A stretch of 64,000 nucleotides of DNA from a virus. This document shows positions 1 to 64,000 of the stretch, one piece after another. Under the pieces are notes generated by a model that saw nothing but the letters and a program-made list of their open reading frames with translations, was not told the origin of the DNA and made no database searches. The stretch is from the IMG/VR virus record IMGVR_UViG_3300043465_002420. One strand, given 5' to 3'. A program made the position numbers and the translations under genes. The first letter of the stretch is position 1; each line of letters opens with the position of its first letter.

Positions 1-55
1 TCTATTTCTTTTATAGATTTTAAAGGTTGTTCGCTTTCAATCCAATTTTTAAAAT

Positions 56-556
56 TCATGATTTTTCCTCAAAGTTTCTTTTAGTAATGTCTCCTGTAAG
101 AACCAATGGATCTCCATTACTATTATTAGCAAGTGTCATGTAAAAATATTTTCTTTCTTTGTTAGGAACTTCTAACTTTCTCCATATCTTTGAAACATAA
201 TTGTGAAAATCTTCTTGATTAGATATATCTGCAATAACAAATTGATTTCCATTATGGCGAGTAATTACAACTTGTCTTCCAAAGACTGGCTTTGGCAAGT
301 CTTGCAATTCTGGATAATCTTTTTCTAATAGTTCTTTAATTTTCTTTTTAAATTCTTGCATTTCGCTAGGATCTATTAATGTTATGTGAGGGTTGCTTAT
401 TTCTGTTGCACCTTCTGGTAATGATTCTATTGGTGGATTTTTAGTCTTGTAAACTAATCCATTAGAGCTATCCAATACACTTACAGCCCTTTTACGATTA
501 GGATGCATAAAGACATTATCGAAATTTTCATTAAACCAATTTTTAAAGCTTTTCAT
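56..556 (-). CDS. 2H phosphoesterase-like protein with capsid-targeting-like N-terminus (second HxT motif degenerate)
   Basis: Start re-called at ATG 556 (MKSFKNWFNE). Motif 1 is PHITLI; the motif 2 position reads YFYMTLAN, followed by GDP...GDI. Confidence 0.5.
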   Translation of the reverse strand: MKSFKNWFNENFDNVFMHPNRKRAVSVLDSSNGLVYKTKNPPIESLPEGATEISNPHITLIDPSEMQEFKKKIKELLEKDYPELQDLPKPVFGRQVVITRHNGNQFVIADISNQEDFHNYVSKIWRKLEVPNKERKYFYMTLANNSNGDPLVLTGDITKRNFEEKS

Positions 557-612
557 AATTTTATATATTGTTTTGATCATATATAAAATCAAATATTAAG
601 AAGGGAAAAATT

Positions 613-1785
613 ATGAATTTTAAACAATGGTTTTTTAACGAAATGGAGATAGCCACATTAGATAAAGAGAAAATTTATCCTTATGGGTCTTCCGATGAAA
701 TAAAATTGGGTCAGCCAAAAAGCAGTAAAGTAAGTGGTTTTTGTCTACACAATCCAGAAATAAATGCATTTGCTCAAAAAAATTCAACAAATATGTTTAT
801 AGTTTTTGCATTTGTTTTTTACACAATTCAAAAAGAGTGGCAGATAGTTCATCAAACATTTCCAGATTTTTTAAAATGGGTTTTTGAAGATGCGATACAT
901 AAAACAAAAAAAAATAAGATAAATGCTTGGGATTATGCTGGCCAATCGTTTGCAAAACAGGCAAATCTACTTGGTTCCAAAAAAGGAGAAAGTAAGGCGA
1001 GATATCTCGAAGAATTATGGGAAAAAAAAGATACTATTTATAATGGTATAACATCGCTCATGAATAAAGGTGAATCTACTTCCTTATCAGATTCTTCTGA
1101 TTTTAAAATTTTCGAGTATATTGTAGACAACATAAAAGGACTTGCTGCTGTAAAAGCTGCTTTTGCAACTCAATTAATCATAGGAAAATATGGATGTGTA
1201 GATTCTGTTAATATGAGAGCGTATGACAAAATGATTCGTGCCGATATAGAAAAAGACCCAAAAAAATCTGGCTTTAGTTTAACCACTAAAAAAAGTAAGA
1301 CCAAAAAAGACGCTCTTGGTAATTTTGTAAATATAACCGACAAAAAAGGTAATACCGTCACTGATACAAATGTAAAAACAAGTGGTATTGGTTTGAAAGG
1401 ATATGTTAGTTTTCTTGATGCCTTGCAAGACTTATATGGCGATAGCATTTCTAAAATCATGTGGGATGATTGGTGCAAAATAGTAAATGACAAAATTATA
1501 AAATCTAATGACATTGGCGATTCAAATAAAATAAAATTAAATGTTAATGATCAAGAATTTAAAATAAACCCATACAAAGTAAAAAGCAATACAAGAGACA
1601 TGATTGACAAAGAAAAGGGATTTTTGCAAAAAGTAGATCCAGAAGGTACAGGTTCTGGAATTAGTTTGGCCCATTTGCAATCAATCAAAGCTGGAGAAAA
1701 GTATGGAGAAAAATTCGATATTGCAAAAGTATTGGAAAAAATTAAGATTTTAAAAGAATATATATTATCACAAAACATTCTATAA
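613..1785 (+). CDS. Hypothetical protein with HhH-GPD glycosylase-like motif and capsid-targeting-like N-terminus
   Basis: 390 aa; starts MNFKQWFFNE; IVDNIKGLAAVKAA...GCVDSVNMR resembles a helix-hairpin-helix plus conserved Asp. Confidence 0.35.
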   Translation: MNFKQWFFNEMEIATLDKEKIYPYGSSDEIKLGQPKSSKVSGFCLHNPEINAFAQKNSTNMFIVFAFVFYTIQKEWQIVHQTFPDFLKWVFEDAIHKTKKNKINAWDYAGQSFAKQANLLGSKKGESKARYLEELWEKKDTIYNGITSLMNKGESTSLSDSSDFKIFEYIVDNIKGLAAVKAAFATQLIIGKYGCVDSVNMRAYDKMIRADIEKDPKKSGFSLTTKKSKTKKDALGNFVNITDKKGNTVTDTNVKTSGIGLKGYVSFLDALQDLYGDSISKIMWDDWCKIVNDKIIKSNDIGDSNKIKLNVNDQEFKINPYKVKSNTRDMIDKEKGFLQKVDPEGTGSGISLAHLQSIKAGEKYGEKFDIAKVLEKIKILKEYILSQNIL

Positions 1786-1797
1786 AAAGGAAAAGTC

Positions 1798-2202
1798 ATG
1801 AGTCAATATTTTAATCAAAAACCTATCAGTGAAGCGACATGGTGGGCAAGTGTGATGGATCAACTTGGAAATGTAAGCAAAAATCCTAATTTGTACGAAG
1901 ATATGGACGCACCAGCACCATCACCATCACAATCACCAGAAGATGAAATGAAAATAGGTCATGGTTTAGACAGAAAGTTAAAAATATTTTTAGATGGATT
2001 AGATAAAACTGATTTAACTAGAGCAAATTTAAAAAACTTGGCAAAAACCTTGATAAACTCATTACACAAAGCAATGGTAGATGATGAAGGAATTCAAGAT
2101 TCAAGTGCAAGAACTATGCTTATGAAAGAAATTAAAGCAGCTTTTCAAGAAGTTCCAGAAGAAGAATCAGCAGAAGAAGGTCAAGAATTTAAAGGACAAT
2201 AA
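1798..2202 (+). CDS. Hypothetical acidic protein
   Basis: 134 aa ORF, AGGA SD, co-oriented with neighbours. Confidence 0.6.
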   Translation: MSQYFNQKPISEATWWASVMDQLGNVSKNPNLYEDMDAPAPSPSQSPEDEMKIGHGLDRKLKIFLDGLDKTDLTRANLKNLAKTLINSLHKAMVDDEGIQDSSARTMLMKEIKAAFQEVPEEESAEEGQEFKGQ

Positions 2203-2210
2203 CCTCAACG

Positions 2211-2573
2211 ATGATATCATTTATCAAAAATCTATTCGGACTTAGGTCTAGTATCAGAAATCTATTCGATCTTAGATCCGGTAGGTGGAATGGTCGTAGA
2301 AAAAAATGGCTGACAGAAAATGATAGTTGTATAGCTTGTGGAAAAAAAAGTTCACTTCATGTACACCATAAGATTCCGGTTCATATTGATGAAAGTAAAG
2401 AGCTTATTGAAGATAATCTATGTACTTTGTGTGCAACATGTCATTTTGTTTTTGGCCATTCGCACAACTGGTCACTTTATAACCCTTTTGTAATAGAAGA
2501 TTGTGAAAATCATTTAAAAAGGGTAAAAGAAAATCAAAAAATTAATCAATCCTTGCAAAAAAAACAATATTAA
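2211..2573 (+). CDS. HNH endonuclease
   Basis: CIACG..LHVHHKIP...NLCTLCATCH motif. Confidence 0.85.
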   Translation: MISFIKNLFGLRSSIRNLFDLRSGRWNGRRKKWLTENDSCIACGKKSSLHVHHKIPVHIDESKELIEDNLCTLCATCHFVFGHSHNWSLYNPFVIEDCENHLKRVKENQKINQSLQKKQY

Positions 2574-2587
2574 AATCAGTGAACTAA

Positions 2588-3688
2588 ATGCGTCATAAAA
2601 ATTTAAAAAATCAAGTAAAAATACAAGAGGCATTAGCGAAAAAAGCTAATAATCCATATCTTCGTATAATCCCAGAAAATGCAAAGATATTTCAGAAAAA
2701 TAAAAAAATAGAAATTCATAATAATGTAAGAAATAAAAAATCTATTTTTACAAATTTAGAATCACAAAATCAGAATTTCAAAAGAGAAAAAGAAATTCAA
2801 TTCTTAACAACCATACCATCTAAAATGGTAAGGCTTGATTTGCCAGAAGCTGGTAGCTTTAATGCGGGAATATTAGATTTAGGCAATAAAATATTATGCG
2901 TTTATAGATCAAATGAATATGAATTCGTAGCTTGTTTTTTAAATTATGAATATAAAGTTATAAACAATTTTTATTATAAATTTAAAATGTATGGTGTTAC
3001 CGATCCAAGAATAATTAGAACTCCTGATAATAAAGTTCTAATGTCTTATTCAATGAAATTTGACAATTGTAATGCTGAAAGTATTGCAGGAACAATTATA
3101 ATGGATCTAAGTAAATCAGATACTGAAATTTTTGAAGCTGAAACAATTAGGATAAGCCCAAAAGAAATTGTAAGAAGGCAAAAAAATTGGATGCCTTTTG
3201 TTCATGAAAAAAAATTATACTTTATTGCAAACATACATCCACATGAGATTTATGAAGTCCACACAGGAAGCATCATAAAATCAGAAAAAAAATATGTAAC
3301 ATCATTTAAAAATAAATGGTTTATGCAGACTGAATTGAGAGGTAATACAAATGCAGTTATCTTGCCAGATGGCAATTATTTGACAACATTTCACACAGTT
3401 GCAAGAAACAAAAATTTACATTATTATGATAATGGTTTTTATATTTTTGAAGGCAAGCCACCATTTGTAGTGACGCATATGTCTGAAAAAACATATTTAA
3501 AAGCAGAAGATGCTACAGAACCTCATTATAGAAAATCTGGTCTTATACTGTGTACATTTCCAATTGGAATGATCCTTAAAGATAACAAAGTCATTATAAG
3601 TTATGGCGACAATGATTCTTGTGTAAAAATACTTGAATCATCCTTAGATGATGTCATGAGCATGATGGTTAAGGTAAACGACAAATAA
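2588..3688 (+). CDS. GH130/DUF377-like five-bladed beta-propeller glycosidase or phosphorylase
   Basis: FNAGI, TDPRI, QKNWMPF, LRGNTNAV, FPIGMI, ISYGDND motifs; basic N-terminal extension. Confidence 0.65.
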   Translation: MRHKNLKNQVKIQEALAKKANNPYLRIIPENAKIFQKNKKIEIHNNVRNKKSIFTNLESQNQNFKREKEIQFLTTIPSKMVRLDLPEAGSFNAGILDLGNKILCVYRSNEYEFVACFLNYEYKVINNFYYKFKMYGVTDPRIIRTPDNKVLMSYSMKFDNCNAESIAGTIIMDLSKSDTEIFEAETIRISPKEIVRRQKNWMPFVHEKKLYFIANIHPHEIYEVHTGSIIKSEKKYVTSFKNKWFMQTELRGNTNAVILPDGNYLTTFHTVARNKNLHYYDNGFYIFEGKPPFVVTHMSEKTYLKAEDATEPHYRKSGLILCTFPIGMILKDNKVIISYGDNDSCVKILESSLDDVMSMMVKVNDK

Positions 3689-3699
3689 ATCAAAAATTT

Positions 3700-4299
3700 T
3701 TAGTCTGGTTTTTCAAAGTAAAAGCTATAACCTTCCCATCCAGAACCATAAACGGCTCTTTTTGGTGAGTTATCATCCGAAGTATGAAATAATTTTATTC
3801 CCTTTGATGCAGTAAATTCATCTACGGATCTTTTTACATTATAGCTTTCATCAGGTCCAGAGGCATAGTCATGACCAGCAAAAATTCCACCCTTCTTAAT
3901 CTTAGGATACCAAATGTTTAAATCGTTGAGACAACCTTGATAACTGTGATTTGCATCTAAATAAATAAAATCAATATGGTTGTCATAAAACTGATTTACA
4001 GCAACATTTGACCACATTTTTAAAAATGAAACATGTTTGTGATTCTTAAAATCTTTTAAAACTTGGTGATATCTTGTAATTTGAACTTCGTTCGATAAAT
4101 TACATGGGTCATTGTATCCTTCACTTTGATTTTCCCAAAAATCAATTGCAAATAACTTTTGACATGTTTTCCAAGAATCAACAATTTGCTTTGTAAAGTG
4201 ACCTGCTGCAACGCCAATTTCTACTCCAATCCCATTTGGAAATTTTTTATCGATATACTCAAGTAGTTCTACTCTATTTTTAAAATTTTCACTTAACAT
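3700..4299 (-). CDS. Class I SAM-dependent methyltransferase (Methyltransf_24-like)
   Basis: GVEIGVAAG, IDFIYLDANHSY, GGIFAGHDY. Confidence 0.9.
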   Translation of the reverse strand: MLSENFKNRVELLEYIDKKFPNGIGVEIGVAAGHFTKQIVDSWKTCQKLFAIDFWENQSEGYNDPCNLSNEVQITRYHQVLKDFKNHKHVSFLKMWSNVAVNQFYDNHIDFIYLDANHSYQGCLNDLNIWYPKIKKGGIFAGHDYASGPDESYNVKRSVDEFTASKGIKLFHTSDDNSPKRAVYGSGWEGYSFYFEKPD

Positions 4300-5395
4300 A
4301 ATATCTCCCGTTTGTCCAAGAATCGTTATAAATATCTACTTTTTCTTGAATTGTTTTGCCTTTCATATCTTCTGCTAATATTTGTAAATTCCTGCCTATT
4401 TTATATTTAGGTATAATAGTTGATTTATAAGAACTTTTATTTCGAATAAAATCATATGATTCAGAAAAATCATTGTGCCAAATGAAAGAAGACAAATGAC
4501 ATTTTTTGCAGATCCAGATTTGATCTTCCTCAAAAATTTCTATTTCTCCTTTTTCTATTCTATTTTTTATATCAAATCTATTTGGCTCATAAGTATATTG
4601 TGCTTTATCGCAAGCCTCACATGGCTTTTTAAATACATGATCAGGAACAATATTAGATCTACCAGAATGTGATCCGTAATAATGATGCAATCTAAACATT
4701 TTTTTAGAAAATCTTGCACAAGTAGACCCAAATTTTCTTGCCCTTAAGCAAAAATCCTGATCTTCCCAATGCTCATTATTTGTAAATACTTCATCACAAC
4801 CATTAATTTCCAACCATTCATTTCTAAAAATCATATAATTGCCATAACAATTAAGTGGCATTAATTTCGCTGATTCATTAATTTCGCTATGTTCTGTCCA
4901 AGAGCATCCAGATTCATTTATCTTTGGAATAGAATTCCAATTAACATTATCGCTATTCATATCCCAAATGGAAATAGAATGACCCGTTTGTGGGTGAGCA
5001 TCCAATACGCTCTTAGGTTCGCAATTGTGAAAATAAAAATCGCAATTAGTGGTTGATTCGGCACAAATTTTTGTGAAGTCTGGTGTTACAAATCTCCAGC
5101 AAGACAATCTTACTATTCTATTTGATTCCGAATACACATATGGAGCATTAAATATTGCACAGTCTAATCTTTTAGCTATATTCAAATTAGGTTTGTAAGG
5201 AACATGAATGATGTTTAATTTATAATGATTTGCATATTGCGGAATAAGATCTTTTCTTTTAGAGTAGTGAGGGTCTATAGCATAAACATCAAAATCTTTA
5301 TAATTTTGTTCAGACAAGCATTTCAATTGTGCTTTAAAAAGATAATCTCCTTCAAAGAAGAAAGATGGTGTCATTCCTACTGTAAGATTTGTCAT
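4289..5395 (-). CDS. Glycosyltransferase family 2 / GT-A fold protein
   Basis: CLSEQNYKDFDV N-terminus; INGCDEVF...WEDQDFCLR (GT2/GT7 C-terminal signature); Cys-rich C-terminus. Confidence 0.7.
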   Translation of the reverse strand: MTNLTVGMTPSFFFEGDYLFKAQLKCLSEQNYKDFDVYAIDPHYSKRKDLIPQYANHYKLNIIHVPYKPNLNIAKRLDCAIFNAPYVYSESNRIVRLSCWRFVTPDFTKICAESTTNCDFYFHNCEPKSVLDAHPQTGHSISIWDMNSDNVNWNSIPKINESGCSWTEHSEINESAKLMPLNCYGNYMIFRNEWLEINGCDEVFTNNEHWEDQDFCLRARKFGSTCARFSKKMFRLHHYYGSHSGRSNIVPDHVFKKPCEACDKAQYTYEPNRFDIKNRIEKGEIEIFEEDQIWICKKCHLSSFIWHNDFSESYDFIRNKSSYKSTIIPKYKIGRNLQILAEDMKGKTIQEKVDIYNDSWTNGRYYVK

Positions 5396-5495
5396 AATAA
5401 CTTATTTATGTAGGCTAATCAAAAAAATATAATTTTTAAAAAACAAAAAAATATGATACAATAATGATAACTAATTCTTAATTGGGCAATAAAGG

Positions 5496-6167
5496 ATGTC
5501 CTTCCAAATTTATAAAAATTTGGTAAATCAAGCAACAATGACATTTTCTGAATTTATTAAAAATGAACACAAAAAAATTCTTGGTTGGTGCGATGAAGAT
5601 AAGGCACAAAAATTTTACGATATCATTACAGAATCTAAGGCAAAATTATGTGTAGAAATTGGAGTTTTTGGAGGTTCGTCTTTAATTCCACAAGCTCTTG
5701 CGATGAAAGATAATAATGATGGAATCGTAGTTGGTATCGATCCTTGGACACATGATGCTGCATTAGAAGACATGGAAAAAGATGAGAATAAAGAATGGTG
5801 GTCAAAAATAAATCTAGATGAAATTTATAAAAATTTTACTAGCCAATTAAAATTTTATAAAGTGGATTCATTTTGTAAAATCTATAGAGATAAATCAGAA
5901 AATGTAATAAATGAATTTAAAGATGAATCTATTGATATTTTACACATTGATGGAAATCACTGCGAAAAACTTGCCTATCAAGACTCTGTAAGTTATTTTC
6001 CAAAGGTTAAAAAAGGTGGATACATATTCTTTGATGATACATCTTGGAGTGAAAACGGAAAAAATATATCAACAGAAAAAGGTTTAAATTATTTATTGCA
6101 ATATTGTGAAAAGGAATGTATTGTTGGAAAAGATTGTGTAATCTTAAAAAAAAATAATTACAGATAA
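5496..6167 (+). CDS. Class I SAM-dependent methyltransferase (Methyltransf_24-like)
   Basis: VEIGVFGGSS, IDILHIDGNH, GGYIFFDD. Confidence 0.9.
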   Translation: MSFQIYKNLVNQATMTFSEFIKNEHKKILGWCDEDKAQKFYDIITESKAKLCVEIGVFGGSSLIPQALAMKDNNDGIVVGIDPWTHDAALEDMEKDENKEWWSKINLDEIYKNFTSQLKFYKVDSFCKIYRDKSENVINEFKDESIDILHIDGNHCEKLAYQDSVSYFPKVKKGGYIFFDDTSWSENGKNISTEKGLNYLLQYCEKECIVGKDCVILKKNNYR

Positions 6168-6187
6168 GATTTTTTTGCGTTGAACAT

Positions 6188-6445
6188 TCATTCGGAAATA
6201 TAAAGAACAGAATAGAAAATTTTCATTTTTTCTTCATATCCATGACCAAGAGGATGCCACTCTTCAGAAGCTTGCATTTGAACAACTTTTTTGCACATAG
6301 CAGCATCTGGAATCCTGTTAAATTTACTTTTGCAAAATTTTATGAAATGAGTTACTAAAACTTCCAAGGAATAAAAACAACCAAGAACAGATACTTCGTT
6401 ATTCTTTTGGATGGCCAACACATATACACTTTTCTTGTTACTCAT
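6188..6445 (-). CDS. Hypothetical protein
   Basis: 85 aa ORF filling the gap. Confidence 0.55.
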   Translation of the reverse strand: MSNKKSVYVLAIQKNNEVSVLGCFYSLEVLVTHFIKFCKSKFNRIPDAAMCKKVVQMQASEEWHPLGHGYEEKMKIFYSVLYISE

Positions 6446-6523
6446 GAAACCTTATGCTTTTCATAAATTGATTGATTTTCAAAAAATAATTGTAATTTTA
6501 TTGTAACATTATGTCAATGTTAA

Positions 6524-6829
6524 TTATTTGCTATTCCAAGCAGCATGACTTTCTTCTCTTCTTTTTTTCAATTCAATATCAATATAACTATTTATTTGTC
6601 GATATAAAGGCAAAGATTTGCAAGCAAGCATTAATGGAATTGTTAATTTTTCTATTTTGACTTTATCGTTTTTCAATTTAGCTTGGACATAATCCTGCAA
6701 AATAGTTACTGGCACATTTTTAAATTGTGCTATAGTTTTGTTGATAAATTCATCATCCATAGCCCTAATTGGGTTCACATGTGGTGCAAAGTCAAACAAT
6801 CCTTCAAGATACTGATAAAAAGTTTTCAT
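6524..6829 (-). CDS. Hypothetical protein with capsid-targeting-like N-terminus
   Basis: MKTFYQYLE; GAGG SD upstream. Confidence 0.7.
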   Translation of the reverse strand: MKTFYQYLEGLFDFAPHVNPIRAMDDEFINKTIAQFKNVPVTILQDYVQAKLKNDKVKIEKLTIPLMLACKSLPLYRQINSYIDIELKKRREESHAAWNSK

Positions 6830-6903
6830 TATGTTATCCTCGTTTAAATATATATAATATTTTTAACAAAAGATTTAAATCGTTTGACGCTAAATTATTG
6901 AAT

Positions 6904-7371
6904 ATGAATAAAAATTATTGGTCAATTGAATTGTTGCATCCATACTCGCCATCTTACGAGGATGTAAATACATATAAAGACAATAGAAAAAAAGGAACTA
7001 CACTTTTACTTGGATGCACTCATAAATTGTTACCATTGAGCGACTTTCAGATGGACATAGATCCTTGGTATGAAGCACCTACTGTAATTGTCAAAGATTG
7101 GGTCGATAATGATAATTTCTACAACAATATGATTGGCGATGGAGTTTTGAACTTTACTAAAGATTTGACAGAAAAAATCATTAAAATGTCTCAAAGATAT
7201 ACTGAGGCTTTAATTGTTAGATCTTTCAATAAGAAATTGCCAAATATGAAAATCGCAAATTATTTCCCAACAGAAAACGACTTCGCATTGAAACCAAGTA
7301 AAATCTTAAAACATCAAGATTACAACTTTTTTATATGGAATTTTAAAAATGAATCAAATGGAAGAATCTGA
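6904..7371 (+). CDS. Hypothetical protein
   Basis: Start re-called at ATG 6904 to avoid overlapping the divergent gene; overlaps the start of the next gene. Confidence 0.55.
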   Translation: MNKNYWSIELLHPYSPSYEDVNTYKDNRKKGTTLLLGCTHKLLPLSDFQMDIDPWYEAPTVIVKDWVDNDNFYNNMIGDGVLNFTKDLTEKIIKMSQRYTEALIVRSFNKKLPNMKIANYFPTENDFALKPSKILKHQDYNFFIWNFKNESNGRI

Positions 7372-8383
7372 TCTTAAAGTAACCTTAGAAAAATTCGAAA
7401 TAGGTCAATGGTCATATAAGCCAAACTTCAACATCATTTCTAAATTTCCAATCATGAGTAAAGAATGTCTTCGAAAAGTAGAAATGAAAAAACATCTATT
7501 TACATGCAGCACATCTGGATCTACAGGAGAACCAGTATCGGTAGAAAAAACATATGAAGATTACATCTGGTATATGGCAACTACAGTAAGAGAATTTCTT
7601 TGGCGTAAGTGGGATTTCACAAAAAATGTCGCAATAATTAGAGGCGACAATAAAGTGGAAGATTTAGAAACTTGGGGATTACCAAAATTCATAGCACCGA
7701 TACAAGGCATGACATACAAAATGAATTTCGCACCTATAAGTGTAATTCAATCTTGGTTGGAAGAAAAAAATCCACATTACATTCACTGTTATCCATCTAT
7801 TTTAAAACAAATCGATTTATCAAAAGTAACAAATCTAATTGATGTAAAAGGCACAGGAGAATTAGGCGGAACTATGTTTTCATCCGAAGAGTGTGGAACT
7901 ATAGCGATACAATGTCCTGATAACAAAAACAATTATCATGTCATGGAAAATCAAATGGTTGAAGTCGATACTGATGGTAGCATGATTATAAGTACCATGA
8001 CAAACCCTTACATTAGAAGATATAAAAATGGCGATCATATAGAGCTTGGAGAATGCACTTGTGGAAGAACATTACAAACCATTACAAAAATAAATGGAAG
8101 GGTAAGAAATATGTTTGTGCTTCCAAATGGAGATAAAAAATGGCCATTAATTGGAAGTAGAGACTACCATAGTAGATTTGGTATAAAAAAATACAAAGCA
8201 ATTCAAACATCGATTGATCAATTGGAATTGCAAATCATATGTGAGCCACTTGAAGAAAAAGAAAAAGAATTAAAGGATTTAATTTTAGAATGGTTACAAT
8301 CGCCAATAAATATAACTATTAAATATGTTTATTCTTTTCCAAACTATAAACATGAGGAGTTTATTTCTTTGGCGGACAAATGA
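7349..8383 (+). CDS. Phenylacetate-CoA ligase/CapK-like adenylate-forming enzyme (compact)
   Basis: STSGSTGEP P-loop, SSEECGTIAIQCP, IRRYKNGD, CTCGRTL, GRVRNMF. Confidence 0.8.
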   Translation: MNQMEESDLKVTLEKFEIGQWSYKPNFNIISKFPIMSKECLRKVEMKKHLFTCSTSGSTGEPVSVEKTYEDYIWYMATTVREFLWRKWDFTKNVAIIRGDNKVEDLETWGLPKFIAPIQGMTYKMNFAPISVIQSWLEEKNPHYIHCYPSILKQIDLSKVTNLIDVKGTGELGGTMFSSEECGTIAIQCPDNKNNYHVMENQMVEVDTDGSMIISTMTNPYIRRYKNGDHIELGECTCGRTLQTITKINGRVRNMFVLPNGDKKWPLIGSRDYHSRFGIKKYKAIQTSIDQLELQIICEPLEEKEKELKDLILEWLQSPINITIKYVYSFPNYKHEEFISLADK

Positions 8384-8961
8384 AAAATTTTGAAGAATTA
8401 TGGGATTACATTAAAGAAGACAATTTGATGGGCTATGAGAAAAGTAAAAATCTTTACGATGAATTGAAAACTACTAAAAATTTAAATGGAAACACAGCAG
8501 AAGTAGGAGTATACAAGGGAAAAACTTCAAAATTAATACATTTATTCCATGAAGATAAAAATCATTATTGTTACGATACCTTTGAAGGTGTAGCTCTTTC
8601 AGACTCTAATATAGATTTTCATAAAAATGGAGATTTTAATTGTTCGATAGAAAAAACGAAAGATTTCCTCGGAACCGATAATGTCATATATAAAAAAGGA
8701 ATTTTCCCTTTTACTTTCAAAGAAGAAAAAGAAAAATTTATTTTTGTCCACAGTGATACTGATACTTATGCTGGGGCAAAAGCAACATTAGATTGCTTTT
8801 CTAAAATCATTGTTCATAATGGTATAATTTTATTTGATGATTATCATTTTAAAGGCATTGAAAAAGCAATTTATGAATTTTTTCTAAAGAACAAAAATTT
8901 TTCATTTAAACAATCTCAATATCAATGCGTTCTTACCAATAAAAATATAAAATTGATTTAA
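8380..8961 (+). CDS. TylF/MycF-family O-methyltransferase
   Basis: AEVGVYKGKT, YDTFEG, KGIFPFT, FVHSDTDTY, ILFDDY. Confidence 0.85.
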   Translation: MKNFEELWDYIKEDNLMGYEKSKNLYDELKTTKNLNGNTAEVGVYKGKTSKLIHLFHEDKNHYCYDTFEGVALSDSNIDFHKNGDFNCSIEKTKDFLGTDNVIYKKGIFPFTFKEEKEKFIFVHSDTDTYAGAKATLDCFSKIIVHNGIILFDDYHFKGIEKAIYEFFLKNKNFSFKQSQYQCVLTNKNIKLI

Positions 8962-8991
8962 CAAATCGATGAAAATTGATATAATAATATC

Positions 8992-9717
8992 ATGAAAATA
9001 AATTTAAAATACATCATAAGTGGAACTGGTCGTTGTGGAACAGTTTATATGGCTAGATTTTTCACAGAAATTGGGATTAATTGCGGTCATGAAGCCATTT
9101 TTGATAACCATGGCCTAGACATAGCACTTAAAAGAATTAATGGTAATGCTTCAATTGAGACGAGTCATTGTTCTAGATTTGACCTACTGAGATCTAAGCC
9201 CATAGAAAATTGGTTTTCTGCAAATAACATAATGGCGGAATCAAGTTACTTGGCTGCTCCTTTTCTGAATCATTCATGTTTTTCTGATGCTAGATTAATT
9301 CATGTTGTTCGCAATCCTTTAAAAGTTTTAAGTTCTTTTTTTCTAGATGCTAAATTTTTTGATCCTAAATCTGAAGGTCAGAAGCCTTGGAATTCTTTCG
9401 TTTACAGGCATATGCCACATATTGAAATGGAAAAAACCATAATTGAAAAAACTTGTAGGTATATCATAGATTGGAACAGGATGATCGAAAAAAGTAAAAT
9501 TGAAAAAATAAAAATAAGAATTGAAGATTATCCATATGATTCACTTGCTAACTTCCTTAGATCTAATGCAAAAATAATAAAAAACAATAAAATAAATTCT
9601 TGGAAAAATCGTGAAAAAGAGTTAACTATTTTTGATATACCAAAAGGAAAAACAAGAGATGAATTTGTATTCTTTATGAAAGAAAACAAATACACTGTCG
9701 ATATGGTTACAATTTAA
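8992..9717 (+). CDS. Sulfotransferase-family protein
   Basis: ISGTGRCGT (5'-phosphosulfate loop) and IHVVRNPLKVLSS (3'-phosphate motif). Confidence 0.7.
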   Translation: MKINLKYIISGTGRCGTVYMARFFTEIGINCGHEAIFDNHGLDIALKRINGNASIETSHCSRFDLLRSKPIENWFSANNIMAESSYLAAPFLNHSCFSDARLIHVVRNPLKVLSSFFLDAKFFDPKSEGQKPWNSFVYRHMPHIEMEKTIIEKTCRYIIDWNRMIEKSKIEKIKIRIEDYPYDSLANFLRSNAKIIKNNKINSWKNREKELTIFDIPKGKTRDEFVFFMKENKYTVDMVTI

Positions 9718-9719
9718 AA

Positions 9720-10031
9720 TTATTTCGTAATAATGATTCTATTTATTTCACTAATTTTAGACCTTAAAGATTCAACTTCGGAAATAAGATCTATATTTTC
9801 GGATTTCAAATCCATAGATTGATTTTCAATTTCAACTTGTAAATTTAATTTATCTTTTTTAAGAATTTCTATTTTTTCATATAAATCATTTATTTGAAGA
9901 TTCAATCTTTCGATTTCATCGTGTAAAGACAAACTATCACTTTTCAACTGTTCGTTTTCATTTTTTAAAGAATTAGATTTGTTGATTTTACTTTGAAAAA
10001 AGTTTTTTACTGTTGAAATCATAATAATCAC
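9720..10031 (-). CDS. Coiled-coil hypothetical protein
   Basis: Heptad-rich 103 aa ORF. Confidence 0.6.
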   Translation of the reverse strand: MIIMISTVKNFFQSKINKSNSLKNENEQLKSDSLSLHDEIERLNLQINDLYEKIEILKKDKLNLQVEIENQSMDLKSENIDLISEVESLRSKISEINRIIITK

Positions 10032-10204
10032 CTTTTTTATTGAAAAAATAAGATAATTTAAAGTAGTATCAAATATTTTTAATTTTTGTTAAAAAAGACA
10101 TAAAGTGTAATAACTACTATTAGGTATTTTTAATACAGGAGAAATATTAGTCTCCTTTATTTATTGTAAATTTAAATTAACATAAGTGAAATTTGAGGTA
10201 TAAA

Positions 10205-10819
10205 ATGAGAATGAAGTCTTTCCATGAATATGTCGAAATGCGTGATGATTATAATGTAGATGAAAGTATGTTTGGTGGCCTTGTTGGTGCTGCTGGTGCT
10301 GCTGCCCAAGGATTAGGCTCTGGTCTTTTGGGTGCTGGAAAAGCAGCACTAAAAGGTGCTGGGGATGTAGGAAGAGCAGCACTAAATCTTGGTGATAAGG
10401 CCATTTCTGCAACTGGACAAACTGTCATTCAAGGTGCTAAAGACTTTGCTAAAGGTACAGCAGATGCTTATAGCAAAATTGATCTAAACAGAGTAAATGA
10501 TATCATCAATAAATCTACAGACCCAGCATTCAAGTTGTTTATGGGTTCAATTGTTAAAAATTACGATAAGCATTATAAGGCAGCTAAAGATCATTTAGAC
10601 AAACAACAACAGACTGCACAAGCTAAGTCTGCTGGTGCAAGTAAGCCTGGACAAAATAAAGCGATTCAAAAGAGTGCAGATGATTACTTCACCAATGCAG
10701 CAAAAGGAAGACCACCTGCTGCTCGTGCCTCTGCACCTGCTCCATCCAACATTTCATTCTCTAGAGGAGTGTCAACAGGAGCAGAACAAATGCCACAACA
10801 AGGTAGAGTTGCAAGGTAA
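10205..10819 (+). CDS. Gly/Ala-rich protein with capsid-targeting-like N-terminus (candidate internal head protein)
   Basis: GAGG SD 6 nt before ATG 10205; MRMKSFHEYVE; long GA-rich amphipathic stretch; terminator follows. Confidence 0.7.
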   Translation: MRMKSFHEYVEMRDDYNVDESMFGGLVGAAGAAAQGLGSGLLGAGKAALKGAGDVGRAALNLGDKAISATGQTVIQGAKDFAKGTADAYSKIDLNRVNDIINKSTDPAFKLFMGSIVKNYDKHYKAAKDHLDKQQQTAQAKSAGASKPGQNKAIQKSADDYFTNAAKGRPPAARASAPAPSNISFSRGVSTGAEQMPQQGRVAR

Positions 10820-10848
10820 TATTGGTAAAGAATTTAAAAACCGTTCAC

Positions 10849-10891
10849 AAAAATACACCTAAATCTACTTGTGAGATTTAGGTGTATTTTT
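10849..10891. terminator. Bidirectional intrinsic terminator
   Basis: 18-bp perfect inverted repeat aaaaatacacctaaatct/agatttaggtgtattttt between convergent genes. Confidence 0.9.
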
Positions 10892-10970
10892 TAGTTTTAA
10901 AAAAAAGCTAATTTATACCTTTTTACAAAAAAATTTCATTGTTATCAACACAAACTTTTTTCGCTGTTAA

Positions 10971-11483
10971 TCAATGTTCAAAAACTATTCCAAATTGGTG
11001 TATTTTTTTATCATTCAATTTATCTACCCAAATACTAAAAAATTCACTTTTTTGCATCTTTCTATTGTCTTTGCTTTTATAATAAGGATCTTTAAAATAA
11101 ACAAATTTTTCATCTACTTTGGTAACAATAACATAATGGCCACTATTAAATAATTTTTTATTTTTATCATTGCCCCAAGATTGAATTGGTACTAATACTG
11201 GCTTTTTTTGATTTGTAAAATCTTGCAACTTATTCAAACTCATCTTATTATATTTATTTACCTTTAGGCCGAAATTTTTAGCTACTGCTATAATATTATC
11301 AGGGCTAGTTCCTTTGTTTTTATTTGTTTTGCACAATGAAACTAACTTTTTATATTCGATTTTTTTAATATTAAAATAAGATAAAATAGAAAAAAGAGCA
11401 GCAGGACCGCAATCATGATCATGTGATTGTTTTTTAATTCTAATACTAATTTCTTCTTGAAGTAACCAATTTTTAAATTGCAT
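10971..11483 (-). CDS. Stand-alone peptidase C39-like cysteine protease with capsid-targeting-like N-terminus
   Basis: QSHDHDCGPAAL, GHYVIV, YFKDPY catalytic motifs; starts MQFKNWLLQEE. Confidence 0.85.
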   Translation of the reverse strand: MQFKNWLLQEEISIRIKKQSHDHDCGPAALFSILSYFNIKKIEYKKLVSLCKTNKNKGTSPDNIIAVAKNFGLKVNKYNKMSLNKLQDFTNQKKPVLVPIQSWGNDKNKKLFNSGHYVIVTKVDEKFVYFKDPYYKSKDNRKMQKSEFFSIWVDKLNDKKIHQFGIVFEH

Positions 11484-11544
11484 AACTTATTTAGATTTAA
11501 CAAACAATTTATTCATGTTGTTAAAATAAAAAATTAATTTACAT

Positions 11545-12468
11545 TTAAGACAATTCTTTTATTACATTTGTAAAATCGGCCAAAGGTATTTGATCTGGTG
11601 TTGTTACTGTTGATGAAATCCTATGTTTGTCCAACAGTGACAATTTTAAAAATGAAGACTTCCTTTTTTCTATAGTATTCTTAAATGCAGAAAAGAAATT
11701 AGGCACAACAAAATAAGCCTTTGCAAAATCTAATCTTTTATTTTTTGAGATGAAATAAAACTTGACGACCACAAATTCATCTTCCATTTTTACACCAGTT
11801 GGAACTATAACAAATGGTTTTTTGGGAAAATCTTTGTCTATCATTCCAGTATGTGCAATTTTAGATGGATCTAAAGTTATGTATTTTTTTACAAAATTGT
11901 TTTGTAACAAAGGTAGACTTTTCAAAAATCTTTGAATAACCCTTTTGGTTTCCTTTGCTTCTCCAGCTATTGTATCCCAATCTTTTAAAGCTTTTTCTGA
12001 TTTTTCTTTATTTTTCATTCTGTCAAAAAGATCTTTTCTAAGAAATAAGCCATATTGAACTATCGGATACATGTCTTTCATATATCTATCGTAAAATCTT
12101 TTATACATAACTTCCATATTTGGATCAGAAGACAAGAAAGAAATAAGTTCTGGTTTAAATTGATTTACAAAAGCCAATACTATCTTAACCAAGCTTGAAT
12201 AAACGGCAGATGGGTTTCTACTTTTATTAGTAAGATTATAACCGCCATAAGGATCTGTAAGATTGACATCATAACACTTCATATTTGGAAAGCCAGTTCT
12301 ACTCTTTTCAGTAAAAAAGATAGTATGTTTGCCATCATCAGAAACAAAATCTGATTTATAGCCACTTTCTCCACTTCTAGACATATAAGTATCAAATTTA
12401 ACGGAAGATGTATCAGCTTTAAATGGGTCTTCTAATTCATTTATAATTATCCAATTTTTAAATCTCAT
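11545..12468 (-). CDS. Hypothetical protein, paralog family A, capsid-targeting-like N-terminus
   Basis: MRFKNWIIINE; shares NPxxVY...P...MYxRFY with 21491-22108 and 22542-23300. Confidence 0.7.
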   Translation of the reverse strand: MRFKNWIIINELEDPFKADTSSVKFDTYMSRSGESGYKSDFVSDDGKHTIFFTEKSRTGFPNMKCYDVNLTDPYGGYNLTNKSRNPSAVYSSLVKIVLAFVNQFKPELISFLSSDPNMEVMYKRFYDRYMKDMYPIVQYGLFLRKDLFDRMKNKEKSEKALKDWDTIAGEAKETKRVIQRFLKSLPLLQNNFVKKYITLDPSKIAHTGMIDKDFPKKPFVIVPTGVKMEDEFVVVKFYFISKNKRLDFAKAYFVVPNFFSAFKNTIEKRKSSFLKLSLLDKHRISSTVTTPDQIPLADFTNVIKELS

Positions 12469-12534
12469 TTTTATCTTTCAATATTGTAATTCAATAATAT
12501 ATATATTTAGTAACTTTTATATATTGGACTAAAA

Positions 12535-14115
12535 ATGAATACATTTTCTGAATTTTTTATAGCACAACAAAAAAATGATGTGACATTTTTTCTAGAAAGT
12601 AATCATCAACAATTTGAAGATTCCAAAGAACTTTTCTATAACATGATTTGTAAATTTGGAAATGATCCAATCATATTAGAAGCATGGGGCGATTGGTGGA
12701 ATAAAGCCAAGGAATATGCTGGAAAGGCATGGAATTGGGCCAATAATAAAGATATGAGTTTACAGGATATTGCCACAGGAACTGGGAATTTGGCAAAAGG
12801 TGTGGTTACTGGATACAAACAAGGTTATAAAGCCACAGAAGGCGAAGCTGGAATAAAGAAAATAGAAAGTATTGCAAAAGAAGTATCAGAATTAGCAAAA
12901 TCTTTTTCACAAAAATATAAAGTCGATCCAGTAACAGCAGCGGTTCTTATTTCTGCTGGTGCTACTGGTGGTCTTGGTGCAATTCCAATGATGGCAATAG
13001 CAATAGGATTAAGAAGAAGTGGATCATGGTTAGCCGATAAAGGATTTGAGAAAGTTTGGGAAAAATTAACTGGTACGACTGTAGATCAAGCTGATGCTGC
13101 ATGGCAAGGAAGCTCTGCCTCTGCTCCAAAGATGGCAAGCCCTGCTTCTTCTCCAAAGATGGCAGATCCTGCTGGAACATTTAATGTAATGAACCCCTCA
13201 GCAAATTCCGCATCAATTAAAGATCATTTTCAAAATTCTGGAAATCTTACATTTGAACAATACATCATGTCTAGAGATCCAGAAATGTACATGGAATTAA
13301 CAAGTTGGTTAAAACAACTTGTTGGTAAAGGTGCAAAGAAAGCTGGTGAATTTGCTGGTAATGTTGCACAAGGAGCAAAGGATTATGCAAAAGATGTCGG
13401 AGAAAGAGGATTTGGAACTGCAACTGGAGAAAGGGCTGGAAGAGTTTTGGGAAAAGGTGCTGGAACTTTTGTAAACATTTGGAGCGTACTTAAAAAGAGT
13501 ATTGCAAATGTTGGTAAGTTTATGGCCAACAATCCAGTTAAAACATCTAAATTGGTATTGGCTATTGCTGCTGGAAGTATGATTGGTCATTATGGAACAC
13601 AAGCAATCAATAATTTCATTCATAAGCCTTCATCTGACCAAATAGGAGAAATTACAAAAGCCGCTAAAGACTCTGGTGTTTCTGATACTGACATAAATGA
13701 TATTCATAAAGATACTGGATATTCTGGTAAAGGTGGAGATTTCAGTAATGCTATTGGTGCAAAAATTAGTTATGGCAATGCAGTCGCACAAGCCAAAGCA
13801 GATATCGTTCAAAGCATTAGAGATGGAAATATTACAGATTATGAAACTTTACAAAAAGCAATTAAAGATGCACATAATAAATTTTTCCCACTATTAGATC
13901 CTATTGGAAAAAGAGTTTTTGACAGTAAATTAGATATGCATATCACAAGCTTGGCTGGCAATGGTGCTACAGGAAATGCTGCCGAATTAACAATGAAAAT
14001 CATTAAAAATGCTGGTGGAACTCCAAATATCGAAGCCCTTTCAAATATGGGGCAAGCAATAAACAAAATTAAATCGTCATTAAATACTGATCAGATTGGT
14101 ATTGACAACTATTAA
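12535..14115 (+). CDS. Large Gly/Ala-rich protein (candidate internal head or ejection protein)
   Basis: 526 aa; MNTFSEFF start, a second internal TFEQY motif, two hydrophobic GA-rich segments. Confidence 0.65.
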   Translation: MNTFSEFFIAQQKNDVTFFLESNHQQFEDSKELFYNMICKFGNDPIILEAWGDWWNKAKEYAGKAWNWANNKDMSLQDIATGTGNLAKGVVTGYKQGYKATEGEAGIKKIESIAKEVSELAKSFSQKYKVDPVTAAVLISAGATGGLGAIPMMAIAIGLRRSGSWLADKGFEKVWEKLTGTTVDQADAAWQGSSASAPKMASPASSPKMADPAGTFNVMNPSANSASIKDHFQNSGNLTFEQYIMSRDPEMYMELTSWLKQLVGKGAKKAGEFAGNVAQGAKDYAKDVGERGFGTATGERAGRVLGKGAGTFVNIWSVLKKSIANVGKFMANNPVKTSKLVLAIAAGSMIGHYGTQAINNFIHKPSSDQIGEITKAAKDSGVSDTDINDIHKDTGYSGKGGDFSNAIGAKISYGNAVAQAKADIVQSIRDGNITDYETLQKAIKDAHNKFFPLLDPIGKRVFDSKLDMHITSLAGNGATGNAAELTMKIIKNAGGTPNIEALSNMGQAINKIKSSLNTDQIGIDNY

Positions 14116-14200
14116 TCTAAGCTACTTTGACTAATAAAATATGCAATTCAAATTATTCAATGATTTGTCTTCTAATAGTTTACTTTCGGTTGTATTACTT

Positions 14201-14413
14201 CTATTTATCAATTCCATGTGTGATGATATCGATTTCTTGTTCAAGCATTTTCTTTTCTTGATTTAAGAAATCTATTTCAGATTTAAGGTCTGACATTTTT
14301 CTTTCTTGAGTCAAAATGCAAGAAATGGAAAATAATGAGATTAAAAAGCAAGTAAGACAAACTCTTGCTTGAATTGTACATGCCATAACAAAAATTTTAT
14401 CAAACATATTCAT
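14201..14413 (-). CDS. Small membrane-anchored coiled-coil protein
   Basis: Hydrophobic segment followed by heptads. Confidence 0.5.
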   Translation of the reverse strand: MNMFDKIFVMACTIQARVCLTCFLISLFSISCILTQERKMSDLKSEIDFLNQEKKMLEQEIDIITHGIDK

Positions 14414-14672
14414 TCCAATCTATATCATCTTGCATAATTATTGGAGTACCATCACCAAGATATGCTCCCCTTATGTTGAATTCGAAGAATTCTTCGGCTT
14501 CCTCATGGTTCATATCTTTTTCCAAATTAGCTATTATTTTAGAATAGCTATAAACGATCTTTATGCTGTTAAAGCATGTTGAGATACCCATAATGGCATT
14601 GTCGTGTCCATCGAGCAATAAAGCCCCTTCAATGCCATTTTCTTCACAGTAGTTGTCAATCATTTTTCTCAT
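14400..14672 (-). CDS. Conserved phage-type hypothetical protein
   Basis: Start re-called at MRKMIDNY; DGHDNAIMG...EEAEEFFEFNIRGAYLGDGTP is a pattern I recognise from aquatic phage hypotheticals. Confidence 0.65.
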   Translation of the reverse strand: MRKMIDNYCEENGIEGALLLDGHDNAIMGISTCFNSIKIVYSYSKIIANLEKDMNHEEAEEFFEFNIRGAYLGDGTPIIMQDDIDWNEYV

Positions 14673-14716
14673 GATGTTACATTTAATCTTTTTCAAAATT
14701 AAATGCAATATCAGAT

Positions 14717-17494
14717 TTAATCTTTTCTGATAACCAAATTCCAAATCCCCGCTTTCTTAAACATTTTTATTGTGGACTCGTATGGCGACCTACCCTCTTT
14801 GATTTTGTGTCTTAGTCCGCTAACACACACTCCCAATGGAGAACTGGTTGATGGTATGTGTCCATGTTTTTTATGATACACGCAAATTTTTTCAGCCGCT
14901 TTGTTCTCTCTGATTTCGTAAGTGTTGATACAACTTATTTCCTCCCATATCCCCGCTTTCTTTAGAATTTTAACTGTGGATTTTTCTGGTGATCCACCCT
15001 TTTTAATTTTAGATCTTAATGATCCGATCCATTTTCCCAATTTTAATTTAGTTGATGGCATGTGTCCATGTTTTTTATAATAAACACAAATCTCTTCAGC
15101 TATTTGATTCTCTTTAATTTCATGAATGTTAAGACAAATAACCTCTTCCAAAATACCAGCCTTCTTTAGAATTTTTACTGTGGATTCGTATGGCGACCTG
15201 CCATCTCTGATTTTTTTTCTTAAGCCACTAATCCATCCTCCCAACTTAGAACTGGTTAATGGGATGTGTCCATGTTTTTTATGATAAGCACAAATCTTTT
15301 CGGCCATTTCATTCTCCCTAATTTCATGCATATTAATGCAAGTGACTTCTTCCAAAATCCCATCATTCTTTAGAATTTCAACTGTGGATTCATATGGTGA
15401 TCCACCTTTTTTTATTTTAAATCTTAATCCACCGATCCATTTTCCCAATTTTAATTTAAATAATGGGAGGTGTCCATGTTTTCTATAATATAAACAAACT
15501 TGTTGAGCCATTTCATTCTCCCTAATTTCATGAATGTTCAAAGAACTGACCTCTTTCCAAATTCCAGCTTTATTAAACATTTTTACTGTAGATTCGTATG
15601 GTGATACGCCTTCTCTAATTTTTTTTCTTATGTATGAAATACACCTGCCAATTTTAGAACCAACAGATGGAATGATTCCATGTTTTTTATAATAATCGCA
15701 AATTTCTTCGGCCATTTTATTTTCTTCTGTCTCCCCGCTATTCATTCTTTCTCGTAGCAATTTTAAAGAATCTTTGTCCACTAAAGAGCTAATGTAGTGC
15801 TGTACAAAACCAGATGGGTTTTTACATTTTTCAATCATATCCCAATCAATATTTGAAACATTTTCATTCTTCATCTTCAACGACCTCCTTGAGAGAATCG
15901 AAAATATCTCACACGAAATTTCTTCGATTTCACCTTTTGTAATTTTGTTTGCACCAAAAAATTCAACAACACACTTTTTAATTTTTCCAATGACATTTAC
16001 AGAATCGTCTTTAGCATCATATTTTGAAAAAATGTATTTAAAAACATTGTTCAAAAGAGATATTTTTCTATTTTCATCTAACTTGCTTAAGGCAGATTCA
16101 ACTTTGTCATTTCTTTCTTTTCGATCAACACTTAATGGTGAATCTTTAATTTCCGAAACTGGATTCATCGCATTTTCCATTAACATGTTGACTGCAATTA
16201 ACTTAAAATAAGTATTAAGTTTATTTTCCATTTCGTCATCTAACATAAGAGGCATGATGTGCATAATCTTTGCAGTCGGCTTGCCTTGCTTGTCTCTGAT
16301 TACACGACCAACCATTTGAATCAAATCAGTAACAGATTCTTTAATGCCTGTTATTATCATGCCATTTGCAAATTCCCAATCACAACCTTCCTTGAACATG
16401 TTCAATGAAATGATGCAATCAAGAGCATTTTTATCGTTGTTTATATTAACACCACCAATGACACCAGAAAAATAATCTTTTCTTAAGTGTCTATTTTCTT
16501 CGCTTACAAGATCTAGTATTTTGTATTTTTCTCCTTTTTCATTTATCAATTCTATGATCCCATAATCATTAGTTTTTATTTTTTTTGCACCAAATTTCTT
16601 AGCAAGCATTTTCACAATACTTCGTACTTCGTTTTTCTTGCAATCAGTTTTCATTTTGTTCATTCTGTTGGGAATGTAAATTATGATTTTTTTATGATCA
16701 GAAGAAAAAAGAGAGTCAATGCAATTTCTTACTGAAGACAGATAGCTTGTTGTTTTGGCTGTATTAGATCCAAAAACAAAATCATAAGAAAAGTTTTTAA
16801 AATGTTTCATTTGATTTATCCACACATCGAGCGGGAGACTATATTTTGAAAATTTAGATGCTAGTTCAGCAGATATAATCTGTTGCTTGTCGCCACGGAA
16901 AAAAGTTGCGGTAACTAAAACAATGTCATTTTTATGACTGAGTTTTTCGACAACTTCTCCAATTCTATTCGAACTATGCTGCACATGGTGTGCTTCATCT
17001 ACCACAAGAACTAAATTATTCCAAATCTTTTCATTTCTGAATTTTTCCCAACATAAAACCAATGTCTGACGGCAACAGATGATTACTCTTTCGTTAATGC
17101 CATTGATTTCTTTGGAACTCAAAAACGACAGAAGCTCTCCAATAGTTCTGATGCCTTTTTTGTTACATAGATTAGTTTTTGGATTCCAATCTATTTTAGT
17201 TCCATCAGTCAATTGGACTTTAATATTTTTGCCAAAGCTCGATGCGATAAGAGTTTCTGGAACACAAATAATCACTTTCTTGTTACTGTTTGCAGCCTTT
17301 TTCCAAGCGAGGCTGGCGATGACAATACTCTTACCAGACCCAGTGGGAGCATTTATAACAGCCAATTGTTCGTTTTGAAGCTGTTTTCGGCAATCTACCT
17401 GCCAATTTCTTTCTTTGACATATTCATCGTTATTTTCGATGATTGTAGAGTGATTCAAAGACTTCCAATTAAATCCATCAATCTTATTAGACAT
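14717..17494 (-). CDS. SF2 DEAD/DEAH-box helicase with five C-terminal helicase-associated (HA) repeats
   Basis: APTGSGKS, DEAHH, TAT, QMVGRVIR; five KKHGHxP..LGxW repeats. Confidence 0.85.
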   Translation of the reverse strand: MSNKIDGFNWKSLNHSTIIENNDEYVKERNWQVDCRKQLQNEQLAVINAPTGSGKSIVIASLAWKKAANSNKKVIICVPETLIASSFGKNIKVQLTDGTKIDWNPKTNLCNKKGIRTIGELLSFLSSKEINGINERVIICCRQTLVLCWEKFRNEKIWNNLVLVVDEAHHVQHSSNRIGEVVEKLSHKNDIVLVTATFFRGDKQQIISAELASKFSKYSLPLDVWINQMKHFKNFSYDFVFGSNTAKTTSYLSSVRNCIDSLFSSDHKKIIIYIPNRMNKMKTDCKKNEVRSIVKMLAKKFGAKKIKTNDYGIIELINEKGEKYKILDLVSEENRHLRKDYFSGVIGGVNINNDKNALDCIISLNMFKEGCDWEFANGMIITGIKESVTDLIQMVGRVIRDKQGKPTAKIMHIMPLMLDDEMENKLNTYFKLIAVNMLMENAMNPVSEIKDSPLSVDRKERNDKVESALSKLDENRKISLLNNVFKYIFSKYDAKDDSVNVIGKIKKCVVEFFGANKITKGEIEEISCEIFSILSRRSLKMKNENVSNIDWDMIEKCKNPSGFVQHYISSLVDKDSLKLLRERMNSGETEENKMAEEICDYYKKHGIIPSVGSKIGRCISYIRKKIREGVSPYESTVKMFNKAGIWKEVSSLNIHEIRENEMAQQVCLYYRKHGHLPLFKLKLGKWIGGLRFKIKKGGSPYESTVEILKNDGILEEVTCINMHEIRENEMAEKICAYHKKHGHIPLTSSKLGGWISGLRKKIRDGRSPYESTVKILKKAGILEEVICLNIHEIKENQIAEEICVYYKKHGHMPSTKLKLGKWIGSLRSKIKKGGSPEKSTVKILKKAGIWEEISCINTYEIRENKAAEKICVYHKKHGHIPSTSSPLGVCVSGLRHKIKEGRSPYESTIKMFKKAGIWNLVIRKD
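14730..15740 (-). repeat. Five in-frame tandem repeats with a 204-nt (68 aa) period
   Basis: The ccatgtttt anchor recurs at 14862, 15066, 15270, 15474 and 15678. Confidence 0.9.
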
Positions 17495-17600
17495 TCTTTG
17501 CCCTTTCGAAAAACATTATGATTGTAAACCTATATGTCTTTCGTCACATCCATATTAATATTTCACAAAATTATCCAAAAAAACAAAAATAAAACAAAAA

Positions 17601-17624
17601 ACCACGATTTTTAAAAATCGTGGT
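17601..17624 (-). terminator. Intrinsic terminator
   Basis: Perfect 24-bp palindrome accacgatttttaaaaatcgtggt followed by a U-rich tract on the minus strand. Confidence 0.8.
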
Positions 17625-17658
17625 AATGAAATATACTTAAAAAAAAGGCAAAGTAAAG

Positions 17659-18153
17659 TTAGTTGTAAGAATAAGTTCCAGTAAAAAAGCTTCTATGGAA
17701 TTTATTTAGATGGTAGTCAATATCTTTTAGCAACAATGTAATTTTTTTCCTGACTTCGACCACATCTTCTTCTTTATCGACATTAATTTGTGAAATATCA
17801 TAAATTTTATTGAATAAATCTTTAAAAATGAATTCTTCTTGCATGTTTTTTCTTTTTTTCTTCAATAATTTAAAAACATTCATTGCAATTTTATACAACT
17901 TGTCCATAAATTTATTTTTATCTGTATTGGATGAACTACTCATATCATCGAATGAATCTACCGCATCCTGTACTTTGCGACTTAAATCAGATAGTTCTTT
18001 TTTGGTATCTTCGCTTGATACCAAATCGCTCTGATCAATAATACCATCTTCATTTTCATCTGACACTTGTTTTAGGTCTGGATGGTACATCAAACCAGAC
18101 GATTCCAAATAAACATATTCTTTATAAAGCTTATAAAACCTATAATCAATCAT
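17659..18153 (-). CDS. Acidic hypothetical protein
   Basis: 164 aa; AAGGA SD; terminator downstream. Confidence 0.65.
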   Translation of the reverse strand: MIDYRFYKLYKEYVYLESSGLMYHPDLKQVSDENEDGIIDQSDLVSSEDTKKELSDLSRKVQDAVDSFDDMSSSSNTDKNKFMDKLYKIAMNVFKLLKKKRKNMQEEFIFKDLFNKIYDISQINVDKEEDVVEVRKKITLLLKDIDYHLNKFHRSFFTGTYSYN

Positions 18154-18217
18154 ATTATTCCTTAATCTACATCAAAAAAACATATGCTTTATATATGTTT
18201 TTTTATAACTAATAAGT

Positions 18218-18532
18218 ATGACAAAAAGAAAAAACATTGCATTTTGGTTTTTATTTACAATGATATTATCAATAAGTGCATTAGATCTGTATCTTATAAT
18301 AAGATTTCAAAATGTGCTTATACATGAAGAAAAGAACATAGTAGGCATTTGGCTAATAAGGCTAGATTCTGGGTCGGTTGCTTTATTTTCAGCGGTAAAA
18401 ATGTTTGGAACATGTTTAAGTTTAATGATTTGGAAAAAAATATTGATAAGCAATCAAAAATATGGATTTACGATTGGAATTAGTATTTTGGCATTTCAGA
18501 TATTTTTATTTTGTTGGCTACTATTCTTTTAA
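18218..18532 (+). CDS. Small membrane protein (about 3 TM)
   Basis: Three hydrophobic segments. Confidence 0.6.
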   Translation: MTKRKNIAFWFLFTMILSISALDLYLIIRFQNVLIHEEKNIVGIWLIRLDSGSVALFSAVKMFGTCLSLMIWKKILISNQKYGFTIGISILAFQIFLFCWLLFF

Positions 18533-18855
18533 TGGCTGTGAAAACCTTTTAACAGAATAAATCCCAAGATGATAAAAATCAATCCAAACATTTGAAAATA
18601 GTTGAATGAGAATTTAAAAATCATTAAGGGAATGCAATATCCAATTACCAAAATCATAAAATCCCAATATATGCTATTAATGAGAATTTTTTCTTTATCA
18701 TCTAAAGATTTAACAAGCGTAAACCAAATTACACTTCCACAAGTGTTTAAAAGAATTGAAACAATGAAAAACCAATGGCTTTTTCTGGTTGAATCAAAAA
18801 AAGTCAAAAACATTACCAGCGTGTAAAAAATACCAGCAAAAATGTAATGCCACAT
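18529..18855 (-). CDS. Small 4-TM membrane protein (SMR/DMT-like size)
   Basis: Four hydrophobic helices in 108 aa. Confidence 0.55.
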   Translation of the reverse strand: MWHYIFAGIFYTLVMFLTFFDSTRKSHWFFIVSILLNTCGSVIWFTLVKSLDDKEKILINSIYWDFMILVIGYCIPLMIFKFSFNYFQMFGLIFIILGFILLKGFHSH

Positions 18856-18874
18856 GACTTATATATGGTTCAAA

Positions 18875-19945
18875 TCATGTGTTAATATCCATTTTATTTT
18901 TAGATTCTTCTAAGCTAAATCCAAGTTGTTTGAATTCTTTCAATCTAAGAATTTGATCCAAATTTAAGTTACCAGCGGATTCAGCCCAGTCTTCAATTAA
19001 TTTAGTTTTTAATTCCAAATCTGGGTTTGAGAAACATTTAACATATTTAAATCTGCTAGGCCTACTTCTTAAAGCCTCGTCTATTTTTTCAATGTTATTT
19101 GCAGTCAATATAAAAACAACTTTTTCATAAGAGTTATAAACACCATCTAAACAATTAAGTATTACATCAAATGTAAACTTGATTCCCATATTGTTACTTC
19201 CGTTATTGCCTTCTCCTATGATGCACTTTCTGCCATCAAAGTAATTATCAAAATCTTCCAAAAGAACAATCGTACCTGATGATATCTGAGAAAACATGAA
19301 CATGATGTCTATATTCGTAAATTCGGGAACGAATGTGATAATTGTTATTGGCAAATTATGTTTAACCGCAAGGTATTTTACATAAGAAGTTTTTCCATTA
19401 CCTGGTTCACCATACAAAATAGCTCCTGTTTTAGAGTTGTTCAACAATATATTTCCTATCTCATCATCAAAGTCTTTCCATAAACTTTCTGGGAATATAG
19501 GATTATTGGCGTATTTAATAGCTCCAATTTTATCTGTGTTCCATGGAGTTGCTATTCTAACTGGTACACCAAACAAATTAATTTGCAATTCCTTGAGACT
19601 AACTTCTAAAAAAGTTTTTATATTTTTGTAATTCCAGCGAGTACACATTATAGAAGTAACTAAGTCCTTGCCTTGAAATCCAGCTTGAAGCAATCTCTCG
19701 TAATGACTAATGTAAAACCATGGGAAATTTTTATTGAAACAAAAAGCCCTGTAAACTACCGGATGTCTTATCTCGGTAAAAAACTCTTCATCAATTATAA
19801 ATTTTTTTTCATCTTTGCAAATGTCATAAAGAGTTCTGAATGTGTTATTGTCGATTCTTATTTCTACTAAAATCAAATATCTAATTACTGCCCATATACC
19901 AACAGCAATTCCACTCAATGCCAATATCGGTGTCATCCAGTTCAT
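18875..19945 (-). CDS. Membrane-anchored AAA+ ATPase (BCS1-like)
   Basis: N-terminal TM; GEPGNGKT Walker A; LLEDFD Walker B; LNCLDG; TAN..EKIDEALRSRPSRF second region of homology. Confidence 0.8.
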   Translation of the reverse strand: MNWMTPILALSGIAVGIWAVIRYLILVEIRIDNNTFRTLYDICKDEKKFIIDEEFFTEIRHPVVYRAFCFNKNFPWFYISHYERLLQAGFQGKDLVTSIMCTRWNYKNIKTFLEVSLKELQINLFGVPVRIATPWNTDKIGAIKYANNPIFPESLWKDFDDEIGNILLNNSKTGAILYGEPGNGKTSYVKYLAVKHNLPITIITFVPEFTNIDIMFMFSQISSGTIVLLEDFDNYFDGRKCIIGEGNNGSNNMGIKFTFDVILNCLDGVYNSYEKVVFILTANNIEKIDEALRSRPSRFKYVKCFSNPDLELKTKLIEDWAESAGNLNLDQILRLKEFKQLGFSLEESKNKMDINT

Positions 19946-19947
19946 AT

Positions 19948-20370
19948 TTATTTCCTCAAATCTAATCGAAAATTTAACTCATGTTGGAAAAAACCTAGAT
20001 TTTTATAAAATCCAATATTTTTTTGATCGGTAGAAAGAACTAATTTATAGCAAGTCTCTCGTTTGGCTTGAAGAATAACATAATCTAATAAAATTTTTCC
20101 AATTCCTTTTCTTTGAAAGTCTTCGGCCACGCAAACATCTTCAATGTGACCACACTTTTCTTTATAACGAAATTTAGATTCTAACAACAAACTGGCTGTA
20201 GCTACAATCCTATTATCGCATTCAACAACAAAAGTTTTAATTCCACATTTGCTTCTATGTTTTAAAATTTGAGAAATATCACTAGATTCAGAATATATTT
20301 CTCCCAAAACCTTAAGGCAATCCATGAATCCTTTGTTTAAATCTGATTTTCTAAATAATCTAATTTCCAA
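19948..20370 (-). CDS. GNAT acetyltransferase, glucosamine-6-phosphate N-acetyltransferase (GNA1)-like
   Basis: GHIEDVCVAEDFQRKGIGK, CYKLVL, NIGFYKNLGF. Confidence 0.75.
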   Translation of the reverse strand: MEIRLFRKSDLNKGFMDCLKVLGEIYSESSDISQILKHRSKCGIKTFVVECDNRIVATASLLLESKFRYKEKCGHIEDVCVAEDFQRKGIGKILLDYVILQAKRETCYKLVLSTDQKNIGFYKNLGFFQHELNFRLDLRK

Positions 20371-20458
20371 TTTAAAAATCTCCTCTTGATCAAATCAAAA
20401 TAATCATGCATATTGTACAGAAATAAATGAGTCACTGTCAAACTGATAATGGACTGCG

Positions 20459-21496
20459 ATGAAATACATAACACACATAGGTCGCAAATTTTTAAGGAAT
20501 GGTGGTGCTGAAATCCTTTTAAGAAGCATTTCATCACATGAGATGTTTCAAGGCGATTTGCAATTCAGACAAAGTTTATGCATCGATAGAAATTTTTATG
20601 ATAAAGAATTTTGCGAAACATTTCCTCATCCTGTATATCTTGGTGGAAAAAACGAAATAACTAAAGCAATTGAAAATGAAGATATAATTTTATTTTGGGG
20701 AGACATCCAATTAAATAATCTAGATATTCCAAAACCAAAAGTTTGCATATTGTTCGTGTGCAGCGAAGAGCCTAATATAGTTTCCAATAATTCAAGCTAT
20801 ATTACACATTGCATTGCGACATCAAAGAGAACGGCACTTAATTCGTGTGGCAATATACCATATACAGTAATTTACCCTGGATTTGATGAAATAAGACTAA
20901 CGCCAACAGAAACTAGAGATTCGCAAAGAAAAAAAATGGGTCTTGGCGATGATGATTTTTTAGTTGGTATGATTTCAAGAATTGGAGAAAACAAAAGACA
21001 ATTTTGGCTTATGGAGGCAATTCAAAAAATAAATTCAGAAAAAATAAAAGCAGTTTTTGTTGGTGGAGGAAAAGATTTAAAAAAACTTAAAAATATGAAT
21101 GTAAGAAATTGTTTGTTTGTCGGTCATCAAGATGATGTTGCAAATTGGTATCTGGCCATGGATGCTTTTTGTATATTGTCAAGAAGTGAAGGAGGGCCAA
21201 CAACCTTATTCGAATCATCTTATATGAAAGTTCCGTTGATATATACAGATTGCGGATTTACAAAAGAATTGTGCAATAGTTACAATTCTTTCTTTGTAAG
21301 AGATGTTAAAGATTTAATAGAAGTTATAAAAATCATGCATTCATTAGGAAAAGAAAATTTAAAAAGATATACAAATAATAATTATAGCATATATGAAGAG
21401 TTTGGATCTATAGAAAAATCGGCCAAAAATTGGTACAAAACAATTAAAGATGTAGTGGCAAAAAAAGAAAGGGAAAATTGCAGATTACTTTCATAA
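20459..21496 (+). CDS. Glycosyltransferase family 4
   Basis: GMISRIGENK, FVGHQDDV, MDAFCILSRSEGGPTTLFES (EX7E). Confidence 0.9.
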   Translation: MKYITHIGRKFLRNGGAEILLRSISSHEMFQGDLQFRQSLCIDRNFYDKEFCETFPHPVYLGGKNEITKAIENEDIILFWGDIQLNNLDIPKPKVCILFVCSEEPNIVSNNSSYITHCIATSKRTALNSCGNIPYTVIYPGFDEIRLTPTETRDSQRKKMGLGDDDFLVGMISRIGENKRQFWLMEAIQKINSEKIKAVFVGGGKDLKKLKNMNVRNCLFVGHQDDVANWYLAMDAFCILSRSEGGPTTLFESSYMKVPLIYTDCGFTKELCNSYNSFFVRDVKDLIEVIKIMHSLGKENLKRYTNNNYSIYEEFGSIEKSAKNWYKTIKDVVAKKERENCRLLS

Positions 21497-22108
21497 TCCA
21501 ATTCTTTTTATTCTTTTTAAATTTTTAATGTTAGAAGAACTTTTTTCATAATCTTGTTTGATCAGATCCATAAATTTTTCTTTTAAATTTTCTGGTATAG
21601 ACATTAAAATCTTATCAATTAATTTATAATCGATGTAAAAAGTTCCTAACTTTACAAGTCCAAACTCACTAGAAAACCTTTTGTAAAAATCATGATACAT
21701 AATTTTCAAAGATGCAAATTCAGTGCTAAATTCTAAAGCAACAGGATTTTCCTTGTCTATTACAGTCTTTATTGACTTCAAGGCTTCTGAATATACTTTA
21801 TATGGATTCATGCTTTTTCCACTAGGAGAAAGTTCATCTTTAGCACCTTCTAATGTCATAAAAACAACATAGGTTGGTCTTGTTAATTCGTCTTTAAATT
21901 TGTTTTCATATTTGAATAAGTCTGGCATTTTTTGGAATAGAAAGTCTTTGACTCCTCTTGGATGCCTTATAAAATTCATTTTATATTTTTCATTTTCAGA
22001 AGCATAGAAATGGTAGTCGTATTGCCATTTACTTCCTTGCAATGCCACTGGCTTGAAATCTGATAAAACAGACCGCAATTCATTTATATATTGATAAAAC
22101 GATTTCAT
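21491..22108 (-). CDS. Hypothetical protein, paralog family A, capsid-targeting-like N-terminus
   Basis: Start re-called at MKSFYQYINE; NPYKVY...NP...MYHDFYKRF. Confidence 0.7.
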   Translation of the reverse strand: MKSFYQYINELRSVLSDFKPVALQGSKWQYDYHFYASENEKYKMNFIRHPRGVKDFLFQKMPDLFKYENKFKDELTRPTYVVFMTLEGAKDELSPSGKSMNPYKVYSEALKSIKTVIDKENPVALEFSTEFASLKIMYHDFYKRFSSEFGLVKLGTFYIDYKLIDKILMSIPENLKEKFMDLIKQDYEKSSSNIKNLKRIKRIGL

Positions 22109-22150
22109 GAATGTATATATATTTAACCAAGGCATTCTCAAGAGGTTATA

Positions 22151-22540
22151 ATGAAAAGTATTAATGAATTTAAGGCAAGCGGAAAAATTAAAGACTTAGT
22201 TTATAAATTATTTGAAGCAAGACAAGTCTCTCATACTGCTCATTTACAAACAAAAAGTTATGCCGAACATAAAGCTTTAAATTCTTTTTACAACGACCTA
22301 CTTGATTTAGCAGATACATTCATTGAAACATACCAAGGCCAATATGGAATTATTAGTGGGTATGAAAGCATGAGTATTGAAAAAGAATCAGATATTGTCA
22401 AATACCTTGAAGATTTTGCCAATGTAATCAAATCGAATAGAAAAAACTTAAATGAAGATGACACTCATTTGCATAATATACTTGATGAGATTATGGGTTT
22501 GACTTTTCAAACTATTTACAAATTAAAATTTCTAAAATAA
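22151..22540 (+). CDS. Ferritin/Dps-like four-helix-bundle protein (phage DUF5856-like)
   Basis: HTAHLQTKSYAEHKALNSFYNDL..LADTFIETYQG...LHNILDEI; GAGG SD. Confidence 0.8.
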   Translation: MKSINEFKASGKIKDLVYKLFEARQVSHTAHLQTKSYAEHKALNSFYNDLLDLADTFIETYQGQYGIISGYESMSIEKESDIVKYLEDFANVIKSNRKNLNEDDTHLHNILDEIMGLTFQTIYKLKFLK

Positions 22541-22541
22541 A

Positions 22542-23300
22542 TTATGATATTGAAGATGCTTTATTTTTATGAGACATTTTAAATTTTCTTATTTTAGAAA
22601 CATAAGATTTCTTTTCTAAATCTACATCTTGTATTATTTTAATGAGTTTATCTGGTAAAGATTGATCTATTTTTCTTGAATCTCTTATTATGCTATCAAT
22701 TTTTTCTTTCTTTATATAAAAGTCAGATCCAACAAAAGCGTATTGGGTGTGAAGATAATGTTTGTAAAATCTATCATATATTGATATTAAGCTTGGGTCT
22801 TGATCACTGGGAGATATCCAAAACGCATCAGGATTCTTTTCCTCGATAACCTTTCTGGTTGCAACAATCACATTGGCATATACAAATAATGGATCGCTTT
22901 CTTCAAATTTACCAAATTTTGGAGTAAAATTACTTTTTTCGCTATATAAATCTAATTTGAAAATTGATTTTAGATTATTTAAAAATATATCAATAATTTT
23001 TTTACCTAAATCAGAATTCTTATCGATTGAAAGTTTTGCGAGAAATATCTTAGCAATTTCAGCCGATAATCTTCTGCCGAAATTTTCAAATTGAACTTCA
23101 TAATTGTCAGAATGCTCAATATCATATTCTTTTGATTTAAATTGATATCCAAAACCAGTACCAAAATTAGACAACTTGACAGAATTAAGTGGTGCTTGCA
23201 TCGCTGGATATGTTTTCCCAGTTATGGGATCAGTCCAATTAAACGAAACTTCTTGCAACAAATCTTCAATAAGGTAATTTTTAAAATTCAATTTGAACAT
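22542..23300 (-). CDS. Hypothetical protein, paralog family A, capsid-targeting-like N-terminus
   Basis: MFKLNFKNYLIE; DPLFVY...NP...IYDRFYKHY. Confidence 0.7.
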   Translation of the reverse strand: MFKLNFKNYLIEDLLQEVSFNWTDPITGKTYPAMQAPLNSVKLSNFGTGFGYQFKSKEYDIEHSDNYEVQFENFGRRLSAEIAKIFLAKLSIDKNSDLGKKIIDIFLNNLKSIFKLDLYSEKSNFTPKFGKFEESDPLFVYANVIVATRKVIEEKNPDAFWISPSDQDPSLISIYDRFYKHYLHTQYAFVGSDFYIKKEKIDSIIRDSRKIDQSLPDKLIKIIQDVDLEKKSYVSKIRKFKMSHKNKASSIS

Positions 23301-23303
23301 ACA

Positions 23304-23828
23304 TTATTTATCTAATATTTTGTATTTTTCTTGCAAATAAGCAAGCAATTCTTTTTGTTCTTCATCCAAAGTCTTATTTTTGTCGAAAAGTATTTCATAT
23401 CTTTTCTGCATTTCTTGGAATGTTTCTCTTTTTTTCTTAATTGGAAATTCAGTTTTATAGTATTGGATATCATCTGCTATATCAATGGAATCTAAAAAGG
23501 CACTATAATCTACGGCAAAACCTATTCTTTTTTCAGAATATTTAAGAACTTTCATATCAACATTTTTAGTTGGTATCTTTCTAATTTCTGCAATAGTGTA
23601 TTTAATTTCATTAGTTGCAATTGATGGTTTTGAATTTGTCTTTTTATTGAATTCATGGATCAAATCATTGAATTTAATCCAATAATTTTTAGTTGAAACC
23701 TCAACAGCAATAGGGTTTTCAATTTTATCTTGCGACAACAATAGAAATATAACTGAAAATAAAGAACACATAATAATTCTCCTTGAGTTTGTTTTCATAA
23801 GAATAATTTGATTTGTTTCATTTGTCAA
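23304..23828 (-). CDS. Hypothetical protein with N-terminal signal or TM segment
   Basis: 174 aa ORF with hydrophobic N-terminus. Confidence 0.55.
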   Translation of the reverse strand: MTNETNQIILMKTNSRRIIMCSLFSVIFLLLSQDKIENPIAVEVSTKNYWIKFNDLIHEFNKKTNSKPSIATNEIKYTIAEIRKIPTKNVDMKVLKYSEKRIGFAVDYSAFLDSIDIADDIQYYKTEFPIKKKRETFQEMQKRYEILFDKNKTLDEEQKELLAYLQEKYKILDK

Positions 23829-23886
23829 TCGATCTTGCTTTAATATTAGAAATGATTTAAAATCTCTTCATTCAAAGGAGAAAATT

Positions 23887-24405
23887 ATGAATGAACTTGA
23901 AAATCCAGTGGCATTAGGAGTCACAATAACTCTTGATCCAACCGAACAGTTAATCTGCAAGGCTATCGCCAAAAAAAGATATCAAAATTCAAGAAGTATG
24001 AATGTCAAAAACTCTAAAATTGGCGATCAATCTAATGAGCAGACTGATCTTGAAGGAGTTTCATCTGAATTGGCGTTTTGTAAGATGTTCAATGTATATC
24101 CCGATCTAACTGCACAAGTAAAATCTTCAATAGATGGTACAGATCAAGGCGATGCTGTGCTGCGTGATGGAAGAACTGTCGATGTAAAAAGCACAAGATA
24201 TTTAACAGGAAGACTACTTGCTGTGAGATGGAAGAAACAAAATGTCGATTTGTTCGCTTTGATGATAGGAACTTTCCCAACATATACATTTAAAGGATTT
24301 ATGAAAAGTGAAGAGCTTTTAAAAGAAGAAAGAATGGGTAATTTAGGTCACGGAAATAGCTACATAGCACAACAGCATGAACTTAAAGATCTTGAAAATA
24401 TTTAA
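23887..24405 (+). CDS. PD-(D/E)XK nuclease-like protein
   Basis: SELAF...DQGDAVL...TVDVKST; AAGGAG SD. Confidence 0.5.
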   Translation: MNELENPVALGVTITLDPTEQLICKAIAKKRYQNSRSMNVKNSKIGDQSNEQTDLEGVSSELAFCKMFNVYPDLTAQVKSSIDGTDQGDAVLRDGRTVDVKSTRYLTGRLLAVRWKKQNVDLFALMIGTFPTYTFKGFMKSEELLKEERMGNLGHGNSYIAQQHELKDLENI

Positions 24406-24417
24406 AATAGGAGTCGA

Positions 24418-24918
24418 ATTATCAATAGTTTATTTAAAATTTCTTTTTTTTTTACATTATTTTTATGTGGTTGCCCAAAAACAACTAATGATAATTCAAA
24501 TAAAATAAAGCAAAATCCTGTAGAAGAAAAACCTAGTCAAAATATAGATTATAAAAATGAATATTCCGAATCAAATCTAAAGCTCTTAAAGCTGCATAAT
24601 AAACAAAGAGAGTACAAAGGCAGGGTTGGATTAGATTTAGATAAAACTCTTATAAATTACGCACAAAAGCATGCTGAATGGATGGCTAAAAAAAACAACC
24701 TTACTCATTCTGATATATCTGTTTTAATGGGTAAATATCATACTGCTGGTGAAAACATAGCTTGGAATCAAGAAGACGAGGATGAAGTGACAAATTCATG
24801 GATGAATTCTTCTGGTCATCGTGCAAATATCCTGAATAGAAGTTTTTCCAAAGTTGGATTTGGTGTCGCATCAGCAAAAGATGGAAGTCTATATTGGTGT
24901 ACTGTTTTTGGTGACTGA
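24418..24918 (+). CDS. CAP/SCP-domain lipoprotein; apparent non-canonical ATT start
   Basis: The frame is open from 24406 to 24918. AGGAG at 24409-24413 precedes ATT; signal peptide with LCGC lipobox; LHNKQR, AQKHAEWM, GENIA, WMNSSGHRANIL. Confidence 0.8.
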   Translation: MINSLFKISFFFTLFLCGCPKTTNDNSNKIKQNPVEEKPSQNIDYKNEYSESNLKLLKLHNKQREYKGRVGLDLDKTLINYAQKHAEWMAKKNNLTHSDISVLMGKYHTAGENIAWNQEDEDEVTNSWMNSSGHRANILNRSFSKVGFGVASAKDGSLYWCTVFGD

Positions 24919-25347
24919 TTCCATTTTTAAATATAAATTCTTAGGTGGTTCTTTGTAATAAAACTTTATATAAGGACAAATCCAAGCCCCTTGATCAGAC
25001 ATCATACCTTTGAGATTTTCCTCATGGACATCATAAAGCCAACCATCATACAATGGCTCTTTGTAAATCATTTTAACATCACATGATGGAAAATAATTAT
25101 CTGATACCAAAAGAATAAAGCCATTTTTATAATCTGATAATTTTTTAAGCTTGCATCCTATATTTATCAATCTGTCTGTTCCAACAACCACTGGAGATAA
25201 TGCCATATCTGTAATTTGTGCTGGTGCAAAATCATAAAATTCTCCATTTTTTTCAAACATCCATCTATTGTCTCTTTTCAAAACAAAGAATGTTCTTACT
25301 CCAATTTTTTCGTAATCACTATTATCAAATTCATTTAAAACACTCAT
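24889..25347 (-). CDS. Hypothetical protein
   Basis: 152 aa; part of a tightly coupled minus-strand run. Confidence 0.6.
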   Translation of the reverse strand: MSVLNEFDNSDYEKIGVRTFFVLKRDNRWMFEKNGEFYDFAPAQITDMALSPVVVGTDRLINIGCKLKKLSDYKNGFILLVSDNYFPSCDVKMIYKEPLYDGWLYDVHEENLKGMMSDQGAWICPYIKFYYKEPPKNLYLKMESVTKNSTPI

Positions 25348-25781
25348 TAGCAGTCCTTAAATTTGTTTTGTGTTATCTTTATTTTTTCAATATCTTTAGC
25401 TGGTCTAGAAAAAACTTTCAGAACCACTTCTTCTTTTCTATAATTGAGTACAAATATAATCATATCGCACTCTAAAGATTTACTTTTAGATGCGTATAAA
25501 ATATTATGAATTTCAATCTTTTTTGATATTAGATTCTCGATACAACCAGCAACATCGAAGGCAAAATTGTAATAGAATGTTTTGCCATCTCTTGCTCCTC
25601 CAACAATTTCATTTCTCGATGGACAAGCAAGCAATTCTATCCTTTTCGTATCTTCGTCAAAGGTTACTTTGGTGTGAATATTAGTTTCCATATCAGATTC
25701 TTTTCTTTTTGCCTCTCCTATATAGCACCAATTGATGTATACGCTTTCAAATATTTTTTTATATATTGGTTTAATTTTCAT
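25347..25781 (-). CDS. Hypothetical protein
   Basis: 144 aa; 1-nt stop/start overlaps. Confidence 0.6.
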   Translation of the reverse strand: MKIKPIYKKIFESVYINWCYIGEAKRKESDMETNIHTKVTFDEDTKRIELLACPSRNEIVGGARDGKTFYYNFAFDVAGCIENLISKKIEIHNILYASKSKSLECDMIIFVLNYRKEEVVLKVFSRPAKDIEKIKITQNKFKDC

Positions 25782-25981
25782 TAATTGTACCCTGCCTTTT
25801 TGTCTATTTCGATAATCATCTTCAATACTTTTTCTACCTCACTAAGCATCTCTGCTTTAGTTCCGTAGAATCTAAAATCTCCAAAATCATGGGCAACATC
25901 CCAAGGATAATTGGGTGACAACCTCTCTGCTTCGACATGAACACCATCTGAGGTATCAAAAATTATTTTTTTCATTTTCAT
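25781..25981 (-). CDS. Small hypothetical protein
   Basis: Start re-called at MKMKKIIF. Confidence 0.55.
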   Translation of the reverse strand: MKMKKIIFDTSDGVHVEAERLSPNYPWDVAHDFGDFRFYGTKAEMLSEVEKVLKMIIEIDKKAGYN

Positions 25982-25985
25982 TTCT

Positions 25986-26180
25986 CTAAAAGGGTAATTC
26001 GTCAATTGTAAAAAACTTTGGAGGAACAACTTTGTATTCTTCTCCTATAAAATCAAGTATTTGTTGCTTTCTTTCATCTGGTAAAAAATCAAAAGTTAAT
26101 GCCAACAAATCAATAGCTACATTAACTTCATCTTCTTCATTTGATGATGCTGATTTTATAATAGAATTTAAAAAATTCAT
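25986..26180 (-). CDS. Small hypothetical protein
   Basis: Start re-called at MNFLNSII. Confidence 0.5.
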   Translation of the reverse strand: MNFLNSIIKSASSNEEDEVNVAIDLLALTFDFLPDERKQQILDFIGEEYKVVPPKFFTIDELPF

Positions 26181-26276
26181 AATCTTCTTTTTGATTTCAA
26201 GATTATTTTTTTTCACAGTATAAACTCCATAATTATACCATACCAACATTTCACGAACAGTAAAGAAGACTAATAG

Positions 26277-27125
26277 TCACCAAGAATAAAAATCAGATTT
26301 ATACAAATCAAAATTAAAATCAAATATTTTCCTTTGCAAGTTTTCGGCAAAGTGTTCTGGACTTATAATGACATTAATATCGCAATTTTTAATATTTTCT
26401 TTAACAATGCTAGTCACACCATCAATAAACTTTACAGTTCCAAGAAGTGGCATTGTTTCTAAAAGTTGCAAAAAGCATTCATCAGAAATTAATTTGTTAA
26501 CTAAAAGATATTTGCATAATTTTTTCATTTTCGTTGAAGCGTCACACCAATCAGGGTGTTTTGCCGAAATCAAGTCAATGATAAACAAATCATATTTGGA
26601 AGACACGAAAGAATAAACACTTCTAATATTGTGCAAATACTGTCTATCTTCGCTGAATCCAATACGGTTCAAAAAAGCAGAGTCATCTTGGTCTTCTGGC
26701 TTTGATTTTATAATACTTTGTATTAACAACCATGAATTCTTATTTTCCAGATTGATTGGAGATTCATCATTCCAAGTTATTTTGTAATCACTATCGCATT
26801 TATAATCAAAGCATTTTCCATCAAATGAATTGTCGTTATAAAACAAAATCGAAAATGACGAATCTTTTTTTTCTGTATTGATATTTCCATCAACACAAAT
26901 GCACACTTGATCTATTGAGGCACCAACTTTGAACAGTTTGACAATTGATGCAATCTCATAATCATTTTTAGAAAAAACAATACAAGACGGAGAACCTTTC
27001 TTTCCAAATATTAAAAAAGAAGGTGTTGAAATTGATTTAGAGTGCGATGACCAATATTCTTTAAATTTCTGGGCAAAATTAAAAATATTTTTTTCTTCCG
27101 TGAAAATAAAATCAAACATAATCAA
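26277..27125 (-). CDS. Hypothetical protein
   Basis: 282 aa ORF, coupled to the upstream gene. Confidence 0.65.
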   Translation of the reverse strand: MIMFDFIFTEEKNIFNFAQKFKEYWSSHSKSISTPSFLIFGKKGSPSCIVFSKNDYEIASIVKLFKVGASIDQVCICVDGNINTEKKDSSFSILFYNDNSFDGKCFDYKCDSDYKITWNDESPINLENKNSWLLIQSIIKSKPEDQDDSAFLNRIGFSEDRQYLHNIRSVYSFVSSKYDLFIIDLISAKHPDWCDASTKMKKLCKYLLVNKLISDECFLQLLETMPLLGTVKFIDGVTSIVKENIKNCDINVIISPEHFAENLQRKIFDFNFDLYKSDFYSW

Positions 27126-27340
27126 CTCGGTGGTACTAAGTTCTGTAACTGTAAGCCAAAAGCCATAATAGCTGGATTAGTAGATTTGCAAGCCACAATA
27201 AAATCCCCAATGTCTAAAGCCAGATTAAGATCTAAATCGACATCAACACGATGCTTAATGGAAAATGATGGATCTTTAGGCTTATTTCTATTGTCTTCAA
27301 AATCATTATTTTTTTTGGATCTAGGGTTAAATTCATTCAT
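27122..27340 (-). CDS. Small hypothetical protein
   Basis: 72 aa; overlapping start and stop with neighbours. Confidence 0.6.
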   Translation of the reverse strand: MNEFNPRSKKNNDFEDNRNKPKDPSFSIKHRVDVDLDLNLALDIGDFIVACKSTNPAIMAFGLQLQNLVPPS

Positions 27341-27656
27341 AGTTCAGACCTTTCACTGTTACATATAAAAAATCAATATTAGGAAGTTTATCCTGCAACT
27401 CTACAGGAAGTTTTATAACATTAGATTCAGTAGCATACAATATGAAATTATCATTTTTGGAAATAAGCTTAATGAACATATCGTAATTAGGAATTTTTCC
27501 CGATGATATCACTAATGAAATACCATCATTGCACACTTCCTTTGAATGTTCAATAAATATTTTAAAAATTTCAGAATCAAGTTGGATATTCCACTCAGGA
27601 AATATCCAACTATCATTCTTTCTGATGATTGGAACCACAGCTAAACTATTACTCAT
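27333..27656 (-). CDS. Hypothetical protein
   Basis: 107 aa; coupled to neighbours. Confidence 0.55.
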   Translation of the reverse strand: MSNSLAVVPIIRKNDSWIFPEWNIQLDSEIFKIFIEHSKEVCNDGISLVISSGKIPNYDMFIKLISKNDNFILYATESNVIKLPVELQDKLPNIDFLYVTVKGLNYE

Positions 27657-28593
27657 TTAAACTCCAATGTTTTTTTATTACACTTACAGCCGTTTTAAAC
27701 GCATGTGTAATGGTCATTTTTGAGTAAGGTCTTTTGGTAGAAGGATTAACCAATGATCTTGCAAGTTCTGACTTCCATCCATGCTTACCATTAAGGGAAG
27801 CGATGATACATTTACGCTCTAAATCTGATAGTGGCAAATTATCGATTTCAGAAACATTAAATGTAACTTCCGATTCATTTTGCCTTGCAACCGGATCAAA
27901 CCTTAGACCATCAGAATCATACAAGCTCTCAACCACACACTTTGTGATATGACTATTTACATTTCTTCTTTGTTTGGAGTTAAGTTTTAAATCCTCAAAA
28001 ACATCTTCTCTCGTTTTATTTGGATTTTGAAGCATATTTTGTTCAACTATATTCTTAAGCACATAATGCCTAGAAGGAGAAACTATAAGACGATTCTTAT
28101 TGATATGGTGCGATCTATATCTTGAAGCAACCCTACGCAAAAATGAAGTTATTTCTTTAGTTTCATCCGTAAAGTAATAAAGAGCAAAGATGGACTTTAG
28201 AAACAATTCTTGCATGATATCTGCATCGCCATATGACCATTTGTACAGCAAAGGAATATGTCCTTCAATAACTGCAACTTCGATAGTCTTATTTCCTAAT
28301 TCTGAGAATATTACCTTTTTAGGAATTAAGATTGTTTTGCGATCATTTTCAAATTCTGCAATTAAATTTTCTGGAATTTTATCAGTGTTTGGCTTATCGC
28401 TTAGTACTGACCATCTGAAAGCTACTTTTTCCTTACGAGGATAAAAAGATGACCATTTTTTCATTAATTCTGAGCTTTTCTTTATCTTTTCTTTTATGAA
28501 AGACTTATTTTCCTCAGAAAGAATATTATATTTGTAACTCATTGCTGCTTCAACCAACCTTTCTTGTTGTGATTGTTTACCGACTACAAACAT
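27649..28593 (-). CDS. Highly divergent sigma-70-like factor
   Basis: Region 2-like VIEGHIPLLYKWS..DIMQEL..ALYYF..ITSFLRRVASRYRSHHINKNRLIVSP; region 3-like PNKTREDVFEDL; region 4-like LSDLERKCII...SELARSL. Confidence 0.55.
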   Translation of the reverse strand: MFVVGKQSQQERLVEAAMSYKYNILSEENKSFIKEKIKKSSELMKKWSSFYPRKEKVAFRWSVLSDKPNTDKIPENLIAEFENDRKTILIPKKVIFSELGNKTIEVAVIEGHIPLLYKWSYGDADIMQELFLKSIFALYYFTDETKEITSFLRRVASRYRSHHINKNRLIVSPSRHYVLKNIVEQNMLQNPNKTREDVFEDLKLNSKQRRNVNSHITKCVVESLYDSDGLRFDPVARQNESEVTFNVSEIDNLPLSDLERKCIIASLNGKHGWKSELARSLVNPSTKRPYSKMTITHAFKTAVSVIKKHWSLNE

Positions 28594-28725
28594 AAGGTAA
28601 AAAGATTTGTCCGAAACTCAACCTGATCTTTTACCCTTACATATAGTTGTTCGTTGTTGCTGCCAATTTATTTCAAGAAATTTATCCTAATGATAAAAAT
28701 TTTTGACAAATTGATTTTAAAAACT

Positions 28726-28733
28726 TATAAATA
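28726..28733 (+). promoter_or_regulatory. T4-type late promoter TATAAATA
   Basis: Exact T4 late consensus, 5 nt before ATG 28739, no SD. Confidence 0.6.
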
Positions 28734-28738
28734 AAGCC

Positions 28739-29143
28739 ATGAACATTATTCATTTTTTTGAGTGGGAACAGCCAGATATAATAAGCTTTGACTTTGACGA
28801 TACTTTATGCTTAAAATATGGCGTTCCAAATGAAGAAATTGTTAAAATTCTCAAAAATTACCATCGTGAAGGCTGTACATGCATAATAGTAACCGCAAGG
28901 AATCATGAGCATGAATCAGAGGAATGGTGGCAAGAAAATCAACCAAATCGTACTACTATAATTAAATTCTTAAAAAAACATCAAATACCAATTGAGAAAA
29001 TATTTTTCACCAACCATGAGCCAAAAGGCCCAATTTTAAAAAAATTAAATGTAAAATTGCATTATGACGATAAAGATGAAGAATTAGAAAGTGCCAAAGA
29101 TCACGGCATAAAAACTATAAAAGTGGAATATAAGGAAGTTTAA
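28739..29143 (+). CDS. HAD-superfamily phosphatase-like protein
   Basis: SFDFDDTL motif I, IVTAR motif II, LHYDD motif IV. Confidence 0.75.
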   Translation: MNIIHFFEWEQPDIISFDFDDTLCLKYGVPNEEIVKILKNYHREGCTCIIVTARNHEHESEEWWQENQPNRTTIIKFLKKHQIPIEKIFFTNHEPKGPILKKLNVKLHYDDKDEELESAKDHGIKTIKVEYKEV

Positions 29144-29832
29144 TGGAAAGAGTAAGTTTAATTGAAGGCCAAATACCAGTAGTTATTTTTGCTCCTCATG
29201 GATTTCAAGGCAATGATGAAAACACTGCAATTATCGCAGAAAACATTGCGAGGCAAATATCTGCATTTGCGGTCATAAACAAAGGATGGGAAAGAGCAGA
29301 CACAGTTGACTGCATCAGAGATAAAGCTGATTGTAACAATGTTGATCATTGCCACACAGAAGTTGTTGATGAAGAAATACTAGAACCTATGCTTAAATTT
29401 ACAAAAAAAGCAAAAGCCCTTGGTGATACAGTTTTTCTTTATAACATTCATGGAATGAGCAATAAGCATAGAAGTAAAATAAATGATAAGATCGATATGG
29501 TCATTGGCTATGGAGAGGGCAATCCAGCAAGCTACAGTATGGATATTTGGAGAAAAGATTTCTTTATGCATAGACTTTTAAGTTTTGGAATTAATGCATA
29601 CGAAGGCAAATCTGGAGGTCCTTTTAGTGGATGGTCAAGGAACAATATGAATCAATTATTTCGCAAATGGAATTTTGACAATAGCGTACAGGCATTACAA
29701 TTAGAAATAGCACATGAATTAAGATCAGATAAAGAAATGTGCATGTTATTTAGTGATTACTTGGCTACTTGCATTAGTGATCTTATTGGTGTGACTGATT
29801 TCGTACCAGATAAAAAATATAAAAGCTATTGA
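29143..29832 (+). CDS. N-formylglutamate amidohydrolase-like Zn hydrolase
   Basis: FAPHG, NIHGM, ALQLEI. Confidence 0.6.
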   Translation: MERVSLIEGQIPVVIFAPHGFQGNDENTAIIAENIARQISAFAVINKGWERADTVDCIRDKADCNNVDHCHTEVVDEEILEPMLKFTKKAKALGDTVFLYNIHGMSNKHRSKINDKIDMVIGYGEGNPASYSMDIWRKDFFMHRLLSFGINAYEGKSGGPFSGWSRNNMNQLFRKWNFDNSVQALQLEIAHELRSDKEMCMLFSDYLATCISDLIGVTDFVPDKKYKSY

Positions 29833-30302
29833 TTTTTAATATTTCGATCAATGAAAGACTGATCTTCTGGATTTACAGTTATATTTTCTGGCTTTCTATT
29901 CAAAGACCAATCGTGATTTAAGAAAATGAAGTTTTTTTCTTGGTTGTTTTTTTCTATTATGGAAAAATTTTCATTAAAGCCTATTCCCAAGTTGTTTATT
30001 CTTTGAGAATTTTTTTTCAATTCTGCTTCGATATTTATAATTCTGCCAGTGATAGATTCATCTTTATTTACAATTGTACCAGTGACAGATTCATCTCCAA
30101 TTGGTTTTTTGTTACTTTTAATTTTAAAATGTTCAACAATAAAATATCTAAATTTTTCATTTTTTTTAAAGAGAAGTCCAATTGACATAAAAGAAAGTGC
30201 AATAATTACAAAGTATAAAAAAAAATTACTTTTTTTCTTTACGATAATTTTTTTTGATTTATTTAATATTTCATTTTCAAGTTCTTTTTCCCATGATTCC
30301 AT
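29826..30302 (-). CDS. Single-TM coiled-coil protein
   Basis: One TM helix; GGGGG SD-like run upstream. Confidence 0.6.
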   Translation of the reverse strand: MESWEKELENEILNKSKKIIVKKKSNFFLYFVIIALSFMSIGLLFKKNEKFRYFIVEHFKIKSNKKPIGDESVTGTIVNKDESITGRIINIEAELKKNSQRINNLGIGFNENFSIIEKNNQEKNFIFLNHDWSLNRKPENITVNPEDQSFIDRNIKNQ

Positions 30303-30314
30303 ATATCCCCCAAA

Positions 30315-31229
30315 TTATTTGTGCCTTAATAGGCTTTTATGTATAGATATGACCATATTGTTATAAATTTGACATTCATATTTTTTCTTATAAGAGAAAA
30401 GAGGCTCTAAATAAATTCCTCTTCTTATATTTCCAATATAATGTAGATTTTTTTTTGGACTATCATACATTGAAATTGCAATATATTTTTCTTTATCTTT
30501 ATACACTGATAAATCACATCTTGTTTTGATGGCATCTTTGGATAAGCTTTTTATGTAATTTTGAGATTGATATTCTTGTGTGTTGATTTTGGTAGAAAGT
30601 TTCATTTTTTCTGCGTCTATGAGATTATGCAATACCTTTTTATCTCCGTATTTATTTTTTTCATAAATTTTTCTTATGTTGTGCAAATTTTCAATTGAAA
30701 TATTTGAATGTCCTTTTAATCCATTGCATATTGAACACATAGTTTGATAATTTGAATGTCTATCTGTTCCTCCCACACACTTAGGTGTAATGTGATCTTT
30801 AGTCAAGAGGACAAGGCCATCTTGACTTTTAGCATAAAGATTAAAATGAGGAGTAACATCATTCAAGTTTTTTTCTAATATGACCTTTGTGCCTTCAATG
30901 CCACAACAAACACATTTATTGTTTTCTCTAAATAGAAAGTATCTCTGCGAGTTCATCTTTACAATGTACTCTTTACCTTGAAATGAAACTTTAAAATTAT
31001 TGTTTGTTTTTTTTAATTTATCTAATATAAAAGACCAAGAATATTCCTTGATCCTTTGAATTTCTATATTATTTTTTAATTCTTCGACTTTTATTTCTAA
31101 ATCAATATTTGGAAAATGCAAATCACGAATGGCATTGGTTAATTCATCAAATGCTTTTTGTTGAACAAATTCTTTAGATTCACCGCTTTTTATTGTCCAT
31201 TTTATACTCGCCTTAATTTCATATTTCAT
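30315..31229 (-). CDS. HNH endonuclease-domain protein
   Basis: CVCCG...LTKDHITPKCVGGTDRHSNYQTMCSICNGLKG. Confidence 0.85.
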   Translation of the reverse strand: MKYEIKASIKWTIKSGESKEFVQQKAFDELTNAIRDLHFPNIDLEIKVEELKNNIEIQRIKEYSWSFILDKLKKTNNNFKVSFQGKEYIVKMNSQRYFLFRENNKCVCCGIEGTKVILEKNLNDVTPHFNLYAKSQDGLVLLTKDHITPKCVGGTDRHSNYQTMCSICNGLKGHSNISIENLHNIRKIYEKNKYGDKKVLHNLIDAEKMKLSTKINTQEYQSQNYIKSLSKDAIKTRCDLSVYKDKEKYIAISMYDSPKKNLHYIGNIRRGIYLEPLFSYKKKYECQIYNNMVISIHKSLLRHK

Positions 31230-31483
31230 TGAAACTCTTCATTCATATGATCTGCTTCGGCCTGACTGTATAAAAGCTCATAGACCATAAGACCACAATA
31301 GGCTGTAATCAATTTGTTTTTATTTATTTTAGAAAACGACCTAATCCATGTGCTTATAATTGGATTTACTTCTTCTATTTCTTTAAGTTTATTTTCAATA
31401 TACAAAACATCATCAGCGTTTTGCAAATTTCCAATTAATGAAAATGTCGTTTCCTTTTTCACCACAGGCAAATACTTTTCCAT
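31226..31483 (-). CDS. Small hypothetical protein
   Basis: 85 aa; AAGGAAG SD. Confidence 0.6.
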   Translation of the reverse strand: MEKYLPVVKKETTFSLIGNLQNADDVLYIENKLKEIEEVNPIISTWIRSFSKINKNKLITAYCGLMVYELLYSQAEADHMNEEFQ

Positions 31484-31491
31484 TATCTTCC

Positions 31492-32385
31492 TTAAGGCAA
31501 TATCTGAAGTACATAATCATTAAACACTTGTGCCATCTGGTGTTCTGGGAATGCTTTGCTGTAGTCATCCCTAGTTATTCTTGATGACACCAATTTGTTG
31601 TCTTTGAAGAAATCTTCAACTAGAGTTTTAACACCATCTTGACTAACGACCTTAAACCTAGCACCATCAAACCATTTATTGTTTTCGTTAATTGGAAAAT
31701 AAGTCTTCTGTTTTATATCACCAATAAGACCAAGCTCCGTCAACTCTTCATCTGTAAAAACTAATTGAACATAAGCTTTATTTAACTTTCTGTACAAATG
31801 AGTTCCATGCCTTGATGAAAAAGGATGGCAACGAACAAATATTTTTGAATTATCATCAACGATTTGACGAATTTTATTTAAAACTTCAACTGGGTTTTCG
31901 GTATGATCTAAAACATCATAAAGCAAAACAAAATCGTAAGGAGCATTTTTTTTAATTTTTTCAAAGTCACTTGTCAATAAAAAGCTTTCTTTTTTTTCTT
32001 CCCAATTTAAATTGCCACTTTTCAAAATATCATAACCATGAGACTTAGTCGCCCCAGATGTAGAGGCATTAAGTGCAACATGTCCTTCGCCACATCCAAA
32101 ATCCAAAAAGCTTTTATCTCTTAAATCCTGACTTAAATAAGAAATAATACCTTCGGCCCTATCAATTTTATCTTGTTCGTTCTCTTCACATATTAAAAAA
32201 TCAGGGGCAGCTTGAGGCCATTCTTCTGACATAAGAAGTGATTTCAAAACATCAAAATCAGATTTTTTTTCTATTTCCGAGATATTTTCTATTTTTTGAT
32301 CATTAGAAATTAAAGCAAGTTTTTTAAGTTGTGTCAGAATATCTTCAAAATTCTGAATAATTTTATCTAAGCTCATGAAATCCAT
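31492..32385 (-). CDS. Class I SAM-dependent methyltransferase (paralog of 46147-47022)
   Basis: LDFGCGEG, YDFVLLYDVLDH, RCHPFSSRHGTHL. Confidence 0.85.
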   Translation of the reverse strand: MDFMSLDKIIQNFEDILTQLKKLALISNDQKIENISEIEKKSDFDVLKSLLMSEEWPQAAPDFLICEENEQDKIDRAEGIISYLSQDLRDKSFLDFGCGEGHVALNASTSGATKSHGYDILKSGNLNWEEKKESFLLTSDFEKIKKNAPYDFVLLYDVLDHTENPVEVLNKIRQIVDDNSKIFVRCHPFSSRHGTHLYRKLNKAYVQLVFTDEELTELGLIGDIKQKTYFPINENNKWFDGARFKVVSQDGVKTLVEDFFKDNKLVSSRITRDDYSKAFPEHQMAQVFNDYVLQILP

Positions 32386-32450
32386 CCTTTATAAAAGCCT
32401 ACCTATTCTATAATAGAAATTATAAAACAAAATTTAAAAAAATTTCAACC

Positions 32451-33197
32451 TTAAAGTGATTGTAATTTTTGTTCTAGGCTTTTTTTCGAATGCATTTTAA
32501 ATGTTGGATACATGTAGCTAAAAGAATTTTTAACATTATTGAAAAAATCATCATATTTAGCCTGAATTATAATATCGCCATCTACTTTAAGAGTTCCGGC
32601 CAAATGAGACATTCCACTATCTATTCCAAAAAAACCAGAAGATTCCATTAGTTTTTTTGATAGATTGATCAAATCAGAAAAAAAACACTCACGGTCTTTT
32701 ATATAAGTTTTTGTTTCTGTTCCACCTATGCATATTGATTTTTTCTTCTCAAATGCCCTAAAAGCATTTCTTACATCATTATTCGTAAAACTTTTTCTAG
32801 CTTCTACTGATCTACACAAAAAATGAAAACATAAAAAGTCTTTTTTTTCTTTAACGCCATGAAATGTGTCAGGTAAGATAAATTTTTTCAATTTAATTTT
32901 TTTAAGCGTACTAAGTCCAAAGCATATATTCAAATAAGAATAAGGAAGATAATTTTCAAAAGAAACAGTATTAAATTCAGGTTTCCAAGGATGGAAATAA
33001 TTACTCAAATAAATGTGACCATTATAATTAAATATTTTAAAAAGCTGAGAATAAATTTCAGGACTTTCTCCCAAAATTCCTATCTTTATGCCTTCTTGTA
33101 TAGCCAAATTATACAAAATATTAAAACTTGTAATTATATCACCAAGATGCATAAACCGCAAATATACTTTACCATCATTTCGTTTCAATTTTATCAT
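32451..33197 (-). CDS. Glycosyltransferase family 9 (heptosyltransferase)-like protein
   Basis: HLGDII near the N-terminus; FFGIDSGMSHLAGTL. Confidence 0.65.
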   Translation of the reverse strand: MIKLKRNDGKVYLRFMHLGDIITSFNILYNLAIQEGIKIGILGESPEIYSQLFKIFNYNGHIYLSNYFHPWKPEFNTVSFENYLPYSYLNICFGLSTLKKIKLKKFILPDTFHGVKEKKDFLCFHFLCRSVEARKSFTNNDVRNAFRAFEKKKSICIGGTETKTYIKDRECFFSDLINLSKKLMESSGFFGIDSGMSHLAGTLKVDGDIIIQAKYDDFFNNVKNSFSYMYPTFKMHSKKSLEQKLQSL

Positions 33198-33631
33198 GGC
33201 TGTGAATTAAAATTTATTTTTCTTAAAATATTTTTTTGCTTGTCTCTTTGTTTGAGATAGTAACTTATTCCCTTTTTTATTTGATTTTCCTTAGATTCTC
33301 TCACATCTCCAAAAATTGCATAATTCTCCATTTTTATAAGCTTGGCCATATTATCTTCCCCGCCAAACAAACTAAGCTCTCTAATTCTAATATCCACCTC
33401 TTCACTTGCTTTTTTTTGAATTTCTTCCTCAGTCATAACAACAAGATCGACATCAATAGGCAAAGAAACCTTTCTGATATTTTCCCACATCCATACAGGA
33501 ATAATGACCACATGATTAGTGTCATTTTTCAAAACCTCGACTTCTTCAAGTTGCAAATAGATATTATCAGCATCAAAGCACTGCTTGTATACTTTGTATC
33601 CTTCTCCAGAAGACAAATTTATCTTAGTCAT
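33194..33631 (-). CDS. Hypothetical protein
   Basis: 145 aa; AGGAG SD. Confidence 0.65.
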   Translation of the reverse strand: MTKINLSSGEGYKVYKQCFDADNIYLQLEEVEVLKNDTNHVVIIPVWMWENIRKVSLPIDVDLVVMTEEEIQKKASEEVDIRIRELSLFGGEDNMAKLIKMENYAIFGDVRESKENQIKKGISYYLKQRDKQKNILRKINFNSQP

Positions 33632-33740
33632 GAAAATTCTCCTACAGACAAATTATAAGAGAAAATAATAACAATAAAAATATTTGTTTTTATTTTTATG
33701 GAATCTTAAAATTAAACAAATAACTTTTTGGTGAAATATA

Positions 33741-34331
33741 ATGCCATACAAAGATAAAGAAGATTATAAAAAGTATCAAAAAAAATATCATAAAGATTGG
33801 TATGATATGAACAAGGAAAATAGAAAAAAACAAATAAAAAAAAGAAAAGTTGAAATCTACAAAGAAGTGGCCAATTTTAAATCAACCAATAAATGCAAGA
33901 TATGCAAAGAATCAAATCCAGTCGCACTAGATTTTCATCACCTGTCTGATAAAAAATTTGGAATTCGTGCTGGTATCTCTTCTGGATATAACCTAAAAAA
34001 AATAGTGGATGAGATGTCCAAATGTATAGTTTTGTGTGCGAATTGTCACAGGAAAGAACATCACGACAAAAAGGAAAATAAAACCATAAACAATCGTGAA
34101 AAAATAAACAATTTCAAATCAATCAATAAATGCAAGATATGCAAAGAATCAAATCCAGTCGCACTAGATTTTCATCACCTGTCTGATAAAAAATTTGAAA
34201 TAAGCAAAGTATCAAGCTCCAGATGTAGTCTTGAACATATAATGAATGAAATATCAAAATGTATATTGCTATGTGCGAATTGTCATAGAAAAGAACATTA
34301 TGGCGAAAAATCAGAATCATCCCACTCGTAA
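33741..34331 (+). CDS. Tandem double-HNH endonuclease
   Basis: Two copies of CKICKESNPVALDFHHL...KC.LCANCHRKEH. Confidence 0.85.
   Translation: MPYKDKEDYKKYQKKYHKDWYDMNKENRKKQIKKRKVEIYKEVANFKSTNKCKICKESNPVALDFHHLSDKKFGIRAGISSGYNLKKIVDEMSKCIVLCANCHRKEHHDKKENKTINNREKINNFKSINKCKICKESNPVALDFHHLSDKKFEISKVSSSRCSLEHIMNEISKCILLCANCHRKEHYGEKSESSHS
33887..34197 (+). repeat. 74-nt perfect direct repeat (33887-33960 and 34124-34197), 237-nt period
   Basis: caataaatgcaag...gataaaaaatttg is identical in both copies. Confidence 0.9.
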
Positions 34332-34651
34332 GGAATAATCTTCCATGTGTCTAGAATTGTATAATCTGCTTTTAAATCCATTTCTGGATGCAACTGCCAA
34401 CTAGTAATTCTAACACCTTGAACAGTAATTTTATGATCTTCCATCATCATGCACAAATTGAGTTCTATTCCCTGTTCATGCCAACCATCCATTTCTCGAT
34501 CAGATGGCTCAATTTGAATAATTAAATGTCCTGTAATATCTTCTAATTGGTAACTACTAGGCAAAGGAAATTGCCCTGCATTCGATGGATAATCACCAGG
34601 GTCTTCCCAAATGTCTATTTCTAAAGATAAAGTATTTTCAAGAATTTTCAT
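34298..34651 (-). CDS. Acidic hypothetical protein
   Basis: 117 aa ORF. Confidence 0.6.
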   Translation of the reverse strand: MKILENTLSLEIDIWEDPGDYPSNAGQFPLPSSYQLEDITGHLIIQIEPSDREMDGWHEQGIELNLCMMMEDHKITVQGVRITSWQLHPEMDLKADYTILDTWKIIPYEWDDSDFSP

Positions 34652-34691
34652 ACGATTCCCATCAATGTAAAATTACATAAATATATTTTTG

Positions 34692-34728
34692 ATAAGAATC
34701 ACAAATCAAGATGACTTGTGATTCTTAT
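34692..34728. terminator. Stem-loop, probable terminator
   Basis: ataagaatcacaa/ttgtgattcttat 13-bp inverted repeat just after the stop at 34740; no clear U tract. Confidence 0.55.
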
Positions 34729-34739
34729 TCGTTCAAAAA

Positions 34740-35633
34740 TTAATCTGCGTTTGTACCAAGAATATCAGCAGCAGCAGCAATTTTTCGATTGCTTTGTTCG
34801 ACTGGATTATCGCCAACCGCAAACTTTGGATATGCGGGATAAGATACTGGTCTGATTAAATTAAAGATTGCGATCAATTGATCCACACTCTTTGCGTATG
34901 CACAGACCCTTTCCAAAAATCCATCCCTAACAGTGACACCAGAATCACGATGAATAAGAGCGATCTTTTCATCATCGGTAAGACCTTCAATCGTTGTCTT
35001 TCCAGATGCCGTTAAAAATATAGCTAGCTTTTTACCAGCAGATTTTTCAATCTCAGTCGCTGGCACAAATTCCCTACCACTTCCATAATGACCAGTCAAT
35101 AGATCAGTAATAGGGCGAACACCAATTACTGGATTTAAAATTAATTCGTTATTTACCAAAGATTCGGCATCATGCGGATGTAGGCCAGAATCAGTAAATG
35201 CCGAAATATAAACACTTTTTGCATCAAGTCCCTCAGCAACTTCTGGGAGCTTTACCTTAAATTTATCGGTAAACAACCAACTTGCGGTATGGTCAACAGT
35301 GTTATTTTTTTCAGTTTGTAGTTGGGGATTAGAAGGTCTTGATCTAGATTCAAAATATTTTATACAAAATTCTTGTAGACATATTTCATTCAAAATGTCT
35401 TTTGAATTTTCTAATCGCTGCATAACTGGTTCAGCTACAATTTTTGCAGAAATCCAACGAGTAAACACCTCTTGTGCTTCTTCGTCTAGGGATATTTTCC
35501 ACTTAGAAGCCTTGCCCTTTACTGTTGGGGTGATTGGAGGGAGAGATGCAACTAAAGATTCTAAAACACTTGCTACAGATTCTGTAGTAGAAGATTTGGA
35601 TACAGACACAGACTTTGTGGCTTTTTTAGCCAT
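34740..35633 (-). CDS. Hypothetical protein
   Basis: 297 aa; GAGG SD with TATAAT upstream. Confidence 0.75.
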   Translation of the reverse strand: MAKKATKSVSVSKSSTTESVASVLESLVASLPPITPTVKGKASKWKISLDEEAQEVFTRWISAKIVAEPVMQRLENSKDILNEICLQEFCIKYFESRSRPSNPQLQTEKNNTVDHTASWLFTDKFKVKLPEVAEGLDAKSVYISAFTDSGLHPHDAESLVNNELILNPVIGVRPITDLLTGHYGSGREFVPATEIEKSAGKKLAIFLTASGKTTIEGLTDDEKIALIHRDSGVTVRDGFLERVCAYAKSVDQLIAIFNLIRPVSYPAYPKFAVGDNPVEQSNRKIAAAADILGTNAD

Positions 35634-35738
35634 GATACATTACCTCATATTATAACCATTTGTTGCTCTGGCCCATTGCCATCGCTAAGGTCACTATATG
35701 GAAATAAATTTAAAAGTAAGGTGGGGAAAATATATTTT

Positions 35739-36599
35739 TCAAAAATTATTCGCAGAAATAAGAAGTGTTTGGTCTGCCATTAATATCCAAGACTGCAAAA
35801 AATAAGCATTTGGCAAACTTTTTTGTTCCATTTCTCGGAGTAAAACTTTTGCATCCTCGTTTATTTTATTTAACTTTTCATGATTGTTATTCAATTGAAC
35901 AAGGATTTTAATGTTATCTACCAAATCATAATATTGAAGAATTAAAGATTCGTACATTTTTTTAGGTTCTAAGTAGAAATATTTCAAAATATTTTCGACA
36001 CAATCATTTGAATGTAGCTGTCCATTTGAATGGTGTAACCATCCAGCGCACATTAAATCTACTTTTTCATTTGGTTTTAAATTTATATCATATGCAGCCT
36101 CCTGTGTCATGGAGTACAAATGATTTTTTAATGGGATGTTTCCAAAAAACACATCATCTTTATGTAATTCTAAAGACTCATACTTTGATTTTCTAATATC
36201 TTGATTTATAAAATATTCCTGAACAAAAACCTTACATTTTCTACAAATGCCATCGCCAACCAAATCATTTTGACTTTCATTGTAAAAATCATGATTACAA
36301 GATTTTATTTTTTGAAAATTATCATATGCATCATCCTCAGCAATTTCAATTTTCTTACCTCTTCCTGTAATCCATATTCTTGGCCTTTGCCATTTTTCAA
36401 GTATAAATATGTTTGGTAAATTTATACTTTCTGGGATTTGTATATTGGCAGCAAATAAATACTTGTCTTTTTTATCTTTTTTTGAATAAAGATTTTTATA
36501 CTTCAAATAATTTATTTCAGATTCTTTTATCTTAACAATCGCATCTTCGCCCCAATCTTTGGAGCTTGAATATTCAATTTCTGTTTTATTAGAGTACAT
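35739..36599 (-). CDS. Hypothetical protein
   Basis: 286 aa; overlaps the sigma gene stop. Confidence 0.65.
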   Translation of the reverse strand: MYSNKTEIEYSSSKDWGEDAIVKIKESEINYLKYKNLYSKKDKKDKYLFAANIQIPESINLPNIFILEKWQRPRIWITGRGKKIEIAEDDAYDNFQKIKSCNHDFYNESQNDLVGDGICRKCKVFVQEYFINQDIRKSKYESLELHKDDVFFGNIPLKNHLYSMTQEAAYDINLKPNEKVDLMCAGWLHHSNGQLHSNDCVENILKYFYLEPKKMYESLILQYYDLVDNIKILVQLNNNHEKLNKINEDAKVLLREMEQKSLPNAYFLQSWILMADQTLLISANNF

Positions 36600-37512
36600 T
36601 TTTACAATCCGTGTTCCTTACAGTTTCACGCATAGAAATCAAAAATTTCTCTTTTAACTGCCTTACTCTTTCCTTCGTTATTTCCAATAAACCGCTTATT
36701 TCTTCAAGATTTTTTCTTTCTTTTCCATTAATTCCAAAATAATGCTCAATGATTAAAATCTGCCTATTGATATCTCTTGTATTAAGTCTTTTTTTTGCAG
36801 TTTCAATAACACGATTGATAAATATTGCATTTTCTTTTTGATGCACTTCTGATGTAAGGAATATTTCTGCCGAATTTTGAATTTCTGTTTGATTATCGTC
36901 AATACTATAAAATTCATTTTTTTTATTTTTTTTAAGATTAATCATTCTGAAGAAGTTTTTACGGAGAACCCAAACACAATATGTACTAAACTTATTTCCA
37001 AGAGTGTAATTGAAATAATCAACAGATTTTATCACATCCATATAAGCATCTGACAAATAGTTATCCAGATTGCGTTTTTCTCTATAACTTTTAAAATCGT
37101 TTTTCAAAATGTGTGTTGCCAAACGAAAATTAGAACTTGCTATCTTGTTACGCAAATCATATATTTTAATTTGGAGATTTTCTATTTTTTCTATTTTTGT
37201 TTTGATTGATTTTTTGCAATTCAATTTTTCAATTAAATTTTTAGCTTTGAATTTGAGAAAATTAAGTTGTTTAAAAAGATGATATTCTTGTTCCCTCGTT
37301 AGAAGAGGCTCTTCGTAACAAGGTCTCATTTCTGGTTGTTTGTTTGTATTTCTAAGATTTAAAACTTTCTTTGATTCCAAATCGAATTTATGTTTGTCTG
37401 GTATATCGCCTAATATTTTTTTACTTGTAATCTTTTTATCAAAATCAACATGATGAAAATACTTTAAGTTTGTCTTTAATATAGATTCTTTCCTTTCTTC
37501 AATCGCTTGCAT
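36589..37512 (-). CDS. RNA polymerase sigma-70 family factor (Planctomycete-like architecture)
   Basis: EEPLLTREQEYHLFKQLNFLKFKA; SNFRLATHI; FNYTLGNKFSTYCVW (region 2); NLEEISGLLEITKERVRQL (region 4.2). Confidence 0.9.
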   Translation of the reverse strand: MQAIEERKESILKTNLKYFHHVDFDKKITSKKILGDIPDKHKFDLESKKVLNLRNTNKQPEMRPCYEEPLLTREQEYHLFKQLNFLKFKAKNLIEKLNCKKSIKTKIEKIENLQIKIYDLRNKIASSNFRLATHILKNDFKSYREKRNLDNYLSDAYMDVIKSVDYFNYTLGNKFSTYCVWVLRKNFFRMINLKKNKKNEFYSIDDNQTEIQNSAEIFLTSEVHQKENAIFINRVIETAKKRLNTRDINRQILIIEHYFGINGKERKNLEEISGLLEITKERVRQLKEKFLISMRETVRNTDCKNVL

Positions 37513-37548
37513 TTTTAGACCTCTAAATTATAAAAATAAACATGATTT

Positions 37549-37577
37549 ATTTTAATTTATAAATTTTAATATTGCAA
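37549..37577 (-). promoter_or_regulatory. Sigma-70-type promoter for the sigma gene
   Basis: TTGCAA-17 nt-TAAAAT, then GAGG SD. Confidence 0.5.
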
Positions 37578-37587
37578 GATAAATCTA

Positions 37588-37917
37588 TTACAAATCTTCC
37601 ATTTCCTTTTTTATTTTATTTCGTACAAGATCGGCAGATGATTCTAGTATACTTATAGATAAAGCTGGCGGTATATTAAAGCAATCTACTAATATTCCAT
37701 TAGTAGATGTTTTTATTATAATTAAAGGTGTTTCACGATTTTTAATTTCTTCAAAAAACTGATCCATAGTCGCCAATTCTAAATACTCTTGCAATGTTTT
37801 TTGCTGATAGTTTCTAAGTTTTCTATTTTCTGTCATTAGAATTGAAAGTAACAAATATCCAATCGATAAACCAAATATGAATAATGCTATAAGAATTGTT
37901 AGTAAAATTTCCATCAA
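37588..37917 (-). CDS. Single-TM hypothetical protein
   Basis: N-terminal TM; AAGGTG SD. Confidence 0.6.
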   Translation of the reverse strand: MMEILLTILIALFIFGLSIGYLLLSILMTENRKLRNYQQKTLQEYLELATMDQFFEEIKNRETPLIIIKTSTNGILVDCFNIPPALSISILESSADLVRNKIKKEMEDL

Positions 37918-38337
37918 TCACCTTATGGGCCAAAAAAATCCAGCTTCTTTGCACCCGCTTACATCTTTTTGATAAAAATAAGCTTCGGCAGTCTTCCTGT
38001 ATAATTTAGTAAGAGTTTCATTAAAAAGTGGCAAATTTACAATTGTGATTTCATCCAATAGAATTTCACGCCTTTGAAAAACATTGTATTCCACCCCTTC
38101 AATATCATCTAAAACACGCAAACATTCTGTATCTACTTCGTATAATTCCCCATATATTTTTTTACCAGCGAATTTATCTTTCGACTCGACCAAACATGGA
38201 TACGAAATTGTTTTAAACATAAAATATTGCCCGATTGTTTTAGCAATTCCTATGTATCTTTGTTCTTCCAAAATATAATGCCTTGAATGGCCATTTTTTA
38301 AGGTTCCATAAACAAAAATCAAATGATAATCTTCCAT
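37918..38337 (-). CDS. Gamma-glutamylcyclotransferase (GGCT/AIG2-like)
   Basis: IFVYGTLK, IYGELYEV, LDDIEG. Confidence 0.9.
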   Translation of the reverse strand: MEDYHLIFVYGTLKNGHSRHYILEEQRYIGIAKTIGQYFMFKTISYPCLVESKDKFAGKKIYGELYEVDTECLRVLDDIEGVEYNVFQRREILLDEITIVNLPLFNETLTKLYRKTAEAYFYQKDVSGCKEAGFFWPIR

Positions 38338-38343
38338 AATTTG

Positions 38344-38850
38344 CTACCTTTCAATGAGACTTACTTTATGTTCATAAAAAGATAAACAAAAATTACAAAT
38401 TAACTCATGATTATAATTTTTGTTTTCTATAAAATCATGAACGAGCCATTTGGCGTATATTCTACGAACCTGCTCCCAAAACATTTGAGGTGCAAATATA
38501 AAACCAACATCATAAACAAGCCTTTCTTGAAAATATTCATAGAAATAAACTTGTTTTAAAATGTTTACTATTGGAAAAACCAATAATTTTTTATCTTCTT
38601 GAAAAACCTCATTGACAATAATCCTATCTTTAAAGTCAATATTTTTTATATCTTTATACGAATCTGTTAATATCACAGGATCTTTTGTAAAACTTAGTGT
38701 CTTGTAAATGTCATCCACTATTGTTGGTATTCCTTCGATTTCTGAAATCAAAGGTTCAACACCAAGAATGGCAATCTCATGACCTTCATCCTTGTATTGA
38801 TTCATCCAATCATAAGACTTATTTTTTATATAAATACTATATATTTTCAT
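38344..38850 (-). CDS. Hypothetical protein
   Basis: 168 aa ORF. Confidence 0.6.
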   Translation of the reverse strand: MKIYSIYIKNKSYDWMNQYKDEGHEIAILGVEPLISEIEGIPTIVDDIYKTLSFTKDPVILTDSYKDIKNIDFKDRIIVNEVFQEDKKLLVFPIVNILKQVYFYEYFQERLVYDVGFIFAPQMFWEQVRRIYAKWLVHDFIENKNYNHELICNFCLSFYEHKVSLIER

Positions 38851-38880
38851 ATTTTTGTACCACTTGTTCTGTTGTGTTTT

Positions 38881-40134
38881 TCAAACCTTTTTAATTAACA
38901 TTTCATCAATTGTAATTGAATTAGAGTCATTGTCGGAAGCGTTGAACATTATGTCGCTCATGAAATTTTCCACAACCGACCTTAAAGCTCTTGCCCCTGT
39001 TCCCTTTTTAAAAGCCACATTTGCAATTTCTTTTATTGCTCCATCGGTAAATTTCAAATCAATATCATCATAAAAAAATAATTTTTGATATTGTTTTAAA
39101 ATTGAATTTTTAGGTTCAGTCAAAATTGAAATTAAATGGCTTTCAGTCATATGATCCAAAGCAACTTGTATTGGCAATCTTCCTACGAATTCAGGAATCA
39201 TTCCATATTGTATAAAATCTTCATCAGTGACGCTTTTAAGAATTTCATGATCTGAATTTTCAACACCTGTTGAATTTACAAATCCAATTTTACTTTTTCC
39301 AATTCTTCTTCTGATTGTATCTTCAATACCAACAAAAGTTCCGCCACATATAAAAAGTATGTTTGATGTATCGACTTGTATAAAATGTTGCTCTGGATGC
39401 TTTCTTCCTCCTTGGGGCGGAACATTACAAACTGTTCCCTCTATTATTTTAAGAAGTGATTGCTGAACTCCTTCTCCACTCACATCTCTTGTTATCGACA
39501 TATTCTTTGATGTTTTGGCTATTTTGTCTATCTCATCGATGTAAATAATTCCCATTTGTGCCTTATCAACATCATAATTTGTTTCACGAAGAAGTTTAAC
39601 TATAAGATTTTCAACATCTTCTCCAACATATCCAGCTTGGGTAAGGACTGTGGCATCTCCGATAGCAAATGGAACTCCAAGAAATTTGGCCAAGGTTTTT
39701 GCGAGTAATGTTTTTCCACAACCTGTCGGCCCTAAAAATAAGATGTTGGATTTTTCTATCGTTACATCTTGAAGTTTTTTTGGAATTTTCGATTGATTGG
39801 TCTTATCGTTTATGCGTTTATAATGGTTACAAACAGCAATTGCCAACAGTTTTTTTGCTCGATCTTGACCTATAACATGTTGATCTAAAAATTCGACAAC
39901 CTTTTTAGGACTAATCTTTTCAGAAAATTGAATTTCTTTTTTTAATTTTGATGACTTTTTAAAATCATCGGGGTTTGCAGTGGACAAAGATACATGCATT
40001 AAATTTATACAATTCGAACAAATGTAAGCCCTATCACCTTTTTTTCTTCCATTTCTCGGCCTTGCCAATGATGCACCCTCAATAATAACAGCATCATTCT
40101 TTTCGCAAAACTCACAATAAAAAACTTTAGACAT
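38881..40134 (-). CDS. clpX: ATP-dependent Clp protease ATP-binding subunit ClpX
   Basis: N-terminal C4 zinc finger; GPTGCGKT; [11 protein letters not shown]; DEIDK; [10 protein letters not shown]; GGRKHP; IGF loop; GARALR. Confidence 0.97.
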
Positions 40135-40162
40135 TCAACAATCCTCCGTGAAATAAAAAAAT

Positions 40163-40191
40163 ATTATACCATGAACCTTAACATCAAGCAA
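40163..40191 (-). promoter_or_regulatory. Sigma-70 promoter with extended -10 for clpX
   Basis: TTGCTT-17 nt-TATAAT with TGn; GGAGG SD. Confidence 0.7.
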
Positions 40192-40194
40192 TAT

Positions 40195-40953
40195 TTAAGA
40201 TTTTAAAAATCTATGAGACCATCTTTTTTTTATAATTTCATGATTATGAGTAAAGCTAGACTCACAATCAATAGTTTTCATGACTTCTTTAATCGTTTTA
40301 TTTTCATGATGTGTTACCAATCCAAGATGTAAAGCGTAAATTCTTTCCTTGAATTCTGTCAGTCTTAAAGAAAAATCACTGTCTTCACAATAGGCAAACT
40401 GTAAATGTTCTTCGTCAAACAAACCATATTTTTCATAAATAAATCTAGGAATACAAAAGCACCAACCACAAATGTAATCAATATCGCTGCCAAAATTAAA
40501 AATTGTTCCTTTACCAGATTCGTTTATTTTTCCACCAAGATATCCAACTTGTGCATAGCCATATTGTTGAATTTGACCAATCATTGCCTTATCCCAGTTT
40601 GGCAACACTTCGGTATCAGAATTCAATAAAATTGCATATGGATTTTTAGAAATTTTCATCAATTCATTGTTTGGCTTGATGAAACCAATATTTTGATCAT
40701 GATGAGAACAAATTATGTCTTTTTGACTTTCTATCCAACTTTTTGTTTCTTGATCTGAATTATTATTCCAAATATAAATTTGATAATTTTTTGTATTTTT
40801 TCTAATTGATTCGACACATTTTTTAAGATAAAAAAGCTGATTGTGGACAATTATCAAAATGTCTTTGGAAACATATTGGTAATTTGACATGCAATCCAAC
40901 TCTGCTAGAATCTTTTGACTGTATCTTTCGATTCTAAATATGACATCATTCAT
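40195..40953 (-). CDS. Glycosyltransferase family 2
   Basis: IIVHNQ, WNNNSD, ILLNSDT, YCEDSDFSLR. Confidence 0.9.
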   Translation of the reverse strand: MNDVIFRIERYSQKILAELDCMSNYQYVSKDILIIVHNQLFYLKKCVESIRKNTKNYQIYIWNNNSDQETKSWIESQKDIICSHHDQNIGFIKPNNELMKISKNPYAILLNSDTEVLPNWDKAMIGQIQQYGYAQVGYLGGKINESGKGTIFNFGSDIDYICGWCFCIPRFIYEKYGLFDEEHLQFAYCEDSDFSLRLTEFKERIYALHLGLVTHHENKTIKEVMKTIDCESSFTHNHEIIKKRWSHRFLKS

Positions 40954-40967
40954 ACACCAATTATAAA

Positions 40968-40997
40968 AAAAAAGCGTAGAAAAATCTACGCTTTTTT
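40968..40997 (-). terminator. Intrinsic terminator
   Basis: aaaaaagcgtaga-aaaa-tctacgctttttt. Confidence 0.9.
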
Positions 40998-41013
40998 AAA
41001 ATTAATATGTGAA

Positions 41014-41337
41014 TTAATTTTTCAATTCTTTTAACAAATTGATAAATTCAAGCAGTTTATCAATTCCGCCAACCTTTTGGGCAAAACTTCGAAGCTCAAT
41101 CAAAATCGAACCATAATTTTGCAAATCAATTGAATTGTTTTCTTCCTGATTTAATTTTCCAATCTCTTTGGAGCGTATAGCATAAATATTAACTTTTTTT
41201 ATGTCAATATTTAAATCCTTAAGCCTTTGTATCATTGTGTCCTTCCAATCTTTTGGTGGATTTTCTGATACGGCTCCAATTTCTTGCAATATTTGCCTAA
41301 CGATTTTGCTTTTATTTCCGACAGTGTCTTTTTGCAT
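41014..41337 (-). CDS. Small basic protein, possible nucleoid-associated protein
   Basis: Start re-called at MQKDT (AGGTG SD); NKSKIVRQIL...FAQKVGGIDKL. Confidence 0.55.
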   Translation of the reverse strand: MQKDTVGNKSKIVRQILQEIGAVSENPPKDWKDTMIQRLKDLNIDIKKVNIYAIRSKEIGKLNQEENNSIDLQNYGSILIELRSFAQKVGGIDKLLEFINLLKELKN

Positions 41338-41344
41338 GTTACAC

Positions 41345-41812
41345 CTATACTGCAAAATACAAGATTTCGCCATTATCTCTTTTTTGCTTAAGGTCTTTTG
41401 CCTTAACCAATTTGTTTACTGCTTGATAAACATTATTGGCAAAGTTTTTAGCATCGCTCTTGTAGCCAAGTTTTTGAGCTACACCAGCTACTTCTTTCAA
41501 AGATATTGGCTCCTTTGATTCATGTATAATTTTACATACTAAAGAACCCAAAGACATAGGCTTGTCATTTTTTGCGACAATTTCTTTTTTTGCCTTATTG
41601 TGCTTAGGAGCAAGTGAATTATCTTCTTGATTGCAAGATTCCAAAACTTGCGATGTCGAAATCGATAAAACTGCCGTTGTTGAAGATCCATTTGAAAGAG
41701 ATGCCAATCTACTTTCAAAAACTGTAACTTCTTCAAGCTTGGAAATAAGACCATCAATAAATTCTCGCTGTTGTTTGAGAGCAGCGATTCTCTCCAGTGT
41801 GTTAACTGACAT
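41345..41812 (-). CDS. Coiled-coil plus winged-helix (HARE-HTH-like) DNA-binding protein
   Basis: GGAG SD; N-terminal heptads; MSLGSLVCKII...GYKSDAKNFANNVYQAVNKL. Confidence 0.6.
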   Translation of the reverse strand: MSVNTLERIAALKQQREFIDGLISKLEEVTVFESRLASLSNGSSTTAVLSISTSQVLESCNQEDNSLAPKHNKAKKEIVAKNDKPMSLGSLVCKIIHESKEPISLKEVAGVAQKLGYKSDAKNFANNVYQAVNKLVKAKDLKQKRDNGEILYFAV

Positions 41813-42026
41813 CATGAACTCCATAAACAAAGTCATTTTTGTAATTGATCTTAAAGCAATGACTAAATCTTTACGATCATTTGTCTACAATTTAACTTAC
41901 TGAAATGTTTTATCATCGTAAAGAGATTTAATAAAAATTATTTATACGATTAAAAAATAGTCATACAAGCTCTTTTATCAATAAGCTGTAAATCGTAATT
42001 AACATTCGTAATAAAAGGAATTAAAC

Positions 42027-42212
42027 ATGCTTGTACTTAGTAGAAAAAAAGATGAAAAGATTATACTAAAATGTCCTGATATGCCTGACATAAAGATAAC
42101 CATTGTTAGGATTGACAACAAAAATAGAGTACGCATTGGAATTGAAGCCGACAAAGACATAACTGTTCTACGATCTGAGTTAGATCGATCAATTATAGAT
42201 AGCAACGATTAG
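42027..42212 (+). CDS. csrA: Carbon storage regulator CsrA homolog 1
   Basis: MLVLSRKKDEKI...VRIGIEADKDITVLRSEL; AAGGA SD. Confidence 0.9.
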   Translation: MLVLSRKKDEKIILKCPDMPDIKITIVRIDNKNRVRIGIEADKDITVLRSELDRSIIDSND

Positions 42213-42489
42213 AAATTTTGATTTTTTGCAAATACTTTAAAAATTCTTCATGCGAATACGATTCCACGATAACTTTATCAGAAATCAAATCTGCTTCAGA
42301 TTCGGATAAGGATAGTTTGCTTTTTAATTTTTCGACAGTGTAGTTCTTTTTTCTGGCAATCCAAGCTGCCGATAACAGTCTTGATTGATTGCTAGAATCA
42401 AATAAATTAGAACAAGAAGTGCAAATGCAAATTCCATCCACTAGTGGATGGGATAGACTTTGACCGCAATTAGGACAGACATAAATCAT
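42193..42489 (-). CDS. Zinc-ribbon protein
   Basis: CPNCG...CTSC; CATAAATA 8 nt before the ATG. Confidence 0.65.
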   Translation of the reverse strand: MIYVCPNCGQSLSHPLVDGICICTSCSNLFDSSNQSRLLSAAWIARKKNYTVEKLKSKLSLSESEADLISDKVIVESYSHEEFLKYLQKIKISNRCYL

Positions 42490-42515
42490 CTCAATAATAT
42501 TTATGCTGGAAAAGA

Positions 42516-42544
42516 AAAAACCCCATCATAAAGATGGGGTTTTT
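42516..42544 (-). terminator. Intrinsic terminator after the ParB-like gene
   Basis: aaaaaccccatc-ataaa-gatggggttttt. Confidence 0.9.
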
Positions 42545-42560
42545 ACAAAATAAAGAATTT

Positions 42561-43799
42561 TTACTTCTTATCTTGCTTAGAAAAACACTTTTTCAAGACT
42601 TTGTAACAATTTTCTTCGCCATCATGTATAGCTTTGGCTATTCTAATGGCAACCATTACAACATCTTTCTTGGGAACTTGCTTAGGTATGCAGAACAAAG
42701 GGTCTTCTTCAAGACAATTTGCATCATTTTTATAAACCTTGGTAAGATATCGAATATAATTTTCTTCTATTATTTGCTGCTTTAAAGCCTTTGGTTTGGA
42801 TTCTTCAGCATCCTCACCATTTACCAGTTTTGAAGCGGCATCAATATCCTTTCCTTTGGTTGAGTTTTTATTTTCACGCTGACGAGAAACAGCATCTGAA
42901 ACCTTTAAATTGGCCACATCCAAATTAGCCTGTGCAATTTCGATCTCAATTTCATCGTTTTGATCTGCCAATTGAATTTCTACTTCGGCAATTTGCTTTT
43001 CCTTAGTAGCCCTATTCAATCTTCGAGCATCACGCATGGTTTTCTGTTCATTTCTACTTTCTGCAATTTCATTCGCAGTTTCACGAATTTGACTTCTTTC
43101 TTCAACATCGTCAATTTCTGCTAACTTTATCGCAGCAAGCCTATTTATTCTGCCTTCAAGCAAGTCGTTTAAAGTAGAAGGATCAAGCTTTTTTACGAGG
43201 TGATCAGTATCACGAAGCCAAAGCTTGTTTTTTTGAAGAATGCTCAAAATTTGATCATCTGTGGCCTTGAATTTACGCAATTCCATCAGCAAGGCAACAT
43301 CATGACCATCATTTAAATTCTTACGGCAAGCATTTTCCGAATATGAATATGCTAAAGCATCAAGATCGCTATCGGCATTATAAATCTGACATATTACATC
43401 TTTATAAACTTCGTCAGCAACCTTCCAAGCATATTCTTCTTTTCCATTATCGCCCTCAACAATACAAGATGGATCTCTAACCATTTCATGTTTTTGTATT
43501 AGTTGCGACAACGCACGATATCTCCTATCTCCACCAACCAATTGGATTGATTTGGTTTCATGGATATAGCGACAAATCAAAGGAACCATCATGGTTTTAT
43601 TTTTAATATCCTCTTTCAAAATCTTTGAAAGATCTGCATCAATAAGATCATTCTGGCCAGATTCGGTTATCAATCTAGGATTATAAAATTGATAATTACC
43701 TGCTGATTGATCGGCTTCGGGAACCTCAATCAGATTGAAAGGCACCAAAAACAAAGTTCCATGAAGATTTTTAACACTTTCGGGCAAATCAAAAGACAT
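42561..43799 (-). CDS. parB: ParB/Spo0J-family CTPase with coiled-coil C-terminus
   Basis: Start re-called at MSFDLP (AAGGAG SD); YNPR, VPLI, VGGDRRYRAL (arginine patch), SENACRKNL, HTH-like segment. Confidence 0.75.
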   Translation of the reverse strand: MSFDLPESVKNLHGTLFLVPFNLIEVPEADQSAGNYQFYNPRLITESGQNDLIDADLSKILKEDIKNKTMMVPLICRYIHETKSIQLVGGDRRYRALSQLIQKHEMVRDPSCIVEGDNGKEEYAWKVADEVYKDVICQIYNADSDLDALAYSYSENACRKNLNDGHDVALLMELRKFKATDDQILSILQKNKLWLRDTDHLVKKLDPSTLNDLLEGRINRLAAIKLAEIDDVEERSQIRETANEIAESRNEQKTMRDARRLNRATKEKQIAEVEIQLADQNDEIEIEIAQANLDVANLKVSDAVSRQRENKNSTKGKDIDAASKLVNGEDAEESKPKALKQQIIEENYIRYLTKVYKNDANCLEEDPLFCIPKQVPKKDVVMVAIRIAKAIHDGEENCYKVLKKCFSKQDKK

Positions 43800-44058
43800 A
43801 GACAAACTCCTTAATGAGATGATGACTTCCATTCCAAGGCGAAAAATATCAGAAATTAAAATCCCTGTCAACAGGTTTACGACAACAATTTAAATAATTT
43901 TTTCGTAAACCATATGACCCAAATTATCCAAATTAACCAAACTTCATATTTTTAAAAAATGAAATAGAATTATGATTAATTTAGACTTAAATTAGAATAA
44001 TTAACTTCATAGGTTCAATTTACCTCGTTATCAACGAAAGTAAAATTGATGATTAAAT

Positions 44059-44250
44059 TTACATTTTGTTGGCGTTAAATTTTTCGGAAAAGTCATTGGT
44101 TGGATTAAATTCTTTTGATTCTTTTGATTCTTTTGCTCTAAAAACAAAATCATTACAATGATTGCAAATAACATTGAAATCATTATCAATCGAATAATCA
44201 CGATCTTTCAAAAACTTTTTACAATTTGGACAGCTTCTTGCCTTTGACAT
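44059..44250 (-). CDS. Small zinc-finger protein
   Basis: CPNC...CNHC; AGGTG SD; overlaps the end of csrA2. Confidence 0.6.
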   Translation of the reverse strand: MSKARSCPNCKKFLKDRDYSIDNDFNVICNHCNDFVFRAKESKESKEFNPTNDFSEKFNANKM

Positions 44251-44419
44251 CTATTTCACCTAATTTTATAGCATCATAAACTTCTTGCCTATGGACAGGT
44301 ATTTCACTTGGGGCTTCTATACCTATTCTAACTTTGCCCCTACCAACCTCCACAACAGTAATAATAATATTATTGTTTATCACAAGACTCTCATTGATTT
44401 TTCTCGATAATATCAGCAT
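44219..44419 (-). CDS. csrA: Carbon storage regulator CsrA homolog 2
   Basis: MLILSRKINESLVI...KVRIGIEAPSEIPVHRQEVY. Confidence 0.95.
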   Translation of the reverse strand: MLILSRKINESLVINNNIIITVVEVGRGKVRIGIEAPSEIPVHRQEVYDAIKLGEIDVKGKKLSKL

Positions 44420-44457
44420 TTCATATCTTCCTTGAAAAAATAAATTGATCTTTAATT

Positions 44458-44486
44458 ACTATAATTTAAATTTTAAATAAAAACAA
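44458..44486 (-). promoter_or_regulatory. Sigma-70-type promoter for csrA2
   Basis: TTGTTT-17 nt-TATAGT immediately downstream of a terminator. Confidence 0.5.
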
Positions 44487-44505
44487 GTCTTAATCAAAAC
44501 AAAAA

Positions 44506-44531
44506 AAGGCAGCAGGATTACCTGCTGCCTT
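44506..44531 (-). terminator. Intrinsic terminator
   Basis: aaggcagcagg-atta-cctgctgcctt with a U tract on the minus strand. Confidence 0.92.
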
Positions 44532-44550
44532 ATCAAAATATATATTTTGA

Positions 44551-44712
44551 TTATGCGAACAAAGATTGGCCACAAACTGTAACTGCTGCTACATAAGCAC
44601 CAGCACGACCATTGCATGTACCAGAAGCAATGTTTGCTCTGCTACACTGGGGGTAAAAAAATCTCCAAGTAACATTAGTATATGTCGAATCACTCTTTTT
44701 GCAACGAAACAT
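44551..44712 (-). CDS. Unlisted 53-aa Cys-containing small protein
   Basis: GGAGG SD 4 nt before ATG; MFRCKKSDSTYTNVTWRFFYPQCSRANIASGTCNGRAGAYVAAVTVCGQSLFA; terminator directly after the stop. Confidence 0.7.
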   Translation of the reverse strand: MFRCKKSDSTYTNVTWRFFYPQCSRANIASGTCNGRAGAYVAAVTVCGQSLFA

Positions 44713-44745
44713 GATTCCTCCATTTTATAAAATGAGAAGCGAAAT

Positions 44746-45573
44746 TCAGACAACAATATTTAGAGTTGATAAATATTTATTTAAAGAATCTTTAAAAACA
44801 TCATGGTCTTTTCGCAAAATTTCTTTCGATTTTGGTGACAATGTATTTATAGTTCCTTTGCCATCATGATGAATCCAGCTATTTCCAGCTATGGCTTGTT
44901 TAAAACCATTTTTATTCATCGTCAATGCATATTCTTGTGATTCACATCCAGCATACTTGTACTCTTGAAAATAACCGGAAAACTTAAACAAATCCCTATG
45001 ACAAATTGAACAAAACATTGGAAGATATTCATTAATGTTCAAAATATAATCCTCTGACTTTTGTTCTTTTTTCGTCTCAAGATGCCTAAGATCATCATTG
45101 AAGCAATTACTTCTGGCAGATACCATCTTTACATTTTGAGATTTTAATCTTTGCAAACACGATCCAATATTTGTCAGCCAATTTGTATCATCTGGAAGGA
45201 CATCGGAATGCAGGATACACACATATGGAATCCATGGATTATTTGAATTTTTTAATGCGTAATTTACAGCAGCACCAAATCCTTGGTTTTCTTCTTTTTG
45301 CAAGCAATTAAGGCCAGCAATTTTCTTCTTAGATAAATCTTTTATGAATGATTTATTTTTTGAACCATCATCAACCAATGTCACTTGATACCTATTTGTT
45401 CTTATAGTCGAAAAAATTGCTTCTAACAATTTGGCAACAGACGAATAAGTATTGTAAAAAGGAATGATGATTTCTACAGATTTCATATTTCTTGGATCTA
45501 TGCTAGAAAAACCATCCATTGCAATATCATATTTTGTAACCTTCTCTTTTTCTTCTGTTTCTAAATCATCCAT
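44746..45573 (-). CDS. Glycosyltransferase family 2
   Basis: IIIPFYN, LVDDGS, GFGAAVN, LHSDV, WIHHDG. Confidence 0.88.
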   Translation of the reverse strand: MDDLETEEKEKVTKYDIAMDGFSSIDPRNMKSVEIIIPFYNTYSSVAKLLEAIFSTIRTNRYQVTLVDDGSKNKSFIKDLSKKKIAGLNCLQKEENQGFGAAVNYALKNSNNPWIPYVCILHSDVLPDDTNWLTNIGSCLQRLKSQNVKMVSARSNCFNDDLRHLETKKEQKSEDYILNINEYLPMFCSICHRDLFKFSGYFQEYKYAGCESQEYALTMNKNGFKQAIAGNSWIHHDGKGTINTLSPKSKEILRKDHDVFKDSLNKYLSTLNIVV

Positions 45574-46096
45574 TTTTAATTTCCTTTGTAATATCTTTCA
45601 AAATAGAATTAAAATAATTCATTTCTAAAATGCAATAATAATTTGATTTTTTATCTTCTACAGCTTCTTGAAGTTCTTTCGAGTTTTTGGAAAATTCAAG
45701 GACATGAACGGAACAATTAAAATTTTTATCTTCATTCATTCTTAAAATGTTTTTGTACGCATAGGTGTTATTAGGTTTGAATTTATTGGTACAAACAAAA
45801 ATAATTTTTTTGCAACCCTCTTGAGATCCAACACCAAATAAAGTATCTCTAAATGATTTTTCAAACAAATCATTGTCCTTTATCTGATAAGAATTTAATT
45901 GAGCTACACTTTCTCCATGAGTAGTCGGTAATTTGGAATTCCCAGAAACATAAAGCTTTGAACTGCTTCCAATATTTGAAAAAAAATCCATAAATGTTTT
46001 TTTTATGAATTTAAGACCAGAATCTTTATTATATGTGAAATCATGTATATCAAAAACAATCCCAATGTATATCTGTTTTTCAAATCCATCAATCAT
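45566..46096 (-). CDS. Hypothetical alpha/beta protein (weakly vWA-like)
   Basis: IYIGIVFDI N-terminal strand; GGAG SD. Confidence 0.5.
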   Translation of the reverse strand: MIDGFEKQIYIGIVFDIHDFTYNKDSGLKFIKKTFMDFFSNIGSSSKLYVSGNSKLPTTHGESVAQLNSYQIKDNDLFEKSFRDTLFGVGSQEGCKKIIFVCTNKFKPNNTYAYKNILRMNEDKNFNCSVHVLEFSKNSKELQEAVEDKKSNYYCILEMNYFNSILKDITKEIKNG

Positions 46097-46146
46097 TTTT
46101 GTTCTCCATTATACTATTTAATAGTAGAGAAACAAAGGAACAAAAA

Positions 46147-47022
46147 ATGGAAAATAGAGAACAAATAAAGCAATATATTAAAGCTTGTGAACATATGATT
46201 AAGTTTTTCACCAAGTTTCTTGATACTGATACGCTTGGTATTAGATCTTTATCAAAAGAAGATAAGCTGAAAGAATTGACTGATTTAAGGTACGAAATCA
46301 AAAAAGATACTTGGCCAGAAGCCGAAAGTCCAAAACTTACACAATCTCAAAAAAGTATGAAATTATTTGGAGAATTAATTTCTACACCAGTTAAAAATAA
46401 AAATATATTAGAATTTGGATGTTGTGATTGTGATTTATCATCATTGTTAAAAAGTAAATTTGGAGCCAAAACTGTTGTTGCTTTCAAATTAGATGATTGT
46501 CAGTCTACAGACACCAATCTTTTAGACCCAAATGTAATTTTCACAGACAATTTCCGTGTCGCCCAACAGATAGCTCCATTTGATATTATCATTCTAAATG
46601 ATGTTATTGATCATTTAGAAAAGCCAGTTTTCTGGATTAAACAATTAGCAAAAATGCTTTCTAAAGAAACAGGAAGAATGTTTGTTCGTTGTCATCCATG
46701 GCTATCAAGAAATGGAACACACCTATCACAACAAATGAACAAAGCTTTCTTGCATCTCATATTTTCAGATGATGAATTGGGAACTCTAGGTGTATCCAAT
46801 AAATTCACAAGAAAAATAACCGATGATATGGATTCATATAAAAGATTTTTTGAAGAATCAAATTTAAAAGTTTTAAACCATAAGATTTACACCAAATCAA
46901 TAGAAGTGTCATTTCTTAAAAACCAAGTTGTTTTAGAAAGAATTAAAAAGTTCACCAAAATAGATAAAAACTTATTAGAAAAATTAGAAGTAGAGTTTAT
47001 TGACTTTGAATTAAAGGCGTGA
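46147..47022 (+). CDS. Class I SAM-dependent methyltransferase (paralog of 31492-32385)
   Basis: Start re-called at MENREQ (AAGGA SD); LEFGC, FDIIILNDVIDH, RCHPWLSRNGTHL. Confidence 0.8.
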   Translation: MENREQIKQYIKACEHMIKFFTKFLDTDTLGIRSLSKEDKLKELTDLRYEIKKDTWPEAESPKLTQSQKSMKLFGELISTPVKNKNILEFGCCDCDLSSLLKSKFGAKTVVAFKLDDCQSTDTNLLDPNVIFTDNFRVAQQIAPFDIIILNDVIDHLEKPVFWIKQLAKMLSKETGRMFVRCHPWLSRNGTHLSQQMNKAFLHLIFSDDELGTLGVSNKFTRKITDDMDSYKRFFEESNLKVLNHKIYTKSIEVSFLKNQVVLERIKKFTKIDKNLLEKLEVEFIDFELKA

Positions 47023-47024
47023 AT

Positions 47025-47642
47025 CTATTTTTCATCGTTATCATTATCTAATTCGATCATCCAATAAGCCACACCTAAAAAACTTTCCCAATCTTTTATT
47101 TTATAATCACATCTCAAAGCATTCATTTTAGGCTTCTTAGGTACTTTTAAAAGTTTCATATTGGCTTGTAACGGATTTCTATTCGCTTTTTTGGTGTTAC
47201 ACTTTACACAAGCTAAAACGCAATTTTCCCAAGTGGTCAAACCGCCATGACTTCTAGGAATAACATGATCTATAGATAATTCTTCTGTGCTAGGCTTCTG
47301 ACCACAATATTGGCACTTGTATTCGTCTCTTTTGTAAATTGTCTTTCTACAATAATGAACTTTTTTTGCTGGAACTTTATCGTATCTTGTAAGCTGAATA
47401 ACTGATGGTATTCTGAATGATGCATTTACACTTCTAAGCTTTTCTTCATCGTCTTGTGGTCTTACTTTAGACCAATCTTCCCAAGTAAGAGTTTGAAATC
47501 CGTTGGCACAATCTACAATTATAGCTTTTGGCTCACCATCTTTATGTTCACTGAATAATTTTATTAGAGCTTTTTCAAGCGTTAGAATAGTAATTGGTCG
47601 CCACGACTTGTTTAAAACTAAAACTTTTCTATTTTGTATCAT
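47025..47642 (-). CDS. HNH endonuclease (McrA-like, bacterial type)
   Basis: VLVLNKSWRPI; RDEYKCQYCG; IDHVIPRSHGGLTTWENCVLACVKCNTKK. Confidence 0.92.
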   Translation of the reverse strand: MIQNRKVLVLNKSWRPITILTLEKALIKLFSEHKDGEPKAIIVDCANGFQTLTWEDWSKVRPQDDEEKLRSVNASFRIPSVIQLTRYDKVPAKKVHYCRKTIYKRDEYKCQYCGQKPSTEELSIDHVIPRSHGGLTTWENCVLACVKCNTKKANRNPLQANMKLLKVPKKPKMNALRCDYKIKDWESFLGVAYWMIELDNDNDEK

Positions 47643-47649
47643 ATTGTAT

Positions 47650-48627
47650 CTATAATTTTAAATCACAATTAGACCATTCTTTAATTCTAATTCTTGCCAA
47701 TTTCATGGCATCTTCAAACCATTCTTTAGTTTTCTTAAAATGAGGAGGACTATACATTTTTCCAGATGTGTAACTTCTAAAGTGATCTATATTGGAATCA
47801 TTGGTTCTTTTTTCATTTTCTTCATGTCCAATTATAATTGTTTCAATATTATTTTTTCTTAATATGTAATTACCAAGTATTTCTGTATCTGGCCAGTTTG
47901 GTCTCATTGGATCTGGCTTGTAATCAACAATATTATATTCATTACAAAGTCTACGCAAACTCCACGCAAAACCAATTTTATCCATGGTTTTCATGTGATA
48001 CATGCTTGCAGTGTGTGAAATCATACCTCTCCAATCATCATGCTTTCTTGGAGTTATTTCATAGCCTACGACTGGAGTTTTCTCATTACATATATTCAAT
48101 AAATAATCTATAAAATCATTACGCTTTAAAAATACATCGGCATGTGTGGCAAACAAATATGGAGTTCTACATAATGTCATAGCCAAATCCATAGCCATGG
48201 CTGGGTAATCACTTGGATGCATAACTCCGTTCAAAGCAATTGTATGAACCTCTACATCCTCATCTCGAAGATCCAATACACTATCCAAATGATCGCTTCT
48301 ACTTCCAGTATCAATGATCATGATGTATGGTCTTTCTGTTTGCAATCGCAACAACTCAATGCAAGTCCTCAATGTTTCTGATGTATTCAAGCAAGGTATG
48401 ACCGCTGTTGCTTTATATTCCCAAGGCTTTTTATCACATGATCCTTCCCATGGAGATTTTATGGTTAATTCGCCATAAGATGGAGATGTTTCAAATTTGC
48501 GAATCTCTACTTCTTCCCAATTATTTTCAGTATCTAGCCAAATATACTTTCTATCTTGGCTAATTTTCTTCTTCTTTTCTGGTGTTTTTGCCCATCTAGA
48601 ATCGGAAATTTTCATAATTTTATTCAT
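47650..48627 (-). CDS. Glycosyltransferase family 2
   Basis: AVIPCLN, IIDTGS, FATHADV, PDTE. Confidence 0.8.
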   Translation of the reverse strand: MNKIMKISDSRWAKTPEKKKKISQDRKYIWLDTENNWEEVEIRKFETSPSYGELTIKSPWEGSCDKKPWEYKATAVIPCLNTSETLRTCIELLRLQTERPYIMIIDTGSRSDHLDSVLDLRDEDVEVHTIALNGVMHPSDYPAMAMDLAMTLCRTPYLFATHADVFLKRNDFIDYLLNICNEKTPVVGYEITPRKHDDWRGMISHTASMYHMKTMDKIGFAWSLRRLCNEYNIVDYKPDPMRPNWPDTEILGNYILRKNNIETIIIGHEENEKRTNDSNIDHFRSYTSGKMYSPPHFKKTKEWFEDAMKLARIRIKEWSNCDLKL

Positions 48628-48690
48628 TTAAATATATTCCTCGCAATAACTAAGTAAGCAATTGTTTTTTATTATAAGAGAAGGCACATT

Positions 48691-48981
48691 ATGTTGACAA
48701 ATTTTTATGAATGGATGAGCTTTAGACAAGCTGTAGAAGCACCAGAAGGCGATTATGCCTTTATAGGAACATACAACAATGATCAATTCCCAAACTTGAA
48801 AGAAACAAGCCAAAGAATTGAATTGGATGCCGCATTATCCTTAATTCCAAAATCTTATCAAAATCAATTTTCTAACATGGAAACCATTCATGCTGGGAAG
48901 TCGCAAAATGAGAGCAATAAAGATGTTATTTGGATTTCTAATCAAGATCAAAATATTACTTTTTTGTTCGAAAAAAGATAA
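48691..48981 (+). CDS. Hypothetical protein with capsid-targeting-like N-terminus
   Basis: MLTNFYEWMSFRQAVE; AAGG SD. Confidence 0.6.
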   Translation: MLTNFYEWMSFRQAVEAPEGDYAFIGTYNNDQFPNLKETSQRIELDAALSLIPKSYQNQFSNMETIHAGKSQNESNKDVIWISNQDQNITFLFEKR

Positions 48982-49338
48982 TTATTTTTTAATATGAGTT
49001 ATTGAAAAAGGATAGTTATCCTTTGCTGTATAAAACTTCTTAATTGGCTCTGGTCCTGATATATGTCTTATATCAAATGGGGCTTTAGTGCCATTATTGC
49101 CATCGCCATAATTCTTTGGCTCTCCTGGTATGTGCTTAATACTAAATGGAGGGCCATCACCGTTATCGTAAAGCCTATTGTCCAAACTAATATACAAAAG
49201 AGCATCAGCAGAACTAGGCAAATATGTTTGCAATGGGTAAAGTCCAATGCCTCCATACCCTAGAGGGTACAAACCAGTTTTTCCAGATGTTTTACCTTCA
49301 TTGATTTTAAACCAGTTTTTAAACGAAAAATCTTTCAT
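48982..49338 (-). CDS. Gly/Pro-rich protein with capsid-targeting-like N-terminus and PFxIxHI repeats
   Basis: MKDFSFKNWFKINE; CATAAATA 4 nt before the ATG. Confidence 0.7.
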   Translation of the reverse strand: MKDFSFKNWFKINEGKTSGKTGLYPLGYGGIGLYPLQTYLPSSADALLYISLDNRLYDNGDGPPFSIKHIPGEPKNYGDGNNGTKAPFDIRHISGPEPIKKFYTAKDNYPFSITHIKK

Positions 49339-49365
49339 ATATTATTTATGCATGAAACAAAAAAA

Positions 49366-49389
49366 AAGGAGCGTTTTTCAACACTCCTT
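49366..49389 (-). terminator. Intrinsic terminator (GAAA loop)
   Basis: Minus strand aaggagtgtt-gaaa-aacgctcctt followed by a U run. Confidence 0.85.
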
Positions 49390-49415
49390 GGTTTGACAAT
49401 TTTTAACAACAAAAA

Positions 49416-49700
49416 TTACTTAGTGCTAGGTGCAACGACTTTTGGCTTTTCTGCACCCTTTGGAGCCTCTGCTGCTTTAGCAGGTTCGGTAGAACACCCA
49501 CTAGAGCCACAAGAGCTACGACCATGAAGCAGTTTTGCTCCACAACCAGAAGTTGTAGTCTTGCAAGAAGTTGTGGTCTTGCAAGAAGAACCACATGACT
49601 TACTTCGCAACTTGCCACCAAGCAAACCGCCACGACATCCTGCTTCAGCGGAACTTACACTAAAAGCAACTGCCAAAACCAAAACTGAAAGATACTTCAT
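49416..49700 (-). CDS. Secreted Cys/Gly/Ser-rich small protein
   Basis: Signal peptide ending AEA; CKTTTS x2; AAGGAG SD; own promoter and terminator. Confidence 0.75.
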   Translation of the reverse strand: MKYLSVLVLAVAFSVSSAEAGCRGGLLGGKLRSKSCGSSCKTTTSCKTTTSGCGAKLLHGRSSCGSSGCSTEPAKAAEAPKGAEKPKVVAPSTK

Positions 49701-49745
49701 CTTTCACTCCTTTGAAAAAAAGTAGGAAACAAACTAACCACAAAC

Positions 49746-49774
49746 AATATACCAAACACTTAAACGAAAGTAAA
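49746..49774 (-). promoter_or_regulatory. Sigma-70 promoter with extended -10
   Basis: TTTACT-17 nt-TATATT with TGn. Confidence 0.55.
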
Positions 49775-49782
49775 ATGAATTT

Positions 49783-50013
49783 CTATTTTTTTGTATAAGG
49801 AAACCATATCCTAAAACAAAAACCAAATAATAAATTCATTTTAAGTGCCTGTGTAAAAGTAATTTCGGTCAATCTTCCTTGTGTTATTTCTGGTATTAAA
49901 GAATTCCACAACCACCAAACTGGCAAGGTTAATATGACAGCGTAAATAATTACCAAACACACAACAGCAATGCTAATTGCAAAAATTTGCTTAATGTTAA
50001 ACTCATCAGACAT
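49783..50013 (-). CDS. Small 2-TM membrane protein
   Basis: Hydrophobic; LPVWWLWNSLIP; GAGG SD. Confidence 0.65.
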   Translation of the reverse strand: MSDEFNIKQIFAISIAVVCLVIIYAVILTLPVWWLWNSLIPEITQGRLTEITFTQALKMNLLFGFCFRIWFPYTKK

Positions 50014-50034
50014 AATTTGATACCTCTAGTTCTT

Positions 50035-50835
50035 TTATAAAATAGTAATTCTTTTATATTGTTTAAAATCAGTGTATTCAAATAATTTTTTCTGTATTTG
50101 AATTTGCCATAGTTTTTGATTTACACGAAAACTTTTTGTATAGCTCTTATCGTGTTGCCTGTAATAAAGTAAGGATTCTGGCATATTGTGCAATATCTTA
50201 TCGTTTTGCAGCATTCTAATCCAAAGTTCATAATCCTCAACTATACAATTTGGAGATTCGTCATACCCACCAACATCTAATACAGATTTTTTTTTAAACA
50301 AAACTGTTGGATGGTTTATAAACCAAAGGCTTGAATTGGCGATTTTTTTAGTGATTATATGAGGATGATCTGTTTTGTTCTTTAGTATCCATCTTGTATT
50401 ATTTGCGACCATAAATGTAAGATTACTTCCAACCAAATCAACATTTGGATTTCTTTGCAAATAATCAAATTGCTTAAAAAGTCTTTTTGGAAGAGAAAAA
50501 TCATCTGCATCCATTCTTGCGATCAAATCGAATTGTGATTCTTGTATCCCTTTATTGCAACCAAAAGAAATGCCAAAATTATGTTTAAGATGAATTACTT
50601 TTATATTGTTGTTTTTGTGAAAATAACCTAATAAACTTTTTGTGTCTTTGGAATTTGATCCATTATCCACAATAATTACTTCTATTTTTTTAAATGTTTG
50701 ATTCAAAATAGAATCAACGGCTTCTTTTAGCCAAAAAGAATTAGTATTACATACTGGTATCACTACAGATATCATACTTAGCCTTAATTTAAAGAAGCCC
50801 ACCACAACATTATTGTAATAGGCTTCTTTTTGCAT
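50035..50835 (-). CDS. Glycosyltransferase family 2
   Basis: ISVVIPVCN, IVDNGS, ARMDADD, INHPTV, EDYELW; the true start may be ATG 50775. Confidence 0.92.
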   Translation of the reverse strand: MQKEAYYNNVVVGFFKLRLSMISVVIPVCNTNSFWLKEAVDSILNQTFKKIEVIIVDNGSNSKDTKSLLGYFHKNNNIKVIHLKHNFGISFGCNKGIQESQFDLIARMDADDFSLPKRLFKQFDYLQRNPNVDLVGSNLTFMVANNTRWILKNKTDHPHIITKKIANSSLWFINHPTVLFKKKSVLDVGGYDESPNCIVEDYELWIRMLQNDKILHNMPESLLYYRQHDKSYTKSFRVNQKLWQIQIQKKLFEYTDFKQYKRITIL

Positions 50836-50853
50836 ATAATCTTAAAATTAAGA

Positions 50854-51072
50854 TTAAACAATAAAATCAAGATCGGCAACGGTTGCAACAGTATCGGTGA
50901 AAGTTCCACCATCTAAAATGCGACCTGCCATTTTAAACTCACCGCCTGAATGAAAATAAATCCCATGAACGGATCGTTGAATTGAGTTACCACCAGTAAC
51001 AGATGTATCCAAAGACCCTTCAGTTCCAAGATTCACCAAAGCTGGTGATAATTCTACAGTATAAGTAGCCAT
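50854..51072 (-). CDS. Small beta-rich hypothetical protein (possible virion component)
   Basis: 72 aa; strong AAGGAG SD; Thr/Gly/Val-rich. Confidence 0.65.
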   Translation of the reverse strand: MATYTVELSPALVNLGTEGSLDTSVTGGNSIQRSVHGIYFHSGGEFKMAGRILDGGTFTDTVATVADLDFIV

Positions 51073-51161
51073 AATTTTTCTCCTTTTGCAAAAGTAAACT
51101 ACTAAAATATATAACCTTTTAAAGCCTATTTTGATTTTAAAAGTGTGTCTTTTGGTGAGAA

Positions 51162-52010
51162 TTAGTTTTCGACCAACTTACCTTCAAAAGCCAATTTAGA
51201 GAACAAATAAGGGAATGCACTGCTTGTTGAGTGAAGTATAGCTAGGTCTTGACTGTATTCAAATACAGAAACATCTTCAGTATCAAAAAATGAATTTTTT
51301 ATTTTATTTTCAAGAACAAAAAGATTACATGCAACTTCTTCTCTATTTCTTCCATCTTCTCGTAACGCATACATCATATCTGACATTGGGTGTTTTTTGT
51401 ACAGTAGATTATTACAATACTGCAAAACCTGCTTTCCGTATTCTTTTAGTAAATTACCCTTCCAAAAAACTACGCCAGAATTAAATGGCATTAATGTTTG
51501 TTTCTCTAAATTGTCACCATTAAAATAGATAAATCGCATTTTTTGCTTAGAAATAGTTCCATTGTTAATCCCAACTAAAGGACAAGCTACAAATTCATAA
51601 TTAGAATATTTTTCGAAAATGAAATCAATTGATCTGAAACAGAATGTGTCTACATCTAAAAGAATTGCGTCATCAAAATCATAATTCTCAAATATGCACC
51701 TTTGTATGGAAACATAATTTTGTGATTTGTATGGAAGATCATTAATTTCTATAAGATTTATGTCCAAACTTTTAACAAGGCTGAAAATGTCTTCTTGGCG
51801 AAATAACATAAACCTTTTCGTATATTCTGGAGATATATCTTTAAATAACTTATTTGTTTGTTCCCAAGAATCTTTATTTAGGTCATTTACATAAAATAAA
51901 GTAATTGGGATTTTTGGATTGTGCTTTCTAAATGTTCTAACAGAAACACTAAACATAGCATTGTAAATTGGATTTTCATTTAAAACATAAACACAACACT
52001 TGTTGTTCAT
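51162..52010 (-). CDS. GT8-like nucleotide-diphospho-sugar transferase
   Basis: SVRTFRKHNP, LLDVDTF (DxD), FNSGVVFW. Confidence 0.7.
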   Translation of the reverse strand: MNNKCCVYVLNENPIYNAMFSVSVRTFRKHNPKIPITLFYVNDLNKDSWEQTNKLFKDISPEYTKRFMLFRQEDIFSLVKSLDINLIEINDLPYKSQNYVSIQRCIFENYDFDDAILLDVDTFCFRSIDFIFEKYSNYEFVACPLVGINNGTISKQKMRFIYFNGDNLEKQTLMPFNSGVVFWKGNLLKEYGKQVLQYCNNLLYKKHPMSDMMYALREDGRNREEVACNLFVLENKIKNSFFDTEDVSVFEYSQDLAILHSTSSAFPYLFSKLAFEGKLVEN

Positions 52011-52399
52011 TGGTCAAACCTACTGCCATTTTTTATGAAAACAAATTTAGTCACATAACAATCATTGATCTGCCAATAGCAGCCATCTTGATTGAATTTT
52101 GAATTTACGACTTTATAATTTGCTCTCAAATAATATTCTTCGTCAATTTTTTTAATCAAATAAACCTTGGAATAAACCCAACCATCTTTATCAATCGAGC
52201 TAACCATGCCAAGGCCAACATACTCATCCTTCCAATATACTGGTATAAATCCTTTTGATTTGATCAATTTGTCGATACAGTTATAATTAATCAAGACATG
52301 ATTTGAACTGATCGCATCTGCTTTCAAAAATGGAAGATCAATTGCTTTATCTTTATCAGCATAAAATACTATAAAGCAAAACAAAAGATTAATCATCAT
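52007..52399 (-). CDS. Hypothetical protein
   Basis: 130 aa; coupled to neighbours. Confidence 0.55.
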   Translation of the reverse strand: MMINLLFCFIVFYADKDKAIDLPFLKADAISSNHVLINYNCIDKLIKSKGFIPVYWKDEYVGLGMVSSIDKDGWVYSKVYLIKKIDEEYYLRANYKVVNSKFNQDGCYWQINDCYVTKFVFIKNGSRFDQ

Positions 52400-52583
52400 G
52401 ATAAGAATCCAATGCTACTGATTTAGAATTAGTGCCATTTTTTTTAACTTCACTTTCTTTTCTCTCAGAACACTTTGAGCAAAATCTAATCGTAAACTTA
52501 TCAGGGCTACGAAATTGTTTATTGCACCAACCCAAACAGTTTACGATACCGCTTCTATCCATGATGTTTAATTTGCTTTTCAT
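52389..52583 (-). CDS. Small zinc-binding protein
   Basis: CLGWC...FCSKC; AGGAG SD. Confidence 0.6.
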   Translation of the reverse strand: MKSKLNIMDRSGIVNCLGWCNKQFRSPDKFTIRFCSKCSERKESEVKKNGTNSKSVALDSYHDD

Positions 52584-52592
52584 TGTTATCTC

Positions 52593-53387
52593 CTATTTTT
52601 GAATAGTACCAAAGTTTTTAAAATTCTTCAACAGGTTTTGCAAATTATTATTTCTATCTGTTTTAGCTTTCATGACATTTGATATTTCATCCATGCTCCA
52701 AGGTGTTCCAAATGAAATATTTGGCCTTAAATTATCAACACCAACATCCATGGTTAGATTGTTGCCTTTAGATAAAGAAATGACATCAATCAAACGATTT
52801 ACAGTATCATCATTTTGAGAAACATTTAAGATAGATGCAAAACTATCTCTATATAATTTAGCATCACATTCAAGTACCATTCCATCATCTTCTGGAGAGA
52901 GAAAGCCATGTGTATGACCATAAAGCATCCAAGAGCCATAAGATTTTTTATCCCATGATCTACAAGGATAATGAAAGGTAAAAACAACTTGTCCATCAAT
53001 TTTAAATGTATATTGATCATAGCAAGTGAAATATTTACTCATGTATTTACGATCATCATGATTTCCAAGTATTAAATACACATTAAAACAATTGATTCTA
53101 TCTCTTAATTTCTTAATATCTAAATCTCTATCTTTATTCTTTGTGTGACAAAAATCTCCAATAATAACTAAATTATCTTTTCTTGAAACAACAGAATTTA
53201 TCGAATCGATAATCGAATCAGTCATTAAATCAGTAGATTCTTTGCTTATTACAACATCGGAAATTGGAATTACTTTTTTGTTTACTAAATCAAGCATATC
53301 TTGTTCGATTTTTGAACAAAATGGCCTATTGCAATACTTGATGATGTTACTATGATTCAAATGCAAGTCGGCAGTAAAAAACCACAT
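52593..53387 (-). CDS. Calcineurin-like metallophosphoesterase
   Basis: ADLH, GDF, GNHD, FHYP, GHTH, DVGVD. Confidence 0.9.
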   Translation of the reverse strand: MWFFTADLHLNHSNIIKYCNRPFCSKIEQDMLDLVNKKVIPISDVVISKESTDLMTDSIIDSINSVVSRKDNLVIIGDFCHTKNKDRDLDIKKLRDRINCFNVYLILGNHDDRKYMSKYFTCYDQYTFKIDGQVVFTFHYPCRSWDKKSYGSWMLYGHTHGFLSPEDDGMVLECDAKLYRDSFASILNVSQNDDTVNRLIDVISLSKGNNLTMDVGVDNLRPNISFGTPWSMDEISNVMKAKTDRNNNLQNLLKNFKNFGTIQK

Positions 53388-53451
53388 TTATTATCCTCGT
53401 AAATCAAGTAATTACGAATGATAACAAAAAGATAAATTTTCAACAATTAAA

Positions 53452-53868
53452 TTATTTTTCTTTTTTCCAAGAAATTGGTTTACTAGTTTTCTTTCTTTTA
53501 ACGCCAGTTTTTGTACATGCTGATAATGTTGGTCTGCAAGCTGGATATTTTCTTTCAGTACCTTTGCCAGCTTTTTTACGGCCACAAGGAACAAGGTTCC
53601 CTTTTTTACTGGCTTTACAATCAATCCAACCTTTACCTTTATTTCTGCTAAACCATCCATGAAGACCTTTTTCTTTTTCTGCTTTAAAAGTGTCTTCATT
53701 CATATTTGATTTTTTTTTGGAATTGCCCCAATTAGAAGCACCAACTTTACGACATTTGACTAGCGCACCACTAGCATAAGCACTGGGAAAAACATCATAT
53801 CTGCTTTTTACCTTGTGGTAACAAGCATCTTTTTCTTCACGCAATTCTAGCCATTCACTAAATTTCAT
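53452..53868 (-). CDS. Basic Cys-containing phage protein with capsid-targeting-like N-terminus
   Basis: MKFSEWLELREE; DACYHKVKSRY..PSAYASGALVKCRK, a module I recognise from T4-like aquatic phages. Confidence 0.7.
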   Translation of the reverse strand: MKFSEWLELREEKDACYHKVKSRYDVFPSAYASGALVKCRKVGASNWGNSKKKSNMNEDTFKAEKEKGLHGWFSRNKGKGWIDCKASKKGNLVPCGRKKAGKGTERKYPACRPTLSACTKTGVKRKKTSKPISWKKEK

Positions 53869-53932
53869 ATTATCCTATTAATCTTTAAGTTTAATCTATT
53901 TATCTTTATGGTTTTAAAAATTAATTAATTTT

Positions 53933-54190
53933 TTATTTTTTAGATAAACCGACTATCCTTCTTTGTTCTATTCCATTGATTATAAAAATGGTTGTAGGAT
54001 AAAAGAAAACATTGAATTGTTGTGCAATGTCGATGTTTTCTTCAACATTACAAAAAATAAGATTATAATTTGATTTTTCTTTTTTGCTAATAGTCAACTG
54101 TTGAAAAGATGGATTTCCCCAAGGAACCCAAAAAACAATTCTCCATTTTCCATGACTCAAAATGGCAAAGTTACTTGATGTTAATTCCAT
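53933..54190 (-). CDS. Thioredoxin-fold protein lacking CxxC
   Basis: FWVPWGNPS in place of FWAPWCGPC; cis-Pro YPT; RRIVG. Confidence 0.6.
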   Translation of the reverse strand: MELTSSNFAILSHGKWRIVFWVPWGNPSFQQLTISKKEKSNYNLIFCNVEENIDIAQQFNVFFYPTTIFIINGIEQRRIVGLSKK

Positions 54191-54837
54191 AGAAAATCAA
54201 ATCCAAAATAATTATCACTTAATGATTGAGAAGGCGAAATCAATTTATTTTTTATTTCATGATAATTAACAAAATTAAATTCAGAGTGCCATCCATGTCT
54301 TATAAGTGTAGAATTAGAATTTGTTAAATTTTCTGGGAGCTTTCCAGTATATTTTGTAAACCCATACATGAATCTAATGAGTGCGATTTTTGTTTCTTTT
54401 ATAAGTTTGTTTTCTTGGAATTCTCCAAAAAAACAATTTTCAAAATTATCAATTTTCATATCATAATTTATAGATGCTCTAAGCATTAAGGTAAAAAGAG
54501 ATTTTTTCAACATGCAATCAAACCAAAAACTTGAAGGAGATATCCACAAAATATTATCCTTATCAGTCTTATTGAAATTAGAAAAAATAAAATTTTCATG
54601 TGAAACTGCCAAAATATTTTCGAATTTAATAACAAAACTTGCAACATCTTCGCTTTTTTCATGATAATGAGAAAAATAAAAACCTTTTATTTCAGATGTC
54701 ATTTTTCCTAAAAATTGCTCTCTGCAATGATCCCAAACTATAGGCTTAAATGCTTCTGGCTCTAATGCAAATTGACCAACTGGAGGTGGTTGATATACAA
54801 AATTAATATTTTTAATTTCTCCAAATTTAGCTTTCAT
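54181..54837 (-). CDS. Hypothetical protein
   Basis: 218 aa ORF; GAGG SD. Confidence 0.65.
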   Translation of the reverse strand: MKAKFGEIKNINFVYQPPPVGQFALEPEAFKPIVWDHCREQFLGKMTSEIKGFYFSHYHEKSEDVASFVIKFENILAVSHENFIFSNFNKTDKDNILWISPSSFWFDCMLKKSLFTLMLRASINYDMKIDNFENCFFGEFQENKLIKETKIALIRFMYGFTKYTGKLPENLTNSNSTLIRHGWHSEFNFVNYHEIKNKLISPSQSLSDNYFGFDFLWN

Positions 54838-54850
54838 TAAGCCTCAAAGG

Positions 54851-55510
54851 TTAAATATGAATCATTTTTTTCAAATTAAGATTATGAAATAATTTGTCAA
54901 TCCAATTAGCATAGTTGTTTGCCATATCAAGCATATCTGCATTCCACACGCAATAAAGGGAATAGAATTTATTATATAATATCTTTAAAATTTTATCTAT
55001 ATTTTTAATTCTATTATCTGCAATATTATTCACATCAAGACTTTCCCATAAAATTTCTTTCACTTCGGAATTCTCATATATAAAATACGAATCAAACAGA
55101 TACACAAACGATTCCCACATCATAAAATAAGCATCTTGCTGATTTGATGGCGTAATATAACTTGAATAATTCAACGAAAGTGAATCGAAATAATTAAAAA
55201 TAAAATTTTCATAATCATCATATTCAACAATATGACTTGATAAGGTTTTATAAATTAAATTTCTATCTATGTAATTTTTATTTTTTAAAAATTCGTACCA
55301 ATCAGTGTTGAATTTTTTAAATGATTTAAATTGAATTATATAATTGCCTGGGCCTTTTTGCTTATCGTTCCATTTTATATCAATCAAAATATAATTATTT
55401 GATTCTGTCATAAAAACTGATTTTAATATAAAAAAAGCATTATCGCAATGTTGAACAATAGGTATATCATTCAAATTATTTCGATTTAAAAACTCTTCAA
55501 TTATTTTCAC
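54851..55510 (-). CDS. Hypothetical protein
   Basis: 219 aa; coupled to neighbours. Confidence 0.6.
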   Translation of the reverse strand: MKIIEEFLNRNNLNDIPIVQHCDNAFFILKSVFMTESNNYILIDIKWNDKQKGPGNYIIQFKSFKKFNTDWYEFLKNKNYIDRNLIYKTLSSHIVEYDDYENFIFNYFDSLSLNYSSYITPSNQQDAYFMMWESFVYLFDSYFIYENSEVKEILWESLDVNNIADNRIKNIDKILKILYNKFYSLYCVWNADMLDMANNYANWIDKLFHNLNLKKMIHI

Positions 55511-56177
55511 TAGGAACTAATTCCTTATCAATTATTGGCAAGCTTGGATTTAAAATGTCTTCTTTTTTCTGAAAATTTAAATTAATTTTATCTTGAATAC
55601 TTTTAAGTTCAATTTTGATGTTAGATATCATCGATTTGATTTCTTTATATTCTTCTTTTGTTTGTGATTTTTCTATACATTGCATCAGAACTTCATTTTT
55701 TTTGTTAATGTCTAATAACATGGCTTTAAGTTCCTCTATATTTTTTGAAAAATCTTTTATTGCATCGTTGCTTTCGATATGTTTATTTAGTGTTTTTAAC
55801 TTGTTAATTTCATTTTGAATTAAAGAAAATCTTTCCAAAAAGCTTTCTTCATTATTTTTAGTTTGTATCTTATTTTCAATTATTTTATTTTTTGAAAATA
55901 AAATAAACTTCTGATTTGTGTGCAACAAACAATCTTTGTCGTTATAATCACAAACTAATTTTTTGCTATTTTCATTTAATGAATGAATATAAATCACTGG
56001 TATTAGATTATTTAGTACTGGTACCTTTACGAGATCGGCATTTGGAAGTATTGCATCAATATAATCATGCTTTACAACATCTTTATTGAGTAAAATCTCC
56101 AAGACATAATTATCTTTGTTGATTTGTTGCGGATTCGAAAAAAGCAAAACAAAAAAAATAAAAACTACATTGTTCAT
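55497..56177 (-). CDS. Exported or anchored coiled-coil protein
   Basis: Hydrophobic N-terminus, long heptad region. Confidence 0.6.
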   Translation of the reverse strand: MNNVVFIFFVLLFSNPQQINKDNYVLEILLNKDVVKHDYIDAILPNADLVKVPVLNNLIPVIYIHSLNENSKKLVCDYNDKDCLLHTNQKFILFSKNKIIENKIQTKNNEESFLERFSLIQNEINKLKTLNKHIESNDAIKDFSKNIEELKAMLLDINKKNEVLMQCIEKSQTKEEYKEIKSMISNIKIELKSIQDKINLNFQKKEDILNPSLPIIDKELVPSENN

Positions 56178-56398
56178 TTTATTCCCTCAAAAAATTCTTT
56201 TTGAAATGTAAAGTCATCAGTATGCATCCAACATTTAGACTTTTCATTCCAATAAATAGGATAATATTTTGGCATAGTATCTAAAATATCAAAAAGATTT
56301 CCAGCAGATGATGCATGCTCAATAGATCTTTGAAAAATCAAAGGATGCACTTCTGAATATCTTTTTTTTAAAGATGCGATGATTTCATCATCAATCAT
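56174..56398 (-). CDS. Small hypothetical protein
   Basis: 74 aa; coupled to neighbours. Confidence 0.6.
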   Translation of the reverse strand: MIDDEIIASLKKRYSEVHPLIFQRSIEHASSAGNLFDILDTMPKYYPIYWNEKSKCWMHTDDFTFQKEFFEGIK

Positions 56399-56693
56399 TG
56401 ATCTTTTTCCCAGTAAAGAAATCTCTTGGGCCAGATGGAGATTTCTTTAATACATAAAATCTAAATGCAACACAACATACGACACCACCCAATATAGACA
56501 TAATAAAACCAGAAGGTTCATATGGAGCATTGCCAAAATCCAAAAGCCAATTGATCATTCCGCCAATAAACGATCCAGCCACGCCAATAAGAATTGTCGG
56601 CAAACAACCCAAAGGATCATCACCAGGGTGAATAGCTTTGGCAATACATCCAGTAACTAATCCAAAAAATGACCAAATAATTAAACTAAACAT
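56391..56693 (-). CDS. GlsB/YeaQ/YmgE family (transglycosylase-associated) membrane protein
   Basis: IIWSFFGLVTGCIAKAIHPG..TILIGVAGSFIGG..GFIMSILGG. Confidence 0.9.
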   Translation of the reverse strand: MFSLIIWSFFGLVTGCIAKAIHPGDDPLGCLPTILIGVAGSFIGGMINWLLDFGNAPYEPSGFIMSILGGVVCCVAFRFYVLKKSPSGPRDFFTGKKIND

Positions 56694-56695
56694 TT

Positions 56696-57535
56696 TTACC
56701 TCTCAGTTTTTTTAATTTGCAAATAGGAATCAGGAGTTACTTTGTTTGTTATATCTTTAGACAGACCATTAATATAACGAACATAGGTTTTTTCAAAATC
56801 AGAATAATCTTTAAAACCAAGAACTTTCTTTACAGATTCATTAGAGCCACTTTGAAATGATGTTTTTAAAAAGCTATGGAGTTTCAATTCTCCAAATTCT
56901 TTCCTCAAAAGAAGACACAATGCCACAGACTGATTAATGAATAATTTCTGCTTGTCTTGGCCCAATTTAACAAATTGCTGTTCATTCATATTTAAAATTG
57001 TTTGAATGTCATAAATCTTGACATTACTTAAATTTGACAAATCCAATTTAATATCATCAATCATTCCATTTAAGCTACTCATTCCTTTTTTAGACCATAA
57101 GGGTAACTTAACTAGATTTGATGATTCAAATTCAGCAAGAATAATTTCAGTTAAATAAATAGGCAAAACTTTTGATGGCTTATCGTCTAATACCAACCAC
57201 ATTGCCGTTATTTCTATTTCATCATTTTTTTTTCTAATTTCAATTTTTGACGAATCAAGATTAAACAATTTTTTAAGCAGGTTTTTATCTGGAACGCAAA
57301 ATATCCTACATTCTTTGGAAAATTTGATGTCTGAAAATCCCCATCTTGTTAAACACCATATTTTAATATCTTCTAAATTATTTTTCATCCAATAACCTTG
57401 ATCATTGTCAATGCTCAAAATCGTAAAATTGGTTGTAATATATCTATTCCAAACCAAATTTTTGATTAATGGATCTTCAATGGGAGGTGGATCAAAACCT
57501 AAAAGTAACGCAAAAACAAACAACAAATTACACAT
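56696..57535 (-). CDS. Exported peptidase MA/BSP-like fold protein lacking HExxH
   Basis: Signal peptide; TTNFTI; LPIYLTEIILAE at the HExxH position; PLWSKKGMS; YINQS-type helix. Confidence 0.45.
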   Translation of the reverse strand: MCNLLFVFALLLGFDPPPIEDPLIKNLVWNRYITTNFTILSIDNDQGYWMKNNLEDIKIWCLTRWGFSDIKFSKECRIFCVPDKNLLKKLFNLDSSKIEIRKKNDEIEITAMWLVLDDKPSKVLPIYLTEIILAEFESSNLVKLPLWSKKGMSSLNGMIDDIKLDLSNLSNVKIYDIQTILNMNEQQFVKLGQDKQKLFINQSVALCLLLRKEFGELKLHSFLKTSFQSGSNESVKKVLGFKDYSDFEKTYVRYINGLSKDITNKVTPDSYLQIKKTER

Positions 57536-58544
57536 TGTTATACCTCTGATTTATTGATATCTTATCTAATATAGTTTGAGCTTGATTTTTAATTGATTTT
57601 TGCAAATCACTAAGATGAAAAAATTCCAAAATTCTAGGACATCCACATATACTTTCGCTATTTGCAAATCTATTCAATAACCATATTTTTGTTTTATAAA
57701 TATTTGAATCAAAAATTGAAAAATTATTGTCGTGACCAAATCCAATTATATCAAACAAATCATTTAAGGATATAATGTTGTTTTTATCTAAATTTTTTAT
57801 ATATGAAAAATCTTTTTTTTTCACATTATCTATGAAGCTTACAAACATAAGAACCCAATTTTTTATATCTTCGCAATCTAAAGAGCCTTCTGGCCATCGT
57901 AACTCTAAAGTCTTTCTTAAATTCGTTTTTAATCGCAAAGCATTATAAAAATTAACTAAATTTAAATTTTTTCTTCTTGCCATATGATCATCTATCTGTG
58001 GCCTGTATATATTAAAAACTCCCCTATAACCATAATTTTTATACTGGTAAGGAATTAAATTGAAATCGAATTTTGGTTTTAAATTTTGACAATATTTGTT
58101 ATCCCATCTTCTTATTGGGAGGGCAAACATAAGTATTGGCTCTATTGTAAGCCAATACATTAAGATTCTTCCAACAGATTCTTCATCCAAATCTATAGCA
58201 TCCGCATGAATATGAAGACCACAATTGTCATTAACTATTCCGCCATGATCTTTTATTTTTTTAACTATTTTCAAAATATGATGCAGATCTTTTAACGAAG
58301 AGCAAACAAAGGTTGCTATTTCTACTCCATTTGGGCCATCAGAACCTCTAGGGCCACAACTTCCATCGGTTTTTACATGCCAATTTTTATTGTCGTAAGA
58401 TACGGCATATCTAGAAACTTTAACACCACGATTAGAATTTTCATTTATAATTTCTTTTATTTTTTTCTTAGATAAATTATTTGACAATTCGATTTCAATT
58501 CCGAATCTTCTGGATGACGAAAAATCTTTAAAATTTATTATCAT
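57528..58544 (-). CDS. Putative amidoligase (COOH-NH2 ligase, Amidoligase_2 type)
   Basis: RRFGIEIE, WHVKTDGS, GVEIAT, NDNCGLHIH, TLELRW. Confidence 0.88.
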   Translation of the reverse strand: MIINFKDFSSSRRFGIEIELSNNLSKKKIKEIINENSNRGVKVSRYAVSYDNKNWHVKTDGSCGPRGSDGPNGVEIATFVCSSLKDLHHILKIVKKIKDHGGIVNDNCGLHIHADAIDLDEESVGRILMYWLTIEPILMFALPIRRWDNKYCQNLKPKFDFNLIPYQYKNYGYRGVFNIYRPQIDDHMARRKNLNLVNFYNALRLKTNLRKTLELRWPEGSLDCEDIKNWVLMFVSFIDNVKKKDFSYIKNLDKNNIISLNDLFDIIGFGHDNNFSIFDSNIYKTKIWLLNRFANSESICGCPRILEFFHLSDLQKSIKNQAQTILDKISINQRYNNV

Positions 58545-58822
58545 TATTGATCCAGATCCACCAACCCATTTTGTTGCCTACTTCTTCTTAAAACCTCATT
58601 AAGTTCTTCTTCATATTTTTGATCCCAATTTTTCGTCAGAGGAACATCTGCTTCTGCGTTTTGTAAAGAATTTTCTGTTTGCCCTAATACATTTAAAACA
58701 TCAATAAAAAAACCCTTTTGCTCTTCTCTCAATCTGACCAAAAAGCTACTAAGATAAAATAAAATTATCGTATTTAAAATAAGAAAAAACAAAACGATTA
58801 TATCAAAAATTAAATTTTGCAT
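58544..58822 (-). CDS. Single-TM hypothetical protein
   Basis: Start re-called at MQNLIFD. Confidence 0.6.
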   Translation of the reverse strand: MQNLIFDIIVLFFLILNTIILFYLSSFLVRLREEQKGFFIDVLNVLGQTENSLQNAEADVPLTKNWDQKYEEELNEVLRRSRQQNGLVDLDQ

Positions 58823-58827
58823 TTTTT

Positions 58828-60960
58828 TTACAAATAAAACTGTGTTGGTGCCTGTGGTCTGATTGAAGTAATATCGATTACCGAAACATCTAACAATGTA
58901 AGTTTCTCTAAAATTCTGCAATTAAGAGTGTTGGCATCCCAGTATGTTCCATTAAACAAACCTATACTATCATATATTGTAAAATTATCAACAACAACAT
59001 TAAAATTATTTATTACGAAATTATCTCTAAAATGAACATTAATAGTAAAATCAAGACCATACGAACTTGCACTAACACATATATCCTCTGATGGAAAATA
59101 GGCTAAAATTCTACTATCGACATCGTCACCAGTTACAAGATTTGTCTTGTTTACATACAATGAAAATTTCCAAAGATTAGAACTTAGTTCATTTTCTCCA
59201 AAATAATTAACACAAGACCACTCAATGTTAATCTGCCATTTTTCGGCAACATTTGTACTTCCTATGCCTGTAAAAGAAAATGATCTCTGCCAAGATTCTG
59301 TTCTTGCACTGTAAAACATTTCAATGTTTTCACTTAATGAAAATCCATTGTTATCTAAAAATTTCTTTAGTACCGTGGCCTTGTCAAAATTATGCTTTAA
59401 ATAAAGTAATTTTGGAATTGCATCACACAAACCACACGCTGTATTAATTGTTTCGGATATCGGAATCATTACTTGATCCACAGATTCTGAAAAACTTACT
59501 TCAAAATTACTAATTTCTACAGCCATACCCATACCAATATTATCTGCAAAGAATAATGATGATGCAATAGTTCCAGAAAGATCAATTATTCCGCTTCCTT
59601 TATATTTATAGCCTGACAAAAATGACAAAGAAGATTCCTCTAGCAATATTGGAGATAATATTGTTGTGTACCAGAAATCTCCCAAAGAAGAATCTCTAGC
59701 CTCGCCTGTTCCATCAATCAAAATGAAACCAGAATCTGCTTCATAGGCATACGAAGCGACCTTTACAAATATGGAACCACCTACTGTAATTGCTCCATCA
59801 GATTCATAATAAAAATATGGCGACACAATTGAAGCGGTGCCAAAAATAAAAGCATTGCCTTCTGCATAGTTCCAAATATATGGCGTACCTGAAATGGATA
59901 TCCCACTAACTAAAACTACACCATTAGCATTTTGCAATATGGGATATTCTGCTTCCCCATAAATAATTATCCCAGCATAAGTCGGATATGTATCGCTTTT
60001 TCCAGTAGAAACAAAACTTAATTTGAATCGCACCAAAGCATCATTAGAAACAACGATACTTCCCGATCCATTATATCTCCAACTAGGACTTATAATTTCT
60101 GGATTGCCTCCTACAATTATATTTCCACTTCCTTCAAATGTTCGATACGAATACACAAGTTCAGATTCCCCATAAATTAAAGAATCTCCAGATCCAATGT
60201 AGCCGAAGTAATTATTTGAAAATTCTGCCGAACCAGACAATAAAATTATTCCAGACCCAACATACGAAGATGTTAATTTGACACTTCCGCCAATTACAAT
60301 ACCTCCAGTGGCAGCAAAAACATTCATTTTAAGTACACTTGTAGAAACTCCCATTTTCACTGTTGGTGTTGGTAAAACGGTAAATTGTAAACATTGTGGT
60401 ATTTGAGAAAATGGAACAGGTTCAAAGCATTGAGATGTTGGAACAAATTCGCCATTTGTTGCTATGCCAGTAGATCCAATTGCAAAAAAAGATTCAATTG
60501 GATGAACAGATCTTTCTATGGTTTCAATTGGCCAAGTCCAATTAACATCGCTTAGAAATTGACAAACTTCTTGCAAATTTCTTGCAATTAGTTCTTGAAA
60601 CATTCTATTTAAACCATTTGGTATTCCACAAAATGGTATATAATCAGAATTATAATATTGACGACCAGTAACTCTGAATGTTCTTAATGGCAATTCGCCA
60701 ACATTATAAGAAAAATCATAAGATGCTTCAAACGATTGATTAATATCGTATGAGAAACTATATAAAAAATCTATATTAAAATTATATAATGAAGATGTAG
60801 TATTTGTAGCATTTATAAATCCATCCGATACATATTTTGGACGACAAACACAAATTGATGATCCATAAATAGTTAAATATCCTGAACCTTTATATGCATT
60901 AGATTCATCACCATCTCCATATATCGCAATGCCACCAGTAGCTTCGTAGTTATAGATCAT
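58828..60960 (-). CDS. Large repeat-containing beta-rich protein (candidate virion structural protein)
   Basis: 710 aa; about 12 imperfect YxGSGxIxxxG repeats; Cys-containing inserts. Confidence 0.6.
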   Translation of the reverse strand: MIYNYEATGGIAIYGDGDESNAYKGSGYLTIYGSSICVCRPKYVSDGFINATNTTSSLYNFNIDFLYSFSYDINQSFEASYDFSYNVGELPLRTFRVTGRQYYNSDYIPFCGIPNGLNRMFQELIARNLQEVCQFLSDVNWTWPIETIERSVHPIESFFAIGSTGIATNGEFVPTSQCFEPVPFSQIPQCLQFTVLPTPTVKMGVSTSVLKMNVFAATGGIVIGGSVKLTSSYVGSGIILLSGSAEFSNNYFGYIGSGDSLIYGESELVYSYRTFEGSGNIIVGGNPEIISPSWRYNGSGSIVVSNDALVRFKLSFVSTGKSDTYPTYAGIIIYGEAEYPILQNANGVVLVSGISISGTPYIWNYAEGNAFIFGTASIVSPYFYYESDGAITVGGSIFVKVASYAYEADSGFILIDGTGEARDSSLGDFWYTTILSPILLEESSLSFLSGYKYKGSGIIDLSGTIASSLFFADNIGMGMAVEISNFEVSFSESVDQVMIPISETINTACGLCDAIPKLLYLKHNFDKATVLKKFLDNNGFSLSENIEMFYSARTESWQRSFSFTGIGSTNVAEKWQINIEWSCVNYFGENELSSNLWKFSLYVNKTNLVTGDDVDSRILAYFPSEDICVSASSYGLDFTINVHFRDNFVINNFNVVVDNFTIYDSIGLFNGTYWDANTLNCRILEKLTLLDVSVIDITSIRPQAPTQFYL

Positions 60961-61676
60961 TTCCTTACATTCATTTCTTCAAACTTATCTAATATTCCAG
61001 CAATCAAGGGATGTCTTACGATTGAGCAAGCCTTGAACCTTATGACAGCAACTCCCTTTAGTTCTTCCATTTTATTGGCTATTTCTAATAACGATGAATT
61101 GCCTCCATTTATATCACTTTGATCTGGGTCTCCCGTGATAATCATTTTGCTATTATGTCCAAATCTAGTCATAAATAGTTTAATTTGTGTTTTAGTTGCA
61201 TTTTGAGCTTCATCAAATATGCAAACAGAATCTTTAAAGGTTCTGCCACGGCAAAAAGCTATAGGTGCAATTTCCATTGATTTATTTATTATTTCTCTTT
61301 GTGGTCCGTCTTTGCCAAGACAAGTCTCCATACAGTCATACATTGGCATCATATAAGGATTTAACTTCTCTTCTATGCCTCCAGGCAAAAAACCAAGGCT
61401 TTCTCCAGCTTCAACAACTGGTCTGGTTAGAATTATTTTCTTTCTTTTTAATGCTAAGATTTCACTTATAGCAAAAGCACAAGATAATTGCGTCTTGCCA
61501 CATCCAGCAGGGCCAAGTAAAAATAAAACATCATGTTGATCAAAAGCACCCCAAGCCAATCTTTGAGCTTGATTCATGAATTCAAAATGAAAATTTTGAC
61601 TTGTAGAAGCGTGGTTTGGTTTTGGTATTTCTTGTTTTTTGTTTTTATAGACAACTTTTCTTTTTGATCTAGACAT
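60957..61676 (-). CDS. phoH: PhoH-family ATPase
   Basis: GPAGCGKT, TRPVVEAGESLGFLPG, RGRTF, DEAQN, GDPDQSD, VRHPL. Confidence 0.96.
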   Translation of the reverse strand: MSRSKRKVVYKNKKQEIPKPNHASTSQNFHFEFMNQAQRLAWGAFDQHDVLFLLGPAGCGKTQLSCAFAISEILALKRKKIILTRPVVEAGESLGFLPGGIEEKLNPYMMPMYDCMETCLGKDGPQREIINKSMEIAPIAFCRGRTFKDSVCIFDEAQNATKTQIKLFMTRFGHNSKMIITGDPDQSDINGGNSSLLEIANKMEELKGVAVIRFKACSIVRHPLIAGILDKFEEMNVRK

Positions 61677-61754
61677 TATTTGTTTCCTGATAAATAGTTA
61701 GTTTCTAACATATATATCAATTGAAATGACAAATAATCAGCATAAGGCAAATAT

Positions 61755-62225
61755 ATGTTAACCAATAATTTTAAATTATTTTTTGAAGAAAAAGAAATGG
61801 AAGATGTAAAGAAGCTTTTAAATAAGTTGCCTACAAGTCATAAAAAATTGATCCATGGATTCAAATTCAAATATACTGGTAATAATACTTTAAATGGCGA
61901 TAAAAAACATGTTGGTGTAATTTATGGAAAAAAAATTGAGGTCGCTGCCCCTTGGAATTACAGCAGAGAATTTACCACATTGCACGAAATAGCACATTTG
62001 ATTTGGTCTCATAAATTAACGCCTAAATTAAAAAAAGAATGGGCAAAACTTTTAAAATCAACAAAAAAAGAAATGAATAAAAAAGAAATTTCAAAATCTT
62101 CTTTAAATCAAGGTGCTGAAGAGATTTTTGCGATGAGTTATGCAAATTATTATTCAAAACATAAAATTTTGACATATAATCATCCAAAGTGGATGGATTT
62201 TATAAAAGAAAAAGTACCAGACTAA
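61755..62225 (+). CDS. Zincin metallopeptidase (lethal-factor-like HExxH...EExFA) with capsid-targeting-like N-terminus
   Basis: TLHEIAHL and EEIFAMSY; starts MLTNNFKLFFEE. Confidence 0.7.
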   Translation: MLTNNFKLFFEEKEMEDVKKLLNKLPTSHKKLIHGFKFKYTGNNTLNGDKKHVGVIYGKKIEVAAPWNYSREFTTLHEIAHLIWSHKLTPKLKKEWAKLLKSTKKEMNKKEISKSSLNQGAEEIFAMSYANYYSKHKILTYNHPKWMDFIKEKVPD

Positions 62226-62944
62226 ATTGGTTTAGATTGAACTTGGCTTACCAGTTTTGGCAATATCGTAACAGCTTCTTCTTGAAGCTTTTCATATTCG
62301 TTGATTCCCAAGCTAAATATTTTATAATGATGAACTACTGGGGTTTTCATTATTTGTGGCTTAAAACCTCTGCTTTGAGATTTCATAGTCATAATAAAGC
62401 TTGTTCCAATTTGTGGTAACTCTTCTGGCCAAGGTCCAATATCATCCCAGCAATCTCTAGTCATCAAAATAAGATGATCAGTAATGAAACCAACATCTTG
62501 ATTGCCAACTGTATATGTTTGACTATCCAATCCAATAAATCCAGAAGATGTAGATTCGCTTACATTAAGAAGTAAATCTAACCAACTAGGATTGGTGATT
62601 ACGACATCGCAATGCATAAAAATAAGATATTTTGAATTTTTGTCAGCAGCCTTTGCACCCTTGTTACATGCAGCAGACCAATATAGATTTTTTTCATTTC
62701 TGACAACCTTAACGGTGCCTTCTATATCATCCAAAAAATCTTGGGATTCTTTATCACTACCATTGTCAACAACTATGATTTCGTAGTTACTATTAAAAGA
62801 TGTGACACAAATACTTTGTAGCGTAAGATTCAAATATTCGGGTCTATCTTTATGAACTATAATGATTGATATTTGCTCATCACTATAATTTTTTAAAGAT
62901 ACTGTTAATTCTGATTTTTTATTTTCTAAAGTATTGTCGCTCAT
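62222..62944 (-). CDS. Glycosyltransferase family 2
   Basis: ISIIIVH, VVDNGS, WSAACNKG, FMHCDV. Confidence 0.88.
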   Translation of the reverse strand: MSDNTLENKKSELTVSLKNYSDEQISIIIVHKDRPEYLNLTLQSICVTSFNSNYEIIVVDNGSDKESQDFLDDIEGTVKVVRNEKNLYWSAACNKGAKAADKNSKYLIFMHCDVVITNPSWLDLLLNVSESTSSGFIGLDSQTYTVGNQDVGFITDHLILMTRDCWDDIGPWPEELPQIGTSFIMTMKSQSRGFKPQIMKTPVVHHYKIFSLGINEYEKLQEEAVTILPKLVSQVQSKPI

Positions 62945-62946
62945 CT

Positions 62947-63159
62947 TTATTCCTCAATTTCTAATTCAAAAACGCCTCTAGTACACAGACACTGAATTGG
63001 TCCTGTTGGAGTTTGAATTGATTCTGTATAATTTTTTGCAAGTTTATTTGCGTATTGTTCCGCCTTATTAGATTCACGAAAAGCCTTTTCTGGCTTTAGT
63101 ACAATGTATTCGCCTTCGACCTGCCTAGCAACGCTTATTACTGCAAATATTTTTTCCAT
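62947..63159 (-). CDS. Small hypothetical protein
   Basis: 70 aa ORF. Confidence 0.6.
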   Translation of the reverse strand: MEKIFAVISVARQVEGEYIVLKPEKAFRESNKAEQYANKLAKNYTESIQTPTGPIQCLCTRGVFELEIEE

Positions 63160-63186
63160 GAAATAATCTAGTTACTTATTTTAAAT

Positions 63187-63678
63187 TTAAATTTCTTTTA
63201 ATCCATTTGGAACGATCAAAGGTTTTTGATCTTCACTTTTAATATCTATTCCATTATCAAAATCTTCCGTTTGCATGTCAATATAATCATTAATTTTGGG
63301 TTCTTTTCTCAAAGTATCTGTTACTACAGAAGATTTTTTAATTTCTGGTGCTTTGAAATCATCATTTAAAGAATCTAATTTTTTATAGTTATCATCCCCC
63401 AATTCGCCAACAAATAAAGGCCTATCCTTTTTCGTTATCATTTGAGCCTTACTCAAATGTTGACGAAAATTTTTACCAAATGAACTGTATGCATTGCTTG
63501 GGTATTTGCTAACCATTTTTTTGAGTTCATTTTTTATAGATTCATCATATTCTTTTTTGTCAATCCAAGCAAAAACCTTATCTAAGGTCAACATTCTAAA
63601 GTCTCTTTGCTCTTCTCGATCTGGATTGTTTAAATTTACAACTTTAAAATTTATTGATTCTGCACTGTGATGGCTCAT
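63187..63678 (-). CDS. Hypothetical protein
   Basis: 163 aa; AAGGA SD. Confidence 0.65.
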   Translation of the reverse strand: MSHHSAESINFKVVNLNNPDREEQRDFRMLTLDKVFAWIDKKEYDESIKNELKKMVSKYPSNAYSSFGKNFRQHLSKAQMITKKDRPLFVGELGDDNYKKLDSLNDDFKAPEIKKSSVVTDTLRKEPKINDYIDMQTEDFDNGIDIKSEDQKPLIVPNGLKEI

Positions 63679-63977
63679 ATTTTATCCTTTGTTTCATTCA
63701 TGTTTTGATATTCTTTTATTTCTTTAGTAATCCCAAAAAACTCCATATTTCCCATTTGAGCGTTTTTTATGTTCTCCTTTATGTATTCTGGAATTTCAAA
63801 AGAAATTGTCTTTATTGGTGTTTCATAATATCCACCAATATATTCTCCAATTTTATTTTTTATTTCTGCGTCAATTTGACCTATTGGCATAACTTTTTTC
63901 TGCTCATTGTCATAAAAAACAATGACCGATTTTTGATTTCCATCATCATCAATCATGTTTATTTCAAATGTAGTCAA
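63675..63977 (-). CDS. Hypothetical protein
   Basis: 100 aa; TTG start near the window edge. Confidence 0.55.
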   Translation of the reverse strand: MTTFEINMIDDDGNQKSVIVFYDNEQKKVMPIGQIDAEIKNKIGEYIGGYYETPIKTISFEIPEYIKENIKNAQMGNMEFFGITKEIKEYQNMNETKDKI

Positions 63978-64000
63978 TAAATTGGCAGATAATATTTGCA

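Follow-up and report, generated by a model that had tools for sequence, protein, structure and literature searches.

Why should about one fifth of the proteins on a fragment of a huge uncultured lake phage, most of them without relationship to each other, begin with nearly the same ten or so residues? The question arises in a stretch of 64,000 nucleotides (IMG/VR record IMGVR_UViG_3300043465_002420), called here the window. The initial annotation proposed that about 16 unrelated proteins of this window carry a T4-type tag, used as a modular address label for loading enzymes into the phage head. The window is part of a contig of 92,977 bp, on which gene calling gave 137 genes. The ORF 6524-6829(-) was missed by the gene caller because of its overlap with the far-upstream start of 6769-7371(+), and its addition brings the set to about 138.

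The N-terminal tag and its enrichment

The motif M-x(0-4)-F-[KS]-x-[WFY]-[LIF]-x(0-3)-E stands at the N-terminus of 27 of these ORFs, 17 of which lie within or touch the window (Table 1) and 10 beyond it. All 16 peptides quoted earlier were found at their start coordinates and strands; those at 23300, 49338 and 61755 had the right ORF starts, but their first 1-3 residues had been omitted. Four of the 16 (22151, 48691, 12535 and 28739) are weak or doubtful members, and the DUF5856 protein at 22151 probably does not belong to the set.

Table 1. ORFs of the window that carry the tag or were proposed to carry it. ORFs are named in the text by the coordinate of their start; scores are matrix scores.
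Feature	Coordinates	Strand	N-terminus	Remarks
Tagged ORF, 144 aa	1..59	-	MNFKNWIESE	crosses left window edge; leave-one-out score 15.6; Trp-Ile-Glu spans residues 6-8
Tagged ORF, 166 aa from tag Met	56..556	-	MKSFKNWFNE	score 12.2; Phe-Asn-Glu ends residue 10; no family, Pfam and PHROG searches without match
Tagged ORF, 390 aa	613..1785	+	MNFKQWFFNE	score 14.3; Phe-Asn-Glu ends residue 10; divergent partner of ORF 556
Tagged methyltransferase, 209 aa from Met 5538	5538..6167	+	MTFSEFIKNE	Methyltransf_24 65 bits; score 12.1; second, upstream Met at 5496; cut motif imperfect because P3 is Lys
Tagged ORF, 101 aa	6524..6829	-	MKTFYQYLE	GAGGA before start; score 9.0; Pfam without match
Tagged ORF, 202 aa	10211..10819	+	MKSFHEYVE	score 5.5; Tyr-Val-Glu ends residue 9
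Tagged C39-family cysteine peptidase, 170 aa	10971..11483	-	MQFKNWLLQEE	Peptidase_C39 66.7 bits from residue 15; score 12.1
Tagged ORF, 307 aa	11545..12468	-	MRFKNWIIINE	score 10.0; weak paralog of ORFs 22108 and 23300; DUF6934 the only lead (ESM Atlas)
Doubtful member, 526 aa	12535..14115	+	MNTFSEFFIAQQ	score 7.6; aromatic pair present, nearby Glu cut motif absent; untagged 522-aa paralog outside window; ESM Atlas gave nothing usable
Tagged ORF, 205 aa	21491..22108	-	MKSFYQYINE	score 5.8; Ile-Asn-Glu ends residue 10; homolog search returned only near-identical copies
DUF5856 protein, 129 aa, probable non-member	22151..22540	+	MKSINEF	score 0.4; second aromatic, hydrophobic pair and Glu motif all absent
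Tagged ORF, 252 aa	22542..23300	-	MFKLNFKNYLIE	score 8.1; Leu-Ile-Glu ends residue 12; TAAATA 4 nt upstream of ATG
Borderline, HAD-type phosphatase, 134 aa	28739..29143	+	MNIIHFFEWE	5-nucleotidase/HAD_PNKP matches; score 6.4, atypical tag; TATAAATA 5 nt upstream of ATG
Weak member, 96 aa	48691..48981	+	MLTNFYEWMSFRQAVE	score 4.1; first Glu after pair is residue 16, Ala at P3
Tagged ORF, 118 aa	48982..49338	-	MKDFSFKNWFKINE	score 8.8; Ile-Asn-Glu ends residue 14; CATAAATA 4 nt upstream of ATG
Tagged ORF, 138 aa	53452..53868	-	MKFSEWLELREE	score 14.2; DUF5872 below cut-off; tagged copy, 90.6% identical, in a different neighbourhood of relative L027
Tagged ORF, 156 aa	61755..62225	+	MLTNNFKLFFEE	score 9.8; LR756511 homolog, 41% identical, begins MEGFRQFFEQTEE

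When 26 tags are compared column by column, Phe occupies position 0 in 24 of them and Trp, Phe or Tyr position +3 in all, followed by Leu, Phe, Ile, Val or Met at +4 (25/26) and then by Glu. The sequence hydrophobic-x-Glu ends at residues 8-15 in 22 of the 26, the exceptions being 5538, 12535, 22151 and 48691. The spacing between Met and the motif differs by 0-4 residues among the tagged ORFs.

The tag is real, and its enrichment at N-termini is strong. With a leave-one-out matrix, scores of at least 6 nats were reached by 20 of 26 tagged N-termini versus 7 of 23,500 internal positions. A matrix built only from the 16 tags in the window matched 7 of 40 N-termini outside it, where 0.3 were expected (Poisson p = 3e-8), and the same matrix matched 20 of 178 N-termini on the related contig G007, versus 0.73 expected (p = 4e-22). 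After shuffling of residues 2-30 in every protein there were on average 1.7 matches and at most 8, compared with 22 observed, so that the enrichment over shuffled starts implied by the initial annotation is borne out. On the internal-position background and the shuffling, chance or AT-rich composition was rejected as the source of the tag. A cargo polyprotein with internal tags was also rejected: the seven internal matches are scattered, and none lies at a module joint. As for a double-glycine leader of the kind processed by C39 peptidases, GG occurs within 30 residues in only 2 of 26 N-termini, at no fixed distance from the tag, which does not fit leaders with Gly-Gly or Gly-Ala at their end.

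The tagged proteins

Which proteins carry the tag? On the whole contig the confirmed tagged cargo comprises a CCA-adding enzyme, a C39 peptidase, one methyltransferase and, with a borderline tag, a HAD-type phosphatase. The remaining cargo amounts to about 20 proteins without an assigned family, and the largest cargo protein has 723 aa. For most of the cargo neither Pfam nor PHROGs gave a recognisable family, and a PHROGs search with ten tagged proteins gave zero matches. Among the labels given earlier to the cargo, the phosphatase and one protease (C39) hold, but the plural 'proteases', the '2H protein' and the 'ferritin' were not confirmed; the 166-aa ORF 56-556 has a single H-x-T-x motif (HITL), and the '2H' label is therefore unsupported. 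The description of the cargo as unrelated is mostly right, since BLASTP of the mature parts shows only two small paralog groups, one of ORFs 12468, 22108 and 23300 and one of ORF 12535 with a 281-aa protein outside the window.

Conservation of the peptide and its place outside the fold

The aromatic position of the tag is encoded by TGG, TTT, TAT, TTC and TAC, and ten different codons are in use at the hydrophobic position, while the usage of TTT/TTC and GAA/GAG in tags is that of the rest of the genome. Orthologs of the CCA enzyme show synonymous differences inside the tag, and all 22 CCA sequences, with identity down to 36% (mean column identity 58%), keep F3, W6, E10 and E11 unchanged. This pattern shows selection on the tag peptide and not on the DNA; a purely DNA-level element was rejected because of the conservation of residue classes, the synonymous changes and the invariant residues of the CCA orthologs.

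Orthologs at 30-40% identity retain the tag, and tag-like starts are present in relatives' orthologs of the CCA enzyme, the C39 peptidase, the 723-aa protein and the 156-aa protein. Homologs of the C39 peptidase at 61-97% identity have the tag, and the homolog P0136 (45% identity) lacks it and begins at the catalytic domain. CCA enzymes more distant than the tagged orthologs are likewise without it. AlphaFold2 leaves residues 1-10 of the tagged CCA enzyme unpacked, with a mean pLDDT of 37 versus 86.5 overall. The ortholog comparisons and the predicted model show that the tag is a removable add-on outside the fold.

Head genes and turnover of tagged genes in relatives

On this contig, with a CheckV completeness of about 19% of the genome, head, scaffold and protease genes are absent, and PF03420 was not found; it is thus through relatives, whose proteins are on average about 39% identical, that the tag is linked to a T4-type head. 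An identical protein is also present on a contig of 260,695 bp, and the phage's own head genes might lie there.

Tag-bearing relatives, LR756511 among them, encode the T4-type protease gp21, gp23 and gp20. The contig G007, with 21 tagged genes, gave matches to Peptidase_S77 (88.7 bits), Gp23 (293 bits) and Portal_T4 (253 bits), and its protease aligns with gp21 across the GELxHP and SSRGxG blocks. The 595-kb genome LR756511, which has 47 of the contig's 137 proteins in common with it, encodes S77 and a gp23 homolog and has 33 tagged N-termini versus 1.75 expected. At the point where the propeptide of T4 gp23 ends, the capsid proteins of relatives have retained hydrophobic-x-Glu. S77 was also found in G005, G006, G009 and G002, the last of which has the protease and only 3 matrix matches.

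The search for cultured members of the clade found none, the closest capsid from a cultured phage being about 33-42% identical; when the INPHARED phage set was searched with the window DNA and the helicase, no close relative emerged. The cultured phage XacN1, for which virion proteomics is published (PMC5852040), has the protease, but its tag-like starts are only weak, and neither the chitinase nor the lipase of its virion is tagged. Thus a T4-type protease does not predict the tag, and XacN1 is uninformative as experimental support for the tag reading.

The cargo genes turn over fast among close relatives. In the relative L027 the CCA enzyme is 93% identical and its tagged neighbours are almost entirely different, much as the internal-protein loci vary among T-even phages (PMC3012670, PMC9026906).

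The sequence upstream of tagged genes

In G007 the element TAAATA-N3-7-ATG precedes 14 of 21 tagged genes and 2 of 157 genes that have no tag (Fisher p = 6e-14); the counts are 9 of 33 versus 25 of 1009 in LR756511, and 5 of 25 versus 2 of 112 on the contig studied here (G000). Shine-Dalgarno sites are scarce at tagged genes in G007 and LR756511, and about half of the tagged genes in G000 have an ordinary Shine-Dalgarno site and no TAAATA box. With the tag codons, TAAATA-N3-7-ATG forms a short conserved gene-boundary element alongside rapid gain, loss and reordering of accessory genes. Since the tag is tightly coupled to TAAATA-N3-7-ATG in relatives, part of its spread could be due to recombination rather than function.

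Comparison with known head-targeting leaders

[quoted passage not shown] The first 10 residues of T4 IPIII suffice for packaging, and mutagenesis of the CTS showed that targeting depends on residues 4 and 7, and processing on residues 8 and 10 (PMC9026906). The CTS of IPI, IPII and IPIII is cut off by the prohead protease gp21 (PMC9026906, PMC3012670, PMC5694885), and T4-family proteases cut after Glu (PMC5694885).

The T4 leader MKTYQEFIAE (from AF158101) aligns with F-x-x-[WFY]-[LIF]-x-E, and the conserved columns of the tag correspond to T4 Y4, F7, I8 and E10. When the lake-phage matrix was run on 269 T4 N-termini, IPII/IPIII ranked 7th and IPI 12th. Both phages have a leader of about 10 N-terminal residues on otherwise unrelated proteins, with aromatics three apart and then hydrophobic-x-Glu (M-K-T-Y-Q-E-F-I-A-E in T4, M-K-[ST]-F-x-x-[WFY]-[LIF]-x-E here), and in both the cargo genes vary among relatives (PMC3012670, PMC9026906). 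There are differences too. Phe and Trp are favoured here at the positions of the T4 Tyr and Phe, and often 1-3 additional residues stand ahead of Glu. The T4 cargo consists of small basic DNA-binding proteins, whereas here it is largely enzymes of up to 723 aa. The ip genes of T4 have sigma-70-like early promoters and ordinary leaders, while the tags of relatives here often follow TAAATA-N3-7-ATG without Shine-Dalgarno. Alt is similar in being an enzyme loaded into the head via a short N-terminal propeptide that ends in hydrophobic-x-Glu. However, its leader MELITELFDE is unlike the tag, with a score of -3.6 in the matrix and rank 185/269, and the resemblance is therefore limited to the CTS of the internal-protein type. 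None of the tagged proteins could be identified as an ADP-ribosyltransferase.

The giant phages phiKZ, 201phi2-1 and SPN3US also have many head-internal proteins and a related protease family that cuts after Glu, and their propeptides, cut by gp175/gp245-type proteases, are thought to target proteins into the prohead; most head proteins of SPN3US (~80%) are uncut (PMC5694885, PMC10052503). In these phages the cleavage sites are Ser/Ala-x-Glu and the propeptides are protein-specific and mostly of 100-250 residues (PMC5694885, PMC10052503), whereas here 22 of 26 tags have a hydrophobic P3 and one leader of about 10 residues is common to all cargo. The hydrophobic P3 and the short common leader do not fit the phiKZ/SPN3US type of head propeptide.

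What is the tag for?

The reading that we prefer, with a probability of about 0.62, is a diverged T4-type leader (CTS) for capsid loading, clipped by a protease and carried by mostly unrelated cargo. The first 8-15 residues would form a short exposed leader, in which the aromatics three apart (Phe, then Trp, Phe or Tyr) may bind the scaffolding core of the prohead, so that the protein bearing them is enclosed in the head. [quoted passage not shown] Core binding, cleavage, virion residence and injection of the tagged proteins are steps that we infer from the T4 analogy. One point against the CTS is the number of carriers, 27 cargo species on a 93-kb fragment (~20% of genes), far above the handful of T4, with 3-4 in the entire genome. 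Further points against it are the lack of head genes on the contig, the deviating leader of Alt, the few or weak tags of G002 and XacN1 in spite of their protease, and the coupling to TAAATA-N3-7-ATG in relatives. The modular T4-type address label of the initial annotation thus gains partial support from the sequence, the orthologs and the head modules of relatives, and is weakened by the absence of a head module from the contig and by a cargo list confirmed only in part.

Could the leader be recognised by some other phage partner? That it is read by a RiPP-like modifying enzyme, a ligase or the phage's own ClpX-type unfoldase, and marks proteins for modification, unfolding or timed degradation, seems unlikely to us. 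A ClpX-like ATPase is encoded in the window (38881-40134) and recurs in LR756511 (50% identity) and in G002, and phage ClpX or BCS1 may move proteins in virion assembly (Iyer et al. 2021, PMC7824862). However, G002 has ClpX and almost no tags, T4 has a homologous tag and no ClpX, and the 137-kb fragment G007 has 21 tags and no ClpX match. A search for Radical_SAM (PF04055), which scored in 14 of 14 control genomes, found no such gene in G000, G007, G005 or the complete 595-kb LR756511, and a radical-SAM partner was rejected. Recognition by another phage partner would leave unexplained why the tag agrees with the T4 CTS at each position and why it ends in hydrophobic-x-Glu.

Would the tag then be an address for a place other than the capsid interior, be it the envelope or export by secretion, the tail or baseplate, or a phage compartment inside the cell? 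One tagged gene of G007, MSFINWVKNRDND (AAA_33 kinase-like), does lie within a block of tail and baseplate genes, and cargo enzymes such as the C39 peptidase could work outside the cytoplasm. But the tag is short, acidic and without a hydrophobic core, and therefore unlike a Sec or Tat signal, a nucleus-forming gene set was not seen, and the likeness to the T4 CTS with its Glu cut motif indicates the head; we regard another destination as quite improbable. Very improbable, in our estimate, is a shared start that is mainly a DNA cassette (promoter-like TAAATA box, ATG and first codons) for leaderless expression and a recombination joint, with a peptide of little function. The skew of TAAATA-N3-7-ATG to tagged genes in G007, LR756511 and G000, the poverty of Shine-Dalgarno sites at tagged genes in the first two and the reshuffled neighbourhoods among close relatives fit such a cassette, whereas conservation by residue class and not by bases, synonymous changes inside tags, F, W, E and E invariant in orthologs at 36% identity, the varying distance of 0-4 residues from Met to the motif and about half of the G000 tagged genes, with Shine-Dalgarno and no box, speak against it. 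A cassette is moreover compatible with a function of the peptide, as in the T4 internal-protein genes.

The close likeness of the tag to the T4 head-loading signal makes it probable that the enzymes are packed. By this analogy the phage probably packs a large and fast-changing enzyme set for delivery with its DNA. Our search of the literature found no paper on such tag systems in huge phages.

We put forward a wider idea only tentatively: in huge phages of the T4 superfamily the CTS might be a plug-and-play cassette of a late-promoter-like TAAATA box, a leaderless ATG and ten tag codons, through which any captured gene could become a late-expressed, capsid-loaded, protease-released and injected effector. 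If this is true, the tag is a computable label from which everything that an uncultured phage injects could be listed. This arsenal would comprise dozens of proteins, for the most part without an assigned fold, that differ even between relatives with 93% identity.

Should the tag act as it does in T4, the proteins that enter the cell with the phage could be named by a simple sequence rule, and these would arrive right at the start of infection, when counter-defence matters most. The roughly 20 proteins here without an assigned function, and dozens per genome in relatives, would become candidate early effectors. The tags may also provide new targeting sequences for loading foreign proteins into T4-type capsids, and the three-or-four-protein system of T4 would be seen to scale to a large, fast-evolving arsenal.

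Distribution and Consensus of the N-Terminal Tag

The initial annotation had listed 16 unrelated proteins beginning with a T4-type tag. All 16 peptides were found where it placed them, and our own gene call on contig G000, from which the window derives, revealed tag-type starts outside the window as well. Altogether, 27 ORFs of this contig start with M-x(0-4)-F-[KS]-x-[WFY]-[LIF]-x(0-3)-E, including one that was dropped by the gene caller, and 20 of them fall in a 37-kb stretch that begins 13.4 kb left of the window and ends at position 23,300. Phe occupies tag column 0 in 24 of 26 tags, Trp, Phe or Tyr column +3 in all 26, and Leu, Phe, Ile, Val or Met column +4 in 25. At the tag end, residues 8-15, a hydrophobic-x-Glu motif is present in 22 of 26.

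With leave-one-out scoring, 20 of 26 tags reached at least 6 nats versus 7 of 23,500 internal positions. A matrix from the 16 in-window tags only matched 7 of 40 N-termini in the flanks not used for training (0.3 expected, p = 3e-8) and 20 of 178 on the related contig G007 (0.73 expected, p = 4e-22). Enrichment over shuffled N-termini was likewise found: shuffling the first 30 residues of each protein gave a mean of 1.7 matches versus 22 observed. Four of the 16 original members were weak or doubtful, namely those starting at 48691, 28739, 12535 (where no Glu follows) and 22151 (with practically no match). The seven internal matrix matches are not at module joints, and therefore a polyprotein with internal tags was ruled out.

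Four divergent pairs in the 37-kb stretch, tagged or tag-like, have starts 42-72 bp apart, and their spacers are AT-rich and contain TATATA. A long TTG/GTG-started reading of one plus-strand gene runs over the start of the tagged ORF dropped by the gene caller; a downstream Met (MNKNYWS...) is the more likely start. The tagged 526-aa protein at 12535 has an untagged 522-aa paralog, which shares a different N-terminus with another ORF (Table).

The window corresponds to positions 15543-79542 of the 92,977-bp IMG/VR record, read on the reverse strand. This record is linear, with about 30% G+C and a CheckV completeness of 19%. No near match to the window was found among the deposited phages searched, and the whole contig has no tRNA genes. 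The 595-kb uncultured phage LR756511 has 47 of the 137 predicted G000 proteins in common with it, with a mean identity of 39%. A protein identical to that of window 21494-22108 is encoded on a 260,695-bp contig. Annotated window genes include a helicase, a ClpX-like ATPase, a sigma-factor-like protein, an amidoligase, glycosyltransferases, an AAA ATPase, a ParB-like protein, methyltransferases and an HNH endonuclease.

Tagged Proteins

Of the 28,843 predicted residues, 6,230 belong to tagged proteins. The description of these proteins as unrelated was mostly correct, with only two small paralog groups among them. The families identified are CCA-adding enzyme, C39 peptidase and Methyltransf_24, and about 20 remaining proteins could not be assigned to any Pfam or PHROG family. 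Among the cargo proposed earlier, the phosphatase does belong to a HAD-type family, but its tag is only borderline; the labels "2H" and "ferritin" were not confirmed. A DUF5872 match to a tagged protein was below the cut-off, and DUF5856 lies on a protein outside the tag set. The cargo set turns over fast: a relative with a 93%-identical CCA enzyme has almost entirely different tagged neighbours. T-even internal-protein loci likewise turn over fast (PMC3012670).

Peptide-Level Conservation

Is the shared start conserved as peptide or as DNA? Its conservation tracks residue class rather than bases. The codons TGG, TTT, TAT, TTC and TAC are all used at the aromatic position and ten different codons at the hydrophobic one, and TTT/TTC and GAA/GAG usage in tags equals the genome average. 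Homologs of the tagged CCA-adding enzyme number in the hundreds; in an alignment of 22 sequences, down to 36% identity, F3, W6, E10 and E11 are invariant (mean column identity 58%), and orthologs have synonymous DNA differences within the tag. C39 peptidase homologs at 97% to 61% identity retain the tag, and one at 45% starts right at the catalytic domain. Such codon variety and ortholog invariance indicate selection on the peptide and contradict the explanation of the shared start as a DNA-only cassette. In the AlphaFold2 model of the CCA enzyme the mean pLDDT is 37 at residues 1-10 versus 86.5 overall, so its most conserved stretch lies outside its fold. A leader conserved yet non-folded, as modelled here, would be expected if a second protein recognises it as a linear signal.

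Such a reader could be a partner enzyme of the radical-SAM type, with the tag as its recognition leader, but no radical-SAM gene is present in the G000 contig, the related contigs G007 and G005, or LR756511. Phage ClpX, another candidate partner, co-occurs with tags in LR756511; however, it is also found in the tag-poor contig G002, and T4 has no ClpX. The ClpX-like ATPase might conceivably help to unfold or load cargo. An export signal does not fit, being mismatched with a short acidic leader. We favour the reading of the tag as a capsid-loading, protease-clipped leader and, from the sequence comparisons, give it a probability of about 0.62.

Head Genes in Tag-Bearing Relatives

With the CCA alignment 80 IMG/VR loci were retrieved, several of which hold dense tag arrays. 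In G007 (136,667 bp) 21 genes are tagged, of which 16 form a single 15-kb array, and there are head genes matching Peptidase_S77 (88.7 bits), Gp23 (293 bits) and Portal_T4 (253 bits). Its protease aligns to gp21, the T4 prohead protease, across the conserved His and Ser blocks, and an acidic coiled-coil protein at the position expected for a scaffold gene carries 24 hydrophobic-x-Glu motifs. S77 was also detected in four other related contigs, G005, G006, G009 (91% complete) and G002. LR756511 has S77, a capsid protein 81% identical to that of G007, and 33 tagged N-termini versus 1.75 expected, mostly MKTF-x-[EQ]-W-L-E. In the relatives, tag-like starts are also found on homologs of the CCA enzyme, C39 peptidase, 723-aa protein and 156-aa protein that are tagged in G000, and the relatives' capsid proteins, by alignment only, retain hydrophobic-x-Glu where the T4 gp23 propeptide end aligns. 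A second, weak S77 match in LR756511 recalls the diverged protease paralog of SPN3US-like phages (PMC5694885).

The G000 contig, rated 19% complete, has no capsid, portal or protease gene. The T4-type interpretation of the initial annotation is thus supported in part, by the match to the T4 capsid targeting sequence (CTS) and by the relatives' head genes, and not by head genes of the contig itself.

TAAATA Box before Tagged Genes

A TAAATA-N3-7-ATG start lacking a Shine-Dalgarno site usually introduces the tag in the relatives, where Shine-Dalgarno sites are depleted before tagged genes. The box precedes 14/21 tagged versus 2/157 untagged genes in G007 (Fisher p 6e-14), 9/33 versus 25/1009 in LR756511 (p 3e-7) and 5/25 versus 2/112 in the G000 contig (p 0.002). 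It resembles the T4 late promoter TATAAATA, which in T4 is found some 35 nt ahead of alt, 18, 20, 22, 24, soc and e, but its position would put the transcript start at the ATG. This spacing would give leaderless late transcripts, which would fit late expression at the time of head assembly. Box and tag together possibly form a leaderless late-expression cassette and a shared joint for recombination.

Coordinates of features in the window, related contigs and T4
Feature	Location	Strand	Details
TAAATA-N3-7-ATG sites	window 23301-23315, 28724-28738, 49339-49354; G007 loci L111-L117, e.g. L115:3588-18278		
Divergent pairs (starts)	window 556/613, 12468/12535, 22108/22151; L001 ~8543-8616		
Tagged ORF dropped by gene caller	window 6524-6829	(-)	
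Gene with long TTG/GTG-started reading	window 6769-7371	(+)	
ORF with different N-terminus	window 1798-2202	(+)	MS(H/Q)Y-x-NQ-x-x-I-(T/S)-E-x-x-WW
522-aa ORF, same N-terminus	L001 (window -12891..-11323)		
Phage ClpX-like ATPase	window 38881-40134	(-)	phrog_4339, 342 bits; 44-50% identity in LR756511, G001, G002
G007 T4-type portal gene	L111:12026-14533	(-)	contains intein (Intein_splicing, 41 bits)
Second Peptidase_S77 match	LR756511 242621-242989 (locus L120)		34.8 bits; 304-aa frame, far from head genes
T4 gp61.1, hypothetical	AF158101 18966-19130 (locus L023)	(-)	

Relation to the T4 Capsid Targeting Sequence

In the T4 record, internal proteins start with MKTYQEFIAE (IPII, IPIII) and MKTFKEF (IPI). 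The first ten residues of IPIII are sufficient for packaging in T4, where residues 4 and 7 of the CTS matter in targeting and 8 and 10 in processing (PMC9026906); the same positions are conserved here as aromatic, aromatic, hydrophobic and Glu. Prohead proteases of the T4 family cleave after Glu (PMC5694885). As an objective test, the scoring matrix built from the tags was run over all 269 T4 N-termini, and IPII and IPIII ranked 7th and IPI 12th. The top match, above IPI-III, was gp61.1 (54 residues, MKTFKEFIKED, 11.8 nats), which by this likeness may be an unrecognised CTS-bearing protein. The leader of T4 Alt, in contrast, has no match to the matrix. The logic is that of the T4 CTS with a diverged consensus, and the machinery is probably homologous; in contrast to T4, the cargo is rich in enzymes and about tenfold greater in number, and the tag is tied to a cassette-like start.

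The CTS of T4 is established, as is its use among the variable internal proteins of T-even phages, and reviewers have suggested this leader as a possible general protein-loading route of T4-like phages (PMC9026906). In the papers searched that use the phrase "capsid targeting sequence" we found no description of such tags in metagenomic huge phages, nor are they mentioned in the jumbo-phage study of Iyer et al. 2021. More distant phage CCA homologs (P0096-P0115) carry leaders of a second kind, M-x-L-L-R-E-Y-I-R-E-x-(L/M)-x-E, with the same skeleton as the tag, hydrophobic-x-x-aromatic-hydrophobic-x-Glu. Sequence likeness of this kind suggests that CTS-like leaders are widespread and come in several dialects.

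Follow-up and report, generated by a model that had tools for sequence, protein, structure and literature searches.

CsrA is a main post-transcriptional regulator of bacteria, and homologues of it are also found on mobile elements. RsmQ, encoded by plasmid pQBR103, and CsrT, encoded by a Legionella ICE, are thought to rewire host post-transcriptional control, and Vibrio phages carry genes annotated as "CsrA-like regulator". Phage copies have hitherto been catalogued, never explained; Sobrero and Valverde (2020, PMC7366521) counted csrA alleles in 30 of 2517 phage genomes, rsmM of P. aeruginosa phages among them. CsrA acts at specific GGA sites, often paired, and not at every Shine-Dalgarno (SD) sequence, and residues L4 in beta1 and R44 in beta5 are critical for its RNA binding (PMC7652899).

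We compared these systems with a locus in a 64,000-nt stretch of viral DNA (the window) from IMG/VR record IMGVR_UViG_3300043465_002420. The source is an uncultured lake phage of about half a megabase, represented by a contig of 92,977 bp that corresponds to ∼19% of the genome. Like the catalogued phage genes, the two csrA genes of this locus are phage-borne, and CsrA2 is a host-like copy of the catalogued kind. However, the catalogued phages are small or medium-sized with one csrA each, whereas here a convergent pair is carried by 0.4- to 0.6-Mb phages, with one member belonging to a separate clade. RsmQ and CsrT are experimentally supported and reside on a plasmid and an ICE; the present genes reside in a lytic-type huge phage. 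On balance, we favor a reading in which the locus encodes two functional CsrA-family regulators, CsrA2 as a mimic of the host protein and CsrA1 as a phage-specialized form.

Table 1. Features of the csrA locus and box-abutted start codons elsewhere in the window
Feature	Position	Strand	Description
csrA1	42027..42212	+	61 aa; divergent CsrA; ORF ends exactly as originally predicted
csrA1 Shine-Dalgarno AAGGA	42015..42019	+	7 nt before ATG
Zn98	42193..42489	-	98-aa zinc-ribbon protein; leaderless-type gene
GCATAAATA box	42498..42506	-	8 nt before Zn98 ATG, directly after ParB terminator; no SD between
Intrinsic terminator after ParB-like gene	42516..42544	-	terminator hairpin at same place in relatives
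ParB-like gene	42561..43799	-	N-terminal ParB domain; true start ATG 43799
Zn63	44059..44250	-	63-aa zinc-ribbon protein; start overlaps csrA2 end by 32 nt
csrA2	44219..44419	-	66 aa; canonical CsrA; ORF ends exactly as originally predicted
CAAGGAAG over csrA2 Shine-Dalgarno	44427..44434	-	fits CANGGANG CsrA-site core; candidate autoregulatory site
clpX-like gene ribosome-binding site CACGGAGG(A)	40143..40150	-	two overlapping GGA motifs; candidate CsrA target
TAAATA-N4-ATG example	49336..49348	-	directly after T-rich terminator tail; gene 48982-49338
Boxed start (ATG)	11483	-	
Boxed start (ATG)	23300	-	
Boxed start (ATG)	28739	+	N5 spacing
Boxed start (ATG)	5395	-	N7 spacing

Two CsrA paralogs, one canonical and one divergent

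The original prediction was of two distinct CsrA paralogs, one near-canonical and the other with a loop insertion and an altered C terminus, and both parts of this description were borne out (Table 1). Against Pfam family PF02599 (cut-off, 27 bits), CsrA1 scored 59.3 bits (E 3.5e-16; positions 1-51 of 53) and CsrA2 81.7 bits (E 3.7e-23; positions 1-52 of 53). The two proteins share 41% identity and are the sole two CsrA matches in the contig. Over residues 1-52/54, CsrA2 aligned without gaps to P. fluorescens RsmE (from the RsmE-hcnA structure, 2JPP) and to E. coli CsrA (1Y00), and it keeps L4, R44, and the whole RNA-binding surface. Compared with 2JPP, CsrA1 carries four additional residues after the G15 position, in the beta2-beta3 hairpin, and one in the beta3-beta4 loop; L replaces H43, and the C terminus is short and different. 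These features, and residence on a huge phage, distinguish it from the bacterial CsrA/RsmA/RsmE proteins, with which both phage proteins share the Pfam family, the fold, and the beta1 and beta5 motifs. In the alignment to 2JPP, CsrA1 retains equivalents of L2, L4, R6, K7, V42, R44, and E46, and the L4 and R44 equivalents were invariant across 66 aligned relatives of CsrA1 and CsrA2. An AF2 monomer model (pLDDT 82) predicts that CsrA1 has the CsrA fold: when the model was searched with Foldseek, PDB ranks 1-11 were all CsrA, RsmE, or RsmA chains (probability 0.91-1.0, TM 0.46-0.63).

The two proteins have different affinities. In the tree, the CsrA1 clade consists exclusively of sequences from viral contigs and is well separated (SH-aLRT 100). 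The nearest cellular relatives of CsrA2 are CsrA proteins of Planctomycetota (57-73% identity to proteins of Planctomycetia/Pirellulales MAGs), and this phylum accounted for 61 of the 80 hits entered in the tree; the affinity comes from a single short protein searched for by pattern seeding, and the 30% GC of the contig is low for Planctomycetota. This gives a host lead for a huge-phage clade without a cultured member. CsrA2 is fast-evolving among close relatives (65% identity, with F or Y at H43) and is absent from several relatives. CsrA1 differed from its counterparts in L005 and L006 by 28 synonymous codons and 5 amino acids and, on this count, is under strong purifying selection.

A conserved module of huge freshwater phages

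Proteins of the CsrA1 type formed 452 clusters among 5.8 billion proteins, on contigs of up to 670 kb. The exact CsrA1 protein was found on 32 contigs and the exact CsrA2 protein on 30, the longest listed for each being 260,695 bp. Of 29 related huge-phage contigs, 11 had a convergent csrA1/csrA2 pair less than 10 kb apart, with a shared gene order, ClpX...csrA1 / Zn98-ParB...Zn63-csrA2; in relatives, too, the ParB-like gene (Pfam ParB_N, E 8e-5, below cut-off) lies between csrA1 and csrA2. csrA1 was present in each of the five near-complete genomes examined, one of them reached via terminase and not via CsrA, and three near-complete relatives have the CsrA1 type alone. The CsrA-independent relatives, most of them fragments, were gathered via terminase; a CsrA-independent search based on Zn98 yielded none. 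The module belongs to a clade of 0.4- to 0.6-Mb freshwater phages and is conserved there, with a distinct CsrA lineage, phage-only as seen here, in a fixed arrangement and often with a host-like copy alongside.

A megablast search with the locus gave no match among deposited phages. A close CsrA1 (74% identity) is encoded by just one of 50,697 deposited records, LR756511 (595 kb), and one further short record matched weakly (42%, E 8e-4). CsrA is nowhere mentioned in a survey of huge phages (PMC7162821), and the term was absent from the jumbo-phage papers that a text search listed. PHROG annotation of 20 large ORFs in the contig recognized no structural gene.

These data bear on two alternatives to a pair of functional regulators. 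That the csrA genes are decaying passengers without a role in infection would fit the loss and rapid divergence of CsrA2, but both genes are intact, and the excess of synonymous changes in csrA1 and its presence in every near-complete genome make this highly improbable. Alternatively, CsrA1 might be an anti-CsrA, a dominant modifier without targets of its own, which would pair with host CsrA or CsrA2 in mixed dimers via the conserved interleaved beta-core and so alter or poison one RNA-binding face. The hydrophobic core pattern is common to both paralogs, the longer hairpin and H43L are fixed throughout the CsrA1 clade, and the two composite RNA-binding faces of a CsrA dimer use both chains, engineered mixed dimers being viable in vitro (PMC7652899). 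However, CsrA1 retains every critical RNA-binding residue under strong selection, although a protein that only poisons dimers could do without them, and complete relatives carry CsrA1 by itself; we regard this alternative as unlikely.

GGA sites in the csrA leaders and elsewhere

Both csrA genes have SD leaders and sigma-70-like elements upstream and probably have host-type promoters; a sigma-70 promoter scan around the locus was not above shuffles. The SDs quoted in the original prediction are all in place: the clpX SD reads CACGGAGGA, parB has AAGGAG at 43807-43812, 7 nt ahead of its ATG, and csrA1 has AAGGA. A GGA overlaps the SD in both csrA leaders, as in the autoregulation of E. coli csrA, and that of csrA1 is the sole GGA within its 190-nt upstream spacer. 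In relatives, an additional (C)A(A/T)GGA was found 3-30 nt upstream in 16 of 23 csrA1 leaders. Among SD-led ORFs used as controls, 70 of 243 had a second GGA (Fisher P = 2e-4), a comparison built on related sequences, so that the P value overstates independence. Since the csrA1 and csrA2 leaders of the window each contain a single GGA, the case for autoregulation is weaker here than in the relatives.

We also considered whether both CsrAs might control phage virion or late mRNAs through GGA motifs at ribosome-binding sites. Some terminase leaders of relatives would suit such a regulon, having CAAGGAAG, GAGGAC, and the SD GGA inside 40 nt. Against it, GGA-in-loop hairpins (stems of at least 4) were not in excess at ribosome-binding sites of the contig (33%, versus 27% in coding sequence), and CANGGANG was not significantly enriched across the window (20 versus 12.8 expected; 5 of 100 shuffles reached 20), so that we consider a regulon of this kind quite improbable. 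The sequence of the clpX ribosome-binding site is not conserved among relatives.

The fragment (∼19% of the genome) yielded neither a sponge RNA of the CsrB/RsmZ type nor a partner of the FliW type. The window gave no Rfam match, and no intergenic region with at least four GGA motifs was present in the 93 kb; one apparent GGA-rich intergenic region proved to be coding sequence at the end of a truncated gene.

Promoter-abutted start codons

Late promoters of T4 have the sequence TATAAATA and are read by gp55 with gp33 and gp45. The GCATAAATA/TAAATA box resembles the -10 element of these promoters, follows terminators, and precedes the terminase gene in one relative. Unlike T4 late promoters, however, it lies 4-8 nt ahead of an ATG that lacks an SD, and the predicted transcripts would therefore start at or beside the AUG. 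A sigma-like ORF at 27649-28593 had no Pfam sigma match, and no counterpart of gp55 was recognized here.

The original prediction had proposed leaderless starts of the form TAAATA-N4-ATG. As a raw count these are not above chance by themselves (4 in the window versus 3.2 expected), but three of the four fall on called gene starts, as do five of seven in the whole contig. One of them begins the gene at 48982-49338, whose product has the N-terminal tag MKDFSFKNWF. At Zn98, a gene kept in 17 relatives, 7 of the 17 have GCATAAATA-N5-ATG after the ParB terminator, and in 5 more either the spacing is N7, N8, or N10 or the box is a variant. The box is kept across relatives of 30-53% GC. A class of SD-free genes with the ATG 4-8 nt past a T4-late-like box is real. 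Starts of this kind also occur in the cultured pelagiphage HTVC008M, which lacks csrA; promoter-abutted start codons are a widespread phage design, independent of the csrA question.

The claim that tied these starts to the csrA genes fared less well. It held that early phage CsrA blocks SD-led host and early phage mRNAs generally, and that GGA-free, AUG-start late mRNAs escape, which would pass translation to the late genes. The SD leaders and sigma-70-like elements of the csrA genes would suit this switch, as would the conservation of the box-abutted starts and the terminase start of relative G018, which reads CATAAATA-N5-ATG. However, 77 of 134 crude starts in the contig are SD-led, compared with 11% of internal ATGs, and only ∼8 of 134 genes are box-abutted. 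At least 57% of the contig genes are thus SD-led; this phage as a rule initiates from SD leaders, so that blocking all such mRNAs would strike most of its genes. Among 24 distinct relatives, the leader of terminase, a canonical late gene, is SD-like in 15, with two or three GGA motifs in several of these, and box-abutted in only 1. The Zn98 box persists in relatives without csrA2, HTVC008M uses the design without csrA, and CsrA is site-specific and does not act at all SDs (PMC7652899). We conclude that a link between the CsrA pair and the leaderless genes is not supported, and we consider the switch improbable.

Proposed roles of CsrA1 and CsrA2

For our preferred reading, two functional regulators, the data establish the family and fold of the proteins, the residues they keep, their conservation and synteny, the host affinity, and the conservation of the box; RNA binding, timing, targets, and autoregulation we infer as follows. 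CsrA2 would most likely be a mimic of the host regulator, expressed early from a sigma-70-like promoter, and by binding host GGA sites it would shift the Csr regulon of the host and possibly of the phage. CsrA1 would be an older, phage-restricted lineage that has a lengthened beta2-beta3 hairpin and is under tighter selection. It, too, would most likely bind GGA RNA, specialized on targets chosen by the phage; in most relatives these may include its own leader, where the second GGA and the SD are close enough to be bridged. The neighboring leaderless, box-abutted genes, which include Zn98 and several encoding tagged proteins, belong to a separate, widespread phage design with a T4-late-like promoter 4-8 nt before the ATG. 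The locus provides concrete proteins and leaders for the study of viral translation control.

A more elaborate picture can be drawn, which we regard as speculative and doubtful. A Csr circuit run by the virus would time translation in a clade that contains the largest known phages, combining a near-universal, phage-only CsrA1 with a captured CsrA2, possibly with late zinc-ribbon antagonists, with mixed dimers that retune specificity, and with leaderless late messages beyond its reach.

We note that two genes for zinc-ribbon proteins overlap the csrA genes (Table 1). Zn98 is convergent with csrA1, and 20 nt at the csrA1 3′ end are shared by the two genes; Zn98 matched no Pfam family, and a lookup in the ESM Atlas gave a score of <0.9. 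The idea that Zn98 and Zn63 are paralogous CsrA partners was set aside, since their similarity is a generic zinc-ribbon likeness (BLASTP E 0.018; hhalign probability 41%). From position alone, Zn63 and Zn98 are candidate partners of CsrA, and Zn63 has been gained and lost in step with csrA2 among the relatives.

Two distinct CsrA proteins on one contig

Bases 15543-79542 of an IMG/VR virus contig of 92,977 bp, read as their reverse complement, make up the window. CheckV puts the contig at 19% completeness, so the whole genome should measure about 0.5 Mb. GC content is ~30% along the entire window, within which no tRNAs or Rfam matches were detected. PHROG matches among the 20 large ORFs were a helicase, an amidoligase, an ATPase, and a glycosyltransferase; no structural gene was recognisable among these ORFs.

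Both csrA ORFs were recovered with exactly the ends originally predicted, and the whole contig contains no further PF02599 match. As had been proposed, the two proteins are distinct (41% identity), one being near canonical and the other carrying a loop insertion and an altered C terminus. CsrA2 (66 aa) aligns without gaps to RsmE (2JPP) and Escherichia coli CsrA (1Y00) over residues 1-52/54. CsrA1 (61 aa) aligns to these structures with a four-residue insertion following RsmE position G15 and a single extra residue in the next loop; the H43 position is occupied by Leu, and the tail is short and different. In an AlphaFold2 model of CsrA1 built from 66 homologues (mean pLDDT of 82), the β2-β3 hairpin (strands 11-16 and 19-29) is lengthened and has the insertion at its tip, and the best 11 PDB matches to this model were all CsrA, RsmE, or RsmA chains. 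Equivalents of L4 and R44 were invariant in 66 aligned CsrA1- and CsrA2-type proteins; according to a review, RNA binding by CsrA depends most critically on these two residues (PMC7652899).

Many CsrA1 orthologues (loci L007, L008, L011, L014, L015, L017, L020, L027, and L050) have the C terminus extended by a conserved R-(A/S)-P-x-G-Q-I-S-A-x-T motif, which is missing from the window protein and its two closest relatives. In Bacillus, a C-terminal extension of CsrA binds FliW, and by analogy the extension could be a partner-binding tail.

Relatives of CsrA1 and CsrA2

A tblastn search of 50,697 deposited phage records with CsrA1 yielded one close match, LR756511 (74% identity), an uncultured phage of 595 kb, and a second that was short and weak (42%, E = 8e-4). 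CsrA2 matched only distant csrA genes (<50% identity) of deposited Vibrio, Bacillus, and Acinetobacter phages. CsrA1 was found at 54 IMG/VR loci (contigs up to 533 kb) and in 452 clusters of a 5.8-billion-protein collection (E ≤ 1e-5; contigs up to 670 kb). The identical CsrA1 protein occurs on 32 contigs and the identical CsrA2 on 30; for each, the longest contig listed is 260,695 bp.

In a maximum-likelihood tree, CsrA1-type proteins formed a separate clade (SH-aLRT of 100) composed of viral-contig sequences only, and CsrA2 fell among canonical CsrA proteins with Planctomycetota as nearest cellular neighbours. In a pattern-seeded scan with CsrA2 that covered 185,579 species genomes, nearly all top matches were in metagenome-assembled genomes of Planctomycetia, Pirellulales, Planctomycetaceae, and Mariniblastus (57-73% identity), followed by Verrucomicrobiota and Treponema. 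These affinities support, but do not prove, Planctomycetota as phage host or csrA2 donor. CsrA1 differed from two relatives by 28 synonymous-codon and 5 amino-acid changes over 52 codons, and by this count it is tightly constrained; the corresponding values for CsrA2 were 18 and 18.

The pair is most likely made up of a CsrA that mimics the host protein and a second one specialised for the phage, both of which would act on GGA-bearing RNAs. An earlier catalogue lists csrA in 30 of 2517 phage genomes and gives no function for it (PMC7366521). CsrA goes unmentioned in the huge-phage survey from which genomes of the LR756511 type were deposited (PMC7162821), and no jumbo-phage paper that a text search listed contained the term. 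For a mobile element that uses its own CsrA, plasmid RsmQ (PMC9928087) is the closest example with experimental support.

Gene order and neighbours

More than 20 contigs, with local GC from about 30% to 53%, keep the gene order of the locus: ClpX, GT2, two small proteins, csrA1 on the opposite strand, the zinc-ribbon protein Zn98, a ParB-like gene, a variable stretch, the zinc-ribbon protein Zn63 with csrA2, a 53-aa Cys-rich protein, and a second GT2. At least two CsrA genes were present in 13 of the 29 contigs found via CsrA1, and 11 of those 13 resemble the window in having the two genes on opposite strands, separated by 2-8.5 kb. LR756511 and two near-complete relatives (533 kb and 373 kb) carry no CsrA other than the CsrA1 type, and three CsrA copies are present in one 527-kb genome. 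A single CsrA was found in a 572-kb genome with terminal repeats, the only complete one reached via terminase rather than CsrA. Relatives that share this gene order and have an 87-90% identical CsrA1, such as G001/L005, are far apart in base composition (30% GC in the window, 45-50% in G001, up to 56% in terminase loci), a pattern that points to major changes in composition inside the clade.

Coordinates of features in window numbering
Feature	Position	Strand	Remarks
csrA1	42027-42212	+	PF02599, 59.3 bits (cut-off 27)
csrA1 SD	42015-42019		AAGGA
csrA2	44219-44419	-	PF02599, 81.7 bits (cut-off 27)
csrA2 SD	44427-44434		CAAGGAAG; matches CANGGANG core of CsrA sites
Zn98	42193-42489	-	
Zn63	44059-44250	-	
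53-aa four-Cys protein	44506-44712	-	SD GGAGGA; strong terminator 44506-44531
HNH endonuclease	47025-47642	-	Pfam E = 3e-16
TATAAT region upstream of GT2	40954-40990	-	
GT2	40195-40953		directly after terminator
Second TATAAT region	8970-8991	+	
Gene behind it	8992-9717		
Contig-end gene	-13434 to -12892	-	543 nt; beyond window start

Zn63 and the end of csrA2 overlap by 32 nt, and Zn63 tracks csrA2: in five relatives it was present where csrA2 was detected and absent where csrA2 was absent. In farther relatives, a ~215-aa zinc-ribbon protein that also has an HEMxH motif follows Zn63-csrA2 or replaces Zn63. This protein, missing from the window, has a HEM(I/V)H zincin motif, a C-terminal CxC...CxxC ribbon, and an SprT-like look, and lies downstream of csrA2 with or without Zn63 at loci L010, L011, L014, L046, and L053. 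Zn98 is convergent with csrA1, overlapping it by 20 nt in the window and the two closest relatives and parted from it by a terminator in others; it shares only a generic zinc ribbon with Zn63. The four-Cys protein, which matched no Pfam family, is kept in all relatives, including those lacking csrA2, and has a TATAAT-like box upstream in relatives. The HNH endonuclease gene separates a methyltransferase-like gene from the operon that follows and may represent a mobile insertion.

GGA sites in leaders

In the window, the csrA1 and csrA2 leaders each contain a single GGA, inside the SD. Among relatives, the SD GGA is preceded at a distance of 3-30 nt by another (C)A(A/T)GGA in 16 of 23 csrA1 leaders, compared with 70 of 243 other SD-led ORFs at the same loci (Fisher P = 2e-4, indicative only because the sequences are related). 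This spacing falls within the 10-63 nt that a CsrA dimer can bridge (PMC7652899), and the paired sites are reminiscent of E. coli csrA autoregulation. No CsrA regulon beyond the csrA leaders was found in the fragment: ribosome-binding sites were no richer than coding sequence in hairpins with GGA in the loop, CANGGANG was not significantly enriched, and no GGA-rich intergenic region was found. Terminase leaders at loci L163, L164, and L207 contain CAAGGAAG, GAGGAC, and the SD AAAGGAA within 40 nt, a possible cluster of CsrA sites on a late gene.

No support for a link between leaderless-type starts and CsrA

Leaderless-type starts do exist, as claimed: TAAATA-N4-ATG occurs seven times in the contig, five of them at called gene starts, and further box-abutted starts comprise two with N5 spacing and two with CATAAATA at N7 or N8. 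Within the window, occurrences are at chance level (4 versus 3.2 expected), and it is therefore position and conservation that carry the argument. Zn98 illustrates this most clearly: there, the ParB terminator is directly followed by GCATAAATA, 8 nt containing no purine-rich SD, and the ATG. This arrangement, mostly as GCATAAATA-N5-ATG, is kept in relatives more than 20 GC points apart, with the five spacer bases varying freely. The terminase of one 527-kb relative starts with CATAAATA-N5-ATG. The position of the box agrees with a T4-late-like promoter from which transcripts would start at or beside the AUG; no gp55-like factor was identified.

The original prediction further held that phage CsrA silences SD-led host and early phage mRNAs while GGA-free leaderless late mRNAs escape. 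Several observations spoke against such a switch. An SD core of at least 4 nt precedes 77 of 134 genes versus 11% of internal ATGs, a count based on crude start calls in which some genes scored as lacking an SD are start errors (parB truly begins at 43799, behind AAGGAG). Of 24 distinct relatives, 15 have an SD-like leader before terminase, a bona fide late gene, and in some this leader contains three GGA motifs; in one relative the gene is box-abutted. The Zn98 box is still there in relatives without csrA2. Pelagiphage HTVC008M, with no CsrA match even at E = 0.1, yet has the same design: it contains five TATAAATA-N5-ATG sites (none with the reversed word), and the two checked are both annotated CDS starts. 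Finally, CsrA regulation works through particular GGA sites, frequently in pairs, and not by occupation of all SDs (PMC7652899). Taken together, these data indicate that the two features coexist with nothing tying them; the CsrA pair stands as observed, its interpretation is supported in part, and the proposed link to leaderless genes is not supported.

Some genes lacking an SD, among them GT2 at 40195-40953 and the gene at 8992-9717, have a host-type TATAAT 6 nt upstream, which suggests a second, sigma-70-type class of leaderless start. A gene cut by the contig end, beginning MITFIEWLLENTEP, is preceded by TAAATA-GGA-N10-ATG; here a short SD-bearing leader separates the box from the ATG.
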